Source: a bacterium
Lineage (GTDB): Bacteria > Krumholzibacteriota > Krumholzibacteriia > G020349025
Length of the DNA: 64,000 nucleotides
Reading direction: 5' to 3'
NCBI GenBank assembly: GCA_031362565.1
Contig: JANLSU010000069.1
Coordinates: 32,001-96,000 of the forward strand
Shown: positions 1 through 64,000 of the stretch, piece by piece
How the letters are laid out: every line of letters begins with the position of its first letter
Numbering within the stretch: position 1 is the stretch's first letter
The notes under the pieces: model-generated
What the model was told of the DNA's origin: nothing
Database searches by the model: none
Seen by the model: only the letters and a program-made list of their open reading frames with translations
Program-made: the position numbers and the translations under genes

Positions 1-234
1 AATCGCGCCTCGGAACCCCGGCGACCGGCGCATCGCGCTGAGCCGGTTGGGCATTCGCTCCACGACCGCCAGGGGTGTTCGCAGCACCCCTGGCGCCCGG
101 CCGCCCCTACCCTGACAGCCTCCCCAAAACGCCCCCGGCCGCGAGTTGGCTTGATCGATGCGTTCTGCGCTCCTGGCAGGGCCGCGACTCCGTGGTCCTG
201 CATCCAGACCCACGGAGGCAGGGAGGATGCGCGG

Positions 235-489
235 ATGACAAGCTCCAACACCATGACCGAGGTTGCGGCACCAACGCTGGCGCAACCAACACGGATACAA
301 CAACCTACGCCCACGACCAGTCCGGTCACCTCAACGGAGCCGCACCGGCTCTTGGCCGACTGGCCGATCCTGATCATGATCGTCTGCTCGTGTCTGCTGG
401 CCGGCGCGTTCGCGAACTACGTTCTGGTCCCGGCCGCGAGGACTGCCACAGCCGCTTCGACCCACCAGCAAGTGGACTCGGGTCCGTAA
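235..489 (+). CDS. small hypothetical membrane protein
   Basis: GGAGG upstream of ATG235; Thr/Pro-rich N-terminus followed by one hydrophobic helix (WPILIMIVCSCLLAGAFANYVLV). Confidence 0.45.
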   Translation: MTSSNTMTEVAAPTLAQPTRIQQPTPTTSPVTSTEPHRLLADWPILIMIVCSCLLAGAFANYVLVPAARTATAASTHQQVDSGP

Positions 490-807
490 CCGACCTCGCG
501 GGGCAAGGGGTCGAGCGCCGTGTACTGTGTCACGCGCGGCCCACGTTCGACCGCGTGAGTGTCAATTTCCACGCAGCGGGCCCGGATCGGTGGCCCTCTT
601 GCACCACACCCGGCGCGTGCGCCGGCGCCAGGGGCGCTTTTACAAACTTGGTACTGAGAACGGACCCGCGGGTGACGTTCCGTACGGCGACTTTCGCTAC
701 CATCGCACGATGCGCTGGTAGCCCCCGACTCCGACGTCGTACTGTCGTCCAGAGAGTCACCTTCGCACCGCGCCCCGGTTCTGTTGACGAGCACAAGGAG
801 ATCGAGA

Positions 808-1359
808 ATGGTACGCAGTCGTTTGGCGATGCTTTTGGCGAGCGCTTTCACAGGTGTGGTGCTCGTCGCAGCGACGAGCCGCTCCGAAGAGACCGCAACG
901 AAGACCAAGCTGCCGGATCCGGTCGCCGCCACCTTCAAGGCGACGTTCCCCAACGGCGAGATTCAGAAGGTGGACGCCGAAGTCGAGAATGGCGTCACGA
1001 TCTACGACTTTGAGTTCAAAGACGGCGACACGGAAAAGGAAACCGACATTGCCGCCGATGGCACTCTGTTGGAGTACACCGTTGTCGTCACCGCCGACGC
1101 CGTGCCGGAAGCGGCGCTCAAGTCCATCAACACTCACGCCAAGGGCGCGAAGCTCGGCCGGCTCGAGCACATCGAGGGCACATACGAAACCAAGGATGGC
1201 AAGAACATCAAGCTGGCCGCGCCTCTGACCCGCTACGCTGCGGAGATGACGAAAGGCAAGATGTCAGCCGAAATCATCGTCAACGCCGACGGCACCGTGG
1301 CTGAGGCACCCGAGTGGGTGAAGGCGACTCCGACGCCCAAGGCCAAAGACGCCAAGTAA
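808..1359 (+). CDS. secreted PepSY-like (BLIP/PepSY-type) domain protein
   Basis: AAGGAG at 795-800, ATG808; signal peptide; two repeats of the type LPDPVAATFKATFP..IYDFEFKDG..DIAADGTLL. Confidence 0.75.
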   Translation: MVRSRLAMLLASAFTGVVLVAATSRSEETATKTKLPDPVAATFKATFPNGEIQKVDAEVENGVTIYDFEFKDGDTEKETDIAADGTLLEYTVVVTADAVPEAALKSINTHAKGAKLGRLEHIEGTYETKDGKNIKLAAPLTRYAAEMTKGKMSAEIIVNADGTVAEAPEWVKATPTPKAKDAK

Positions 1360-1366
1360 TCGCAGC

Positions 1367-3790
1367 TCAGAAGGTCTTGCTCCAAGCCACGCCCATCGAT
1401 GGCAGGATCGTGAACCACGTTTCTTCGTCGCGGTCGAGCGTCATGTTGCCGGCCGGATCGAAGCGGCGGAAGTAGTCGTAGCCGAAAACGTTGGCGTGGT
1501 TGGTGAGGTTCACCATCTCCACGAAGAAGCGTAGGTCGCCGCGGCGCGTCGTCCAACGGCGCGTCGCGCGCACGTCGAAGCGGTAGTAGGCCGGTAGGCG
1601 GGCGCCGTAGATCTTCAGCGGCCGCACGGCCACGTCGGGCTCGCCGTCCTCGTCGAGCACCGGGACCAGCGCCTCGAGTGTCGCGGGCCAGCCCGAGTGC
1701 AGCGCCAACGACCCGTTCAGCGACCACTTCTGCCGCCAGTGGTACGTGAAATCCACGTTGGCAGCGTGGCGTTGATCCTGTGGGATCTCGTGCTTGCGGT
1801 CGAACGTCACGGCCCAATCGGTGTTGACGCTCTCGATCCGGTCGACTTCCTCTTCGGCGAGCGACAGCGCGTAGTTGGCGCGCATCGACAGCCGTTTCCC
1901 GAGCCGGTGATCGAAATACAACTCGAGCCCCTTGGATGTGGTCCGGCTCGGGGTGACGAGGATCCGGTCCTCGTTGGTTTCCGGGAACGTGTCGATTCCA
2001 CTCTTCCAGTTGCGGTACACGGGCCGCAGGTCCCGGCCCGACTTGTAGTAGACCTCGGCCCGCAAGAGGGCGCCGTTGTGAAAGTCTTGTTCGAGTCCCG
2101 CCGTCCACTGTTGTGAGCGCTCCGAATCGAAGTAGCGGTTGTCGTTGTTGAGCGCCGCAACGTCATCGATCCCCTGCATTTGACGGTAGATGCCCCAGCC
2201 GGCCCGCAACGTCCGGCCGCCGCCGATACTCAACGCGGCGCCGACGCGCGGGCTGAAGTCACGGTCCTTGGTGTACGAAGCCTGGTCGTACCGCGCGCCG
2301 GTCTCCAGAACGAGCGGACTCGCGACGCGCCAGCGATTCGAGGCGTAGACGCCGAGCCGCGTTCCGATCCGGCCGGACCTGGCATTGGTGACGATGGGGT
2401 AGACGGCGTTCGGATCTTGCGCCGGATCGTTTGGATCCTGCGCGACGATGCTGGTGAAGGAATCGGTGTTGCGCAGCCGCCGCAGATCGACGCCATAGCT
2501 CAGGATATCGGCCTCCGAAAGTCCCGTTGTCCAATCCTGCTTGAAGCCCAGAATCGAGAAATCGCGATTGTTGGTCAGCGTGTAGAGCGGCAGGGAGCTG
2601 AAGTAGTAGCGCTCGAACCCATCGCGGTGCCGGGTGACCAGGCCGGCGGACAACAGGGTGCGGACCGCGGTTCGAGGCCCGAGCACCGACTGCAATGTGC
2701 TCCACACGTAGGCGTTGCCATAGCGATTGCGGGCGTTCTCGCGCGTCTTCAGCGAGTCCTGGAAGCCGGTCGTCGACGGCGCGTTGAACTTGTACTTGTC
2801 GCCCGCATAGAGAGCATCGAATGTGAGCTTGTGGTTCGCATTCAACCGGACCTGGAGTTTGGCGAAGACGTCGTGGTAGCGCGGCGACGGCAGTTCGTCC
2901 TGTTGGATCATTTTGAACACGAGATCCATGAAGCCGCTGCGGGCCGATACCAGCCAGGAGCCCCGGCCATTCCAAAGCGGCCCGCGCCCCATGGCGCGCG
3001 CGTTCATGAAGCTGAGCCCGACGCTGTACGTCGTGTGATCCGGTTCCGGCGTCCGCGACGTGATGTCGAAGACCCCACTGCGCTTGTTGCCGTACTGCGC
3101 CGGGAAACCGCCCGTCATGAGTTGGACGCCGTCGATGGTCTCGGCATCGACGATGCTGAGGGCGCCTTCGTCGAAATCCTTCAGATGGTACGGCTCGTAG
3201 AGTTCGAGCCCATCGAGAAGGATGAGCGTTTCGTCGTGCCGGCCGCCGCGAATCGAGAAATGGGCGCCGTAGTCGCCGGAAGACAGCCCCGGCAGCCGGT
3301 TGACCGCCCGGAACACGTCTTCGCCAAGCTGTGGCACGGACTCGATGTCCTCGCGCGACATCGTTTGCCGGGTGGCGGGGTTCTTCTTCATGAACGAGTA
3401 CGTGCCGGGCGTCACGGTGACAGCCTTGAGACGCAGGTAGCGCTGGCTCATCGACAGGTCAAGAACCAGATCCGCGCCGCTCACGACCTCGACGGAGTCG
3501 CGAACCATGTCCTGGTAGCCGACGCGCTTGGCGCGCAGCGTAAAGGTGCCGGGCGCGACACCGTTCAGCACGAAGCGCCCATTGGGATCGGTGCTGGAGT
3601 GGAATTCGGTCCCGGCCAGCGAGACCTCGACTCGAGCGACGGGGTCGCCGGACTCCGAGTCGACGACGCGGCCGCGGATCGAAGCCGGTGTCACTGTGGC
3701 GCCGGGTGCTATGGGCGATTGCGTCGAGTCTGCGAGCGGATTCTGGGCGCGCGCGGTCGCGACCAGACAAACCAGGATGCCGAACAGCAT
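1367..3790 (-). CDS. TonB-dependent receptor with N-terminal carboxypeptidase-regulatory-like domain
   Basis: IRGRVVDSESG..STDPNGRFVL domain; plug motifs (LPG, IRGG, LLDG, GGFPAQYG); beta-barrel ending in Phe; start uncertain (ORF open to 3952). Confidence 0.9.
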   Translation of the reverse strand: MLFGILVCLVATARAQNPLADSTQSPIAPGATVTPASIRGRVVDSESGDPVARVEVSLAGTEFHSSTDPNGRFVLNGVAPGTFTLRAKRVGYQDMVRDSVEVVSGADLVLDLSMSQRYLRLKAVTVTPGTYSFMKKNPATRQTMSREDIESVPQLGEDVFRAVNRLPGLSSGDYGAHFSIRGGRHDETLILLDGLELYEPYHLKDFDEGALSIVDAETIDGVQLMTGGFPAQYGNKRSGVFDITSRTPEPDHTTYSVGLSFMNARAMGRGPLWNGRGSWLVSARSGFMDLVFKMIQQDELPSPRYHDVFAKLQVRLNANHKLTFDALYAGDKYKFNAPSTTGFQDSLKTRENARNRYGNAYVWSTLQSVLGPRTAVRTLLSAGLVTRHRDGFERYYFSSLPLYTLTNNRDFSILGFKQDWTTGLSEADILSYGVDLRRLRNTDSFTSIVAQDPNDPAQDPNAVYPIVTNARSGRIGTRLGVYASNRWRVASPLVLETGARYDQASYTKDRDFSPRVGAALSIGGGRTLRAGWGIYRQMQGIDDVAALNNDNRYFDSERSQQWTAGLEQDFHNGALLRAEVYYKSGRDLRPVYRNWKSGIDTFPETNEDRILVTPSRTTSKGLELYFDHRLGKRLSMRANYALSLAEEEVDRIESVNTDWAVTFDRKHEIPQDQRHAANVDFTYHWRQKWSLNGSLALHSGWPATLEALVPVLDEDGEPDVAVRPLKIYGARLPAYYRFDVRATRRWTTRRGDLRFFVEMVNLTNHANVFGYDYFRRFDPAGNMTLDRDEETWFTILPSMGVAWSKTF

Positions 3791-3994
3791 CTTGAGCGCA
3801 TGTCGTAGCACCAGTAAGTCCCCAAGGATGTCATGCCAGCATCGAACCAAGTGTCGCACGAATACCCAACCGAACGCTAGAGCCGGGGTGAGAGGGCCGA
3901 GGGCGCCCGGACACGCGGCTGCCTCGCTGCCAAACGGGCGCGAAGAATCCACAGTGCGCCGGTGGGCGCGGCGCGATGACAGGCAACGGGATCT

Positions 3995-5263
3995 CTACCG
4001 AAGCAATAGCAGCTTTCTCTCCTGCACCCGGCCGCCCTCCGGCGTTTGCAGCCGGCAGAGGTAGACGCCGCTCGCCATGCCCGGCGCATGCCAGTGCGAC
4101 GTGTAGCGTCCCGGTTGCCGGGTCCCATCGACGAGCTCCGCCACTTCACGGCCGCACACGTCGTAGATCGCGAGCCGGATGCGCGTCGCACGCTGGACCG
4201 TGAACCCGAGCGCCGTGGCGGCCGGAAACGGATTGGGGAACGCCGGTTCGAGAACGGCGGCCGGCCGATCGAAGACGTTCGCATCCGTCGGCAGGGTCTC
4301 GGCGTCGTAGATGTAGCCGCGCGAGCCGAACGCCGTTCGCCACGTTTCGACGAGGGCCGTGAAGTCCGTCGGCACGATCATGTTCACGTCACGCCAAGCG
4401 ACGATCGGGGTGACGACCGAGTCGGCAATCGAGATGAGCCCATCCGCCCTTTGGATCACGGCCGGCCGGATCGCGTACGACGAGGTGAGCATGAACGGCG
4501 TCCCGACGGCGCCGCTTTGGTAGAGCGCCGCCAGCTCCGGAATCGCCTCGATCGTGCCTTTGTACTGGCCGATCGCAACGATATTCGCGTTCACATCGTC
4601 GACGAAATAGTGGTCGCGATCCTGCGGGCGCCAAACGCCGCTCACCACCGGATCGTTGACGTGATTGGGCGTGCCGCTGCCCATGAGAATGTCGCCCCGC
4701 CAAACGGCCCAGGGATAGTGCTCGCCCGAGACCGGTACGCGGTAGCGGTCCCACGCCTGGAATTGCGGCAGCGCCGGATCCCAAACGTGACCGCCGATCA
4801 CGGTGGTCGGCTCGACCCCAAGCGAATCGATGAGATGCGCGACATCCGTATAGTTGTAGCCGCTGCCCTCGTGGGAATGTGCGTCGATGACGCTGCCAAT
4901 ATCTTCTCTCAAATAGCGAAAGAGATTCTTACCGTTCGTCGTCTGCATGAGCGCCGCGTCCTCGTAGAGGAGCGCGCACCGCAGGATCTTCCAGTCCGGC
5001 TGCAGGGACCAGGGCAGGCCGTTGTCGTGCATCAAGTGCGCGACGCCAATGAGCCGGCTGCGCCACGTCAGGTAACTCTGCCGGTTCTGGGTCGATCCCA
5101 GCGTTCCGCCCGGGGTGTTGTCCTCGATATGGGTGAACAGCACGACCTGGACCGGTGGCGACTGGGCGCGCGAACCCAACGGAACGAAAAGGAGGGCGAG
5201 CAGGGGAATGCTCGCGGCGAGGTTGGGAAGCGTTGTCCCACGGACCAGTCGGCGCATCGGCAT
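3995..5263 (-). CDS. secreted hypothetical protein with C-terminal FlgD-Ig/T9SS type-A-like domain
   Basis: signal peptide; tail PNPF..IYDVCGREVAEL..SGVYLCRL..KLLLLR; HIED and DAHSHE suggest a metal site. Confidence 0.8.
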   Translation of the reverse strand: MPMRRLVRGTTLPNLAASIPLLALLFVPLGSRAQSPPVQVVLFTHIEDNTPGGTLGSTQNRQSYLTWRSRLIGVAHLMHDNGLPWSLQPDWKILRCALLYEDAALMQTTNGKNLFRYLREDIGSVIDAHSHEGSGYNYTDVAHLIDSLGVEPTTVIGGHVWDPALPQFQAWDRYRVPVSGEHYPWAVWRGDILMGSGTPNHVNDPVVSGVWRPQDRDHYFVDDVNANIVAIGQYKGTIEAIPELAALYQSGAVGTPFMLTSSYAIRPAVIQRADGLISIADSVVTPIVAWRDVNMIVPTDFTALVETWRTAFGSRGYIYDAETLPTDANVFDRPAAVLEPAFPNPFPAATALGFTVQRATRIRLAIYDVCGREVAELVDGTRQPGRYTSHWHAPGMASGVYLCRLQTPEGGRVQERKLLLLR

Positions 5264-5411
5264 GCCAAGAGGATAACTCTCGCCGGAGCCCCGTGCCTAC
5301 GGCTGATTCCAGCCCGACCACTCTGGCAGGCCGTCGCCAGGCGGTGTATGCTCGGCACCCGACGCATCGATCGAAGCGTACCTTCGCGCCCAATGGGGCA
5401 ATGGAGGCCGA

Positions 5412-5873
5412 ATGAGACGAAAGCCACCGCGCCCGGGCGTCACCCAATGCACCGCGGCGTTCGCAATCATGTTGTGCGCGGCTTGGGGCTCCCCATCCAG
5501 CGCCGGCGAGCGCCCAGACTCTGCAACACCATTCCTCGCCCAGGCGCCCGCGGAGTCGCCATGCGACGATTCCTTGTATATCGAACTGCGGAAAAAGTCT
5601 CTCGATCAAATGAGCCAACGCGAGTACGAGTTCTTCTTGCAGAAGGACCAGCAGTGTGGCGAATACCGCAAGTGGATCTTGACGCGCGGGGATCGACCGA
5701 CGCCAAGCGCGTCGCCCCTTCCAGGGTCGAGCCCGAAGTGGCCCCGCGATGGAGAGGGCGAGCTTGCCCAGGAGCCGGCCGTGAACGGCGCGATTAACGC
5801 CGTGGCGATCGTTGTCCTGTCCGTGTTTGCAACCATCGGAACGCTCTTGTTTCTAGTCGCCATCAGCGACTAG
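5412..5873 (+). CDS. hypothetical exported/membrane protein
   Basis: GGAGG before ATG; signal-like N-terminus, Cys pair, C-terminal TM helix. Confidence 0.6.
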   Translation: MRRKPPRPGVTQCTAAFAIMLCAAWGSPSSAGERPDSATPFLAQAPAESPCDDSLYIELRKKSLDQMSQREYEFFLQKDQQCGEYRKWILTRGDRPTPSASPLPGSSPKWPRDGEGELAQEPAVNGAINAVAIVVLSVFATIGTLLFLVAISD

Positions 5874-5981
5874 GGAGGTGCCCGCGATGATGCGTTCCGT
5901 GTCGCGCCTCGAAGTCGGCCGAGCGGTCCGACTGTGACACTGTAACGCCTCGCCCGTGCTCTTCCAGCTCTCGCGTCCGGC

Positions 5982-8900
5982 TCAGCGCAGCACCGCGAGC
6001 TTGCCGCGCACTTCCTGGATCGGCGCACCGGCCGGTCGCACGCCAAGCCTGTAGAGGTAGATGCCGCTCGCCACCGCATGGCCGTGAGTGCTCTTGCCAT
6101 TCCACTGGAGCAATCCCCGGCGCAGGCCGTCATGGTGTTGGCGGGTGCGGAAGACCTCCCGGCCATCGACGCTGAAAACCCGCAGCTCGATGTCGGCCGC
6201 GATGTCGAGTAGGAAGGCGAAGTCGGCGCCGGCGCGGGTCGGATTCGGACCGGCACGGAAGTCGGTGAGGCGTAGGATTGGCGCCCCGATGATCTCGAAA
6301 TCGAGGCTTGCCGATGCCGCATTCCCAAGGTTGTCGGATGCGAACAACGTGGCTTGATGCGATCCGGGTGCTAGCGCCGGAAGTGGCACGGAAACCGTTC
6401 CCGACCGGTCGGAGCCCGCGCTCGATCGATACGCCGTCGTGACTTCGATCAGGTCACCACCGTCCAGTTGAACGCGGATCGAACTCGCGGGCGTGAGTCC
6501 CGCGATCCAAATCCCGTTGTCATCGTCGAGCGTGGCTGTCAGCAACGCACCGGACACCACGCGGCGAGCATCGCCCGGGAATGTGAGGCGGATTTGCGGC
6601 GGCGCCAGCGATGAGTCCGGTGCCTCGCCGCGCCTGAGAATGACACCGTCGCGCCCGCCTTTCGCATCCAGCAGTGCGTTCCACGCGTACGCCGCGACCC
6701 GACCACCGGGAAGGAGGCGGGTGTTCTTGGCGCTCGCGCTGTCGCTGTCCAATGGCGGTGGCACGGTGAACTCGAAGGCGAAGCGGCCAGCGCGGACCGG
6801 CACCGAACCGCGATAGACCGGGGCGCCCGGAAGGACGTAGGGGATCACGAGTGGCGGCGGCTCCGTGCGTCGATAACCGCTCGCGTCGGCGTTCCCGAGG
6901 ACCTCGATCTCGGCTTGCCCGTCGAAGCTGGCCAGCGGATCCGTCTTCCCGGGCAGATGGACGATGCCCTCGATCCGGGCGCGCCGCCCGACGGCGAGCG
7001 AATCGGCTCCCGATGTAAATGTGACGGTGGCTTTTGGCACGTTCAAGACGAGCGCGGGGTCGCCAAGCAACATGAAGTGCTCGGTGCCCGTGTTCGGCCG
7101 CCCCTTGGCGAGGCGGTGGACGAGGCCGATCGGCTGCGGGGCGGCGATGCCGGCTCGGAAGAGTTGGGCGAATTGCTGTACGGCAAGCCCAAAACCTGCT
7201 CCGAGGTAGCTCGCCGTTGTCGGTCCGATCGCGGCGATGGCACCGCCGTTCGGCGACGCGACCAGGCGTTCCTCATAGCTCTGTGTCGTGGTGCGATCGA
7301 ATTCCGCTGCGTCGTCGTGGAATTGGAGGACGAGCGGCAACCGCGCGCCGTTCGTGAGCGCCGGCACGTCGCTGGCGAGCAGCAGAACCTCGTCTGCAAG
7401 CTGACTGGCGCTGCCACGTCCTTGATAGCTGAAGAGAGCACAACCCTCGTTCCAGGCTCGAATGAGCGCCGCTCGAGCCGCCGGCTTCTGGGACGCGACG
7501 AGCGGGTATTCGGTCATGTAGACCTTGTCGACGTCGAACTCCGGTGGAATCGTCGCGACCAGATCCTCGGCGTTGTCGATGAAATAGGTTTCATAGCAGC
7601 CGGCGCTCGGGTTGCACTCGTCGTCTGCTGCAATCAGAACACGGCCGCGCCACGGTCCGAATAATGGCTCACTTTCGTAGGCCAGGATCTTGTCTGCCAT
7701 CTGGTCGGCCTCGAGCAGGTCGCGCGCCGGCAACCGGCCAATCGACACGTCGGCCTGTGGAATGAAGGCAACTCCAGCGGGCGGTCGATGCATCGCGACG
7801 AACCAGTCTTCGACGGCGTAGGCGCGACCGGACCGTGGATCGGCATACAGCGGATGGACCGTTGGCACGAGCGTCGGCGGAGTATTTGGAAGAACCTGCC
7901 GGGGATCGCGCGTCGCATCGCCGAGCAGAAGGAGATATGCAAGCCGTGGCTCACTCGACAAGCCGTACAGCCACTTGATCCAGTTCCGGATCGCGAGCGG
8001 ATCTTGGCGGCCGCCAGAGAAGTTATCGTAGATGTCGCGCGTCGTCGTGACGAGAACATCGGGATTCGAAACGCCGGGAAGGTGGTTACGACGGTGTGCG
8101 GCGAGCCGTTCGGCGGCCGGCAAGAGGTCCGGGTGCGTCACAATCAGCATGTCCGGGGTTGTGGTGCGGGATCGAAGCGGTGCGACATCCCGCATCTCGA
8201 GGTCGGTTGCTGCATCCAGCCGGCGTGGCGTGGCGGTCGCGAGATAGTGGACCCGATGGCCGGCGGCGCGCGGGTCTCGGACCCGCCAGCGAGCGGAGTC
8301 GGCGACCGGCGTCAGGCCGGTGAGGCGCACCGGCCGCAGGCGATCTGTCACGTCGAGAAGGAGGGGTTCGATGGCGCCAAAGCCCCCGAACTCCTCGACG
8401 TGCGGAGCGGCTTCGGGGCGCGTGCTCCAGGCAAGTTCGCCGCGTGCGTCGGCCATCAGCGATCGAGCCCACGTCACGTCGAATTCGAAGAGGTACACGA
8501 TGCCGGAGGACGATTGGCTCGTGCGTCGCAAAATGAGTCTGTTGTGGGCGCGCAACGACGCCAGCTCGAACGTAAATGGCTCTGCCGCGTTGGGGTGGAA
8601 GTTGGTCGCGCTGCCGATCGCGATGTCGTTGAGCTGGACAGCGATCGCATTGTTGCCGGACAGATAGTAAGTGCCGATGAGCAAGCGAATCGCTCCGATT
8701 GCCGTGGAGTCGCCGCCCAGATCTAGATCGAAGTCGATGGTCGTCGGGGTCTCGCGGCGAATTTGCTGCCAAGCCAGCAGGTCTCCGAAATCTACGAAGG
8801 CGTGATCTTCCTCGAGATGCTCGCGATGCCACACGCGCGTCACGAGAGGATCCGTCACCGGCTCAGGCGCCGACGCGGAGCGCGATTCCATTCGCAGTCC

Positions 8901-9377
8901 GGGAGCGCCTCCCCAAACCAGCCAGCCGTACTCGAAACGGTCGTAGGGATGCTGCGAGTAGGCGAGCGAATCCGCTACACCGGCCAGGTCGTCCCACCCA
9001 GCCGGTCCGAGCGCGTAAAACACGACGCGATCCTCGGCGTCGAGCTTGCCGTCCTCCTGGCCAGGGACCCAAATGGCGACCTCGCTCATCTCGTAACCCG
9101 GCTGCCAGCTCGCGGGTATCGAGTCGGGGAGCAACGGCGCCGCCTTCCAACTGTCGAACACGAGGCGCAGGGTGCGCGGATCGAACCCTGGATCGTGCAC
9201 TGGTACGCCGGCAATGGCGAGATCTGCAGGTGACAACTCGTAGATGCCACGCGCGGGGATTCGGATCCGGAGCCGGGTCATGGGGAGTTCGGAGGCCTCG
9301 GCACGCGTGTTGGCAAGCACGAGAATGGCAACGCAGACGGTGAGGCGGCGAACAGCAACCGAAATGCGGTCGCGCAT
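5982..9377 (-). CDS. peptidase C25 (gingipain/PorU-like) protein with C-terminal FlgD-Ig domain; catalytic dyad appears substituted
   Basis: GIYELS, VVFYALGP, IYDNFSGGRQDPLAIR, YLLLLGD, IGRLP, LIAADD, LLGDPAL, DAKGG motifs; own signal peptide from ATG9377; lies within the 1673-aa ORF. Confidence 0.8.
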   Translation of the reverse strand: MRDRISVAVRRLTVCVAILVLANTRAEASELPMTRLRIRIPARGIYELSPADLAIAGVPVHDPGFDPRTLRLVFDSWKAAPLLPDSIPASWQPGYEMSEVAIWVPGQEDGKLDAEDRVVFYALGPAGWDDLAGVADSLAYSQHPYDRFEYGWLVWGGAPGLRMESRSASAPEPVTDPLVTRVWHREHLEEDHAFVDFGDLLAWQQIRRETPTTIDFDLDLGGDSTAIGAIRLLIGTYYLSGNNAIAVQLNDIAIGSATNFHPNAAEPFTFELASLRAHNRLILRRTSQSSSGIVYLFEFDVTWARSLMADARGELAWSTRPEAAPHVEEFGGFGAIEPLLLDVTDRLRPVRLTGLTPVADSARWRVRDPRAAGHRVHYLATATPRRLDAATDLEMRDVAPLRSRTTTPDMLIVTHPDLLPAAERLAAHRRNHLPGVSNPDVLVTTTRDIYDNFSGGRQDPLAIRNWIKWLYGLSSEPRLAYLLLLGDATRDPRQVLPNTPPTLVPTVHPLYADPRSGRAYAVEDWFVAMHRPPAGVAFIPQADVSIGRLPARDLLEADQMADKILAYESEPLFGPWRGRVLIAADDECNPSAGCYETYFIDNAEDLVATIPPEFDVDKVYMTEYPLVASQKPAARAALIRAWNEGCALFSYQGRGSASQLADEVLLLASDVPALTNGARLPLVLQFHDDAAEFDRTTTQSYEERLVASPNGGAIAAIGPTTASYLGAGFGLAVQQFAQLFRAGIAAPQPIGLVHRLAKGRPNTGTEHFMLLGDPALVLNVPKATVTFTSGADSLAVGRRARIEGIVHLPGKTDPLASFDGQAEIEVLGNADASGYRRTEPPPLVIPYVLPGAPVYRGSVPVRAGRFAFEFTVPPPLDSDSASAKNTRLLPGGRVAAYAWNALLDAKGGRDGVILRRGEAPDSSLAPPQIRLTFPGDARRVVSGALLTATLDDDNGIWIAGLTPASSIRVQLDGGDLIEVTTAYRSSAGSDRSGTVSVPLPALAPGSHQATLFASDNLGNAASASLDFEIIGAPILRLTDFRAGPNPTRAGADFAFLLDIAADIELRVFSVDGREVFRTRQHHDGLRRGLLQWNGKSTHGHAVASGIYLYRLGVRPAGAPIQEVRGKLAVLR

Positions 9378-9499
9378 CGACAAACACGGGCCCAGGCGGG
9401 TGTGCATCGAGACTCTTTCTGATTGGGCAGTACTCGCGCCGGACATTGTACACCCGAACGTGGCGTGACCGGCGGAAACCCATGGACCTGTCGAGGATC

Positions 9500-10988
9500 G
9501 GATCCTGGCCCGGGCGAGTACGCGGTCGACGGCGAGCCGCGCCTGTCCTTCGGCGAGGGCGCGGACGACCAGGTGATCTTGCGTCGCCCAGACGGCCATG
9601 CCGCGCGAGCCACTCAAGGTCACCTGCAGCCGCGCGCCAGCGGTGAGCTCGCGGTTCATCCCGTTTTCGGCCAGGCGTTGCAACCGGGCGAGGGCGGACG
9701 AGTCCGGGATCACCGCGTTGGCTCGCAGGACGTCGCGCACCTTGCCGCCTTGCCACCACGAGAGGCCGCGCGCCACCAGGTGAGTGCTTCCGACGTCGAA
9801 GTCGAGGTCGGGGACCGCGAGCTGCCGCGTCGCGACGTCGAGCTGCGGGGTCCCGGTGAGAAAGATGCGCCCCTGCATCGCGCCGCTGAACGTTACACCC
9901 AGCGCGACGCGCCCGCTGCCGATGCCGCGCAACGTGATGTCCTCGATGCGCATGCGGCGCCCCGCCATGCGGATCACTCTGCCGACGAGCGATTTGCGCA
10001 TCAGGTCCGTCGCGGCGTCGTACGAGAAGACCCCCTCGAGAACGACATGCAGCCCGGCGTCAGTGCCAGTGCCGGTGCCGGCGTCGGCGCTGGGGTCGGG
10101 CGTCGTCCGGAGCGCCGGTAGGGGCGTCACGAGAGTGCTGTCCTCCAGGCGCATCTCGGTGACGATCCTCGGCCGAGCTTCGAGGCGCAGAACAGCAACC
10201 AACGTGTCGCCACCGCCGCTGAACGATGCGAGCTGCGTCGCGCCGGGCTGAATCAACAACCACACCCCATCGGTGAGCCGGATCGGCCGCTCCATCTTTT
10301 TCCAGATGCCGTCGATCCGGCGGCGCATGTCGACTCGTGCCACCTGCTGATCGAATCGTGCGAGCCGGCGGGTCATTTCCTCACCCAGCGCGCTCGCGAC
10401 CTTGCCGGTGACGTCGACGTGCAGAAAGGTCACGCTACATTGGTCGCGTGGCTCCGTGAACCGGACGATGTCAGCGTGGGTGCGCGTCCGCAGCCCCCAT
10501 TCGGTGGTGAATGACGGAGTACTCACGATGCGCAAAAGCAGCCGGGGTTTGGGATCGCTGCCCCCGCCGCAGCCGGCGCTCATCTCCGGAGCGAGCGGTG
10601 GGTCGTACCAGGCGCGTGCCTCATACTCGAGTGTTGTCTCGATGACGATCTCGGACCCCTCGACACGCACCGAAAACGGCGAGCGGCGCGCCGTGAATGC
10701 AAAGGAGGAACGTGCGGTGCTGTCGGCGCGGATTCGCTGCTCCAGCGAGCCGAAACGGCGCGGCACGTCGGCCTCGAATTGGGCGATCGCCGGCCCGAGG
10801 TCGAAGATGATTGGCGCAATCAGGATCGACGCCGGCACTCGCGGCAGAGTTTCCGCGACGTCGGGCGTCAGCGACGGCTCGGGAGCGGCGACGTGAATCG
10901 GGAGGATCCACACCCGCCAGACGAAATAAGCGGCGACCGCGAGCGCGAGGGCGGCCCCGCCGATCAACCAACCACGCTTTGCCATCAT
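9500..10988 (-). CDS. DUF4403-like protein; no stop codon, reads in frame into the C25 gene
   Basis: GAGGA RBS, ATG10988; N-terminal TM anchor; W..MERPIRL..VWLLIQP, LEARPRI and GRIFLTGTP motifs; 3' boundary approximate. Confidence 0.7.
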
Positions 10989-11171
10989 GTCCTCGCGCGG
11001 CAAGGCGCCTTTGGCACTGGTGCTGGCGCGGGCCCGACGATTCCGCCGCGGCCCAGGATATCATAGTGGGACATGCGGGGCGCCGACGCGGTCGGCGCGC
11101 GAGCCGCCGGGGTGAATTCTGCTAAAGTGTCCGCCTTCAAAAGGCTTTGGGGGATCGGTGAGAGCAAGGTC

Positions 11172-12047
11172 ATGATCGTTCACCTGGTTGACGGCACATA
11201 CGAGCTCTTCCGCCACTTCTACGGCCTGCGCCGCATCAACGACGGCAAGGCCCGGCCTTTCGGCGCCGTGCATGGCGTCTTGCACACCGTGCTGGAAATG
11301 ATCGAGACCGGCGCGACTCACATCGGCGTCGCGACCGATCATGTCATCGAGTCCTTCCGGAATGACCTTTGGTCCGGTTACAAGACGGGTGCCGGCATCG
11401 AGCGCGGGCTGTGGATGCAGTTTCACCCTCTCGAGGAAGCCTTGAGCGCCATGGGTGTTGCGGTGTGGCCGATGGTCGAGCTGGAAGCGGACGACGCGCT
11501 CGCGTCGGCGGCACGGATCGCGTCCGCCAGCCCGGGCGTCGAGAAGACCTGCATCTGGACACCCGATAAGGATCTGGCGCAGTGCGTCCGTGGCGACCTC
11601 GTCGTGCAAGTCGACCGCAAGAGCAACAAGATCCGCGACGCGGCCGGGGTGCGCGAAAAGTTCGGGGTCGAGCCCGCCCTGATCCCCGATTTCCTCGCCC
11701 TGGTTGGCGACGCCGCGGACGGCTACCCGGGTATCGCCGGAATCGGGCGGGTCACGGCGGCGCGGCTCTTGAATCGCCACGGTGCAATCGAGGCCTTCCC
11801 AGCCGACGTGTTGGGGGATCAGCGCGAGCTCGCGCTCTTGTTCAAGGATCTGGCGACGCTTCGGACGGATGCCAGCCTCTTCAATGACGCACGAGATATC
11901 TTCTGGCACGGCCCGACCGATGCGTTCGCCGCCTGCGTGGCGCGCCTCGGTGATCCTCGACTGTTGGAGAGGAGCCTCAAAGCGCGCGGTGCAATCGGAT
12001 CAAAAAAGAAGGCCTCCCGATCACCCCGCAGCGATGGGAGGCCTTGA
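11172..12047 (+). CDS. stand-alone 5'-3' exonuclease / flap endonuclease
   Basis: LVDGTYELFR, SFRND..YK, EADD, TPDKDLAQ, LVGD.ADGYPGI.GIG..TA (H3TH). Confidence 0.9.
   Translation: MIVHLVDGTYELFRHFYGLRRINDGKARPFGAVHGVLHTVLEMIETGATHIGVATDHVIESFRNDLWSGYKTGAGIERGLWMQFHPLEEALSAMGVAVWPMVELEADDALASAARIASASPGVEKTCIWTPDKDLAQCVRGDLVVQVDRKSNKIRDAAGVREKFGVEPALIPDFLALVGDAADGYPGIAGIGRVTAARLLNRHGAIEAFPADVLGDQRELALLFKDLATLRTDASLFNDARDIFWHGPTDAFAACVARLGDPRLLERSLKARGAIGSKKKASRSPRSDGRP
12002..12045 (-). terminator. probable intrinsic terminator of the histone-like gene
   Basis: AAGGCCTCCC (12009-18) / GGGAGGCCTT (12036-45) inverted repeat with an A6 tract on its left (U-tract on minus strand). Confidence 0.6.
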
Positions 12048-12065
12048 GCGGCGATCCGGCCCGAT

Positions 12066-12344
12066 CTACTTCGCGGTTGTCTTCTTCGCGCTCTTCTTGC
12101 GGCCGGCCTTCTTGCCGGCTCTCTTCGTTGCCGCTTTCTTCGTCGCGGCCTTCTTCGTGCCGGCCTTCTTCACGCTCTTCTTCTTGGCCGCCTTCTTCTT
12201 GTCGGCCTCGGCCTTGCTCTTCTTCGCCAGGTCGGCGCGATGCGCGCGCTCGTACGTCTGCATGTCGGTGATGCGGCCCTTCGCGTCGCGGACAGCGTAG
12301 AGTTTCTTCCCGGCGCTGCTGCGATGCGTCGTGCGTTTCGCCGT
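12066..12344 (-). CDS. small basic protein with histone H1-like Lys/Ala-rich tail
   Basis: AKRTTHRSSAGKKLYAVRDAKG..TYERAH followed by KKAA repeats; AAGGAG RBS 6 nt before ACG12344. Confidence 0.75.
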   Translation of the reverse strand, partial: TAKRTTHRSSAGKKLYAVRDAKGRITDMQTYERAHRADLAKKSKAEADKKKAAKKKSVKKAGTKKAATKKAATKRAGKKAGRKKSAKKTTAK

Positions 12345-12748
12345 GACGAACTCCTTTGAGAATGAAACGAGATTCGAGGCCACGAACTCCGACGTTGCGA
12401 GCTTCCATCTCGAGCTGAAAACGCATTCAAGCAATCGCCGCGAGTCTTGTCAACTCTCAGGTGGACGCTGCCTGACTCGTGACTCCTCCCCGTGTTCAAA
12501 CGGGCGATGCCCAACGTTGACCGTGCATGTCGCTCGGAGTACGATCCGCCCGAAGAGCAACGACGCGTCGGACTCGTGCGCAGGCTCAAGTGGGCCTCGC
12601 GATGGGAGCGTCGGCTCGGTCGCTTTCGTTCGGGGAGACGCACGTCACGCCGTGGGGCTCGGAGCAAGAGTTCGTGTATTGCTACTGATCGCATGCCGAA
12701 CTGACGAGCGTGGCGTCGTGCCATGGTCGGTATTGTGAAAGGCAAGCG

Positions 12749-13564
12749 GTGACCGATAACGCGGATGCTTCTCGCAGGCTCGCAGCCGAGTATTCGGCAA
12801 AGGCTACGGAGTATGCGCGCCGTTGGGCACCCGTACTCCACCCAATGGCTCGCGTCCTCCTCGGAGCATTGCCGCTCGAAACTGCGCGTCACGTCCTGGA
12901 CCTGGGTTGTGGCACGGGAGACCTGCTGGCCGACCTGCGCGCCGCCGCTCCCAGTGCGAGCCTGATCGGAGGCGATCGGGCGGAAGGTATGGTCCGAGTC
13001 GCGCGGCAGACCGAGTCGTGCAGTCTGCTGGTGACGGACGCCGAATTTCTGGGGTTGCGAGCCGAGACGTTCGACGTTGCGGTCCTGGCCTTCATGCTGT
13101 TTCACGTACCCGACCCGGCCGCGGCGCTGCGCGAGGTCTGGCGCGTGCTCCGGCGGAATGCGTTCGTTGGCATTGCAGTGTGGGGAACGGACCCGGGCAC
13201 CCCAGGCGCGGCGATCTGGACCGAAGAGCTGGACGCGAGTGGTGCCGCGCCGGATCCGCGCGATGCTCTCGTGATGGGGCAAGCTCGCATGAACACTGTC
13301 GAGCGGCTCGCTGTGCTGCTGCGCCAGGCGGATTTCCCGCCCCAGCGGATCTGGAGCGAGTGCTTCGCCCATCGGTGGACGGTGGAGGCCTTGTTGGGGA
13401 TGAACACGAGTTGCGGAATGCCGGCTCGAAGACTGGCCAGCTTGTCGAAGAAGGCGCAGGCGAGCTGCTGCGAGCGAGTTCGGTCGCGCATCATGACGTT
13501 CGCTGCCGACGACCTCGTCCATCGCCCCGAGATCTTGTTCGCCGTAGCCCGCCGACCGGCCTGA
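12749..13564 (+). CDS. class I SAM-dependent methyltransferase
   Basis: VLDLGCGTG motif I, FDVAV, LREVWRVLR; GTG start inferred. Confidence 0.85.
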   Translation: MTDNADASRRLAAEYSAKATEYARRWAPVLHPMARVLLGALPLETARHVLDLGCGTGDLLADLRAAAPSASLIGGDRAEGMVRVARQTESCSLLVTDAEFLGLRAETFDVAVLAFMLFHVPDPAAALREVWRVLRRNAFVGIAVWGTDPGTPGAAIWTEELDASGAAPDPRDALVMGQARMNTVERLAVLLRQADFPPQRIWSECFAHRWTVEALLGMNTSCGMPARRLASLSKKAQASCCERVRSRIMTFAADDLVHRPEILFAVARRPA

Positions 13565-14685
13565 TGCAGTTGTTCGCAACTTCGACGACCAAGGATGGCG
13601 ACGTGAGATCCAGTTCGCGACGCGGGGCTGTGCTGGGCCTTCTCGCTGCCGCCCTGTTCGGGCTGAGCGCTCCCATCTCGAAGCGCCTCTTGACGGAAGC
13701 GTCACCCCAAGTCCTCGCCGGGCTTCTATACCTGGGCGCTGGAATCGGCCTCTCCTTGTATCGCGCGGTCCGGCCCTCGACAGCCGAAGCCCAACCGCGG
13801 CGTTCGGATGCGCGAGCGCTCGTTGCCATGATCGCGCTTGGCGGCGTGATCGCACCGGTTCTCATGCTGCTCGGACTGCGTCGCGTCACCGCAGTCGCTG
13901 GCTCGCTCCTGCTCAACCTGGAAGCGCCGTTCACGATCTTGGTCGCTCTGTTCCTCTTTCACGAGCATTTGGGAAAGCGTGGATTCGTCGCGGCTGGGCT
14001 CATCATCGCTGGCGCAGTCGTTCTCGGCCTCGTTCCAGGTCCGTTCGGCACCGACCTGGTCGGCGCGTTCTGCATCTCGAGCGCGTGTTTGTGCTGGGCC
14101 CTCGACAACAACCTCACCCAACGGCTCACCGTGCGCGATCCGCTGGCGATTGTTAGGCTCAAGGCACTAACGGCGGGCGGACTGAATCTGGCGATCGGCC
14201 TTGGACTGGCCGGCCGTATTCCAGCTTTGCACGTCGTTTTGGCAGCTCTCGTACTCGGTAGCCTGAGCTACGGCGTGAGCGTGCTTCTCGACGCGTATGC
14301 GCTGCGGTTGGTAGGTGCCGCCCGAGAAGCGGCTTACTTCGCGACTGGACCCTTTATCGGGGCCATCGCATCGGCGGTGATGCTCGGCGAGCCCATTCGT
14401 GCGCGCGACACCCTGGCGATGGCGGTCATGGCGCTCGGAGTTGTGTTCTTACTACGCGAACGCCATGGACACCGGCATACGCACGAAGCGATCGAGCACG
14501 ATCACGTCCACGTGCACGACGGGCACCACCACCATGAGCATGGCGCTGGCGATCCACCCGGCGAGCCTCATGCCCATCCGCATGCGCACGTGCCGCTCGT
14601 GCACGACCATGCGCATGTGTCCGACCTACACCACCGCCACGGACACTCGAGGGTAGAGGATGCGGAAGGCGATCATCTAAGATAG
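13564..14685 (+). CDS. EamA/DMT family transporter with His-rich C-terminal tail
   Basis: TGATG overlap with upstream gene; about 10 TM helices, LLLNLE and WALDNNLT motifs; HxH-repeat tail. Confidence 0.9.
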   Translation: MQLFATSTTKDGDVRSSSRRGAVLGLLAAALFGLSAPISKRLLTEASPQVLAGLLYLGAGIGLSLYRAVRPSTAEAQPRRSDARALVAMIALGGVIAPVLMLLGLRRVTAVAGSLLLNLEAPFTILVALFLFHEHLGKRGFVAAGLIIAGAVVLGLVPGPFGTDLVGAFCISSACLCWALDNNLTQRLTVRDPLAIVRLKALTAGGLNLAIGLGLAGRIPALHVVLAALVLGSLSYGVSVLLDAYALRLVGAAREAAYFATGPFIGAIASAVMLGEPIRARDTLAMAVMALGVVFLLRERHGHRHTHEAIEHDHVHVHDGHHHHEHGAGDPPGEPHAHPHAHVPLVHDHAHVSDLHHRHGHSRVEDAEGDHLR

Positions 14686-14756
14686 GCCGTTACGACGGAA
14701 CGTCCGACTGCACAGGGCACGCGGGCAACTCGAAATGCGTTTGTGGAGGGATACGA

Positions 14757-15692
14757 ATGAGCACCGATTTGAATGCCTGGCCCAGCCTCGACTATGCGGC
14801 GTGGAGCGACACGGCGGCCACGTTGCACCTGTGGACACAGATCGTCGGCAAGATTCGCCTCATTCGATCGCCGTGGACCAATCATTCCTGGCACGTGACG
14901 CTCTACGTCACATCGACAGGGTTGAGCACCTCGACCATCGCCCACGGCGATCGCGCCTTCCAGATCGATTTCGACTTCGTCGCTCATCGCCTCGTCGTGT
15001 CCTCGAACGATGGCCGTTCGCGCCATGTGCCGCTCGAACCGCAGTCGGTCGCCGCGTTCTATGCCCGGCTCATGCAGGCGTTGGACGAGCTCGACCTTGG
15101 CGTGCACATCCACAAGACGCCGAACGAAATCGCCGACCCGATTCCGTTCGACCGGGACGAAACCCATCGGTCCTACGATCCGGAGTACGCCAACCGCTAC
15201 TGGCGGGTGCTGGTGCAGGCGGACCGCGTGTTCAAGGTGTTCCGCGCCCGGTTCTTGGGCAAGTGCAGCCCGGTGCATTTTTTCTGGGGTGCCCCGGACC
15301 TCGCGGTGACGCGATTCTCCGGGCGCCCGGCCCCGCAGCACCCGGGCGGGGTCCCGAATCTCCCCGATTGGGTGACGCGCGAAGCGTATTCGCATGAGGT
15401 GAGTAGCTGCGGGTTCTGGGCTGGCGGCGGACCGATTCCGTATCCAGTGTTCTATTCGTACGCCTATCCGGAGCCGGCGGGGTTTCCGGAACAACGCGTC
15501 GCGCCGAGTGCGGCGTTCTACAGCACCGATCTTCGGGAGTTCCTCATTCCGTACGATCAGGTGCGGCAGTCGAGTTCTCCGGATGCGACGCTTCTCGAGT
15601 TCCTGCAGACCACCTACGAGGCGGCAGCGAACTTAGCCGGCTGGGATCGAGCCGCGCTGGAGCGACAGTCGGACCCGCAGCGGGCTGTTTGA
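14757..15692 (+). CDS. DUF5996 family protein
   Basis: GGAGG RBS; TLHLWTQIVGKIRL, NHSWH, PVHFFWG.DLAVTRFSGR, EAYSHE, FYSYAYP. Confidence 0.85.
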   Translation: MSTDLNAWPSLDYAAWSDTAATLHLWTQIVGKIRLIRSPWTNHSWHVTLYVTSTGLSTSTIAHGDRAFQIDFDFVAHRLVVSSNDGRSRHVPLEPQSVAAFYARLMQALDELDLGVHIHKTPNEIADPIPFDRDETHRSYDPEYANRYWRVLVQADRVFKVFRARFLGKCSPVHFFWGAPDLAVTRFSGRPAPQHPGGVPNLPDWVTREAYSHEVSSCGFWAGGGPIPYPVFYSYAYPEPAGFPEQRVAPSAAFYSTDLREFLIPYDQVRQSSSPDATLLEFLQTTYEAAANLAGWDRAALERQSDPQRAV

Positions 15693-15731
15693 CCGGCGGT
15701 GATGACAAGAGCGTCTCCCGGGACCGTGGGC

Positions 15732-16457
15732 TCACCAAATCGTCGCGCCCAGCCCAACGAATGCCTGCAGATACCCAGGGTGGATCGTCACCGCACCCCG
15801 GCTGGTGAGCTGCTGCGGAACATTGAAACTCTTCAAGAACCGCGTGCCGCCTTCCACGAAAAAACGCCGGTATTGCAGGTCGCAACCGATCGTGAAATCG
15901 TACCCGAATGCCGCGTTGGATTCGGAGCCAAGGTCCTGGTGCAAAGACTGGTCGGGGTTCGCGTCGTTCGGTACCGTGAGCTGAGTGCCGATCGTGTACA
16001 TGTGCACGGCCACATTTGCACCCACGAATGGCCGGAAGAAACCGTGGCCATGCGGCCCCAGCTCCCCACCCAAGGTCACGCGGAAGAACTGCTGCGAAGT
16101 TGTTTGCTCGACGCGCAGTGGGCTTTGTGGGTCATTGACCAGTATCGTTCGATCGAGGAGATTGACGATTTCGAAGCCGGCGCCGAACCCGATGCCGTGC
16201 TGCAGGAACGATGGACTGACGACGGCGCGAATGCCGCCGCCCCAACCGGCGCTGCTGAAATCTTTGGCGTCCGCACCGCTCGGTTCGATCCGCACCCCAT
16301 AGAGTGCGATCTTGACCGGAGTGCCGGTCGCGTGCGCTGCGTGAGTTGGCGCGCAAAGAGATCCAGCCATCAGGGCCAAGCTGGTGACAATGGCCGATTG
16401 TGACGGAGACGACGTCTTCATGCGTCTGCCTTTCTTCCCCATAGGTCTGGGACGCAT
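15732..16457 (-). CDS. outer-membrane beta-barrel domain protein
   Basis: signal peptide, amphipathic strands, RPFVG, terminal Trp; start may be a downstream Met. Confidence 0.7.
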   Translation of the reverse strand: MRPRPMGKKGRRMKTSSPSQSAIVTSLALMAGSLCAPTHAAHATGTPVKIALYGVRIEPSGADAKDFSSAGWGGGIRAVVSPSFLQHGIGFGAGFEIVNLLDRTILVNDPQSPLRVEQTTSQQFFRVTLGGELGPHGHGFFRPFVGANVAVHMYTIGTQLTVPNDANPDQSLHQDLGSESNAAFGYDFTIGCDLQYRRFFVEGGTRFLKSFNVPQQLTSRGAVTIHPGYLQAFVGLGATIW

Positions 16458-16534
16458 GGCCGCGAGAAATCGCGAACGCGCGCCATCCCTGCCGAAACTG
16501 TGATCAGGGAGGAAGGTAGCAGATCCCCGTCGCT

Positions 16535-17122
16535 TCAGGGTTTGTGCTTCATCGGCACCTTGAGTTCACCCAGCTCCACGATCATGTCCTCGGCCGAGGT
16601 CGGCGGCCGGACCTGCTTGTCGATGAAGGCGATCTTGCCATTCTTGTCGATGTAGAAGGTCCAGCGGTTGGAGAAGCCGCGTGGGTTCATGACGCCGTAC
16701 GCGGTCGCGACTTCCTGGGTTGGATCGGCGAGGATGGGGAAGTCGGCCGCTGCCTTTTCGACGACCTTGGCGGTTTCTCCCTGGCCGAGCGTCACCGACG
16801 TCGCCTTTGCGAACGCCGCGTTGTCGGCGACCGAATCGACGCTCGCCATGAAGTACGCCACGTCATACTTCCGGATCTTGGCGCCGTTTTCGGCCAGTGA
16901 CTTGCATTCGATCGTGCAGCCGCCCGTGAATGCCTTGGGGAACCAGGCCACAACTACGGCCTTCTTGCCTTTGAAGTCCGCCAGCTTGTACGTCTTGCCG
17001 TCGGACGCTTGGAGCGCAAAGTCTGGGGCCTGATCGCCGACCTTGAGTTCGACGCCACGCACGGGCGCAGTCACTCCCATGGCCAGGCTTGCAGCGACTG
17101 CAATCGTCAACATCCGACGCAT
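16535..17122 (-). CDS. exported peroxiredoxin (BCP/AhpC-TSA-like)
   Basis: AGGAGG RBS; signal peptide; APDF, FPKAFTGGCTIEC, RWTFYID. Confidence 0.9.
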   Translation of the reverse strand: MRRMLTIAVAASLAMGVTAPVRGVELKVGDQAPDFALQASDGKTYKLADFKGKKAVVVAWFPKAFTGGCTIECKSLAENGAKIRKYDVAYFMASVDSVADNAAFAKATSVTLGQGETAKVVEKAAADFPILADPTQEVATAYGVMNPRGFSNRWTFYIDKNGKIAFIDKQVRPPTSAEDMIVELGELKVPMKHKP

Positions 17123-17158
17123 TCACGAACCTCCTGGGTCGATACGACTTCGTGGCGG

Positions 17159-18359
17159 TTAGGGCCTGGATTCGGCACCGTCGCCGCTGCCGCGGTGTGA
17201 TGGATCGAGCTCGGCGATCTTGCGCGTCAGCGCCTGGGTCAGGAACGGCAGGTGCCCGGCGACGCCGATTGCGGCGTTGCGCACCGATCGCGCTGCCGGC
17301 GACCCGAGCGTCGCCATCCGCGTCATGCGATCGGTGAACGCCACAACCTCCCCGGCAACCTTTGTGGCGGTGGCTGGCCCAAGCATCGAGCCGCTCGGTG
17401 TCGGCACCACCAATCACGTCGGCCAGCACACCGGCGAGCGACATCGCATCCTGAATGCCGGTGTTCATGCCCTGGCCGCCGGCCGGGCTGTGTACGTGGG
17501 CTGCGTCCCCACAGAGCAGCACGCGCCCTTTCCGGGGGCTCTCGGCGACCCGATGGTGGACGCGGAACCGTGACGACCAGACGCTGTCTTGGATCTGCGC
17601 CTTCTTGGCGTGCGGGCCGCGCGCGTCGAGCAGGTCCTGGATGTAGGCGGCCGAAGGCTGCTCCGGCGCATCGTCGGCCGTGGCGACGATGCGGTAGCGG
17701 TTCTCGGGCAGCGGCGCCACGACAACGAAACCTTCCGGCGCGAAGAAGAGGCTTCCCTCGTCCTGGGGGAGCGGCCAATCCATGTGCACGTCGGCCAGTA
17801 CGAAGCTCTGATCGTACACGGCGCCCGAAAACCCGATCTTGGCGTTATCCCGAACGCGGCTGTGCATGCCATCGCAGCCGACGATCCAACGCGCCCGGAC
17901 CGTTTGTGCGACGCCATCCAGAACGATGTCGGCTTCGCCGCCGTCAGGCGTGACACGCACCGCGGTCGCTTCGGCCGGGCGCACGACGTCGCCGCCCAGC
18001 GCTTGTAGCCGTGCGAGTAGGATCGCCTCGGTACAATTCTGTGGGCACATCAGAGTGAAGGCGTACTGGCTCGGAATTTCCTTGAAGTCGAGCGCCAGGA
18101 GGGTTCGATCGTGGTCGCGGACGCGAAAGATTGGCACCTTCAAACCCTGCTGCAGCATCGTTGGGACGACGCCGAGGGGCTCCAAGACTTCGAGGGTGCG
18201 GGCATGCACGACGGCGGCCCGCGAGGTGTTGGCGCCTTCGGAGAGTTTGTCGATCGTGATTGCCTCGACACCGCGCCGGCGAAGTTCAGCCGAGAGCGCC
18301 AGGCCCGTCGGGCCCGCACCGATGATCAGGATCTCCATTTGTGAAGGCATGGTTCGCAT
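17159..18359 (-). pseudogene. FAD-dependent monooxygenase with a frameshift near its 3' end
   Basis: GAGPTG, GCDG..S.VR, GDAAHVHSPAGGQGMNTG; C-terminus (VAGEVVAFTDRMTRMAT..RKIAEL) continues in another frame after an apparent extra base at about 17361-17363. Confidence 0.75.
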
Positions 18360-18547
18360 CTCTGTTTCTTCGGAACAGTCGACACGCGTGTGGCTCGCGG
18401 GGCGAAACGGAACTATACCGGTCAGGGCAGGGAGGCAACAACCACCGACCGGCCGCACCCGAGGCCGGGCCACGGGCGCCGTACAGGTTTGCAGCAGAGT
18501 TTTGAGCCCTCGTGATTCGAGCCCGACCTGCGTATTGCCTTCGCTGT

Positions 18548-18727
18548 TTACGTGCCGGGCGGGTCGCGGCGGCGCGTCTTGGCGACTCCACTCACGATCC
18601 CCATTCCCAGCAGGACGACAACGCCCACGCCGATCCACCGTGGCGGCAAGTGGAGCATGCTGGCGGCGACCGCCAATCCGGCGATGAGGATCATGTATCC
18701 GATGATGTAGAGAACGAACGACGACAT
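18548..18727 (-). CDS. small two-TM membrane protein
   Basis: AGGAG RBS; MSSFVLYIIG..GIVSGVAKTRRRDPP. Confidence 0.75.
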   Translation of the reverse strand: MSSFVLYIIGYMILIAGLAVAASMLHLPPRWIGVGVVVLLGMGIVSGVAKTRRRDPPGT

Positions 18728-18785
18728 GAGTTGTGCTCCTTCGACAAGGACTTCACTGAGCACGCGGCAGCGCTCCGGCGCCGCG

Positions 18786-19223
18786 TCAACCGCGGACGGT
18801 GAATCCTTTGGTTTCCTTCATTGCGCCGTTCAAGCCAATGCGTACCTGGTGCTTTCCAGCCGGCCACGGACCCGGATTGACGATGTAAAAGCTCGTGTAG
18901 CCGGTGCCGGGTTGGTTGGTCACGAGTTCCTTCTCGGAGACGACCTGTTCGGTCCCGCCCTCCGTGAAGAGCCAGCGCGCACTGATTCGAGTGCCGACGG
19001 GGGTGCTCTCGGTCTTGACCGATGCAAAGATCGTATCGCTGGGTGTAAAGGTGTCGACCGCGACGTTCACCTGCTGCGCGCTGTTGACCGCGCGCCCGAG
19101 CGAAACGTCGGTAACCATGGCGGTTGCCGGTGCTTGGTTCGCCTCTTTCTTCGCGCAGGCCACGACCAGCATCAGCGCAATAGCGGCGCATGATGCCTTG
19201 AATGCAGAAGCATTTGTACGCAC
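18786..19223 (-). CDS. hypothetical lipoprotein, probable beta-sandwich
   Basis: GGAGG RBS, GTG start; lipobox VVAC; F.P.DTI.ASV and WPAGK motifs. Confidence 0.75.
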   Translation of the reverse strand: MRTNASAFKASCAAIALMLVVACAKKEANQAPATAMVTDVSLGRAVNSAQQVNVAVDTFTPSDTIFASVKTESTPVGTRISARWLFTEGGTEQVVSEKELVTNQPGTGYTSFYIVNPGPWPAGKHQVRIGLNGAMKETKGFTVRG

Positions 19224-19237
19224 GTCGACCCTCCTGG

Positions 19238-19543
19238 TCACGGGATGATGAATTTCTGCCCCGGGTAGATGAGATCCGGGTTCTTGATCTGATCACGATT
19301 GGCGTCGTAGATTTTCCGCCATTGGTTGGCGTTGCCGTAGAATTGGTGCGCAATCTTCGAGAGACTGTCGCCGCTCTTGACCTCATAGGTTGTTGCCGCT
19401 TTTGTTGCAGCAGCAGGCACCGCGGGTGAGGCAACCGGCTCCGTGCGGAGCGTCGAATTGCCTCCAGACCGAACGCCGGTAAAACCGCGCTCCGCAGCAT
19501 CTGGTTTCTTGTTCTTCCCGAAAATCTTGTCGAGAAAACCCAT
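19238..19543 (-). CDS. LysM peptidoglycan-binding domain protein
   Basis: YEVKSGDSLSKIA..YG..WRKIYDANRDQIKNPDLIYPGQ. Confidence 0.9.
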   Translation of the reverse strand: MGFLDKIFGKNKKPDAAERGFTGVRSGGNSTLRTEPVASPAVPAAATKAATTYEVKSGDSLSKIAHQFYGNANQWRKIYDANRDQIKNPDLIYPGQKFIIP

Positions 19544-19666
19544 GTCCTACCCCCTTTGGTGGGATTCGATTGCAGACTCTTGGATGCTCGGGCGAGCATC
19601 CCGTGACACCGAGCGAGAGTAGCCCCCGCGCACGTCACTCACAACCACGAGATAATGAACAAATCG

Positions 19667-20356
19667 TCACGCAATTCGCACCCGCGCTCCCCGGATCACG
19701 AGCCAAAGGATGATCGGGACTTCGGCAATCTCCAGAATCATCGCGAACTGGCCGACGGCATGCCCGTACCGTGGCAGAATCAGTGAAGTAAACGCACTGA
19801 CCAGATAGGCGACGCCGGCAATGAACAGCAAGACCCCGAAGATGCGCGGGATGAATCCCGATCGAATGGCAAGAATTCCGAACGGAAAAAGCCACAGCCC
19901 CCAGAAGATCGAGGCGACGGTAATACCCTGGCTGTGCAAGCGGAGGAACAGGAAGGCCAATGCATCCAGCTGAGCCGGTGTGAATACCGACAGGGAATCG
20001 GCACCGCGAACCAGGATCAGTGCGGCGACTTCGTTGAGCACGTTAAAAAACATGATCGGGACGGGAGTCAAAGATAGGATTACCATCAACACAGCATGTT
20101 TCGTGCTGACCGCCTTGAACAAGCGATAAAGTGCCAGGACCAGAAAAATACCAACCGTCTGATGGAACAATTCGCTCGCGATGCCGAGTCGAAGCAGCGA
20201 CTCGGATGCGCGGATGCGATCGGCCGTCGCCGCTGCGTCGCCCGACACGATTAGCTTGCCAGGGACATACTCCAGGCCAATGGGTGCCGTGATTCCGACC
20301 AGGAGATAGAGGAATCCAGCGACCCGGGCTTGCTTCTGGATCAAGTTCGTGGCCAT
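19667..20356 (-). CDS. DUF4386 family membrane protein
   Basis: ARVAGFLYL, FWGLWLFPFG, SGFIPR; multiple TM helices. Confidence 0.85.
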   Translation of the reverse strand: MATNLIQKQARVAGFLYLLVGITAPIGLEYVPGKLIVSGDAAATADRIRASESLLRLGIASELFHQTVGIFLVLALYRLFKAVSTKHAVLMVILSLTPVPIMFFNVLNEVAALILVRGADSLSVFTPAQLDALAFLFLRLHSQGITVASIFWGLWLFPFGILAIRSGFIPRIFGVLLFIAGVAYLVSAFTSLILPRYGHAVGQFAMILEIAEVPIILWLVIRGARVRIA

Positions 20357-20602
20357 GGTCCTTGCCTCGCGCTCGACTGGGCCAGGGCGATCGGGCTCGC
20401 CACGACCATGTGAGAGTGACGCGTCGTCGTACGCCCGGGCGGGGGAGAAGGTTGCACCGCGCCTGCCGCGCTCGCTCATCACCGCCCTCTGCAACCCGCC
20501 AGGCCCCTTGGTACCGGCGGTGGGCTGGTCGATTCTCTACAATATCCGCGCCCCCTCATTCGTCTAGAACGGTAGACGAAGGACGCGGCGAGCCTGGAGC
20601 AG

Positions 20603-21160
20603 ATGACACTCGAACAGGACCAGCGGATCTCTGAAGTGGTCAACCGGGAACAGTCCCGGCTGCGCAACTTCATTCGCGGGCGCGTGCCCGACCCGGGCGA
20701 CGCCGAGGACATCCTGCAGGACGTCTTCTACGAACTGGTAGAAGCAAATCGGCTGCTCATGCCGATCGACCACGTCACGGGTTGGCTGTTTCGCGTCGCG
20801 CGCAATCGCATCATCGATCTCTTCCGAAAAAAGAGACCGGTGAGCTTCAGCGACGTCGCGGTCGCCGGCGACGGGGACGAACTGCTGCGGTTGGAAGACC
20901 TGCTGCCTTCGCCCGATGCCGGACCGGAGGCGCTCTACGCCCGCCAGGTGCTTCTCGAGGAACTCGAGCTGGCGGTCGAAGAGCTGCCGGAGGATCAGCG
21001 CCGAGTCTTCATCGCGCATGAACTGGAAGGGCGCAGCTTCAAGGACATGGCGGCCGCGACAGGTCTCAGCGTCAACACGCTGCTGTCTCGTAAACGCTAT
21101 GCGGTGCTCCACCTGCGCGAGCGGTTGCAGACCTTGTTCGACGAATTCACGAAAGGATGA
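20603..21160 (+). CDS. ECF RNA polymerase sigma-70 factor
   Basis: DAEDILQDVF, WLFRVARNRIID, region 4 LPEDQRRVF..SVNTLLSRKRYA. Confidence 0.92.
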   Translation: MTLEQDQRISEVVNREQSRLRNFIRGRVPDPGDAEDILQDVFYELVEANRLLMPIDHVTGWLFRVARNRIIDLFRKKRPVSFSDVAVAGDGDELLRLEDLLPSPDAGPEALYARQVLLEELELAVEELPEDQRRVFIAHELEGRSFKDMAAATGLSVNTLLSRKRYAVLHLRERLQTLFDEFTKG

Positions 21161-21170
21161 GGAACGGAAC

Positions 21171-21518
21171 ATGAGTATGGGACTGAAGCGAATGATGTTC
21201 ATCGCGCCGCTGGCGATTCTGGGGATGCTGCTCTTCGCCTTCCTTGGCGGCGAAATCGTGCTGCACCTGTGGAACGGGTTGCTGCCGCCGCTCTTCGGCT
21301 TCCACCAGGTCACCTTCTGGCAAGCACTCGGACTCTTGGTGCTGTGCAGGATCCTGTTCGGAGGCATTGGATTGCACGGTTCCGGCCGCTCCAACTACCG
21401 CCGTCGCATGACCGAACGCTGGGAGCGCATGACCCCGGAAGAGCGCGAGCGATTGCGACAGGGTTGGCGTGGCCGTTGGGGCTTTGTCCCTTCCGCCGCC
21501 GAGAGCAAGGAACAATGA
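21171..21518 (+). CDS. small membrane protein coupled to the ECF sigma factor (possible anti-sigma)
   Basis: GAGGA RBS 10 nt after sigma stop; LWN.LLP.LFG..TFWQALGLL.L..ILFG; MTPEERE tail. Confidence 0.75.
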   Translation: MSMGLKRMMFIAPLAILGMLLFAFLGGEIVLHLWNGLLPPLFGFHQVTFWQALGLLVLCRILFGGIGLHGSGRSNYRRRMTERWERMTPEERERLRQGWRGRWGFVPSAAESKEQ

Positions 21519-21561
21519 GGGGAGCCATGCATCGAGGGTCGCCCGATCGCTGGTGCTTGCC

Positions 21562-22470
21562 TTAGAACGCCGCGGCGAGCGCCCGGGCAATGGCACGCTC
21601 CCGCTCGTCCGCCGGCAGGCCCCTCGAGACACTCCATCGAATGTCGTCAAACGAGCGGACGAACGCCCAGGCGCGGACGCGCTCGGGATCGAGATCCAGC
21701 TCGCCGGCCACCCGGCGCACAACGCGCGTCGCGCTCAGACGGTCCGGCCGCTCCGGGAGCAGGGTCCGGATCAGATGACCGGTGTCGAACGCCGGCTCGC
21801 CGGCGAGAGGCTTCGGGTCGATGAGAAGCCACGGCTCGCGCTCGGCCGCGAGGACATTCCCCAGGTGGAAATCGCGGTTCGCCAGAACCTCATCGCCTGG
21901 CGCGGTAGAAAAGAACGGTACACAGTTCGACCGCCTCTCGCGCCAACGCCGGATCGAGTCGAGCGCTGCCTGCCGATACGCGCGGCATGGCCGCGATCAT
22001 CTCGCCCCACCGCGCCACTTCTTCGGCGACCCGGATGAACGGATGGCCGATGGCGAGCGGCCGCCACAGTTGCCGGAGGAGTCCGCAGGCAAGGCCGATG
22101 GCTTGGTCACGATTCAGGTGGTCGAGGAGCGATGTCCCCGGCGCCAACCGCTCCAAGAGCAGCGCCCCACGGTCGGGATCGGCGTCCAGGAGGCGGACTG
22201 CACCGCGTTCCGCATCACCAGGGCATCCCCTTCGTGCCGCGTCTCGCGGTCGGCAAAGCTTACCTGCAGGACACTCTGGGTACCATCGTCCCGCTCGGCG
22301 GGTGCGGTGAACGCCACACAGCCGCCTACGAAAGCGTCGCCAACGCGGAGCGACCACTGCACAGCGAGTTCCTCGACAAGGCCCGGCAATGCGTCGAGCC
22401 AAGCTCGGCCAGCGTCGCCATGTCCTTCGAGGTTCGTCCGGACGACCGCGTCTGGTACCGCAAGTTTCAA
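21562..22470 (-). pseudogene. APH(6)-like aminoglycoside/hydroxyurea phosphotransferase, two frameshifts
   Basis: GRAWLDALP / GAVRLL..LLLERL.PG / DFHLGNVL..WLLIDPKPLAGEPAFD spread over three frames; shifts near 22210 and 21910; TTG start after GGAGAG. Confidence 0.75.
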
Positions 22471-22605
22471 GGCCGCTCTCCGGCTTGGAGTTGAGACGAC
22501 GAACATACACGCTGCGCCTTGGGGTGGCGGCATCTTTGGACCTGTCGGCCACTCCATCACCGAAGGATGGTCGCGCCTGCGCGACCGTTGCGGTAGATTC
22601 CTTCC

Positions 22606-25600
22606 ATGCAGCTGACCCCCGGAACCCGGCTCGGCTCCTTTGAGATCGTCGCCCCGCTCGGTGCGGGGGGCATGGGCGAGGTGTATCGCGCCCGCGACTC
22701 GCGGCTCGGGCGCGAGGTGGCGCTCAAGGTGCTGCCGGCGGCCTTTGCGAGTGACTCCGAGCGGCTCGCGCGCTTTGAGCGCGAGGCGCGCACGGTCGCT
22801 GGGCTCAACCATCCCAACATCGTCGTGCTGTATTCGATCGAGGATGCGGGCGAATTGCGATTCCTCACGATGGAACTCGTCGAGGGCCAGGGCCTCGACC
22901 AGTACATCGCTCCCGGTGGCCTGCCCATTGCGCGCGTCATCGAACTCGGGATCGCGCTCGCGGAGGCACTCACCGCAGCGCATGAAAAGGGCGTCGTGCA
23001 TCGCGACTTGAAACCCGCGAACGTTATGCTGACCCGCGACGGACGTGTGAAGGTCCTCGATTTCGGGCTCGCGAAGCACGCGGTGCCGGACTGTGGTTTC
23101 GATGCGACGCAGGCCGCGACACTCGCGGCGCCGCTCTCGACCGCTGGCCACGCGATAGGCACGGTGCCGTACATGGCGCCCGAGCAATTGCGCGGCGAAG
23201 CCGTCGATGGCCGCGCGGATTTGTTCGCACTCGGTACACTGCTCTACGAATTGACGACAGGGCGGCGGCCGTTCGAAGGTGCAACCTCCGGCACGATCGG
23301 TGCCGCGATCCTGCGCGACACGCCGGCATCGGTTGCGAGCGTGCGGGCCGATGTGCCAACCGATCTCGACCGCATCATCGCGCGCTGCCTCGAAAAGGAG
23401 CCGCGCGTCCGCTTTCAGACCGCCCTCGACGTGAGCAACGAATTGCGGTGCGTGCGACAGACGCGAGAGGGCGGCTCTCTATTGAAGCCGCCGCCAACTC
23501 CATCCACGCCGCTGCTCGGGCGCGAGGTGACCCTCGAGTCGGCCGCCGAACGCCTGCGGGGCGGGGCGCGCGTGCTCACGGTCACCGGCTACGGTGGCAC
23601 CGGCAAAACGCGATTCTCGATCGAGCTCTTCCGCCGCCTGACGCCCGACTATGCCGGCGGCGCGGCCTTCGTCTCGCTCGCCTCGGTCACCGCGGCTTCC
23701 GAGGTGTTGCCGACGGTCGGCACTGCGCTCGATATCGGCGAGGCGCATGGTCGCTCGGCGCTCGACGCGCTCTGTACGGTGATCGGCGACCGCCGCATGC
23801 TCCTCGTCCTCGACAATCTCGAGCAAGTGCTCGATGCGGCCGGCGACATTGCGGCACTCGTGTCACGCTGTCCGTCGTTGCAGGTGATCGCCACGAGTCG
23901 GGCCCCGCTCAAGATCGGCGCCGAGTCGGAGTTCAGTTTGCCGCCACTCGAACTGCCGGCCCTGGATGCGACGTCGCTTGAAGCACTGAGGGCCTGCCCG
24001 TCGGTCACACTCATCGTGCAGCGGGCCGAGAAGGTGAAGCCGGGCTTCGCGCTCACCGCCGCGAATGCGGCGGCAATCGCCGCGATCTGCCGGCGTCTCG
24101 ACGGCCTGCCGCTCGCACTCGAGCTGGCCGCGGCGCGCGTTCGCATCCTTGAACCGGCGGCACTGCTGCAACGGCTCGACCATGCGCTCGACCTCTTGAC
24201 CTCGGGTGATCGCGACCTGCCCATCCGCCAACGCACGTTGAGGGCCACGATCAGTTGGAGCTATTCGCTCCTCGACGCGCCGGAGCAACTCGTACTGCGC
24301 TGTCTCTCCGTATTCCACGAAGGTTGGACGCTCGAGGCGATGGAGCAGGTGTGCTACGCCGAAGGTGAGCGCTATCGCGCGGTCGACGCACTCGACTCGC
24401 TCGTCGAGAAGGGGCTTGTGCGCGTGGTGGGATCGGGCGAGCGTTATGCGTTGCTCGAGACGATTCGCGCCTTCGCCGCCGAACAACTCCATGCTGGTGG
24501 CGAAGTGGACGCCATGCGGCATACGCATGCCGACTATTTTGTCGGATTCACGGCCGAGGTTGCCGCCGGTATCTTCGGGACGACGCAGCTCGAAGCCATG
24601 CGACGCGGCCGCGACGACAACGCGAACACGCAAGCGGCCATCCAGTGGCTTACCTCTGGGGCACAGGCGGGGGACCTCGTCGCGCTGGAGAAAGCGCTGC
24701 TGCTCTGCGGTCAACTGGACTGGTTCTGGCACATTGGCGCCCAGCACCTCACGGCGCGCCTCTGGTTGGATGCGCTGCTCGCGCTCGCTGCCGCTCGCCC
24801 GCCGAGCCGCGGCCGCGCGCTTGCATGGCTGGCCGCCGGGATGGTCTCGACGACGACCGGTGAGTGGGAGCGCTCGCGCGGCGAATGGGCGGCCGGCTTT
24901 GCGGACGGCAAAGCCGTGGGTGACGAGGCGGCAGCGGCAGAGGGGATCATGGGCGTGGGCTACTGCAACCTGAGCCTCGGGCGCATGGATGAAGCAAGAG
25001 CGGGACTCGACGAGGCCATCGCCCGCAGCGCGAACATTGGCTTCGACTTCATGCAAGCGCTCGCGCAGTCGCTGAAGGGAATGCTGCTTTTCGCGACCGG
25101 CAATCTCGCGGCCGGCATCGCCCTTGTAGAGGACGCGCGGCAGATCCATACGCGCATGAACGATCATGAGGGACGCGGCGTTGCGAACAGCCTTCTCGCC
25201 CAGATGATCTTCACAACGGGCGACCATGCTCGCGCGATCGCGCTCTATCACGACTCCCTCGCGTCGCTCGAGGCGGTGGGCGACCACCCGGAGATCGCGC
25301 GTGTGCACTGCGAGATGGGCTGGACTGCATTGGCCTCCTCCGATCCGCGTGCAGCGCAGGAGGCGTTTGTACGCGGGGTGCAAGAGTACGAGTTGGTCGG
25401 CAGCCCGCGTGGTACCGGCCTGGCTCTCTTGGGGCTTGCCGCGGTCGAGGCAGCTCTCGACCGGCCGGAGCGCGCCGTGACGATCGCGGCGGCGGCGCAA
25501 GCGTTGTCGGAGCGCGCCGGCATCGTCATCGCCCATCCCATGGATCCGGGCCTCGCGAGCCGCATCGAGGCCCTCAAGGCGTCCATTCCAAAGGGGACAC

Positions 25601-25668
25601 TCGACGGGCTTGTCGCGAACGCCGGCACGCTGACGCCGGCGGCGATTGTGGCGATGGTCGCGGAGTAG
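22606..25668 (+). CDS. Ser/Thr protein kinase fused to STAND-type ATPase and TPR region
   Basis: GAGGMG, VALK, HRDLKPAN, DFG, APE; Walker A GYGGTGKT, LVLDNLE, LDGLPLALELAA; helical TPR-like C-terminus. Confidence 0.92.
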   Translation: MQLTPGTRLGSFEIVAPLGAGGMGEVYRARDSRLGREVALKVLPAAFASDSERLARFEREARTVAGLNHPNIVVLYSIEDAGELRFLTMELVEGQGLDQYIAPGGLPIARVIELGIALAEALTAAHEKGVVHRDLKPANVMLTRDGRVKVLDFGLAKHAVPDCGFDATQAATLAAPLSTAGHAIGTVPYMAPEQLRGEAVDGRADLFALGTLLYELTTGRRPFEGATSGTIGAAILRDTPASVASVRADVPTDLDRIIARCLEKEPRVRFQTALDVSNELRCVRQTREGGSLLKPPPTPSTPLLGREVTLESAAERLRGGARVLTVTGYGGTGKTRFSIELFRRLTPDYAGGAAFVSLASVTAASEVLPTVGTALDIGEAHGRSALDALCTVIGDRRMLLVLDNLEQVLDAAGDIAALVSRCPSLQVIATSRAPLKIGAESEFSLPPLELPALDATSLEALRACPSVTLIVQRAEKVKPGFALTAANAAAIAAICRRLDGLPLALELAAARVRILEPAALLQRLDHALDLLTSGDRDLPIRQRTLRATISWSYSLLDAPEQLVLRCLSVFHEGWTLEAMEQVCYAEGERYRAVDALDSLVEKGLVRVVGSGERYALLETIRAFAAEQLHAGGEVDAMRHTHADYFVGFTAEVAAGIFGTTQLEAMRRGRDDNANTQAAIQWLTSGAQAGDLVALEKALLLCGQLDWFWHIGAQHLTARLWLDALLALAAARPPSRGRALAWLAAGMVSTTTGEWERSRGEWAAGFADGKAVGDEAAAAEGIMGVGYCNLSLGRMDEARAGLDEAIARSANIGFDFMQALAQSLKGMLLFATGNLAAGIALVEDARQIHTRMNDHEGRGVANSLLAQMIFTTGDHARAIALYHDSLASLEAVGDHPEIARVHCEMGWTALASSDPRAAQEAFVRGVQEYELVGSPRGTGLALLGLAAVEAALDRPERAVTIAAAAQALSERAGIVIAHPMDPGLASRIEALKASIPKGTLDGLVANAGTLTPAAIVAMVAE

Positions 25669-25774
25669 GAATCGAGGGCGCCGTTCTCGCGGCGCCCAGG
25701 TGCGATGCCTTGGCATGAGCGTTCCGGGGAGAAGGCGATCCAGTACGAGGAGCAGCCCATGCGGCGCGAATGGG

Positions 25775-26185
25775 TTACGGCGAAGTCGCGACGGGCCGGA
25801 TCACCAGGAACCAAGCGCCAGACTTTACCGGCAGACGCATCTCGATCGGTTCATGTGAAATATCAACCAACCGGGCTTTGCGCTTGATGGCTTTGCCGTT
25901 CACCTCGTTCGTAGTGATGGAAAGCCGGCCCTTTTGCAGACTCCACGTGCCCTGCTCGGTGAGCGGCCGCTGCTCGGGGCTCGCGAAATGGCATACGAAC
26001 CGATGGCCGATCAAAAACTCGGCGGTGCCGATCTGTGCCATGCGGCGGCCTTCGCCCACCCCTGGCCGCTCGATGCGGCCCACCCACTTGCCGACGAGTT
26101 GGGACTGATGGATGTCTGCCGCGTGCGCCAGGCTCGCAACGACGGCCAACGCCGCAACAACGACGACGACGACGAGCCTTCTCAT
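25775..26185 (-). CDS. small secreted hypothetical protein (lipocalin-like)
   Basis: signal peptide ending AHA; LVGKW and GTWSL motifs. Confidence 0.6.
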   Translation of the reverse strand: MRRLVVVVVVAALAVVASLAHAADIHQSQLVGKWVGRIERPGVGEGRRMAQIGTAEFLIGHRFVCHFASPEQRPLTEQGTWSLQKGRLSITTNEVNGKAIKRKARLVDISHEPIEMRLPVKSGAWFLVIRPVATSP

Positions 26186-26297
26186 CCGCTCACCCCCTCC
26201 CGACGGCATACGTGGCCAAAAGGAACGCCCCAGGCACAATCGCTTTCGCGCTGCACCTGGGGCGTCGAGAAGCGAGCTCAGGCTCTCAACTCGTAGA

Positions 26298-27173
26298 CTA
26301 CCGATACGATGTCCACATGGAGTTCATCCGCGAGTTCTGGCCGGCGGTGAAGTTGTCCATGCAAAAGTCGTCCGTGTAGTCCATGAAGTTGGTGATCGGG
26401 TCCAGGCCCGCCTTGTTCCTGCAGGTGTCGCGGCCCGTGGGGCACCCGAACGCCGCCGATTTCTCGGCCGCCGTGTCGCTGACGCCATCGCCCGAACCGT
26501 TACAGCCACCCTGGAACGTGTGGTACAGGCCCATCCAGTGGCCGACTTCGTGGGTCGCGGTGTCACCGAGGTTGTAGGGCGCCGCGGAGCCGCCGGGCAC
26601 CGACGAGAAGAGACACACAACGCCGTCCATCTTCGGGTTGCTGGCATAGCTCGACGGGAAGGTCGCCCAGCCGAGCAAGCCACCGCCCATGTTGTTCAAG
26701 TACAAGTTCAGGGCATTCGAACCACCCTGGCGAAGGGCGTTTTTCATCGCCGTTTCGCTCGCGCCGCCAGTGCTGGTGTACCAGGACGAATTCGTGGTGT
26801 TATCGGTCGACACCAAGTTGAACGAGAATGAGGAAGCGGCATAGGCCGCGTTCAGTACCGCAATCTGGCTGGTAATTTGCGCGTCTGTCGCACTCTCCGA
26901 GGCCGCACCCGTGGCGTAGATTCGATGCACGTAGACCGGAATGACGTGCGACGCCGTGATCAACGGCTTGTACGACCGCAACCGGTCCTCCACCGCGAGC
27001 ATCGTTGCCGCGTCGAGGTCCTCTGTCGAACAGCGGACGAATGACCCTTGCACCGTCGAGATGTCTTCCTGGCCACCAGCGCTCGTAATGTCGCCCCCGC
27101 AGCCATGGATTGCCAAGGTTGCAGCGAACGATACGGCGCCAAGGGCAATGATTCGGAACGTGTTCTTCCGCAT
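26298..27173 (-). CDS. zinc metalloprotease, M43 (ulilysin/pappalysin-like) lipoprotein
   Basis: [17 protein letters not shown] zinc motif, NFMDY Met-turn, LLGWATFP. Confidence 0.93.
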
Positions 27174-27307
27174 AGAACCTAATTCCTCCCCAAACGTGCG
27201 AGACATAGGGATTCTGCCGCGACAATAGATTCTGCTACGAATTTGCAGATTGAGTCAAGTCTCTTCGCCGGCCGCAAACTGGGCTGAAACACGCGATTCT
27301 GGGTGAG

Positions 27308-28240
27308 CTAGCGCCGGACCCCGATTTCCGAGAAGGGGACGAGACGCAGCATCCTGGTACCCGTGGGGTCGGGCCCCGAGAGTTCCGCAAGCGCCGGCAG
27401 GGACTGAATGTTGAGTTCCTTGGAGGTCGTTTGGTCGCCGGCGATCGAGATCAGCGCGGCTTCCGCCGGAACATCGAGCCAGGCTTGCGCTTCCGCACCC
27501 AGTGCGGCGTTCGCGGCCGCGTCCAAAAGCGCCGTGTCGGTCAATGGCGGCGCGGCCTTTTGCAGCTCGCGCCGCAGCCTTTCGAAGGCTTCGGGGCTTT
27601 TGTCGCGGGCCATTTCGAGCAGCGCGACGGCGCGGATGGAACGGTAGGTGTCGTGGGGCAGGAGAGTCCAGCGATAGAGCACGTTGAGAGGTTCGGGCTT
27701 CGCGGCCATCTGGTCTTCGACCATCCGGCAGCGTGGACATTCCGGATCGGTGAACAGCACGTACACCTTGCCGCCGGGTATCGTCTCCTGACCGCGAGGT
27801 CTAAAGATCGCGACCCCCTGCTCGGTGCCGAATCGATCCCACCCGCCGGTCGCCGCGAACACGATGGCGAGGCTGAAGAAGAGCGGGGCAAGGGCGCGCG
27901 GCTTGGGCAGGAGCGATAGGGCCGCTGAGACCACGCCGATGTGGATCAGCATGCACACCGGGCAAAGAGTGTTGTTGTGAATCATCCACCACGCGAGCGT
28001 CAGCGAGCCGAGGGCGGCGACACCCAAGGCTGCCTTTGCCCCGCGTCGCTCACTGAAGAGCGCGTACGCCAGGGCGAACAGCGCCGGAGGCCCGCCCCAG
28101 GCCAGAGCCGCACTCAGGGGGAGTTCGTTGACGAAGCTGCAACTGGCGCAGCCCCACAGGTCCAAGCCAAGGTGATGGGCGAGCGCGACCAGCGCGGCGC
28201 AGCCAGAAAAGAGGCAGAAGAAGATTCGCAAGTGTTTCAT
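27308..28240 (-). CDS. VKOR-like membrane domain fused to DsbA/thioredoxin-fold domain
   Basis: CASC loop, TM helices with CPVC, C-terminal FTDPECPRC. Confidence 0.65.
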   Translation of the reverse strand: MKHLRIFFCLFSGCAALVALAHHLGLDLWGCASCSFVNELPLSAALAWGGPPALFALAYALFSERRGAKAALGVAALGSLTLAWWMIHNNTLCPVCMLIHIGVVSAALSLLPKPRALAPLFFSLAIVFAATGGWDRFGTEQGVAIFRPRGQETIPGGKVYVLFTDPECPRCRMVEDQMAAKPEPLNVLYRWTLLPHDTYRSIRAVALLEMARDKSPEAFERLRRELQKAAPPLTDTALLDAAANAALGAEAQAWLDVPAEAALISIAGDQTTSKELNIQSLPALAELSGPDPTGTRMLRLVPFSEIGVRR

Positions 28241-28247
28241 TCGTGCC

Positions 28248-29219
28248 CTACTTCGCCCCGGGAGCAATCTCTCGATCCCAACGGTGGGCGCTGAGGGCGC
28301 CAATGAGACGCGCATCCAACTTGCCCCGATCGCTCGCGGCCAAATTGGCGCGGACGTGTTCCACCGTGCGCATGCCGGCAATCGTCGTCGACACCTGCGC
28401 ATTCGACAAGACGAACCGCATGGCCATCTCCGCGAGGTCCATGCCGTCGGGAAGAACTGCTTTGAGGGCCTCGACACGATCGACGGTCGGCCCCAGGTTC
28501 TCGGGCCCAAAATACCATGCCCGCCAGTCGTCGGCAGGGAACTCTGTGTCCTTGGTCAAAGATCCGGCCAGGCTCCCTTCATCCAGCGGAACCCGCGCAA
28601 TGACGCCGACATTGTGTTCCGCACACGCCGCGAATAGCAGATCCTCCGGTGCTTGTTCGAAGATGTTGTAGATCACCTGCACGGCGTCGACGAGCCCGGT
28701 TTTGACGGCCAAAATGCCGTTGTTTGGCTGCCACCGATTCAAGCTGATGCCAAAGGCTGCAACGATGTTGCGTCGCTTCAATTCCGCAATCGTGTCATGC
28801 CAGGCTCTGGAAACGGACCAGGAGTCGTCCCAAACATGGAGTTGCAACAGGTCGATCGTGTCGACGCCGATCGCGGTCCGGATGCGGTCGGCGAACTCGA
28901 AAACATATTCACGAGGGAAGACATCCTCGTACTGGTCACTGGACGATGCCGGCCACTGGCGATTCTTGGGCGGAACCTTGGTGCCGACGTAAATGCGTCT
29001 GGGGCGGTTGGCGCGCAACAGTTCGCCCAAGAGGCGATCGCTCCGGCCCTCCCCGTATGCCGACGCGGAATCGAAGAAATTGCAGCCCAAATCAACCGAT
29101 GCCTGCATCGCACCGAGTGAAGCGCTGTCGAGCGAACCCGACCAGGCCCCGGCGCCCCAGAGTCCGTGACCTACGTCGCTCACTTCGAACCCGGTTTTCC
29201 CGAGGACGCGATAGTTCAA
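28248..29219 (-). CDS. aldo/keto reductase
   Basis: YRVLGKTG..FFDSA.AYG.G, TKVPP, IDLLQLH, QVIYN; TTG start inferred. Confidence 0.9.
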   Translation of the reverse strand: MNYRVLGKTGFEVSDVGHGLWGAGAWSGSLDSASLGAMQASVDLGCNFFDSASAYGEGRSDRLLGELLRANRPRRIYVGTKVPPKNRQWPASSSDQYEDVFPREYVFEFADRIRTAIGVDTIDLLQLHVWDDSWSVSRAWHDTIAELKRRNIVAAFGISLNRWQPNNGILAVKTGLVDAVQVIYNIFEQAPEDLLFAACAEHNVGVIARVPLDEGSLAGSLTKDTEFPADDWRAWYFGPENLGPTVDRVEALKAVLPDGMDLAEMAMRFVLSNAQVSTTIAGMRTVEHVRANLAASDRGKLDARLIGALSAHRWDREIAPGAK

Positions 29220-29620
29220 TGGTGATCCCTTCACCGAAGCACCGGTCAGACCCCCATTATTGTAAGTGCATCGCGCCAGAGGGGACACACTCTGCGGACG
29301 CCGGGTGACCTCAGTACGAGCCGCGTTTCCCCGTGTTTCTGATATGAATTCCGTAACAGCTTGTGAATGGGTCGTTTGAGCCACTGCGCCTCAAGCGCCT
29401 GCGGCGCCATTGATCTTCGGCGACTGCGATGTGTCCATCAAACCACAGCTCGACCTCGAGCGCTCACTGGATGCATCGCGCCTCGCGGAGATCGTGCAGA
29501 GGGGTGACGCGAGTCGACGTTGGGCTTCATGAACAACGCTTCATGATCGAAAGGGGGATCACAGCGGAGTCGACGGGGCGTTCGTTCGGCTTGGGGAAAC
29601 GCGCATGACGACAAAGTTCA

Positions 29621-29649
29621 TTGTAAGGTGAAAAGGCGATTCCTATACT
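29621..29649 (+). promoter_or_regulatory. sigma70-type promoter for the repeat protein gene
   Basis: TTGTAA-17 nt-TATACT. Confidence 0.55.
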
Positions 29650-29789
29650 TGCCGCGCTTCAACGCTCTCGAGGTGACCAACGTGATGCACAGCGATCGAC
29701 CCTCACCATCACACGGGAATCAGCCTCCCCCGAGCAAACTCACGCCAGCCCAGCATTGTCTACAGACATGCCCAACATGGAGGTCCCAC

Positions 29790-32102
29790 GTGCGACGCCT
29801 TAGGCCACTGGCATTCTTGCTGCTTTTGCTACCCGCTCTCGCTTCGGCGCAGTCCATCGTGTCGGTCGTGCCGAACAGCGCCACCCGCGGGGCAGCAGTC
29901 GACGTTCAAATCACCGGATCTCAGACGCTCTTCCTGCAGGATTCAGAAGTGACGAGCCTTGTTTGGCTGTCGCAGGGAGGCTCGCGAATCGACGCGGACA
30001 GCGTCGATGTCTCGAGCACAACGCTCCTGAATGCCGCGTTCAACATTCCCGGCGCTGCTCCGCTCGGCCTCTGGGACGTCAACGCCCAGCAGGTGGATAG
30101 CACGGTGGTCACCCTTGTCGGGGGCTTCACGATTGTTGGTGGATGCTCGATCACCGATCTCGCAGCGGGTGCACAGACGCCTTGCAACTCGGAAGCCAAC
30201 ACGTACACGCAGGCGGTGGTTGTCACTTACGAAAGTCCGCCATCCACCGGCAACCTGGTGGTGAATGGGCAGACGTTCTCCCTCGGCACGAGTCCGCAGA
30301 CTGTCACGCTCACCGGCCTGACCGCGAATGGTGCTGCGGTCAATGTGACGGCGAGCTTCTCCGCGGATTCGGGGTGCTCGCGCACGGAGAACGCTCTGTT
30401 CACCGCTCCGGCGAGCTGCGCGGTGAGCCCGTGCTCGATCAGCGACCTCGCAGCGGGTGCTCAGACGGCCTGCAATGCGACCTCGAATACCTACACGCAG
30501 GTCGTGGTCGTGACGTTCGCGAACGCGCCGGCGTCCGGCAACCTGGTCGTGAACGGGCAGACATTCTTGATCGGCACGAGCCCGCAGAGCGTCACCCTTG
30601 TCGGTCTGAACGCCAACGGCGCTGCAGTCAATGTGACGGCGAGCTTCTCCGCGGATTCGGGGTGCTCGCGCACGGAAAATGCCCTGTTCACCGCTCCGGC
30701 GAGCTGCGCGGTGAGCCCGTGCTCGATCAGTGATCTCGCAGCGGGTGCTCAGACGGCCTGCAATGCGACCTCGAACACCTACACGCAGGTCGTGGTCGTG
30801 ACGTTCGCGAACCCGCCCACGTCCGGCAATCTGGTTGTAAATGGGCAGACGTTCGCGATCGGGACGAGCCCACGGAGCGTCACGCTCACGGGCCTAAACG
30901 CCAACGGCGCCGTGGTCAATGTGACGGCAAGCTTCTCCGCGGATTCGGGGTGCTCGCGCACGGAGAACGCTCTGTTCACCGCTCCGGCGAGCTGCGCGGC
31001 GAGCCCATGTTCGATCAGTGATCTCGCGGCGGGTGCTCAGACAGTCTGCAATGCGACCACGAACACCTACACGCAGGACGTGGTCGTGACGTTCGCAAAC
31101 CCGCCGACGTCCGGCAACCTGGTCGTGAATGGTCAGACGTTCCCGATCGGCACGAGCCCGCGGAGCGTCACGCTCACGGGCCTCAATGCGAACGGCGCTC
31201 CGGTCAACGTGACGGCGCGCTTCTCGGCCGATACCGGCTGCCAGCGGACGGCGAACGCGCTCTTCACGGCTCCGCAAAGTTGCGGGCAGGGAGGCGTGCT
31301 GGACTGCTCGGACGCCGAACCTTCGAAGGACGAGTTGTCGGCAACACGACGCCATCGATTCAAGAAGGTCCGGATCGAGGACGTCGAGGGCTCGAATGGA
31401 CGCGATGCCACGATCACGATCACGCAGGTCACCTCCGACGAACCGGTCGGCAGTACTTGCCCCGATGCGGTGATTCACAGCAACGGTACCGTGGATCTGC
31501 GCGCCGAGAGCGATAGCACCGGGAACGGACGCGTGTACACGATCCTATTCACCGCGACCGACAACACCGGCGCTTCGTGCAGCGACTCGGTGTTCGTCTG
31601 CGTGCCGCGCGCTTCGCGGCATGACGGCGATGATGACGACGATGACCACCGCCGGCCCGGCAACCGACCTGGCAACCGGACTCTTGGTGGGGATGACGAT
31701 GACGATGACGATCGTGGCGGTGATCACGACGGTGACAACGACGGGCACGGGCACAGGCCTCATTGCGTTCGTGACGCGGGCCAATACGACGCCACGGTGT
31801 GCACTGTTGGCGGGGCGGGTCAGGGACAGCCATCCACCCGACCCATCGTCACGAAGGCCACGGGCGGTCAGGTAACGATTCAGCTGACGACCGTCGGGAC
31901 GGGCCCGGTCGATGTCCGGATCTACGATTTGCGAGGACGACTCGTACGCCGCCTGGCTGCCGAGCAGATGCCGGCCGGTGCGCACGCGCTGCACTGGGAC
32001 GGCCGCGATGCCAATGGCAACGAAACAGCAAGCGGCATTTACCTCGTGCGGGCTGTGATGGACGGCGCGTTGCATACGTCCAAGACGGTGTGGATGCGCT
32101 AG
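29790..32102 (+). CDS. secreted repeat protein: Ig-like domain, four 96-aa Cys-containing repeats, Asp/His-rich linker, FlgD-Ig C-terminal domain
   Basis: GGAGG, GTG29790; signal peptide; tail IYDLRGRLVRRL..WDGRD..SGIYLV..KTVWMR. Confidence 0.85.
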   Translation: MRRLRPLAFLLLLLPALASAQSIVSVVPNSATRGAAVDVQITGSQTLFLQDSEVTSLVWLSQGGSRIDADSVDVSSTTLLNAAFNIPGAAPLGLWDVNAQQVDSTVVTLVGGFTIVGGCSITDLAAGAQTPCNSEANTYTQAVVVTYESPPSTGNLVVNGQTFSLGTSPQTVTLTGLTANGAAVNVTASFSADSGCSRTENALFTAPASCAVSPCSISDLAAGAQTACNATSNTYTQVVVVTFANAPASGNLVVNGQTFLIGTSPQSVTLVGLNANGAAVNVTASFSADSGCSRTENALFTAPASCAVSPCSISDLAAGAQTACNATSNTYTQVVVVTFANPPTSGNLVVNGQTFAIGTSPRSVTLTGLNANGAVVNVTASFSADSGCSRTENALFTAPASCAASPCSISDLAAGAQTVCNATTNTYTQDVVVTFANPPTSGNLVVNGQTFPIGTSPRSVTLTGLNANGAPVNVTARFSADTGCQRTANALFTAPQSCGQGGVLDCSDAEPSKDELSATRRHRFKKVRIEDVEGSNGRDATITITQVTSDEPVGSTCPDAVIHSNGTVDLRAESDSTGNGRVYTILFTATDNTGASCSDSVFVCVPRASRHDGDDDDDDHRRPGNRPGNRTLGGDDDDDDDRGGDHDGDNDGHGHRPHCVRDAGQYDATVCTVGGAGQGQPSTRPIVTKATGGQVTIQLTTVGTGPVDVRIYDLRGRLVRRLAAEQMPAGAHALHWDGRDANGNETASGIYLVRAVMDGALHTSKTVWMR
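30144..31283 (+). repeat. intragenic tandem repeat, 4 x 288 bp
   Basis: units start at 30144, 30432, 30720, 31008 (CSI.DLAAGAQT..LFTAP.SC). Confidence 0.95.
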
Positions 32103-32126
32103 ACGGTCGATCGGAACGTTCGAACG

Positions 32127-32153
32127 AACGGGGGCCCCGCCGGCCCCCCGTTT
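32127..32153 (+). terminator. GC-rich hairpin between convergent genes
   Basis: AACGGGGGCC / GGCCCCCCGTT followed by a short T run. Confidence 0.5.
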
Positions 32154-32155
32154 GC

Positions 32156-34042
32156 TCATGGCTCTTGCCGCCCGAGCGCGGTGGTCACCAAGCGGATGCA
32201 TTCCTTGAACCGCGCAGAATTCGCATACGCAGTGGCGGGTGCGAGTACCTCATAGGCTTCTTGGTCGCGGCCCAAACTGTGAAGCAGCGAGCCCAGGTTG
32301 GTGCGCGCCTCCTCGAACCGCGGCGCGATGGCGATCGCACTCTCGAAGTTGCGGATTGCAGCGTCGTTGTCGCCGCGGAGTGCCTCGCACGTCGCAATGT
32401 TGCTCAAGACGTGCTCATGGTTGGGGTGCACTTCGAGGGCACTGCGGAAATCGGCCAGGGCTCCCACCCGGTCACCCATCTCGAAACGCGCCACGCCGCG
32501 ATACCAGACCACCGGAACGCCGCTCGGATCGATGTCGTAGTAGCGGCGGTCGACGCGGTCGATGTGCGCCGCCATCGCCGGCCAATTCTTCGCCACCCGA
32601 GCTTCCAGCGCGCGGCGCAATTCGACCTCGGCGAAGTAGCGCGAGTAGGCGACCCGGCCGGCGATCAGCGTCGTCATCCACAGCACTGCAACGAGCGCCA
32701 GCGCCCACCGCCGCGAAACTGAATGCGCCGCCGGCTTGTCCCCGGCGCCACGATCGAACGAGACCAGCGTTCCGATCAGGAGGGCCAGATAGACCAGGTG
32801 AGTCATCCGCTCCTTTGGAAAGCTGAACAGCGAATCGAGCCCATACCCGGCCACCCCCGCCAACATGAGGGCCAGCACAAGACGATCACGGCCCGACGGC
32901 GTGCGCGCCATGGTCCGGGCCCCGACGCCGAGAACGCTCCCGAAGATCGCGAGGTACAGGAGGCCGCCCATCAGTCCCGTTTCGCTGGTCACCCAAAGGA
33001 TATCGTTGTGGGGACGCTGGAAGTGGAGGGTGCCGGTGTCCGAACGTAGGCCTTCAGCCCCGTACGACGGAACGACGATGCGCCAGTTGCCCAAGCCCAC
33101 CCCGAGGAGCGGATGCTCCCGGATCATTCGGACCGTTCGCGACCAGAGCTCGAGACGCTCGTGAATCGAAGCGTCTTCGAGCTGCACCATCGAACCGACC
33201 TGCGCGCGCATCGGCGCGCGAGCGCCGGGCGAGTAGAAAAGCAAGGCCAGGCTCACCGCGGCCGTCGCCAAGGCGGCCATTTGAATCAGGCGCGGACGGT
33301 ACGTGCCCAGGTGATCACCGGTCGATCGGGCGCGTTTCGTGACGAATGCCAGAACGGCGAGGCTGAAAACCAGGCCGCCAGGAAAGGCGATCCAAGCCGA
33401 GCGGGTCTGCAATACGACCAGAAGGAACACGGAGATCAACATCGTCACTGCGCTCGCAACACGCCATCTTCCCTCGTGTTCGAGCAAGCCATACGTGACG
33501 AACGGGAATGCAACAACCAGGAAGGACGCTAATAGGTTGCGGTGTCCCATCGTCGAGTCGACGGTGGTATCGCGCTTCATCCACTCGAAGAGAGCGACCT
33601 GATAGTACTGCAGGATGGCGAAGCCACCGACAAGGAATACGCTCACGATGACGAACTTGGCCAGCAGCGCCAATCTGCTTCTTTCACCGTCGATCGCCCG
33701 CGCACTCGCATGGATCAACCAAGCGAATGTCGCAAGTTTCAGGAGCTCGAAGGCCCCGTCGGGCGTCGGGCCATTGATGATGACCGAAAGCGTCGCGACC
33801 AGGATGAAGGCGATGAGACAACCGAGCGGAATCGCTGCGGCCCGATTCACGGACAGAATCGTCCTCGATCGCAAGACGCCGATCCCGAAAACCGTGACGA
33901 GGACCATCCCCAGCAAGGAAACGACGAGAAAGCCCGCCGGCAGCACCGGGTCGATGGTTGCGTTCGAGTAGACGAGTGGAAGGAGCAATGCGGTCACGAA
34001 CAAGTAGGCCCAGGTCCAGTGAGGCGGCCCAGTGCGCCCCAT
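32156..34042 (-). CDS. O-antigen ligase (Wzy_C) family protein with C-terminal TPRs
   Basis: STMGHRN, TRSAW, R..LW..HPLLGVGLGNW, PHND..SETG; TPR tail; start approximate. Confidence 0.85.
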   Translation of the reverse strand: MGRTGPPHWTWAYLFVTALLLPLVYSNATIDPVLPAGFLVVSLLGMVLVTVFGIGVLRSRTILSVNRAAAIPLGCLIAFILVATLSVIINGPTPDGAFELLKLATFAWLIHASARAIDGERSRLALLAKFVIVSVFLVGGFAILQYYQVALFEWMKRDTTVDSTMGHRNLLASFLVVAFPFVTYGLLEHEGRWRVASAVTMLISVFLLVVLQTRSAWIAFPGGLVFSLAVLAFVTKRARSTGDHLGTYRPRLIQMAALATAAVSLALLFYSPGARAPMRAQVGSMVQLEDASIHERLELWSRTVRMIREHPLLGVGLGNWRIVVPSYGAEGLRSDTGTLHFQRPHNDILWVTSETGLMGGLLYLAIFGSVLGVGARTMARTPSGRDRLVLALMLAGVAGYGLDSLFSFPKERMTHLVYLALLIGTLVSFDRGAGDKPAAHSVSRRWALALVAVLWMTTLIAGRVAYSRYFAEVELRRALEARVAKNWPAMAAHIDRVDRRYYDIDPSGVPVVWYRGVARFEMGDRVGALADFRSALEVHPNHEHVLSNIATCEALRGDNDAAIRNFESAIAIAPRFEEARTNLGSLLHSLGRDQEAYEVLAPATAYANSARFKECIRLVTTALGRQEP

Positions 34043-34156
34043 TGCTCCCCTGAGGCGCGTGTGGGTTGTCTTGTTCGTAGGCACCACGCACGCGTCCTTC
34101 CGCACAATCCGGTCGCGCGACTCCGGGGGCCCAGGATAGCGCACCTCGTGGGATGG

Positions 34157-34290
34157 TGTGTGCCAGGACAACCTTGTGGCACGCCCGCACAGTGCCGGCG
34201 TCGAAGCGCAGGAAATAGATCCCGGCCGCAACCCGGTGGCCGGGCATCGTCCGTCCCGTCCCAGGTGCATTGGTGCCGGCCAGCTTGTAG
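34157..34290 (-). pseudogene. orphan relic of an FlgD-Ig/T9SS-like C-terminal domain
   Basis: AGRHQCTWDGTDDA [frameshift] GHRVAAGIYFLRFDAG..KVVLAH with no attached gene. Confidence 0.6.
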
Positions 34291-34368
34291 AGCGGCACCG
34301 CGGCCGCGGCGTCATTCCCAGGACCGTCGCCGTTATCGACCACGAGGCGCGAAAGCGAGTTCGCTGTG

Positions 34369-35829
34369 TCAAGTCGCGGCGACGACGGCCGGCGCCGCCG
34401 AGGGCGGCGATAGCGGCACCGGCGGGACGGCCTGCGACAGCGGGGCTTGGGCGAATAGCGATGCAATCAGTCGCTCGTATTGCTGCAGGCGCTCGTTCGC
34501 TTCGTGCCACGTGTCCCGCGTCTTGGGTCGGTGCGGCAAGCCGGGATCGGCCAGGCAAGCCGGGCGCTCGACATCGAGTCCGAAGTACCGCGGCACGTCA
34601 GCACCCCGAACCGCGACGTTGATTTCGCGGTAGCAACGGCAGAGTTGGGTATGCGCCGCCGCCATCCGGTCGAGGTGGGCGACGAACTCGCCGTGGAAAT
34701 GCTCGCGCGCGGCAGCCGCGGTGCTTGATTCGCTCTCACGGCTTCGCATCGCCTCGCGTAGCGCGCGCAGGTCATCGATCGCGGCGCGCTGGATCACCGT
34801 CAGTTGTTTGGAGCAGGTCGAATCCTCGATCTTGAACGCTGCGAGCGCCGCGGCCCGTCGCCGTCCGGCGGCTCCATAACCCGGATAGAGCTCGCCCATT
34901 CCCGCCGCGACGAACAGCGCAACCGTGCCCGACCCGGTGCCCAGAATCGCCAGCATCCAGGAACCGGAAGCCAGCGTCAATGGCGCGAGTGAGACATGGC
35001 GCCACAACTCGGCGAGTGCGGCTCCATCTTTGTTTGCAAGCAACACTTCACGGCAGTGCGCCCCCAGTCCATTGAGAGCCAGGATCCAGCCCAGAAACGC
35101 GGCCGCCGAAATTGTGCCGAGAAGCTTCGACCGAAAACCCCGACCGAGGAGTGGGGGAAGCCCACGCCGCGCGTACCAAACCGCCGGGCCAACATTGAGG
35201 AGCGAGAACAAGATGGACGGCAGCGCCCCCGCGAAGCCTGACCAGCCGGCTTCTAGGAGACGCCCGGAGACCAGGGCCACGGCCATTGCGAGCATGCCGA
35301 GGACGAGGCCACGAACCAACCGCTCGCCGCGCGACGGGAGGTGGGGGGGCTTCTCGAGTCCGTTGCGGGCCCGGAAGAGTTGGAACTCCGCCTCGGCGCT
35401 CTCGACGTGGAAGTGGCGAAATTCCAACAGCCGCACCTGCACGGCTCGGACGCGTGCTTGCAGCGCCTCGAGCCGGCCGGTGCACGCCCCTTCAATCGCC
35501 AGGCATTCGTCATCGGTGAGCAAAGTGCGGCAGATTGCAGCGTCATGCTTCGCGAGTTGCATGTCATACGCCAACGCCGCCTCCCGGACTCGCGATTCGA
35601 TCGCACGAGCGATGGCAGTTTCGAACCCATCCGGTGGTTCGGCCGTCGAAGGCGGATCGCCGCGTTGCGCCGCATCGGCCGCTCGTGCGTAGAGATCGAG
35701 CCTGCGAGCGATCTCCTGTACATCGAACGGCGGAAATCCCTGAAATGCGGGTACGGCGGCCAGATGTGACTGCCCGAGTGTCGCTGTGAGGCTTTGCAGC
35801 GAGCCTGATATGCTCTTCTCGGATTCCAT
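34369..35829 (-). CDS. hypothetical coiled-coil membrane protein
   Basis: 486-aa ORF with a central cluster of about 4 TM segments flanked by helical regions. Confidence 0.65.
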   Translation of the reverse strand: MESEKSISGSLQSLTATLGQSHLAAVPAFQGFPPFDVQEIARRLDLYARAADAAQRGDPPSTAEPPDGFETAIARAIESRVREAALAYDMQLAKHDAAICRTLLTDDECLAIEGACTGRLEALQARVRAVQVRLLEFRHFHVESAEAEFQLFRARNGLEKPPHLPSRGERLVRGLVLGMLAMAVALVSGRLLEAGWSGFAGALPSILFSLLNVGPAVWYARRGLPPLLGRGFRSKLLGTISAAAFLGWILALNGLGAHCREVLLANKDGAALAELWRHVSLAPLTLASGSWMLAILGTGSGTVALFVAAGMGELYPGYGAAGRRRAAALAAFKIEDSTCSKQLTVIQRAAIDDLRALREAMRSRESESSTAAAAREHFHGEFVAHLDRMAAAHTQLCRCYREINVAVRGADVPRYFGLDVERPACLADPGLPHRPKTRDTWHEANERLQQYERLIASLFAQAPLSQAVPPVPLSPPSAAPAVVAAT

Positions 35830-36000
35830 ACGGATCGTTGACTGTGCAGAAAACCTGCCGACGGTGCCGGGATGTCGAGGCCCCGCATCCCCGGGCGTGA
35901 AGGCGATTCGACAAAGATCGTGTTCGCCCCACCCTTCCTCGGTGTTGCAGTTTGCGATTGCGGCTCTGCCGCGATTCTGCTGCGTCGCCCCCGACGGAAG

Positions 36001-36037
36001 AGAAACGGCGGCGCTTCGCGGGAAGCGCCGCCGTCTC
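36001..36037 (-). terminator. intrinsic terminator downstream of the thioester-domain gene
   Basis: 13-bp perfect stem ACGGCGGCGCTTC/GAAGCGCCGCCGT, 4-nt loop, pyrimidine/U run on minus strand. Confidence 0.65.
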
Positions 36038-36075
36038 GTGGACCGTCGAGGCGTATTGAGGGTCGCGCTCCGCGC

Positions 36076-36954
36076 CTACCGGTACGTGTTCTTCACCCGG
36101 CTCCAGGTTGCCGAGACCGCGCCGACCGAGCAGTCACCGAAGGTCGTGGTCACATGACCGGTGCTCGAGGCGCCTTGAATGAGGTCCTGGCATCCTGGAA
36201 TGATCCATTTCAGTCCAACGGGAATCGTATAGGCCACATCCAGGGTGACCACATCGGTTCCGACTTCTGTCCACGACAAACTAAATTTGCCATTCGCGTC
36301 CGTCGTTCCGCTGCCACTGCCGGGGATGACGTGACCGATCGTCCAACTGATCGGCACGTTGGGCATGGGTTGACCGTTCTGGTCGAAGAGCGTCGCGGTG
36401 ATCGTCACGGCGCTGCCCGGCGTCGGGCAGGGCGGCGAGGGTTGCGGCGTGAAGATGAGTGACGTCGGAGTCGGCGGCACCGTGGCGGTTTGCGCCGCCG
36501 CGATGATGGCTCGCGCCGCGTCGAAGACCGCGGTGTCGCTTCCGCCGGTTGAAATATCGACCCCATCGCTGAAGTGCCAGAGCGCGAGCTGCACAGCTGC
36601 CTTGCGCTGCACGTCCGTGGCCAGTTCACTCGGCATTCCGGGCACGGTGGGGTAGTAGTTGTTCAGGATCCACACGACTTCTTGAGACGTGATGTTGGGG
36701 CCCTGGGCATATGTCGCTGGATAGCAAAGGTTCGTTCCCGAGCGCACGCAGTACACGACGGTTGGCGTGACGCAGTCGATCTTGCCGTTGAACGTCCCGG
36801 CGTAGACCTGCTGGCCGCCGCGGAGATTGGGGTGCGACAGGATCATGTCATCGCCGACGATGTCGCCCAGATTCGGCGAAAGGCAGAGGTTCGAGGCGTG
36901 AGCGGCAAGAGGCGATAGGAGTACGATTAGTAATAGGATTAGCACTCGTCGCAT
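36076..36954 (-). CDS. secreted thioester-domain (TED/TQXA-like) protein with Ig-like domain and WxxxKxxYR tail
   Basis: AAAGGA RBS; signal peptide; VYCV, WILNNYYP, AAVQLALWHFSD; Ig-like ITATLFDQNGQP..TTDANGKF; ends ATWSRVKNTYR. Confidence 0.75.
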   Translation of the reverse strand: MRRVLILLLIVLLSPLAAHASNLCLSPNLGDIVGDDMILSHPNLRGGQQVYAGTFNGKIDCVTPTVVYCVRSGTNLCYPATYAQGPNITSQEVVWILNNYYPTVPGMPSELATDVQRKAAVQLALWHFSDGVDISTGGSDTAVFDAARAIIAAAQTATVPPTPTSLIFTPQPSPPCPTPGSAVTITATLFDQNGQPMPNVPISWTIGHVIPGSGSGTTDANGKFSLSWTEVGTDVVTLDVAYTIPVGLKWIIPGCQDLIQGASSTGHVTTTFGDCSVGAVSATWSRVKNTYR

Positions 36955-37184
36955 TTCAATCCTTTCGAGGGATGGGCAGTACCCGTCCCATAAGGTGTTT
37001 CCTACAAGAACTGCATCTTGTTCGTCGAACCTGCGCCAGCCGCGAGGTTCCGCCGCTGTCAAGAATGAATGCGACGATTGTAAGCGATGGACTGCCGCGT
37101 AGACAAGGACTTAGGAGGGGCACCTTGGCAAATTCGCTCGGCCGGTGGGCCACCTCCTCAAACTTCTGGATTGACCGGCCTTGG

Positions 37185-37544
37185 TCAGGTGAAGCGGGCG
37201 GCTGGCGTTCGCATCCAGCGTTCCACCTGGTCAGGCGTTAGTCTTCGCTCGTTCAAATACCACGCCGCGAATTCCGCTTCTCCGAGCCGCCAAAGGACGT
37301 TCGCCGGCGGCGTTCCCCAGCAGGCGACCACAATGCGGTCGCTGAGCCATTGGTAGTGAGCGGCGCAGAGACACAACACGTCGCGGAGTTCGGGCGGCGG
37401 ATCGTCGTTCGGTTCGAGGCCTCCCGGAATGTGGACCCGGCCGCGCGCGGTGCAGCCTGGCGCGTCGCAACGGCCTCGCGGCCTCGAGTGGGCGTACTCT
37501 TTGTCGCTCGGTGGTAACGGAGCGCGAGGCGGTGTCCTGCCCAT
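37185..37544 (-). CDS. degenerate HNH-like zinc-binding domain protein
   Basis: GGAGAG RBS; RCDAPGC...LCLCAAH...WRLG...WYLNERRL; HNH His residues absent. Confidence 0.5.
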   Translation of the reverse strand: MGRTPPRAPLPPSDKEYAHSRPRGRCDAPGCTARGRVHIPGGLEPNDDPPPELRDVLCLCAAHYQWLSDRIVVACWGTPPANVLWRLGEAEFAAWYLNERRLTPDQVERWMRTPAARFT

Positions 37545-37925
37545 TTGCTCTCCCACGTTTGACCCGCGCGGCCCCAGGACCGCGCACCATGGGGGCATCG
37601 ATCGTGCCCGAATGAAAGCAGCCTGGGGCGGCCGCATTGTCACCAGCGCTTCGACGAAGCCTTGTACCCTTCGTGCCCAACGGCTGTAAACCTCGATTTA
37701 CAGATGGGCGCTGATCAGGTCGCACCGGCTGTTCAGTGTGCCGGTGTATCCGAAGGACACCGTGACCGCCTGCGCCGGTGCGCCCGCACCCGCAAACAGG
37801 AGGGCGAAAGCCAGGATCGCCGCGCCGGCCGGGTGTGCGCATCGGGTTGCGTTTCGCTGCTCTGGATCTTGGAAAAGCCTAGGCGATTTTCGAGCCGGGT
37901 GCAATGCGCGAACTGGCTCTTGGAT

Positions 37926-40595
37926 TCACTGTTTGAGCGCTCTCGGCCAGTTCTGGATCAATCTTGCGCCGATCTTGCTTGGATCCGCGGCGGGAAGCTC
38001 GTTGGTCAGGATTCGCTTTCCATCGGCGCTGACCGAGTACTCGGCACTCACAACAGTGACACTGACACCGAAGAGGACGTTCGGTGCCCCAAAGGAGAAA
38101 CGCGCCTCCCCGGTCACGGGGACAGCGGCGATCGCACTCCCCCTTTCATAGAAGAGCTCACGACCGTCGGGGCGCCAGACTGGGTGTGACGCACGGCCGG
38201 GGACGGTATCGCTGGAGACGATCCAACGTCCTCCAGCGGTGGGGAACGACTGTACATAGATCTCCTCTTTCCCCGATTCGTACGACGTGAATGCGAGCCA
38301 TTTTCCGTCGGGCGACAGGCGGGCGTCCTCGAACCAGTTCCCCGAAAGCAGGGGCACAGCTTGGGCCTTCTGGACGTCGAGTGTCCAGATGTCAGAGCCC
38401 TTCGGATTCACCCGGTTGAAAAACATCAGACGCCCATCGTTCGACCAGTCGGTCAGCTCGATCTGCTCGCCCGCCGAGAACAGCAACCTGGGTTCGCCTT
38501 GCCCCGACGCCGGGCCCACGTAGATCTCGCCCTTGCCGCTTCGTGAGGACACAAACGCCACCTGGCTGTCGTCCGGCGACCACAGGGGCGTCCTGTCGTC
38601 GGCGGGATCGAAGGTGAAGCGGGTGCGCATGTCGCGCTTCAGATCGTAGATCCAGATGTCACCCGCATCCTGTCCGACCGAGACCGCCATGCGGGTCCCG
38701 TCGTGCGAAAGGCGCGGCTCAAAGTGGCCGGCTGGATCGCTGAGGATCTTCAGGACTTTCCCGTCGCGATCGCGCCATTGGAGCACGGTGCTCGCGGCTC
38801 CAGCACCTCGCAAGTGGGCCAGCACGCCGGACTCCGAAGTGCCGAACTCGGCGCCGCCCCAGGAAACCGCGCCACCAGGAACGTCGGCTGCCAATGGAAT
38901 CGGATCGCCCGTGAATTGCAGTTTGGACACGTCGAAAGGATGGGCCATGAGCGTTGATCCGGCGCGGTAGAGAAGATACCCGCGAGCGTAGATCGCCCGC
39001 GAATCGGTTTTCCGGAGGAACCGTACCTCCTTCGAGCCGAGAGAGCCGAGGTAGATGCCGCTGTATTCACTGCCAGGGTTCGTGGTGCTGACAACATAGA
39101 ATAGGAAGTGCTGCCCATCCGGCAGGAAGTGCGGCCACCGGTGCGCAACATCGAAACGATCCTTGTTCAAGGTCGTCAACGGTTCCGGAGTACCACCGCT
39201 GGCCGAGACCTTCATCAGTCCTTCGCTCCACGCCTTCTGGAAGAGGATGATGCCGTCGGCGTTCCATGTGCCACCCCGGCCATCGGTGGCATCACACAGT
39301 GGAATCACCGGTCCACCCTTGGCTTCGATCTTGTTGAGTCTACCGTTGGCGAAGAAGCCAAGCCAACGGCCGTCCGGGGACCAGAACGGGAACGCATCGC
39401 CGTCAGCGCCGGCGAGTCGACGCGGTTCCGGCAAGTCCAGGTCGCAAATCCAGATGCTGTTGGACCCGGCGGCAGTGGACTCATTGCCGGGTCGTGCGAT
39501 GGCCACGTAGGCGATCTGGCTTCCATCGGGACTCACGGCGAAAGGCGAAGCCGGTGCAAAATCCCACCCCGCAGGAGGCAGGAGAGTGGACTGGACCAGA
39601 GGCTGTATCGGCGCATCCGTGCGTAGGAAGGCCATCGCGGCGCCCAACGCCGCCAACACCACTACTGCAAGCATCCAAGCCAGCCGTTCGCGTCCCAAAC
39701 GGGAAGCGCGCTTGGTGGCGGGTTGCAAGACGGATTCGTCGCTGCGCCCGGCCTTCAGGTCCTCCAACGCAATGCGCGCTTCGGCGATCGCTTGGAGACG
39801 GCGCGACACGTCGCGCTCGAGGCAACGGGTGATGATTCGACGCAGGGCGGGGGGTGTGTTGTGCGGGAGTTGATCCCACGGCACATCGGCGCGCAGGACA
39901 CCGGCGAGAGTATCGGAAGCAGTCTCGCCGTCGAAAAGACGTTTGCCTGTGAGCATCTCGAAGAGCACGACGCCATAGGCCCAGATGTCAGCGCGGTAAT
40001 CGGCGCGCTTGCCGCGGGCCTGTTCGGGTGACATGTAGGCCGCCGTGCCGAGAATGACACCGGCCTGCGTCATCCCGGTGATGGTGGGGGAGTGTTGCAG
40101 ATCGGTTCCGGACCCATGCTCATCCATGTCAATTCGCGCCAAGCCGAAATCGAGGATCTTGAGTTTGCCTTCCGATGAGATCTTGATGTTGGCTGGCTTC
40201 AGGTCGCGATGGATGATGCCGACGGCATGCGCGGCAGCGAGGCCCTCTGCCAGTTGAACGCCCAAGTCGACGACTTCATCGACGGGAATGGAACCCGCCT
40301 GCAGGCGCTGGCTCAAATCTTCGCCATCGACCAGTTCCATGACGAGGAAGCGGACGTTGTCGGCGCTTTCAAAGCCGTAGATGCTGGCGATGTTGGGATG
40401 TTGCAATGTGGCGAGCGTCCGAGCTTCGCGCTCGAAGCGCGCCAATCGCTCGGGGTCTCTCGACATTTCAGTGGGCAGAACCTTGATGGCGACATCCCGG
40501 CCAAGCTTGGTGTCGCGCGCCCGGTAGACCTCGCCCATACCACCTTTGCCAATCGAGCCGGTGATCTCGTAGTGGGCGAGCCGTTTGCCAATCAA
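37926..40595 (-). CDS. Ser/Thr protein kinase with TM helix and TolB/PD40 beta-propeller
   Basis: intact kinase motifs, one TM helix, WSPDG repeats. Confidence 0.92.
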   Translation of the reverse strand: MIGKRLAHYEITGSIGKGGMGEVYRARDTKLGRDVAIKVLPTEMSRDPERLARFEREARTLATLQHPNIASIYGFESADNVRFLVMELVDGEDLSQRLQAGSIPVDEVVDLGVQLAEGLAAAHAVGIIHRDLKPANIKISSEGKLKILDFGLARIDMDEHGSGTDLQHSPTITGMTQAGVILGTAAYMSPEQARGKRADYRADIWAYGVVLFEMLTGKRLFDGETASDTLAGVLRADVPWDQLPHNTPPALRRIITRCLERDVSRRLQAIAEARIALEDLKAGRSDESVLQPATKRASRLGRERLAWMLAVVVLAALGAAMAFLRTDAPIQPLVQSTLLPPAGWDFAPASPFAVSPDGSQIAYVAIARPGNESTAAGSNSIWICDLDLPEPRRLAGADGDAFPFWSPDGRWLGFFANGRLNKIEAKGGPVIPLCDATDGRGGTWNADGIILFQKAWSEGLMKVSASGGTPEPLTTLNKDRFDVAHRWPHFLPDGQHFLFYVVSTTNPGSEYSGIYLGSLGSKEVRFLRKTDSRAIYARGYLLYRAGSTLMAHPFDVSKLQFTGDPIPLAADVPGGAVSWGGAEFGTSESGVLAHLRGAGAASTVLQWRDRDGKVLKILSDPAGHFEPRLSHDGTRMAVSVGQDAGDIWIYDLKRDMRTRFTFDPADDRTPLWSPDDSQVAFVSSRSGKGEIYVGPASGQGEPRLLFSAGEQIELTDWSNDGRLMFFNRVNPKGSDIWTLDVQKAQAVPLLSGNWFEDARLSPDGKWLAFTSYESGKEEIYVQSFPTAGGRWIVSSDTVPGRASHPVWRPDGRELFYERGSAIAAVPVTGEARFSFGAPNVLFGVSVTVVSAEYSVSADGKRILTNELPAADPSKIGARLIQNWPRALKQ

Positions 40596-43258
40596 GGAAG
40601 TCTCCGCTCGATCGCTGCGAGCCAGTTCAACTCGATGGTGATCGACAGTGCCTGCGGCTGCCCCGCGGGCACGGCGGCCAGGATGCGTTCGCCATCCGGG
40701 GAGAAATCGACACCCGCGACGTCCGAACGCAGCTTGAAGAGTTCACGCGGTGCACCGGCGCGAAACGCGGTGCCCGTCGTCACGTCAGCCGCCATCACGG
40801 TGAGTCCATCTCCGGCCAGGAACATCAACTCCTTGCCGCTGCGCGTCCAGCGCGTGGAGCGGATTTCGGTGCCGCCGCTCGATACCTGGTATTTGGCACC
40901 GGGCAAGGGGAAGGACTGCACGAAGAGCTCCGTGCGCCCGGATTCGTCACAGTGGTACGCCATCCACTTGCCGTCCGGTGAGACCATGCCGCGGCGTTCC
41001 TCGAAGCGGGTGTGTACGAAGGAAGTCGGTTCGTGTTTGCCATCCTGCGACACCAACAGAATGTCCCAGCCGCTGATCGGGTCCGGCCGAGAAAACACGA
41101 TTGCCGTGCCATCCGCCGACCACGAACTCGGCTCCTTGAACAAGGCACCACCGGTGAGCACCGGGATTTCTTCCGACGCGCCGCTCGTGTTTTTCACGAA
41201 GATGTCATCGGGACCGAAACGATCTGACGCGAACGCGATGCGGCTGCCGTCCGGCGACCATGCGATGGTGTAGTTGGACGACGGTCCGAAAGTGAAGCGC
41301 GAGGGTGCCGGTCGATCGACATCGATGAGCCAAATGTCACTCGCCGCAACCGCCGACCGCCGCACTGCAGCGACGCGCATGCCGTCCGGAGACAACCGAA
41401 CTTCTTCATGGCGGCCGGCAGGCACTGGAATCTCGCCGGCCGGTTTTCCCGTGCGGTCATACCACTGGAGAATCGTATTCGGGAGCCCCATGCCCCAGGA
41501 CGAGAGCACGCCGTTGTTCGACGCCGATACGACCGCGGCGCCGGTCCAAGCCGAAGGCGCGGGCGCCTCGCCCAAACTCACTGGTTCACCGCCCGTCGCC
41601 AGCCGACCCGTGTCGAAGCGTTGTGCGACCATCGTCTTGTCGCGCATGTAAATCAAATATCCCGGCTCCGCGTAGATGGGAGCGCTGTTCGCCGTGAGCA
41701 GGAGCTTGCGCTCCTTCGAGTTGATCGAGCCGACGAAGACCTCGAAGTTTCCCAGCGTCGCTGGTAACGCCACGAACAAAAAATGCTCGCCATCAGGAAG
41801 GAAAAAGGGCCAGCGGTGGCCGGTTTCCTTGCGAGCCTCGTCAAGAACAGTGACCGGCACGACTTCGCCACCACCTTCGCTCACGCGATAGAGCGGACCG
41901 GCGGACTCGGGAGCGAAGACGATGACGCCTTGGCTGCCCCAGCTTGCACCGCGACCAGAACCCACGGCGCAGAGAATCTCCGCCGGGCCACCTGCGATTG
42001 GGACCTTCCGGAGTTTGTTGTTGCCGAAGAACCCAAGGGAGCGACTGTCGGGGGACCAGAAAGGGAGGGATCCGTCTTCTGTTCCCGCCAACGGCTTCGC
42101 CCCGAGTGATTCCATCGGCCGGACCCAAAGCGAAGCTTCCCCCGTTGTCGTCGAGGCCAGCAACGCGAGCGTGCGTCCGTCGGGTGAGATCCTGGCCATC
42201 ACGCCATCGGGGAGGAGTGTCGCGTTCGGCAATGAGCCGATCGAAAAGCGGGTCGGTGTTCCTTGCGGCACGGTGGATCGCGTCCGCGTCGCGAGCAACG
42301 CCAGTGCCGCAACTGCCACTGTGGAGGTGACCGCGACGAGGACCCACGCCACGCGTTCGCGCCCGGAGCGCCGTGTCGCGATGATTGCCGGAGCAGCGGC
42401 AGCAGGGGCACTTCCGGGATCAGCAATCCAGCGCAGCTCACGCGCCAGGTCGCCGGCGCTTTGCCAGCGCTCGTCGGGATCCTTCGCGAGGCAACTCTTC
42501 ACGACGCGATCGAGCGCCGCCGGGGTCGTCGGAACGAACTGCGACACCGGCCGCGGATCTTCCTTCAGAATCGACGCGATGACACTCGCTTGACTCTGGC
42601 CTTCGAAGGCGCGCTTGCCGGTCAGCATTTCGTAGAGCAATGCCCCGAACGCGAAGAGATCGGCGCGATGATCCACCGCCTTGCCCTCGAGCTGTTCGGG
42701 AGCCATGTATTGCACCGTGCCGAGCATGGTGCCCTGCGAGGTCAAGGGTGTCGTCCGCGTTGCGGCATCGACGATCGCTTCGTCGCGCAACTTCGCGACA
42801 CCGAAATCGAGAACCTTGGCGCCGGTCTTCGTCACCACGACGTTGGCGGGCTTCAGATCGCGGTGCACGATCCCCTGCTTGTGCGCCGCGGCCAAGGCAT
42901 CGGCGATTTGGGCGGCGATCTTGAGCGCCTCGTCGACCCGCAACGGCCCGTGTTCGAGCCGCGCCGCCAGCGTCTCGCCGTCCAAGAGTTCCATCACGAG
43001 GTAGTCCGCATCGCCCTCGCGACCCACATCGTACAAGGTGCAAATATGCGGATGGTTGAGCGACGAGATCGCGCGCGCCTCGCGTTCGAAGCGCTCGCGC
43101 AGGTCGGCGCTGCTCGAAAGATGTGCCGGCAGGATTTTCACTGCGACGTCGCGTCCAAGACGCGTATCCTTCGCGCGGTACACTTCCCCCATGCCACCCG
43201 CGCCGAGCGGCCCGAGGATTTCGTAGGGACCCAGACGAGTACCAGGCGTGAGTGACAT
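40592..43258 (-). CDS. Ser/Thr protein kinase with TM helix and TolB/PD40 beta-propeller
   Basis: MSLTPGTRLGPYEI; intact kinase motifs; SPDG repeats; 4-nt overlap with the downstream paralog. Confidence 0.92.
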   Translation of the reverse strand: MSLTPGTRLGPYEILGPLGAGGMGEVYRAKDTRLGRDVAVKILPAHLSSSADLRERFEREARAISSLNHPHICTLYDVGREGDADYLVMELLDGETLAARLEHGPLRVDEALKIAAQIADALAAAHKQGIVHRDLKPANVVVTKTGAKVLDFGVAKLRDEAIVDAATRTTPLTSQGTMLGTVQYMAPEQLEGKAVDHRADLFAFGALLYEMLTGKRAFEGQSQASVIASILKEDPRPVSQFVPTTPAALDRVVKSCLAKDPDERWQSAGDLARELRWIADPGSAPAAAAPAIIATRRSGRERVAWVLVAVTSTVAVAALALLATRTRSTVPQGTPTRFSIGSLPNATLLPDGVMARISPDGRTLALLASTTTGEASLWVRPMESLGAKPLAGTEDGSLPFWSPDSRSLGFFGNNKLRKVPIAGGPAEILCAVGSGRGASWGSQGVIVFAPESAGPLYRVSEGGGEVVPVTVLDEARKETGHRWPFFLPDGEHFLFVALPATLGNFEVFVGSINSKERKLLLTANSAPIYAEPGYLIYMRDKTMVAQRFDTGRLATGGEPVSLGEAPAPSAWTGAAVVSASNNGVLSSWGMGLPNTILQWYDRTGKPAGEIPVPAGRHEEVRLSPDGMRVAAVRRSAVAASDIWLIDVDRPAPSRFTFGPSSNYTIAWSPDGSRIAFASDRFGPDDIFVKNTSGASEEIPVLTGGALFKEPSSWSADGTAIVFSRPDPISGWDILLVSQDGKHEPTSFVHTRFEERRGMVSPDGKWMAYHCDESGRTELFVQSFPLPGAKYQVSSGGTEIRSTRWTRSGKELMFLAGDGLTVMAADVTTGTAFRAGAPRELFKLRSDVAGVDFSPDGERILAAVPAGQPQALSITIELNWLAAIERRLP

Positions 43259-43599
43259 CCGTGCAGTATCACCGAAGCTCGAGGATGCCAACAAGCACAA
43301 TTCCGGGCGGCGCCGTCGTCGCCCCGCCGGAGAAGGCCACCTGGGGGGTCAGCGAAGGGCGTTGGCGGCTCGCCGCACTTCATCTTCAGTGAAATGGCCG
43401 CGTCGGCTTCGAAGCGAGCGAAGCGCGGCGAATGGCGCGCGTTCTTGGCGGTGTCCATGGCGAGTCCGATGCGGTTCGGTGCGCCGGATCCGCGGCGGAG
43501 CGCCGTCCAATCGCGCAAGTGCGGCGGCAGGGCAAAACACGTGTCGCCGCCGGCCGTCCACGTCCCTTTGTTCTCGTCGTAGACGGCGAGTTGGGTGCG

Positions 43600-44069
43600 C
43601 TTCGGCTGGAGTCATGCACTTCGAAGAAAATTGTCGCCGCCGTGATGCCGGCGGACGTCACCGCGTCGGTGACGCGGCCCGTCAACTCGGTGGCGGCCGT
43701 CGCCGGAGCGTTGACACTGATCACTGCCGAACCGTAGATACCCTCGCTCGTCGCCGTAATCGTGGCGACGCCGGGGGAGTTGGGCGTCACGTTGATCGGG
43801 TTCCCCTGACCGCCCACAGCCCCGGGAACCGACACCACCGCCGAGTTCGAGGACGACCAGGTGAAGGAGCGGTTGTCCACGATTCGGTTCGATGCATCGC
43901 GCGCCGTCGCCCGCAGCTGCGTCGTGCCGGCATCGAGCTGGAGCGTCGCGCCAGCGGGATCCGCAGTGACCGCGACGATGCGGGTCGGCGGAGGGGTAGT
44001 GGTGCCGTTGCAGTGCGCCACCAGCAGGGTCATCGAACCCAGGGCGAGAAACAGCCGGCTTCGACGCAT
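43600..44069 (-). pseudogene. Big_2 Ig-like lipoprotein, apparently truncated
   Basis: AAGGAAGG RBS, lipoprotein-like signal (VAHC), QLRATARD..TWSSSN..GVATITATSEG, start of a carboxypeptidase-regulatory-like domain (LTGRVTDA), then sequence degenerates. Confidence 0.55.
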
Positions 44070-44139
44070 GACGAGCCCTTCCTTCGGCCGCGATTGTGTA
44101 CCGGCGGCGCTTGCCGCGGTCATCGAGGCAATCCTACAG

Positions 44140-44864
44140 CTGGGCGCCGTCTGCTCTCGACTCCGCATGCCTGCACATGGACGAAGTACACACCAGCCGC
44201 GGCGCGCTGCCCGTTGGCGGTCAGCCGGTCCCATAGAAACGTGCGCCCGTTGCCGCCGAGCGTTCGCCGGTCGAGGCGGCGCACGAGACGTCCGCGCACA
44301 TCGTAGATGGAGGCGCGGATGCGCGAACCACACGAGCATGCGACTGCGCGTGCCCTGGACCGTGAACGGGTCGGATGCGATGTCCACCGTGTTGGTGGAA
44401 TCCGTGTGCAGAAGCCACTCGTAACTTCGCGACATCGTGTCCTTCTGAAAATCGTCGGCCAGGAAGAACCACGCAGGTGCCTGCGGCCCCTTGATCACCG
44501 CGACCGAGCGCTCGGCGCGGAGCAAGGAGGTGCCGCCCTCGTAGCCCCGGCTCCAGTCCGTCCCCGGAAACGGTTGGTCCGGGTTGTTGAATGGGCGGTG
44601 CGTCTTGTCGGCAGAATCGAGATCGGCGTGCACGTAGTCGCAGAAAGGGGAGAGCAGCGAGCCCGTGAAGCGGGCGTCGGTCCCGATGGACGCCCCGGCA
44701 TTGTGCTGTCCGGCATCGTCGATGAGAATCACATCCCCGGCGTCCGGATCTTGGGATTTGCGGCCATCGAGCCGCACCGCGGTCACCGCACCTTGACAAG
44801 CGACGGCATACGGGCCGCCCGCGTCGCAGATTGGGGGATGATTGGGGCCCGCCATGGCGCGCAC
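44140..44864 (-). pseudogene. mosaic of gene relics: PKD-like piece, heparinase II/III-like C-terminal piece, FlgD-Ig tail
   Basis: NHPPICDAGGPY..DPD; ILIDDAGQ..FFLADD..YEWLLH; IYDVRGRLVRRL / LWD..GVYFVH in shifted frames. Confidence 0.5.
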
Positions 44865-45010
44865 GCGTGCGGGTCACGTTGGCGGGACCGTACCACGTTG
44901 TCGCACCAATCGCTGCGGTGTTGTAGGATCTTGGCTAGTCGCGAAGAATCCGGCGGATGTCAGGTTCGGGCTGCAGTCCGAACCTGGTCTCGGCTTGGGG
45001 GGGGCAGACA

Positions 45011-47710
45011 ATGTCCGATGACGTGACTTCGGCCTCGAGCGGAACGCCCGACGGCGAGCCGACTCTCGCTGCCGATGCGAGCCTCTCTGCCGCCCCACGC
45101 CCTGGCCCCACCTCACCGTCCGGCGCTGCACTCTTGCAACTCGGCCGTTATCGGATCCTGCGCGTCATCGGCGAGGGCGGGATGGGCACGGTCTACGAGG
45201 CCGAGCAGGACAAGCCGCGCCGGACCGTCGCGCTGAAAGTGATCAAGCCCGGCTTCGCCACGGCGTCGCTGCTGCGGCGCTTCGAGCAGGAGTCGCAAGT
45301 GCTGGGACGTCTGCAGCATCCGGGCATCGCGCAGATCTACGACGCCGGCACCGCCGATGCGGGGCACGGCCTGCAGCCGTACTTCGCGATGGAACTCGTC
45401 CGGGGCCAGATGCTCGACGAGCACGCGGCCCGGCAAAAGCTCAACCTGCGCCAGCGCCTCGAACTCGTGGCGCGAATCTGCGACGCGGTCGAGCACGCGC
45501 ACCAAAAAGGCATCGTGCACCGCGACTTGAAGCCGGGGAACATCCTGATCGACGAGTCGGGTCAGCCGAAGATCCTCGACTTCGGCGTGGCACGCGCGAC
45601 GGACTCGGACGTTCAGGCGACGATGCAAACCGAGATCGGTGCGATCGTCGGCACGCTGCCGTACATGAGCCCGGAGCAGGTCGGAGCTGACCCGACGGAG
45701 TTGGACACGCGCAGCGACGTCTATGCCCTCGGAGTCATTCTGTACGAGCTGCTCGCCGGCCGCCTGCCGTACGACCTCAAGCAGAAGTCGTTGCCCGAGG
45801 TGGCGCGGATCATCCGGGAGCAGGATCCGAGCCGCCTCAGTTCGGTGAGCCGGACGCTGCGCGGCGATGTGGAGACCATCGCCGCCAAGGCGCTGTCCAA
45901 GGAGAGAGAACGCCGCTACCAGTCGGCCGCCGAACTGGCCGCGGACATCCGGCGCTACCTGAAGGACGAACCGATCGTGGCTCGTCCTGCGAGCACCGCG
46001 TATCAGCTGCGCAAATTCGCCCGAAGAAACAAGGCGCTCGTTGGAGGAATGGCCGCGGTGTTCGTGGTGCTGGCGATCGGCGTGGTTGTCAGCTTGTTCC
46101 AAGCGCTGCGCGCGACCCGCGCCGAGAAGTTGGCCACATCGAGCCTCGCCGACACACAGGCGGCGCAGACGCTGGCCGAGAGCCGGCAGCGAGAATCCGA
46201 GCAAGCGCGCCGCCTGGCGGAGGAGCGCCGAACGGAGGCCGAAGCACAGAAAGCCGCCGCGGAGCAGGCGCGGGAATCGGAGGCCGAGCAGCGCCGGGCG
46301 GCCGAGGCCAGCGCCGAGCGCGCCAAGCAGGAAACGGCGAAGGCCGAGGCGGTGAATAGGTTCTTGCAGGACATGTTGTCGTCGGCTGATCCAACGCAGA
46401 TGAAGGGGCGCGACGTGACCGTCCGGCAGGTGCTCGACGAGGCGGCGAAGAAGGTCGGTGCGGGATCGCTCGCGAGTCAACCGGAGGTCGACGCCGCAGT
46501 GCGTACCACGCTGGGCACGACATACGAGACCCTGGGGCTCTATCCCGAGGCCGAGCCGCATCTGCGAGCCGCACTCGAGATCCGGAAGCGGTCACCTGGC
46601 GCGGGTCAGGTGGACTTGGCTTCGAGCCTGAACGGCCTCGCGGTGGTGCTCGAAGACCGAGGCGACCTGGCCGGTGCCGAGCCGTTGCTCCGCGAGGCGC
46701 TGGCGATCCGGCGCAAGGCTCTCGGCGACGAGCACGAGAGCGTGGCCACAAGTCTGAACAACCTCGCGAACCTGCTCAAAGCCCGGCGCGACCTGGCCGG
46801 TGCCGAGCCGTTGTACCGCGAGTCGCTGGCGATCTATCGCAAGGTTCTGGGCGACGAGGACCCGAGCGTGGCGGCGAGCCTGAACAACCTCGCGGCGTTG
46901 CTCAAGAGCCGGCGCGACCTGGCGGGTGCCGAGCCGCTGTACCGCGAGTCGTTGGCGATCCGGCGCAAGGCTTTGGGCGACGAACACCCGAGCGTGGCCA
47001 CAAGCCTGAACAACCTCGCGATGTTGCTCAAGGCCCGGGGCGACCTGGCCGGTGCCGAGCCGTTGATCCGCGAATCTTTGGTGATCTTGCGCAAGGAGCT
47101 GGGCGACGAGCACCCGGACGTGGCCCGGAGCCTGGATAACCTTGCGGGTGTGCTCCGAGACCGGGGCGATTTGGCCGGTGCCGAGCCGCTGTACCGCGAG
47201 TCCCTGGCGATCCGACGCAAGGCTCTGGGCGATGAGCACCCAGACGTGGCCGATAGCCTGGACGACCTCGCGAGGTTGCTCAAGGCCCGCGGCGACCTGG
47301 CCGGTGCCGAGGCGCTGTCTCGCCAGGCGCTTGCGATCTGGAAGAAAGTACTTCCGGCGCGCGATCCCGAGATTGCTTCCGGCATGGCGAATCTCGGGGA
47401 CTGCCTCATTCGCCAAGGCCGCTACGCGGACGCCGAACCGTTGCTCACGGAAGCACTGTCCATTCGCGAGGAAAAGCTACCGGGCCACTGGAGGCGATTC
47501 GACACGCGGAGCATGTTGGGCGAAGCGTTGGCGGGGCAGAAGAAGTTCGTTGAAGCGGAACCACTACTCCTTCAGGGGTACGAGGGCATGAAAGACAGCG
47601 CGGCGGCCGAAGCGATTCTCAAGCGCGACGCCCTCGAGCGCATTGTGCATCTGTACGAGTCGTGGGGCAAACCGGACAAGGCCGCGGCCTGGCGCGTGGC
47701 GCTCGAGTAA
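45011..47710 (+). CDS. Ser/Thr protein kinase with TM helix and kinesin-light-chain-type TPR repeats
   Basis: GEGGMG, HRDLKPGN, DFG, SPE; TM helix; coiled coil; SLNNLA..AEPLYRESLAI repeats. Confidence 0.93.
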   Translation: MSDDVTSASSGTPDGEPTLAADASLSAAPRPGPTSPSGAALLQLGRYRILRVIGEGGMGTVYEAEQDKPRRTVALKVIKPGFATASLLRRFEQESQVLGRLQHPGIAQIYDAGTADAGHGLQPYFAMELVRGQMLDEHAARQKLNLRQRLELVARICDAVEHAHQKGIVHRDLKPGNILIDESGQPKILDFGVARATDSDVQATMQTEIGAIVGTLPYMSPEQVGADPTELDTRSDVYALGVILYELLAGRLPYDLKQKSLPEVARIIREQDPSRLSSVSRTLRGDVETIAAKALSKERERRYQSAAELAADIRRYLKDEPIVARPASTAYQLRKFARRNKALVGGMAAVFVVLAIGVVVSLFQALRATRAEKLATSSLADTQAAQTLAESRQRESEQARRLAEERRTEAEAQKAAAEQARESEAEQRRAAEASAERAKQETAKAEAVNRFLQDMLSSADPTQMKGRDVTVRQVLDEAAKKVGAGSLASQPEVDAAVRTTLGTTYETLGLYPEAEPHLRAALEIRKRSPGAGQVDLASSLNGLAVVLEDRGDLAGAEPLLREALAIRRKALGDEHESVATSLNNLANLLKARRDLAGAEPLYRESLAIYRKVLGDEDPSVAASLNNLAALLKSRRDLAGAEPLYRESLAIRRKALGDEHPSVATSLNNLAMLLKARGDLAGAEPLIRESLVILRKELGDEHPDVARSLDNLAGVLRDRGDLAGAEPLYRESLAIRRKALGDEHPDVADSLDDLARLLKARGDLAGAEALSRQALAIWKKVLPARDPEIASGMANLGDCLIRQGRYADAEPLLTEALSIREEKLPGHWRRFDTRSMLGEALAGQKKFVEAEPLLLQGYEGMKDSAAAEAILKRDALERIVHLYESWGKPDKAAAWRVALE
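46610..47345 (+). repeat. intragenic TPR repeat, about 6 x 126 bp
   Basis: DLAGAE-encoding GACCTGGCCGGTGCCGAG-like unit at 46664, 46790, 46916, 47042, 47168, 47294. Confidence 0.9.
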
Positions 47711-47772
47711 GACGGAACGGGGAACAAAACGGCGGCCACGCTCGCGCGCTCCAACCGATCGCTGCGCGCGGA

Positions 47773-48348
47773 TCAACCCACCGGCTCTGCGCCGGCGGGA
47801 ATGTGCTCTCGCGCCGCATGCCGAAACAACAACGCCGATCCGGTAAACAGCGCGATGAACATTCCATTCACGCCTAGGATCTGGGCGACGGACATGGAGT
47901 CCCGGCCCTCGCCTGCAATCAGCGCGATCAAGGCGACCAACGCTTGAGCGAGCGCCGTCGCAAACAACGCGCGTGCCATTCCATGTGGCTGGAAGCGCGC
48001 GATGAGGGCACCGATGCCGCCGACGGCGAGCACCCCGCCATACATCAAGTTGGCGGGGTTGTTCTCGGTCCCGATGATGCCAACGGCAAGGTTGATCCAA
48101 ACGAGGAGGAGTGCCGCCGCGATCCCGACACCAGCGGCAATGCGGTACGCCGTATTGCCGGCCTTCTTTGCAACGAACTCATACGCGAGAGCAGTGCCGA
48201 CCAGGAGGGCGCCCGCGACAGCGAAATCGAACGGGGACCAGACCACTTCCTCGGTAAACTGCATTGCCACCAAGGGCACCATCAATATGCACGCCGCTAC
48301 GATCACAATGCGGACGGTGGGTCGATGCGCGGTCTTTTCCGTCTTCAT
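47773..48348 (-). CDS. hypothetical multi-TM membrane protein
   Basis: PLVAMQFT.EV.W..DF, WINLAVGIIG.E.NPANLMY. Confidence 0.8.
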   Translation of the reverse strand: MKTEKTAHRPTVRIVIVAACILMVPLVAMQFTEEVVWSPFDFAVAGALLVGTALAYEFVAKKAGNTAYRIAAGVGIAAALLLVWINLAVGIIGTENNPANLMYGGVLAVGGIGALIARFQPHGMARALFATALAQALVALIALIAGEGRDSMSVAQILGVNGMFIALFTGSALLFRHAAREHIPAGAEPVG

Positions 48349-48757
48349 CGCTTTCTCTTTCGGTGGAGACATCGTTTTCCGCTCCACGGATGGAGCGGCC
48401 GGATGTGAAAAGAACTTTATCATGCAAAGAACAGGCCGCGCAAGCCGATTTCCATGGGCGCGTCACGGGTGGTTTCCGGAGGTCGAACCCCACGGTCCAG
48501 ACAGGCTGAGCCGACGGGCCGTGCAGGATGCCCAAGCCGCCATCGTCACAGGCCGCTTGTTTCAAGTCTGAGCAAAGCTGTATAACGAACTCAAGATTCT
48601 TGGGTTGGCGGCCTCGGTGCACGAAACCGCAAAGTCACTAAACTGACCTCGCTGGTGGTGAACTATTACCGGCACGACAGCATCCTGCCCCACGTGTTCC
48701 GCCAGATCCTCGCCGGACCGAGTTGCGCGTCGCGGCGTTGGCCGCGGTGCGTGGCGT

Positions 48758-50197
48758 ATGTGGCTTCTCGTTGTCATGGCAATCATCGCCGTGTCGCGGC
48801 CCGCGCAGGCAGAGCGGGATCCGATCGACGAAATCGTCGTGCCGTGGGATTCGCTGGGGCGGATCGATGGCATCGATGTCGAGTTGCTGCAGCGGCTCGA
48901 ACGCGATGCCCCGGGGATCGGTTCGTCGGTTGGCGCCGGGGCGCCGGGGGAGAGCTTTGTCGACGCGCGCCTGCTGCGCGGCCAGGACTCCACTTACGTT
49001 TTCGACACGCTGGTGCGGCGCGGAACGGATCTCGTCCACCGGCGTCGGGCCCTGAGTAAGGCGGAAGCCGACGCGCTGCTGCAGCGCGTGCGTGCGGCGC
49101 TTGCCGTCTCCAATCCGCGTGGGCTTCTCTCGAACGACCGGATGATGCTCGTCATCGGATCGTCTCTTCTTGGGCTTGGGTTCTACAGCTGGGCTCTGCC
49201 GGTCGCAGGAGACATTGACGGCAAAGATGCGGTCGCGGCCGGCATGTTCGCCGTCGCCACGAGTTTCTTTGGTCCCTACCTCGCGACCCGCGGCACGCAA
49301 GTGAGCGCGGGCGAAGCGAATCTAGCGCTCTACGGTGGCACGCGCGGCATTCCGCACGGCATCCTCGCGTACCACGGTTTTCGCCCGCGACATGACCACC
49401 AAGTCATCGATTTCGACGGCACAACGATCACGATCGAGGACGAGGGCGATTCCGACGAAGCCATCGCAGCGGCGATCACGGGAAGCGTCGTCGAGGGCAT
49501 CGGCGGCTTCTTCTGGGCGCGCGGCTCGAACTTGGCGGGTAGTACGGCGCACACCATCGGCGTGGGCGGCGACATCGGGTTGCTGTGGGGCCTGGGTTAC
49601 GCCGAACTATTCGATGGTGAGGACGATTTCTGGGACATCGGGACGAATCGCCCGCTCTGCATCACGGGACTCGCGGGCTCCGGTCTCGGCATGGCGTTCG
49701 GATCCTTCTCGGCATCGCATCGCCGGTACACGTGGGGCGATGTGGAAGTCGTCCGCATGAGCAATTACATTGGCGCCGCGACGGGCCTCGCCATTGCCGA
49801 CCTGATGAGCGACAAGGACAATCCGCTTCTTTTCGGTTCACTTTCCGGCAGTGCCGCGGGACTCGCCCTGGGCGACCGGTTCGTACGCGACGTCGACCTG
49901 TCCGCGACCCAAAGTATTCTCGTCGATACGGGCACGATCGCCGGCGCGGCGCTGGGATTGGGGATCGCGTATCTGGTGACTTCGAGCGGCAACGATGACA
50001 GCGAGGCCTACACATCGGCTGCGGCGCTGGGCGCGATCGGCGGCGGCGGGGCGACCTTTCTCGCTGGGGGGCGCGCTGCACTGCGAGGCGACTCGCGGAG
50101 CGGAAACCTGCAGTTGGAGTTTTCGCCATTTGCTCTGCTCGCGCCCCACCGCTCATCCCAAAATCCACCCGCCGTGCAGGTGCGCTGGACCTTCTAG
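48758..50197 (+). CDS. hypothetical Gly-rich membrane protein
   Basis: signal peptide, many Gly-zipper-like hydrophobic segments, terminal Phe. Confidence 0.7.
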   Translation: MWLLVVMAIIAVSRPAQAERDPIDEIVVPWDSLGRIDGIDVELLQRLERDAPGIGSSVGAGAPGESFVDARLLRGQDSTYVFDTLVRRGTDLVHRRRALSKAEADALLQRVRAALAVSNPRGLLSNDRMMLVIGSSLLGLGFYSWALPVAGDIDGKDAVAAGMFAVATSFFGPYLATRGTQVSAGEANLALYGGTRGIPHGILAYHGFRPRHDHQVIDFDGTTITIEDEGDSDEAIAAAITGSVVEGIGGFFWARGSNLAGSTAHTIGVGGDIGLLWGLGYAELFDGEDDFWDIGTNRPLCITGLAGSGLGMAFGSFSASHRRYTWGDVEVVRMSNYIGAATGLAIADLMSDKDNPLLFGSLSGSAAGLALGDRFVRDVDLSATQSILVDTGTIAGAALGLGIAYLVTSSGNDDSEAYTSAAALGAIGGGGATFLAGGRAALRGDSRSGNLQLEFSPFALLAPHRSSQNPPAVQVRWTF

Positions 50198-50354
50198 CGA
50201 CGGCAGCCAGCGTCGGCGCGGACTCGGGATCGGTGTCCGGTCCCGACCACGGAAGAGGCGAGTAGCATGGCAACACTTCAGCAGCCATTTGGGCCGCAAC
50301 AGTGAGCGGATCCCGATGATCGCCCAGGCCCGAGTTCCCGTGCGTTGGAGTGAC

Positions 50355-51449
50355 ATGCGATTGTTCCGGCTCGCGTTCATTGCCGTGTTCTGCGTTTCTT
50401 GTTCACGGCATCGGGTTCCAGAGCGCTGGCAGGCGGTCGCGATTCCGACCGATGCCGAATTCAACGGCATGTGGTTCAGCGATTCGCTGAACGGCTGGAT
50501 CACGGGCGGCGGGTATGACATTCCGGGCGGCATCGTGGGCCGGACTCGCGACGGCGGGCAGACGTGGCGGTTCCGAAACGGCGTTGCGGTCGAAACCGGA
50601 GCGGGGTTCGGCCTGCACCGCGTGCAGTTCCGTGACGTAGTGCACGGTTGGGTCGCGAACGACGACGGTGTCCTATTGACCGAGGATGGCGGGGAGAGTT
50701 GGCGTCGCGCGACTGGCATCGGTGGCGACGGCCCCGCACTCTTCGACGTGCAGTTCATTGATGCGGGGAACGGCTGGGCCGTCGGCACCTCGAGACTCAT
50801 CCGCACGGAAGACGGCGGCGAAACGTGGCGGACGCTCGTGAAAGGCGCCTACGAAAACGGCTACTTCTCCGGCAACGCCGTCCATTTCTTGGATGCGAGG
50901 CACGGTTGGCTGGCCGGGCGCGATGGAACGCTGATGCGATCGGACGATGGCGGGCAGACGTGGACGCCGGTCGCATTACCCCTGCGCGCCGGCGAACGGC
51001 CGACACTATGGGATCTGACGTTTTCGGATGCGCTGCATGGTTGGACTGTTGGCGACAGCGGTTCCATCTTTCACACCGACGATGGCGGCGAAAACTGGAC
51101 GCTGCAGGAGCACGGCGTCCCGGTCATCCGCGTGATTCCGAAGGGGGAACCGCTGCGGCCGCGCGAAGTCGTGCCGGAACTCGAGACCGAGCCCGACCGT
51201 TTGTGCATTTCGGCGGTGCATTTCATCGATTCGAATCAGGGCTGCGCTGCGGGTTACTACGCCGACGTGGCGGAGTCCATCGTAATGCGGACCCGCGACG
51301 GCGGCGCGAATTGGGAAGTCGAACGCGTGCAACCTGGAGAAATCCTGCGAGCCGTCTTCGTTCTCGACTCGACGCACGCCTGGGCCGTGGGCGATCGGGT
51401 GCGCACCCCAGCGCAGGTGGTCCTGCGTTACGTCGACGGCACCCGCTGA
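50355..51449 (+). CDS. YCF48/BNR-repeat beta-propeller lipoprotein
   Basis: GGAG RBS; lipobox CVSC; repeated F.D..GW..G..T.DGG.TW. Confidence 0.85.
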   Translation: MRLFRLAFIAVFCVSCSRHRVPERWQAVAIPTDAEFNGMWFSDSLNGWITGGGYDIPGGIVGRTRDGGQTWRFRNGVAVETGAGFGLHRVQFRDVVHGWVANDDGVLLTEDGGESWRRATGIGGDGPALFDVQFIDAGNGWAVGTSRLIRTEDGGETWRTLVKGAYENGYFSGNAVHFLDARHGWLAGRDGTLMRSDDGGQTWTPVALPLRAGERPTLWDLTFSDALHGWTVGDSGSIFHTDDGGENWTLQEHGVPVIRVIPKGEPLRPREVVPELETEPDRLCISAVHFIDSNQGCAAGYYADVAESIVMRTRDGGANWEVERVQPGEILRAVFVLDSTHAWAVGDRVRTPAQVVLRYVDGTR

Positions 51450-51456
51450 CACCGCC

Positions 51457-52208
51457 TCAGTTCGCCGGTGGATCTTCGAGTGTTACCTGAATTGAAGCCA
51501 GCAAGGCCTCTAAAGTAGTGGCGGTCTGCTCCAGGGGCCCGCGCTCGACTTCGAAGACCAGAAGGTACCCGCCGCTTTCCGTGAACGCCAGGCGCGACCG
51601 AGAAAGGTGACTCACTCGGTCCCAGGTCTCGACCTCGATCCAGTCGTTGCCGTGAATCACCCTTTCGCTCTGGCGCGCGATCTCACGACGACTCGTGTCC
51701 ATCGACGTCGCGAGCACGTACTCGACCAGGCGTTCGGCGGTGACCGCTTCGAAAATCGAGCTGCCTTCGATCAAAGCGGAGATGGCAGCCCCGATCGCGA
51801 CACTGTCGCCGGGTTCTGGGTGATACGTGACGTCGGTCCACGGTTTCCAGAAATGCCCGACTTGTCCTCGGGGTCGCCTTGAAACATCGGGCCGCGCAGA
51901 TCGCGAATGCGAGCGACGGCGTCTTCGTGGCGTCCATCGCGCCACAGCGCCTCGGCGCGTCGAAGATCGCGCACAAGTCCCTCTTGTGTCGCGACCCCCA
52001 TGTCGGCGAGTGAAATCTGGAGCTCGCCGTGTCGAAACAAGTGCTGGCGGCCGTGATCGAGATACTCCCAGCCCTCGGGAACCACGAGTTGGAGCCGATG
52101 ATGGCCGACTTCGAGGGTCCGCGTCGTTTCGACGTGCGAGCAATGCGCCCCGGCGCCCACCCCGGCGATCAGTGCGAAACCAGCAAGCAGGTCACGACGA
52201 CGAGGCAT
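51457..52208 (-). pseudogene. hypothetical lipoprotein split by one frameshift
   Basis: MPRRRDLLAG..AHC..VPEGWEYL in one frame, FWKPWTDV..LLASIQV in another; shift near 51855-51880. Confidence 0.6.
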
Positions 52209-52989
52209 CGGCGTCCTCGGGAAACCGAATCGAATCCACGAGCCGGTAGAAGGCCGGCAAGTTTTCATACGTGCCCTGATAGCTGGCCTTGAACGCACAG
52301 CCCTTCACCACCCAGAAGATCTCGCGGTAGAGAAGCGGGCGTTCGGGCGTAAAGAGCGTGTCATCGCTCGCGAAGGCCGGATGCCCCGCAAGGGTCGTAT
52401 CGCGTTCGTACCCAACGCGCCAGCGCTCCGGCTCGTTCATGCGCTCCGGCTGCAGCCGAATCCGCGGCAGGACGTCTTCGAGTGTCGGCTCGTAGGACTC
52501 CGCCGCTCGCAACGCCGCTTCGAGATCGAACTCGACGCGCGGACTGTCCGCTAGGTAGTGCTCCATGGCTCGGTTGATAGCGGTGTTGATCGCCAAGGCC
52601 ACGGCTGCGTCCGGCGCGGAGAGCGGATCGTCGGTAGGCGCGCGGGCGAGCGACAGTTCCCTCAGAAACTCTCGCTTCGTGAGCGAGTCGCGGTGCGCGA
52701 TAAGCTTCAAGAGCGCATCGCGCCGATCACGTGCCGCTAACTGGCTGTATGCGGCGACGCCGATGCACTGGCCACCGCCGCCGGTCAGGATAAACCGCAC
52801 GCCGAGTGTCCCGCCGCCGTTGTCTCCCTGACGTTCCCACTGGTTTGCCGGTGGCGGCGAGAAGCAGATCTCCTGTGTCACCCAGTGAAACGTCTCTTCG
52901 GGTTCAATGGGCTCCTCTCGGGAACCGCAGCCGGCAAGCATCGTGAAAGCCAAGGTGGCGACCGGCAGGCGAACGATGAACCGCAGCAT
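52192..52989 (-). CDS. hypothetical lipoprotein
   Basis: lipobox LAGC; ends LVDSIRF. Confidence 0.75.
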   Translation of the reverse strand: MLRFIVRLPVATLAFTMLAGCGSREEPIEPEETFHWVTQEICFSPPPANQWERQGDNGGGTLGVRFILTGGGGQCIGVAAYSQLAARDRRDALLKLIAHRDSLTKREFLRELSLARAPTDDPLSAPDAAVALAINTAINRAMEHYLADSPRVEFDLEAALRAAESYEPTLEDVLPRIRLQPERMNEPERWRVGYERDTTLAGHPAFASDDTLFTPERPLLYREIFWVVKGCAFKASYQGTYENLPAFYRLVDSIRFPEDADASSS

Positions 52990-53276
52990 GATTCCTTCCC
53001 ACTCCCCACCACACTGAGCCAGCCTCGCGAGTGGACGCAAGACAAGTAGCAAACCGAGGCCGAGCGCGACAATATTTTCCGTCACGGTCGCGAGGTCGAC
53101 GCGGCCGCCTTCGACCTCCGGTTCTCCCGCCGGTCACGCGGGGTGTCCAGATCGACGGCCGGGGCGCCTACAGGCTTTCGTGGTCGCGCGTCGCCCGCGC
53201 GCGGTCCGGAGGCGTATGCGTCTTCGACTTGAAGCTCGACGGCTGCATCAGGTCATCTCGAAGGAGGACTTCCGCC

Positions 53277-54308
53277 ATGCGATTCAGAAGAGACGTGAGG
53301 GGCCTCATCCTGCTGGGAATGATCACGACCCTTGCGGCATCCCTGACGGCGGGAGTTCAGGCGAGGGCTGACGACCAGCCTCCACCGCTGTATTCCTCCG
53401 CGCTTGCGTACGACCAGGCCCGTGGCCGTGTGGTTCTGTTCGGCGGCTACCTCGCAGGTCAATACTCGGGCGATACCTGGGAGTGGGATGGCGCGCATTG
53501 GGCGCGCGTCAGCCGATCGGGTCCATCCCCGCGTAACGGCCCAGCCGTGGCCTACGACAGCTTGCGCCAGCGCGTCGTGCTCTTCGGCGGCGACCACGGT
53601 GCGCTGGCCTTCGGCGACACCTGGACGTGGGACGGGACGGCGTGGACGCTCGTGGCGTCGAATGGCCCACCGGCTCGCTCGTTGCATCGGATGGTGTACG
53701 ACTCGTGGCGCCAGCGCGTCGTTCTCTTCGGCGGCCGTACGAACACGACGATGTTCGGCGACACCTGGACGTGGGACGGGGCGAATTGGGCGAAGGTCGA
53801 TTCGACCGGCCCGGCGCCGCGCTTCTTGCATGCATTCGCGTGGGACACCGGACGCGGGCGAGGCGTGCTGTTCGGTGGCAACCGCGCGCTGGGCCCCTCG
53901 ACCGACGCCGATCTTTACCTCGACACCTGGGAGTGGGACGGGACACGTTGGGACTCGGTCGCGGCTTCCGGCCCTCCGGCACGCGATCACACGGCGCTCG
54001 GGTTCGATCCTGTGCGCCGGCGCGCCGTGCTCTTCGGGGGATCGGGCCCGGAGGCCGCAGGTTTTCTGGGAGATACGTGGGAGTGGAGCGGTGCCACATG
54101 GGAGCATGTCACCGATTCCGGCCCCGGGCCGCGGGCCGGCGGGATGCTCGTGTACACACCCCAATCGGCGATCCTCCTCTATGGAGGCTTCGCACAACAG
54201 GGTCCCTCGACCGAGCTCTGGTCATGGAACGGCGGAGATTGGCGGCGCGTGCTTCCGGTCGCAGTTGAAACCGCCCCCTGGAGCAGGATCAAGAGGCGCT
54301 ACCGTTAG
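53277..54308 (+). CDS. secreted Kelch-like repeat protein with WxxxKxxYR tail
   Basis: AAGGAGG RBS; six YD..R.VLFGG..DTW.WDG..W repeats; ends VETAPWSRIKRRYR. Confidence 0.88.
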   Translation: MRFRRDVRGLILLGMITTLAASLTAGVQARADDQPPPLYSSALAYDQARGRVVLFGGYLAGQYSGDTWEWDGAHWARVSRSGPSPRNGPAVAYDSLRQRVVLFGGDHGALAFGDTWTWDGTAWTLVASNGPPARSLHRMVYDSWRQRVVLFGGRTNTTMFGDTWTWDGANWAKVDSTGPAPRFLHAFAWDTGRGRGVLFGGNRALGPSTDADLYLDTWEWDGTRWDSVAASGPPARDHTALGFDPVRRRAVLFGGSGPEAAGFLGDTWEWSGATWEHVTDSGPGPRAGGMLVYTPQSAILLYGGFAQQGPSTELWSWNGGDWRRVLPVAVETAPWSRIKRRYR

Positions 54309-54514
54309 GCCACCGCCGTCGCGATTGCCTCGAACCTGGAGGGCGAGGCCGTCCGCAATGAGGCTCTGTCGATCGCGCGAGCCTTCGCCGATGGGCAGAC
54401 AGGCGATGGGGTCAAGCTGCGGTGACGGCGACGCTGGAACGACAGACCCGCCAGGCTTTCGCACCCCGATCCAACCGGTTACATTGAAGTCTCTCGCCGG
54501 TTGGAGCCGAAAGC

Positions 54515-56257
54515 GTGGACCAGTCTTCGCGCCCTCTGGTACGCCGCGGACGGCGCACAGCGTCCGCACTCGCCGTGTGTTGCGTGGTGTTCGTGGCGCA
54601 CCCCGCGGCGTCGCGTCCCGTCGTTGGTTCGGCGCTCGCGCGGGTTCTGCCGCGGCTCGGCCCACACGAATTGGTGACGGTCTGGGTCGACTTGCGCGAC
54701 GATCCGTCCGGCGCTCCATCACCCGCGTTTCAGGTCTCCGAGCGTGCCCGGCAGCGCCGCCTGCGGCGCGGCGACCCGGCGCTTGACGCCGGCGATCGCG
54801 CGCTGGACCCACAGGTGATGGCTGCGGTGCGTGCCCGGGTGACGCGCGTGCGTGCCGTGTCGCGTTGGCTGCGGTGCATGAGCGTTGAGGCGACGGCCGC
54901 GCAAGTTGCGGCGCTCGCGATGCTCGCGCCGGTCACCGCGCTCGAGTGCCTGCAATGCGGATCACCTTCCATTGCGAGTCTTCCGTCCGAACCCCGAGTC
55001 GCGGCACCGCCCTACGGCAGTTCGGCACAGCAACTCGCGCTGCTCCGCGTTCCCGAACTGCACGACCGCGGGCTCACCGGACTCGGCGTGCTCATCGCGC
55101 ACTTCGATACCGGCTACGAACGCTTCACGCACAAGGCGTTCCGGGCCATGCGCGTCGTCGCCATGCGAGATTTCGTCGACGGCGACGGCGATCCCACCGG
55201 CGCGCACGGCTTTGGCTTCGATCAGGGCGTACACGGCATGATCACCTTATCGGCGCTCGGCGGTTTCCATCCCGGCAAGCTCATCGGCCCGGCCTTCGGT
55301 GCGAGCTTCGCTCTGGCGCGCACCGAGAGCGAGTTCTCGGAAGACGCGCGCGAGGAGGATTACTGGATCGCGGCCCTCGAATGGGCCGACAGTTTGGGGG
55401 CCGACATCGTCAGCTCGTCGCTCAAGTTTCGTGAGAATGACAATGGCGGCGGTTACACCTGGCTCGACATGGACGGCCAGACGGCGCGCGTGACGCGCGC
55501 CGCCGCCATGGCCGAGCGCCGCGGGATTCTCATCGTGAATGGCGCCGGCAACGATGGTTTCGATCCGGCGCACAACACCCTGGTGGCTCCCGCTGACGGC
55601 GTCAACGTGCTCGCCGTGGGCGCGGTGACTCTCGGCGGCTCGCGCGCCAGGTTGAGCAGTTGCGGCCCGACGACGGACGCCGTGCCGCGCACCAAACCCG
55701 ATGTCATGGCACCGGGGGAGGATGTCTTCGCGGCATCGGTCGAGAGCGACAGTGCGTACGCGCTCGTTTCGGGCACATCGCTCTCGTGTCCGCTGGCAGC
55801 CGGCGTCGCGGCGTTGCTGCTTTCAGTGCACGACGCCACGCCGGCGCAACTGCGCGACATCCTGCGCTCGACCGCGACCGGTGCACATTCGCCCGATAAC
55901 TTGTGGGGCTGGGGCATCATCGATGCGGTGGCCGCGTACAACGCGCTCGTCGCTCTCTTCCCGACGGACGCGCAAGAAACCTGGGACGTGGCCCGCACGC
56001 CGCGCTTCGCCAACCCGTTCCATCCTCGGGACACGATCGCGTTTGCGTGGTCTGGACCGTCGCCGTTCGAACTGTGCGTCTACGACATCACCGGGCGGCA
56101 CGTTCGGACGCTCGGCCGCGGTGCAGCAGCTGGCGAACGCCGCATTCGCTGGGATGGCACCGGCGACGACGGCGCCGCCCTACCGCGCGGCGTGTATATC
56201 GTCCAGTTGCACGGGCTAAACGCCCCGCCGGCGCGCAAGCTGACGCTCCTGCGCTGA
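54515..56257 (+). CDS. S8 subtilisin-family serine peptidase with FlgD-Ig C-terminal domain
   Basis: triad FDTG, HGM, SGTSLSCP; AGN oxyanion motif; KPDVMAPG; tail YDITGRHVRTL..KLTLLR; start uncertain. Confidence 0.92.
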   Translation: MDQSSRPLVRRGRRTASALAVCCVVFVAHPAASRPVVGSALARVLPRLGPHELVTVWVDLRDDPSGAPSPAFQVSERARQRRLRRGDPALDAGDRALDPQVMAAVRARVTRVRAVSRWLRCMSVEATAAQVAALAMLAPVTALECLQCGSPSIASLPSEPRVAAPPYGSSAQQLALLRVPELHDRGLTGLGVLIAHFDTGYERFTHKAFRAMRVVAMRDFVDGDGDPTGAHGFGFDQGVHGMITLSALGGFHPGKLIGPAFGASFALARTESEFSEDAREEDYWIAALEWADSLGADIVSSSLKFRENDNGGGYTWLDMDGQTARVTRAAAMAERRGILIVNGAGNDGFDPAHNTLVAPADGVNVLAVGAVTLGGSRARLSSCGPTTDAVPRTKPDVMAPGEDVFAASVESDSAYALVSGTSLSCPLAAGVAALLLSVHDATPAQLRDILRSTATGAHSPDNLWGWGIIDAVAAYNALVALFPTDAQETWDVARTPRFANPFHPRDTIAFAWSGPSPFELCVYDITGRHVRTLGRGAAAGERRIRWDGTGDDGAALPRGVYIVQLHGLNAPPARKLTLLR

Positions 56258-56379
56258 GCCTGCGCCCCCGCAACATGCCCCGGCTGCCCGGCTTCACCCG
56301 TTGGATCGCATGCGTGGGTAGAAGATCGGCTAAAATCCGCTGGCGTTGAACGCCCGAAGTCGTTGATTGTCCGGACGAC

Positions 56380-56411
56380 GGCCCCGTAGCTCAGTTGGAC
56401 AGAGCGGCGAT
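56380..56411 (+). pseudogene. 5' fragment of a tRNA gene (tRNA-Arg-like)
   Basis: GGCCCCG-TA-GCTC-AGTTGGACA-GAGC: acceptor 5' strand, U8/A9, perfect D-arm; no T-arm or acceptor 3' strand follows. Confidence 0.65.
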
Positions 56412-56508
56412 ATGTCATGCCTTCCACTGATGCCACGTGGAACTTGAAGTGATGACGCGTGCACGGGAGCGTACTGGCGACGTTTTGGTGCCCTGGCCCA
56501 TCTGGTCC

Positions 56509-56589
56509 GCCTAACATGCCGTTGCACCGGCGCGGGTCCCCTCGCGTGGCCCGCGCCCACTCTATCGGTACAGCGACTTGACGTTACCC
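56509..56589 (+). other. degenerate attC-like site
   Basis: GCCTAAC core containing a stop codon, 5-nt spacer, GTTGCACC, internal hairpin, imperfect complement GGTACAGC, then GTTACCC. Confidence 0.4.
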
Positions 56590-56621
56590 CAACTGTTTTT
56601 TTACGTCGCCACGGAACCGGT

Positions 56622-56655
56622 GAAGCCGCGACGGACGTGCGCCCGTCGCGGCTTC
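56622..56655. terminator. strong hairpin downstream of the SRPBCC gene
   Basis: 13-bp stem GAAGCCGCGACGG/CCGTCGCGGCTTC; no clear U-tract. Confidence 0.45.
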
Positions 56656-56680
56656 CTCGCTCGACTCGAAGGCGCGCGCC

Positions 56681-57499
56681 TTAGCCCTGCGGTTCCGCCG
56701 GCGCCGCCGGCTGCGGGAAGCGCTGGTTCATCCACGCTTGCCACGCGGGCTCGTCGCGCTTCGCCGCTGCCGCTGCTCCGGCGCCGAAGAGATAGAGACT
56801 GACCGAGGCCATCAGCCCGCCGCAGACCTGTGCACCGAGGATCGCGACGCCCGGCGCCGGCTCGTCGATGCGCACCACGAGCCCTTGCCCCTGCTCCATG
56901 CGGGTCGCGCGCTCGACGACGCCCGCAAACGGCGGCACGCCCGCCGCCCTTGGCCCGGTGCGCGCACCCGGCTTCGCGTCCGCGAGACCCAGTGGTCCAG
57001 CGAGCGTTGCCCACGCCTCGGACGGTGATCCGGTGGCCATGGACATGAGCAGAACCGAAGCGCTCGGCTCGCCGAAGTGTTGCGCGAGGTAGACGCGCAG
57101 CACCTCGAAGAATTGCGGCCAGCCTTCTTCCATGCCCTCGAGCTGCCCGTCCCAGTCGTCGGTGCTCGCGAACAGACTGTGCACGACGCGAACGACACAC
57201 TTGCCGCCGCTCCGCGCTTCGACGATCCACTCCGTCGCCATGGGGGGCGCGTTCGGTCCGAGACCTTCGCTCTCGGCCACGAAGCGGTGCAGCGGTTCCC
57301 AGGTCTTGACAGTCGAAGTCGAGTCCATGCCGGGCGCCCAGTGCATGGTGATTTTGTCGCCGTCGATCTCGGTGGGATAGAACCACGACGAGATGCCCGG
57401 ACCTGTGGCGATCGCGTGCCACACTTGCTCGGGCGTGCCCGGGACCTCGGTTTCGACGGAGATGCTGCGGCGCCCCGTCGAGTCCTTCTTCACGCTCAT
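56681..57499 (-). CDS. SRPBCC/AHSA1-like domain protein
   Basis: EVPGTPEQVWHAIATGPGISSWF, VVRVVHSLF, GWPQFF; 4-nt overlap with upstream regulator. Confidence 0.88.
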   Translation of the reverse strand: MSVKKDSTGRRSISVETEVPGTPEQVWHAIATGPGISSWFYPTEIDGDKITMHWAPGMDSTSTVKTWEPLHRFVAESEGLGPNAPPMATEWIVEARSGGKCVVRVVHSLFASTDDWDGQLEGMEEGWPQFFEVLRVYLAQHFGEPSASVLLMSMATGSPSEAWATLAGPLGLADAKPGARTGPRAAGVPPFAGVVERATRMEQGQGLVVRIDEPAPGVAILGAQVCGGLMASVSLYLFGAGAAAAAKRDEPAWQAWMNQRFPQPAAPAEPQG

Positions 57500-58089
57500 G
57501 TCGTTTCCCCCTGGTTCGAGAATGGATGCGCGATGACGATCAGTCGGTGCGAACGGCCTCCTGGCGTTGCGGCGTCGTGATAGCGGGCGACGAGCGACGC
57601 GACGGCCGTCGTGAGTTCTTTGCCGAACGCGGCGCGGTCGGCGGCGGTCTTGAACCGCACCTGCGTGTCGATCGACAGCGTCGCCAATCGCTTGTCCTTG
57701 GCGCGCGCCAGGCGCACCATGCCGCCGACCTCGCGGATGATCCGGGCAGCGAGAGCGATCAGGTAACTCGCGGACAGGCGATCGGCTTCGCGACCGGGGT
57801 CCGGCGCGGCCGGTCCGAGTGCGCCGGGGGAGATGACGTAGGACGCTGCCGTCGCGACCATCCGGCGCTCGGTCAGGCCGCCCCAATAGCGCTCCTCGGC
57901 CACGCCCACCAGCCCGTTCGCCTCGAGCGCACGCAGGTGATAGTTCACCTTCTGGCGCGCGACGCCAAGCCTGGCCGCGAGCCCGGCGGCCGACGCCGGC
58001 TCCACCAGCTCGGCGAGGAGCCGGGCGCGGGTCGGGTCCAGGGCGATTGCGGCGACCGCCGGGTTCTCGATCACTTCAAGGTCGATCAT
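57496..58089 (-). CDS. ArsR-like helix-turn-helix transcriptional regulator
   Basis: ALDPTRARLLAEL..SAAGLAARLG.ARQKVNYHLRALE. Confidence 0.9.
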   Translation of the reverse strand: MIDLEVIENPAVAAIALDPTRARLLAELVEPASAAGLAARLGVARQKVNYHLRALEANGLVGVAEERYWGGLTERRMVATAASYVISPGALGPAAPDPGREADRLSASYLIALAARIIREVGGMVRLARAKDKRLATLSIDTQVRFKTAADRAAFGKELTTAVASLVARYHDAATPGGRSHRLIVIAHPFSNQGETT

Positions 58090-58095
58090 CGGCTG

Positions 58096-58125
58096 AACCT
58101 AACATTGACAGTTTTGTTTGTCAAT
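58096..58125 (-). promoter_or_regulatory. sigma70 promoter overlapped by a palindromic operator; leaderless transcript likely
   Basis: TTGACA-17 nt-TAGGTT-6 nt-ATG on minus strand; ATTGACA-N8-TGTCAAT at 58104-58125. Confidence 0.7.
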
Positions 58126-58267
58126 ACTTCCTCGGCTGGGGACTCGGCGAGCCCGGGCGGCCCGGCCGCCCGCGGACTTTCGACGCCTGCAACTGACGGG
58201 GCGCTACAGCGCGGACGCGGTTCGCACCTTCGCTCAGCAACTTGGTATGGCGAGGCATGATGAAATA

Positions 58268-59492
58268 GGTTGTGCCCTGGAGATTGTTTCCGCCGCGGGT
58301 GCAGAGGACCGTCGACCTCACGAGTTCGTCCCGTCAGAAGGCGTATGTGAGTGAGTGCGGTGTATTGCGCGGCAGCGCCGGTGTCTGCACGAGCCGCCTG
58401 TAGTATTCGTCCCAGCGGTTGGGTAGTTCCGTTCGAGTTCGGAACAATCGTGTTTCAAAGACATCCCGCACCTTGAGCGGCGACTCGAGCAACCCCTTGA
58501 GCATGGCCGGCGTCCGGCGTTCGCTCTTTTCCCAGCGCCGCTTCATGTAGTTACGCCACACGATGAAGATGGCAAGGCGCTCTGCCGAAGCCTGGCGGCG
58601 CTTGGACCAAGCAAGGGTCTCGCGCCGGTGGTTGGCTTGGCTGTGCCGGAGGAGCAGGTCGACCAGGTTGATCTCGAAGAGCGGGTTGTGTGCATCACGC
58701 CGGGCCCGGGACGAGGTGATTTCATGCTCGACCGGGCATCCGAGAGTCGCCAACGCCCGGGGATAGGCGTGGTGATCGTCGCTCCGGATGGTGAGCGCCG
58801 GCACCTTGCTGAACGCTGCTTGGAGCACGTGCGCCACATCCTTCTCGACGGCTTTGGGGTCCGGCCTGCCGAGGCGTGCCTCGAGCTGTTCGCGCCGGCG
58901 CTTTTGCCGGCTCGTCATGCGGCCCTTGCGGCGCAGTGGACTGTCGGTGAAGTGCTGGATGAACCCCGTGTCGACCTCGGCGAGCAGATGATGCTGGAAC
59001 GGGAAGAATTGGCTGTACTCGAACGACTCGAAGCTGTCGAGGACGACCGGGCCCTGGGGACTGGCTCCCCGCGCCAACTGGGTGTGCAGAAGCAGGCAGT
59101 GCCGCCCGATGCGCGCCAGGGTGCGATCGATCGTGGAGGGCGCCGCCAGCACGTCACGCGCGATCTGCCGGTTGGCCATGCCGCCCACGGCCTTCATGAA
59201 GATCTGGCTCGGCAGATCTGGACGCTTGAGCCAGTAGGTCGTCGAGAACGTCTGCTTGCTGAAGGAACGGCGGCAACACAAGCATGTAAACCGCGGCACC
59301 ACTTGCGGGGTGCTCTGACGGTGGTAGAACCCCGCCCGCTTCCAGCGCCAGCCGGCCGCCAACTCGCGGTGGTACGAGCACTTGGGGTTCGGGCAGAAGG
59401 GCGGTTCGAACCGTGATTCCTCTTTGATGACGGTCGCCATAGACCGCCATCCATGCACCCTTCACACCAAGCACATTCTCCGCGGCACAACC
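58268..59492 (-). mobile_element. IS1-family-like insertion sequence, 1225 bp
   Basis: terminal inverted repeats GGTTGTGCCCTGGAGATTGT (58268-87) and ACATTCTCCGCGGCACAACC (59473-92), 17/20 match, flanking one transposase ORF. Confidence 0.8.
58334..59440 (-). CDS. transposase, IS1-like (Zn ribbon, HTH, DDE-type core)
   Basis: CPNPKC..C..C, NRQIARDV HTH, LDSFES, RSDDHHAYPRA, WRNYMK..TPAM..GL. Confidence 0.8.
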   Translation of the reverse strand: MATVIKEESRFEPPFCPNPKCSYHRELAAGWRWKRAGFYHRQSTPQVVPRFTCLCCRRSFSKQTFSTTYWLKRPDLPSQIFMKAVGGMANRQIARDVLAAPSTIDRTLARIGRHCLLLHTQLARGASPQGPVVLDSFESFEYSQFFPFQHHLLAEVDTGFIQHFTDSPLRRKGRMTSRQKRRREQLEARLGRPDPKAVEKDVAHVLQAAFSKVPALTIRSDDHHAYPRALATLGCPVEHEITSSRARRDAHNPLFEINLVDLLLRHSQANHRRETLAWSKRRQASAERLAIFIVWRNYMKRRWEKSERRTPAMLKGLLESPLKVRDVFETRLFRTRTELPNRWDEYYRRLVQTPALPRNTPHSLTYAF

Positions 59493-59648
59493 GAAGTCTT
59501 TCGCCGGTTCCAGTCACGGCTTGACTGCCACGCGCGGCGCCTGCAGACTCTAGGCGTCAGGTTGAGATCGGATGTCCGTGGGCTGGGGGGGACGCCGCCC
59601 AGTTCGGTGGGCACGCATGTACTACATCATCGAGAAGGAGTCTGCCCC

Positions 59649-60356
59649 GTGCGCACATCGCTCTCGCTTTCCATCGCTCTCGCTTTGCTCGTTCAAGCGA
59701 CCTCGGCTGTCGCCGTCGTCACCACGATCCGGACTGGCCAGGTCGCGGGGGTCCCAGGATCTTGCAATGGGAACGACGACACTTTCCGCTTCTACGCACC
59801 GAACCCCAACTGCGGACAGCCGATTCTGTCTACCGCATTCGCAGCTGCCGACTTCAATGCCGCCTGCGCGGGGCCGCAAGCTGTTGTCATCCAACCACTC
59901 AACGGAGTCTGGACCTCGAGTCTCGACTGCGATGCCGACGCGCGTTGGATCTCTACCGCAACCAATCCCGGCAGCTGCTTCGGCGCCCCGACCTCCGCTT
60001 TGTACTGTGCACGGTTCGACGCCAACTGCACCGTCGCCGACAGCGTTCGGATCTGCTGGGCCGTGGACGATTTCCTTGGCGATCCGCCGTCCTTCCCGGG
60101 ACCGAATCCGGACGGGATTTACATCAACGGCACGAGCCTCGGCGCGGCCTTCAGCGGTCCCGGCTCCAATCCCACCTACACCGCCGTGGCCACCAACGTC
60201 CCGTTGATCAACGGCTTCAACAGCCTCGAGGTCTATCAGCGGGACGCAGGTTGTGGACTTGGTGGGCTGATCCTGAGCGCCAACATCTACACGCACTGCG
60301 GTACCGTGCAAACCGAATCGATGAAATGGGGAATGATCAAGTCGCTGTACCGCTGA
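59649..60356 (+). CDS. secreted Cys-rich jelly-roll-like protein with WxxxKxxYR tail
   Basis: AAGGAG RBS, GTG start; signal peptide; ARWIS, AVDD..IYING, GFNSLEV; ends VQTESMKWGMIKSLYR. Confidence 0.8.
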   Translation: MRTSLSLSIALALLVQATSAVAVVTTIRTGQVAGVPGSCNGNDDTFRFYAPNPNCGQPILSTAFAAADFNAACAGPQAVVIQPLNGVWTSSLDCDADARWISTATNPGSCFGAPTSALYCARFDANCTVADSVRICWAVDDFLGDPPSFPGPNPDGIYINGTSLGAAFSGPGSNPTYTAVATNVPLINGFNSLEVYQRDAGCGLGGLILSANIYTHCGTVQTESMKWGMIKSLYR

Positions 60357-60382
60357 TCGGTGCTGCCGCATCGAAACGGCAC

Positions 60383-60416
60383 CGGCCTCCTCCGCGGTTG
60401 CGCGGGGGAGGCCGTT
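60383..60416 (+). terminator. hairpin downstream of the Cys-rich protein gene
   Basis: CGGCCTCCTCCGCG-GTTG-CGCGGGGGAGGCCG. Confidence 0.55.
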
Positions 60417-60445
60417 CTGCGACTGAGCGGAAGGAGGCGCACTCC

Positions 60446-61321
60446 ATGCATCCGTCCCGTGTGGGAACAGGTATTCTCACCGTCGTGCTCGCACTCTGTG
60501 GTTCACCACATGCGACGCGGGCGGGTACCAGGGACTCGCTCACCGTCGCTACGCTTAATCTCTGGCATGACCAGCGCGATTGGCCCAAGCGCCTGAATGT
60601 GATCGTGGCCGAAATGCGCCGCCTTCGACCCGATGTGCTGTGCCTCCAGGAAGTTCTGCAGAACCCGAACCTCCCGAATCAGGCGGAAACGCTCGGTGAC
60701 AGCCTTGGCTGTCAGGTGCAGTTCGCGTCGGTCGACGGCCCCGAACGCCCCAAGCGCTACGGCAACGCGATTCTCACGCCCCATTCGGTCCGGGTGGGGG
60801 AGTCCCGCAACCTTGCGCCGGCCGACGACTATCGAGCCGTCGCTCACGTGCGATTCGACTGGCATGGCCGCGCGGTCGACGCCTATTCGACGCACCTCCA
60901 CCACACGACTGAAGGCGGCGCGATTCGCGCCACCCAGATCCGCCACCTGCTCGCGTACGTCGACTCGACGCGCGGCGACGGGCCCGTGGTGATCGCGGGC
61001 GACTTCAACTGTGAGCTGGGATCGGCCGAGATGAGTCTCGTCACGGTGCGATACGACGACGTGTTCCACGCCGTGCATCCAAAGATGAGCCGCGCCGAGG
61101 CGACGACCTACAGCGCGCGCTTCGGCGTCGACCCCGGCGTGATCGACCACATTTTCGTCGAGCGGCGCGGTGCGAAGCCGCAGCCGCTCATCCCGCTCGC
61201 ATGTCAAGTGATCTTCAATTCCGTCGGTCCCGACAGCGTGTGGGCGTCGGATCATTTCGGAGTAGTGGCGACGTTGGGGGGAGGGACGGTGGCGAAGGGA
61301 CGTGGCAGCGGCGACAAATGA
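60446..61321 (+). CDS. secreted endonuclease/exonuclease/phosphatase (EEP) family protein
   Basis: AAGGAGG RBS; TLNLW, LQEV, GNAILT, THL, AGDFN, IDHIF, SDHFGV. Confidence 0.92.
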   Translation: MHPSRVGTGILTVVLALCGSPHATRAGTRDSLTVATLNLWHDQRDWPKRLNVIVAEMRRLRPDVLCLQEVLQNPNLPNQAETLGDSLGCQVQFASVDGPERPKRYGNAILTPHSVRVGESRNLAPADDYRAVAHVRFDWHGRAVDAYSTHLHHTTEGGAIRATQIRHLLAYVDSTRGDGPVVIAGDFNCELGSAEMSLVTVRYDDVFHAVHPKMSRAEATTYSARFGVDPGVIDHIFVERRGAKPQPLIPLACQVIFNSVGPDSVWASDHFGVVATLGGGTVAKGRGSGDK

Positions 61322-61380
61322 CCCCCGCCTGTGAAATCGCGAGCCAAGCTACCATCGAATCCAAAGGAGCATGACACAGG

Positions 61381-61824
61381 ATGAAGGCCCAACCGTTTGT
61401 TGTGACCCCTGAAGACTACGATCCAGCCTTGAACGTGCTCGGTATCAAGGTGACAGTGTTGGCGTCGAATGATGCGACAGGCGCCTACGAGATCACCCGG
61501 CAGCAGGGCGAGCCGGGGATGGGTCCACCGCCGCACAGCCACGACTGGGACGAATCGTTCTATGTCATCGCGGGCGACGTCGAGTTCACCTGCTCTGGCA
61601 AGACGGTTGCGTGCAAGCCCGGTACTCTGGTGCACGTGCCCGCCGGCACCGTGCATACCTTTCGTTACCTGTCCGACGGCTGCGATGTGCTCGAATTTAC
61701 CGGCCAGGGCGGCACTGCCACGCAGATGTTCTCAGCCGTCAACAGGGAGACCTCCCTCGGTCCCGCTGAGATGCCGCGGCTGTTGGACGTGTTGAAGGAA
61801 AACGGCGTATCCGTGCAACTGTAA
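61381..61824 (+). CDS. cupin domain protein
   Basis: AAGGAG RBS; GPPPHSHDWDESFYV..G, VPAGTVHTF. Confidence 0.9.
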   Translation: MKAQPFVVTPEDYDPALNVLGIKVTVLASNDATGAYEITRQQGEPGMGPPPHSHDWDESFYVIAGDVEFTCSGKTVACKPGTLVHVPAGTVHTFRYLSDGCDVLEFTGQGGTATQMFSAVNRETSLGPAEMPRLLDVLKENGVSVQL

Positions 61825-62029
61825 CGGTACGGTTCGTTCCTGACGGCTGCCGCCATCACCGCCCAGCCGCAGCTGTCGGCGAACCTATACGTTTTCTTGA
61901 GGCGTTTATTCCGATACTCGGAGTAGACGTCGGCATCCGACGCGCGCGGCGGAAGTGGGCTATGCCTCACCGCACGTCTGCAGTCCCATCAAAGGGTGGG
62001 ACGAAGGTCAGGAAGTCGGAGGCTTTCCC

Positions 62030-62971
62030 ATGACGATCCAATCGCGACTGAAGGGCTCGGTCGGAATATTCGTTGGGGCGATCGGTCTACTCGTTGCCCT
62101 GCTGGCGATTTTGCACAATTACAGAGAGGCGGATCCCGTCGCGCAGCTCGAGTTCAAACACCAGCGGATCGCTCTCGTCGAAGGGATCCGGCTGGCGTTG
62201 TCCACCGCGTCGGAAGCCGAGAAGAGCGCCGCCATGGCCATTAGCGACCGGGAATCGCAAACCTTTGCCGATCAGGCCCGGGCTGCCGCCGATGCCGTGG
62301 TCCAAGGCCGCGAAGAACTCGCGCGACTTCTGGAAGCCGGCGGCAACCGGAACGAGGTGGATCTCCTCGCCAGCTTTTCGCCGGCCTTTGCCGACTACCG
62401 ACGCATCGACCGGAAGATCTTGGAACTGGCCGTCAAGAACACGAATCTCAAGGTCTACGCCCTGGCGTTCGGCCCGGCTGCGGAGTGTATCCACAAGATG
62501 GTCCAGGCGCTGTCTTCCATCCTCACTGAGAACGCCGATTCAACCTCGCCGCAGGCCCGACAGGTGATGTTGCTGGCGGCGCGGGCCACGATCGGGGCGC
62601 TGCGGATTCAAGCGAATCTCGCCCCGCACATTTCCGAGGCAAGTGACCAAAAGATGGACGATTTGGAAGCGTCGATCGCCGCGGACGACAAGGACGTCCA
62701 GAGCGATCTCGATGGTCTGGCCGCGCTCATTCCCACTGACAAGAGCACCCGTTTGCAGAAGGCGTCGACGTTGTATGCCCGGTTCGCCGAGCTGAGGACC
62801 CAGATTCTCGATCTCTCGCGCCAGAACACGAACGTCCGATCCTTGACCATGTCCCTCAACGAGAAGCGCTTGGCGGTCGTGAAATGCCAAGATATCCTGA
62901 CTGCCCTTGAACAGGCCATTCAAGATGAGCCCGTCGCCGACCGAACCCCGGCCAACCCGCGCAAGATTTAG
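62030..62971 (+). CDS. membrane-anchored four-helix-bundle (MCP sensor-like) protein without signalling domain
   Basis: one N-terminal TM helix; AEK..A.SD..S..FA, ILELAVKNTN / ILDLSRQNTN internal duplication. Confidence 0.7.
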   Translation: MTIQSRLKGSVGIFVGAIGLLVALLAILHNYREADPVAQLEFKHQRIALVEGIRLALSTASEAEKSAAMAISDRESQTFADQARAAADAVVQGREELARLLEAGGNRNEVDLLASFSPAFADYRRIDRKILELAVKNTNLKVYALAFGPAAECIHKMVQALSSILTENADSTSPQARQVMLLAARATIGALRIQANLAPHISEASDQKMDDLEASIAADDKDVQSDLDGLAALIPTDKSTRLQKASTLYARFAELRTQILDLSRQNTNVRSLTMSLNEKRLAVVKCQDILTALEQAIQDEPVADRTPANPRKI

Positions 62972-63041
62972 CTGCTGCCTCACGCGCCGGTCTTCCCATC
63001 GGCAGCTTGACCGGTGCAGAGCCGCCTCGTAGGCTGCCACG

Positions 63042-64000
63042 ATGCTCAGTCCTGGCACCAAAGTCGGCCCCTACGAAGTCATCGCGCCGCTCGGCGCGGG
63101 CGGCATGGGGGAAGTGTATCGCGGGCGCGACTCGCGGCTTGGGCGCGAAGTCGCGCTCAAGGTGCTGCCCGAGGCCTTCGCGCGCGATGCCGAGCGTCTG
63201 GCGCGCTTCGAGCGCGAGGGCAAACTCTTGGCGACGCTCAATCATCCCAATGTGGCGGTGATCTACGGCGTCGAACGCGATGGCGATCGCCTGTGCTTGG
63301 CCCTCGAGCTGATTGCCGGTGAGTCACTGGCTGAACGGCTGCGTCACGGTGCGTTGCAGGCCGATGAGGCGTACGACATTGCAGCGCACGTCGCGAGTGC
63401 ACTCGAGGCGGCGCACGATGCCGGCGTCATTCATCGCGACTTGAAGCCGGGCAACGTCATGGTGCGCCCGGACGGCATCGCCAAAGTGCTCGATTTCGGG
63501 CTGGCGCGTGGGCCCGTCGACGGCGCTCTACCGGCCGACCTGGCGCAGTCGCCGACGATGACAAGCCCGGCGACCGCATTCGGCGTTATCCTTGGCACCG
63601 CTGCCTACATGAGTCCCGAGCAAGCGCGCGGCCGCGCCGTGGACCGCCGTTCGGATTTGTGGGCGTGGGGCTGCTTGCTGTACGAGTGTCTTACCGGCCG
63701 GCGTGCCTTTCCCGGCGAGGACATGTCGGAGACTATTGCTTCAATCTTGAAGAGTGAACCCGATTGGAGCGCGCTACCGGCCGGGACGCCACCACGCGTC
63801 CAGGAACTGCTGCAACGTTGCTTGCGCAAGGACGCGAGGGAGCGCTTGCGCGATGCCGGCGATGCGCGCTTGCTCTTGGCCGAAGCGCGTGTTCCCATTC
63901 CATCGGCGGCACCGGCGGTTGCGGCGAGCACAGCGCGCGGGCGCGCCTGGCTCTGGCCGGTTGCGCTTCTCGTGCTCGTTGCGGCTGCACTCGGTGGTTC
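63042..64000 (+). CDS. Ser/Thr protein kinase, truncated by window end
   Basis: ATG63042 MLSPGTKVGPYEV; GAGGMG, HRDLKPGN, DFG, YMSPE; TM helix starts at the edge; absent from the ORF track because there is no stop. Confidence 0.92.
   Translation, partial: MLSPGTKVGPYEVIAPLGAGGMGEVYRGRDSRLGREVALKVLPEAFARDAERLARFEREGKLLATLNHPNVAVIYGVERDGDRLCLALELIAGESLAERLRHGALQADEAYDIAAHVASALEAAHDAGVIHRDLKPGNVMVRPDGIAKVLDFGLARGPVDGALPADLAQSPTMTSPATAFGVILGTAAYMSPEQARGRAVDRRSDLWAWGCLLYECLTGRRAFPGEDMSETIASILKSEPDWSALPAGTPPRVQELLQRCLRKDARERLRDAGDARLLLAEARVPIPSAAPAVAASTARGRAWLWPVALLVLVAAALGG

Follow-up and report, generated by a model that had tools for sequence, protein, structure and literature searches.

The window, the whole stretch of 64,000 nucleotides analysed here, contains three genes for proteins ending in the same short tail. 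It also contains three genes, used for comparison, for proteins with a FlgD-Ig/T9SS C-terminal domain (CTD) or a CTD-like domain:

5982..10985, minus strand: comparison gene, peptidase C25 protein with a CTD-like domain at its end
29790..32102, plus strand: comparison gene, large exported protein with a FlgD-Ig CTD
36076..36954, minus strand: tail-bearing protein of 292 aa with a thioester domain (PF08341) and Big_1; signal-peptide-like N-terminus (heuristic)
36076..36126, minus strand: tail copy 1, 16 aa plus stop, PSSM score 38.4 bits
53277..54308, plus strand: tail-bearing Kelch-repeat protein of 343 aa; signal-peptide-like N-terminus (heuristic)
54258..54308, plus strand: tail copy 2, 16 aa plus stop, PSSM score 36.0 bits
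54878..56257, plus strand: comparison gene with a FlgD-Ig/T9SS CTD; a short-tail paralogue on G000:C31 is 50% identical over 321 aa
59649..60356, plus strand: tail-bearing Cys-rich protein (10 Cys) of 235 aa, no family matched; signal-peptide-like N-terminus (heuristic)
60306..60356, plus strand: tail copy 3, 16 aa plus stop, PSSM score 43.7 bits

A preliminary description of this DNA had reported the tails as a shared ending on three unrelated proteins with signal peptides. The translations proved exact at these positions and strands, with a stop directly after each tail, and the three passengers are indeed unrelated (pairwise BLAST E >= 0.84). The signal peptides were recognized by a heuristic.

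A search of the whole proteome, proposed in the same description, revealed that the tail is abundant in this genome (G000). Scanning termini with a PSSM (cut-off >= 22 bits) identified 130 proteins with the C-terminus P-[VT]-x-V-E-x-x-[TS]-W-[SG]-x-[VIL]-K-x-L-[YF]-R followed by a stop, and three further copies have longer extensions. The motif is confirmed as real and far above chance: none of 91,499 control pseudo-termini scored 10 bits or more with the tail PSSM, and of 85 hits for the core W[SG].[IVL]K..[YF] in six-frame translation, 84 were found at most 9 residues from a stop. The motif as first proposed began with a Val seven residues before the Trp (V-x6-W); its core stands genome-wide (W 97%, K 97%, Y/F 99%), but that Val occurs in only 56% of tails, and the Val at -5 from the Trp is better conserved (71%). 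Tail proteins make up 2–4% of genes in genomes like this one. Here they are small (median 237 aa, against 768 aa for CTD-bearing cargo) and group into 78 sequence clusters, and the passengers are mostly unrelated; their domains include some known from anchored surface proteins (choice-of-anchor N, DNRLRE, CHRD, DUF4082, DUF4114, ice-binding).

Tail proteins were enriched for signal peptides, both with a strict heuristic (59/114, against 344/3193 other proteins) and with a loose one (95/125 against 866/3193). Consistent with the earlier claims that the tail is amphipathic and has no transmembrane (TM) helix, its helical hydrophobic moment was 0.54 (0.37 when shuffled), its net charge +1.8, and only 1 of 130 tails attained a mean hydropathy of 1.6 over 17 residues. 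Two AF2 models agree in placing it outside the folded passenger, as a linker plus a short helix predicted with low confidence. The tail, 16–17 residues long, is a separate module at the C-terminus of small proteins for which Sec signal peptides are predicted. In the predicted structure, P-[VT]-x-V would form a short strand or a linker, and the amphipathic helix after it would carry W, V/I, L and Y/F on one face.

Low-molecular-weight PBPs are held on the membrane by C-terminal amphipathic anchors, and the tail could likewise fix periplasmic proteins to a face of the membrane through a short amphipathic helix, as its moment, charge and predicted helix would allow. However, the helix has only ~7–9 residues, and its composition points to a specific reader: the residue at +4 is Lys in 126 tails and Arg in 4, in a proteome rich in Arg (7.8% of residues, Lys 2.3%), and the W and Y/F are fixed. 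Passengers also swap with surface-sorting signals, and we regard a membrane anchor as improbable.

The CTD was found in 229 proteins of G000. The tail motif did not occur anywhere in these (0/229), nor a FlgD-Ig CTD among the tail proteins (0/130; likewise 0/130 with a genome-specific CTD profile), bearing out the mutual exclusion anticipated in the preliminary description. Four tail proteins have CTD-bearing paralogues that align in register (33–55% identity, six alignments), and one passenger is swapped across genomes between a short tail and a TM-type tail. Tails and CTDs also resemble each other at their ends: a hydrophobic-hydrophobic-basic terminus was present in 61/130 tails and 135/224 CTDs, against 30/3251 other genes. 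Upstream, 90 of the 130 tails have [AGS][VI] at -6/-5, which fits the PorU cut site X/(GSA)(VLI) in the linker described in the accessible part of PMC4560394. In many lineages the residue at -6 is instead Pro (85% of 27 tails in G301, whose CTD junctions have no such Pro). The CTD junctions of G000 favour [TS]D[VA] (69/211, 15.7 expected). A PSSM derived from the tail junction gave 61 on CTD junctions and 25–70 on control windows, thus not exceeding all of them, and co-variation of the two junctions was not supported, with too few CTDs in G004, G478 and G345. Genomic proximity was weak, both of tail genes to CTD genes (43/130; random mean 32, maximum 43) and to one another (40; random mean 25, maximum 40). 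No partner barrel gene clustered with tail genes in G000, except at one locus on C86.

The tail could alternatively be a non-covalent strand-plus-helix docking module, binding a surface or periplasmic scaffold or a glycolipid, rather than an export signal. Some database proteins have two to four copies, some of them internal, which a binding module would explain as readily as a signal that is read a single time (of nine profile-search matches retrieved, P0241 and P0276 were repeat false positives). Docking agrees with four copies in tandem at a single C-terminus, with internal copies that follow duplicated domains, with 42 of 130 tails lying off the modal distance from the stop, with the Pro at -6, which argues against cleavage, and with the cohesin-like fold of the largest passenger family. 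Yet a tether would not be expected to be strictly excluded from CTD proteins, since its cargo would still require a signal for export. In G000, no protein had a copy deep in its interior, and canonical tails were limited to SprA-positive genomes in the Bacteroidota sample described below. Overall, we think docking unlikely.

Across genomes, the tail is nearly universal in three candidate phyla (207/208, 120/121 and 10/10 genomes). A single-copy gene that we term the founder, encoding a signal peptide, one Fn3 domain, the tail and little else, was found in 68 of 71 Ignavibacteria-class genomes and also in Hymenobacter; by database names, the cultured genera with a founder are Hymenobacter, Melioribacter and Rosettibacter. 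Outside the founder, this Fn3 domain comes before T9SS CTDs: in 16 large proteins hand-picked from the top matches, it always ended 82–96 residues before the stop, and 13 of the 16 matched the CTD profile, 2 weakly. In a sample of 201 Bacteroidota genomes, in which kin are not independent, SprA was present in all 64 genomes with the canonical tail, and none of the 39 SprA-negative genomes had it. In the phylogenetic profiling suggested earlier, the co-occurrence with SprA thus holds in one direction only: 98 of the 162 SprA-positive Bacteroidota do not have the canonical pattern (some have variants), so SprA presence does not predict the tail. Similarly, one phylum had SprA in 70/71 genomes and a tail match in 38/71. 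In a phylum labelled Planctomycetota, tail-like matches were confined to the seed genome (1/61). A similar protein ending presumably also occurs in Poribacteria. The strict pattern had 0 matches in viral contigs, tblastn of a founder against plasmids gave none, and an ESM Atlas search with the tail returned no usable match.

G000 encodes SprA, at least 8 PorV-family members and two PorU that exceed the curated cut-off; in the genomes checked for PorU and the PorV family, both were present, and the PorU-linked PorV form one clade over six genomes (support 99/97). GldN had no match in G000, although positive controls matched and distant homologues may escape, and GldM had none in 5 genomes, where no control matched either. 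With neither found, the energy source is left unexplained. A complex prediction that paired residues 25–388 of an Ignavibacteria-class PorV with the final 32 residues of that genome's founder scored 0.02, the mark being 0.32; as the controls did not fold, this score counts neither for nor against the pairing.

Two candidates for a required reader were rejected. Exosortase (PF09721), present in G000, G208 and G334, had no match in the founder-positive genomes G371 and G650. An inactive M6-like metalloprotease (NF052323) that adjoins PorV had a mismatching profile: 10 founder-positive genomes, G676, G546 and G602 among them, gave no match, and 10/10 founder-negative genomes of one SprA-positive group had it, in a search that scored 8 candidates per genome and may therefore have misses. 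The reader might instead be another outer-membrane protein, such as the peptidase-MA/PD40 protein of the PorU–PorV operon, with a putative C-terminal barrel. It is in the operon in G650, G371, G566 and G477, with paralogues in G000 and homologues in the tail-positive genomes G676, G546 and G602. However, it is also matched in tail-negative G566 and G577, and weakly in G545, so the profile does not single out this gene, and we give such a reader only a very slight chance.

The near-invariant Lys invites a further alternative. Braun's lipoprotein is joined through an L,D-transpeptidase, and the tail Lys could similarly offer its amine to a transpeptidase, either PorU or an L,D-transpeptidase, which would turn tail proteins into covalent anchors or partners in cross-links, with the founder, barely more than an Fn3 domain and the tail, as housekeeping acceptor. 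PorU transfers cargo to amines, including peptides, but the preferred acceptor in the available portion of the same source is an N-terminal (GS)(VLI) (PMC4560394), and we consider this highly improbable.

Searches of 63 tails and of two sets of full proteins (88 and 85) found no TIGR04183, PF18962 or PF13860 match (E <= 1), nor a type B/C match (TIGR04131, PF13585) in full proteins or tails, the tail being too short; cl41395 (type C) was absent from the model libraries used. No Pfam or NCBIfam model matched the tail. The open-access main texts searched gave no description of the motif, and within these databases and papers the tail appears to be undescribed. The preliminary description had named rarity, no enrichment on exported proteins, membership of a folded domain and a known HMM as outcomes speaking against a sorting signal; we observed none of these.

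On balance, we lean towards the tail being a miniature alternative to the T9SS CTD, a strand-plus-helix signal for the SprA/PorV/PorU pathway; the link to T9SS is drawn from the positional swaps and the co-occurrence with SprA. Sec would first export the proteins; the helix with its invariant Lys would then bind a PorV-family shuttle at the SprA translocon, much like the near-invariant CTD lysine, and the proteins would be delivered to the cell surface. In lineages whose -6 residue is small, PorU may cut at [TV]/[GAS][VI] and the passenger would be attached to surface glycolipid. Where -6 is Pro, the tail would probably not be cleaved and would instead keep the protein attached to its barrel. 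The same has been proposed for type B CTDs, which in the accessible text of PMC10202324 have their own barrel partner and are probably not cleaved. Counting against a mini-signal, described T9SS signals are beta-sheet domains, and the translocon pocket recognizes CTD size and shape according to the available part of PMC10994853. The Pro found in many tails at the would-be PorU cut, the unsupported junction co-variation, the SprA-positive genomes without a canonical tail and the lack of GldN and GldM matches also speak against it.

A bolder and more tentative reading, which we hold possible at somewhat less than even chances, is that the 16-residue strand-plus-helix peptide is a fourth class of T9SS signal, older than Bacteroidia. 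It would be read by an ancestral T9SS without the GldKLMN motor. In several candidate phyla it would have spread to more than 100 small cargoes in each genome, and Ignavibacteria and Hymenobacter would have kept it as one conserved Fn3 accessory protein. A folded CTD would then be dispensable for T9SS export, and proteins could be directed to the Gram-negative surface by a peptide tag; a helical 16-residue signal would also revise the idea that the translocon recognizes a folded beta domain. Such a signal would also inform how T9SS-like machines operate outside Bacteroidia when no Gld motor is detectable. As the tail is near-universal in three candidate phyla and matches none of the family models or papers searched, much of their predicted surface proteome is unannotated. 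The founder makes this observation from uncultured organisms experimentally accessible in cultured genera, and surface display would benefit from a short export tag.

Among known systems, PEP-CTERM/exosortase and LPXTG/sortase (PMC1569441) signals are also short multi-copy C-terminal tags on unrelated exported proteins. Their passenger domains overlap with those of the tail, and the cross-genome swap above is with a TM-type tail. Unlike these and GlyGly-CTERM, the tail has no TM helix plus basic cluster (1/130), and it occurs in genomes in which no exosortase was found. T9SS type B (TIGR04131/PF13585) and type C domains show that one translocon can accept alternative signals, but they are domains of ~100 aa or more (regions of >= 100 aa are needed, according to the available part of PMC10202324).

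The closest likeness is to type A CTDs (TIGR04183/PF18962; FlgD_ig-like PF13860; short Prevotella intermedia CTDs), which have the same C-terminal place, signal-peptide cargo and passengers, in genomes with SprA, PorV and PorU. The P-[VT]-x-V junction has a spacing akin to the reported T9SS cleavage site PT/GI (PMC11969387), both signals end in hydrophobic-hydrophobic-basic residues, and both tolerate a C-terminal extension (PMC11285876 for the CTD). Both have a near-terminal Lys (at -5 in the tail, -6 in the CTD), the near-invariant CTD lysine contacting PorV in the accessible text of PMC10994853. In contrast, type A CTDs are sheets of 3–7 strands, the shortest being ~40–55 aa with three strands (PMC11969387). 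The tail has neither a beta-sandwich nor a three-stranded sheet of ~40 aa or more bearing motifs B, D and E; it is 16–17 aa long and predicted to be helical, has no motif B or D, has an invariant Trp and, in many lineages, a Pro at the putative P1' position, and is found on much smaller cargo.

The three C-termini reported in the preliminary description are present in the window sequence, each running to its stop codon. These genes and a paralogue that carries a FlgD-Ig/T9SS C-terminal domain (CTD, the known type of type IX secretion signal) are:

36076-36954, minus strand: 292 aa, thioester domain with Big_1, ending in the tail
53277-54308, plus strand: 343 aa, Kelch repeats, ending in the tail
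59649-60356, plus strand: 235 aa, 10-Cys domain of no family, ending in the tail
54878-56257: CTD-ending paralogue of a tail protein, alignable up to the junction

All three tail genes have signal-peptide-like starts, and pairwise similarity among the passengers was not significant, as expected for the unrelated secreted proteins that had been claimed. Elsewhere in the window, four large genes within one 25-kb stretch (22606-25668, 37926-40538, 40592-43258 and 45182-47710) have N-termini that by eye resemble Ser/Thr kinases.

The motif recurs throughout the genome holding the window (G000; 5.4 Mb, 65% GC), where an iterated PSSM gathered 130 members, every one at 22 bits or more; by the same PSSM, 0 of 91,499 control pseudo-termini reached 10 bits. 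Three additional tails have extensions just beyond the PSSM window. In a six-frame search, 84 of 85 core matches lay within 9 residues of a stop. The consensus is [CG]-[PTV]-[VT]-[AGS]-V-E-x-x-[TS]-W-[SGT]-x-[VIL]-K-x-L-[YF]-R-stop (n = 130; W 97%, K 97%, Y/F 99%), with the stop nine residues past the Trp in 88 tails, and the Lys is retained in 126 of 130 although the proteome is Arg-rich. Signal peptides are enriched, in 95 of 125 tail proteins versus 866 of 3193 other genes, and under a stricter rule in 59 of 114 versus 344 of 3193 (odds ratio 8.9), all counted with our own gene calls and heuristics rather than SignalP. The tail was also described as amphipathic and free of transmembrane (TM) helices, and both properties hold: its helical hydrophobic moment is 0.54 (0.37 when shuffled), and a TM segment occurs in 1 of 130. 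In two AF2 models the passenger is a confident beta-sandwich and the tail a low-confidence linker followed by a short helix; on these models the tail lies outside the folded passenger domain. No family model covered the tail when 88 proteins were scanned against NCBIfam, 85 against Pfam, and 63 tails in isolation.

The passengers of G000 form 78 BLAST clusters, with domain matches including choice-of-anchor N, DNRLRE, CHRD, DUF4082, DUF4114, ice-binding, NHL, PD40, fn3 and phosphoesterase. The largest cluster (25 members; for example L171:253-786 and L159:18409-19578) has a Cys-rich domain of ~170 aa; its fold is cohesin-like (Foldseek E 4e-6, TM about 0.52), and Pfam models did not detect the domain. 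Signal peptides of the lipoprotein type are found on at least four tail proteins (among them L155, G000:C63:16789-21813, and G000:C34:26383-27774); in related database proteins, two or three duplicated domains are each followed by a tail.

Tail and CTD were predicted to exclude each other, and they do: the FlgD-Ig profile matches 229 ORFs in G000, 224 of them terminally, with zero overlap between the two sets and no tail motif inside any of the 229. For four tail proteins there are paralogues bearing a CTD; these align with them as far as the junction and differ in the ending. Cargo sizes are distinct (tail: median 237 aa, above 500 aa in 1 of 114; CTD: median 768 aa, above 500 aa in 166 of 207). 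Among 249 tail proteins of other genomes, 36 had in-register homologues in G000. The match was a tail protein for 35, a CTD protein for 2 and, for one, a protein with a TM-type tail (41% over 348 aa), which adjoins an exosortase-like gene; TM-type signals have been described (PMC1569441). A small tail gene at G000:C55:175902-176675 lies directly 3' of the gene for a 2300-aa CTD protein and its product resembles the domain immediately ahead of that CTD, which from the sequences looks like a duplication with an altered ending. We conclude that the tail is very probably a signal for addressing or anchoring, with a specific protein as its reader.

When searched with a degenerate DNA pattern, 207 of 208 genomes of the window's phylum gave matches, as many as 82 in one genome (reversed-pattern controls, 0-5). 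So did 120 of 121 genomes sampled from a phylum labelled Eisenbacteria and all 10 from a third, small phylum. A more stringent pattern hit 38 of 71 genomes in the phylum of G343, another genome compared, 19 of 61 in a Zixiibacteriota-labelled phylum (a single match each) and 2 of 61 in a Planctomycetota-labelled one, where tail-like matches were found only in the seed genome, four in all, each on a separate and possibly misbinned contig. Misbinning may likewise explain tail matches on contigs that bear the labels Planctomycetota, Limnocylindria and archaeon (L070, L096, L115). Among the GTDB matches listed, named carriers are mostly Eisenbacteria, Krumholzibacteriia, and Latescibacterota- and Gemmatimonadota-labelled MAGs. 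A tail profile found 382 matches in the whole library at E <= 0.001; inspection of the best 150 placed almost every one at the protein's C-terminus.

The tail pattern matches 68 of 71 genomes in the class to which a Melioribacteraceae-labelled genome belongs, 66 of them exactly once. The same ~130-aa gene, here called the founder gene, occupies 13 of 14 fetched loci (one is cut by a contig end), and encodes a signal peptide, one domain and the ending H-x-V-S-S-V-K-R-T-W-G-S-I-K-A-[ML]-F-R-stop; its downstream neighbour in 12 of 13 loci is presumably maf-like. Ignavibacteriales, Melioribacter and Rosettibacter have homologues entered as "hypothetical protein" (656 matches), and a related gene occurs across Hymenobacter (251 matches). 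In G546 and G602, taken to be Rhodothermia, P-T-A-V stands immediately ahead of the helix. The founder domain is Fn3-like and occurs in up to 53 copies per genome within larger proteins. Sixteen such proteins were hand-picked among the top matches: in all 16 the domain's end lies 82-96 residues ahead of the stop, and the CTD profile matches 13 of them. The same domain thus bears a CTD in many genes and the tail in one. Profiling against SprA, as had been proposed, covered 201 Bacteroidota genomes with 75 pattern matches (64 judged canonical, 11 set aside as noise): SprA is present in 64 of 64 canonical-tail genomes and the canonical tail in 0 of 39 SprA-negative ones, an association inflated by kinship. 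Another 98 SprA-positive genomes gave no canonical match, at least 8 of which hold the founder gene by profile, and among 49 genomes whose SprA scores are Bacteroidia-like, just one has it.

Across all tail-positive genomes tested for it, SprA was present in nearly every one, with one exception (G490), and PorV-family genes in all five genomes checked besides G000, with 9-22 profile matches in each. G000 itself has SprA, two PorU over the cut-off, 13 C25 peptidases and at least eight PorV-family barrels. The two PorU sortases are tandem and 91% identical, both over the NF033707 cut-off (L143:9840-18369, G000:C85), and are followed downstream by PorV and a CTD protein of the M6-like type. L144, L146 and L147 (G000:C83, C86) hold repeated cassettes that combine a TonB-dependent receptor with a large exported protein and a PorV-family barrel. 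G000, G371, G650, G566 and G477 share a conserved PorU-PorV-M6-like operon, and the PorU-linked PorV form one supported clade. In four distant lineages (L266, L267, L268, L269) the operon reads PorU, PorV, M6-like inactive protease, peptidase-MA/PD40 protein (about 1040-1140 aa) and a ~300-aa protein with a weak DUF5683 match. As required readers, the M6-like gene and the exosortase both failed, and the peptidase-MA/PD40 gene does not discriminate. GldN was not found in G000, where positive controls were detected; a search of five genomes for GldM was negative and detected no control either. G000, G546 and G566 have SprA and PorV-family genes (PorU in G000 and G566) and no detected GldN, so that by gene content they may possess a machine resembling the T9SS in which neither motor nor ring is recognisable. 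On balance we somewhat favour the SprA/PorV/PorU pathway as the reader.

PorU is reported to cleave at X/(GSA)(VLI) (PMC4560394), a site fitted by 90 of 130 G000 tails. The Prevotella enzyme cleaves at PT/GI, with the +2 Ile best conserved and R, K, H, D or N accepted at +1 (PMC11969387). But Pro occupies the would-be cleavage position (-6 from the tail Trp) in 55% of 157 GTDB-scan tails and 85% of 27 tails in G301, and the constant feature of the tail junction is its P-[VT]-x-V spacing. No co-variation was seen between tail and CTD junctions, and a profile built from tail junctions failed to single out those of CTDs. A review of T9SS signals lists types A, B and C, each the size of a domain (PMC10202324); the tail is outside every catalogued CTD class, and supplements or subscription papers could hold a prior description. 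Type A CTDs tolerate C-terminal extension (PMC11285876), and their recognition is attributed by the authors mainly to size and shape (PMC10994853). The tail likely works like a CTD. It shares with type A CTDs a near-invariant Lys, which in the CTDs touches PorV (PMC10994853), and the hydrophobic-hydrophobic-basic terminus common to tails and CTDs in G000.
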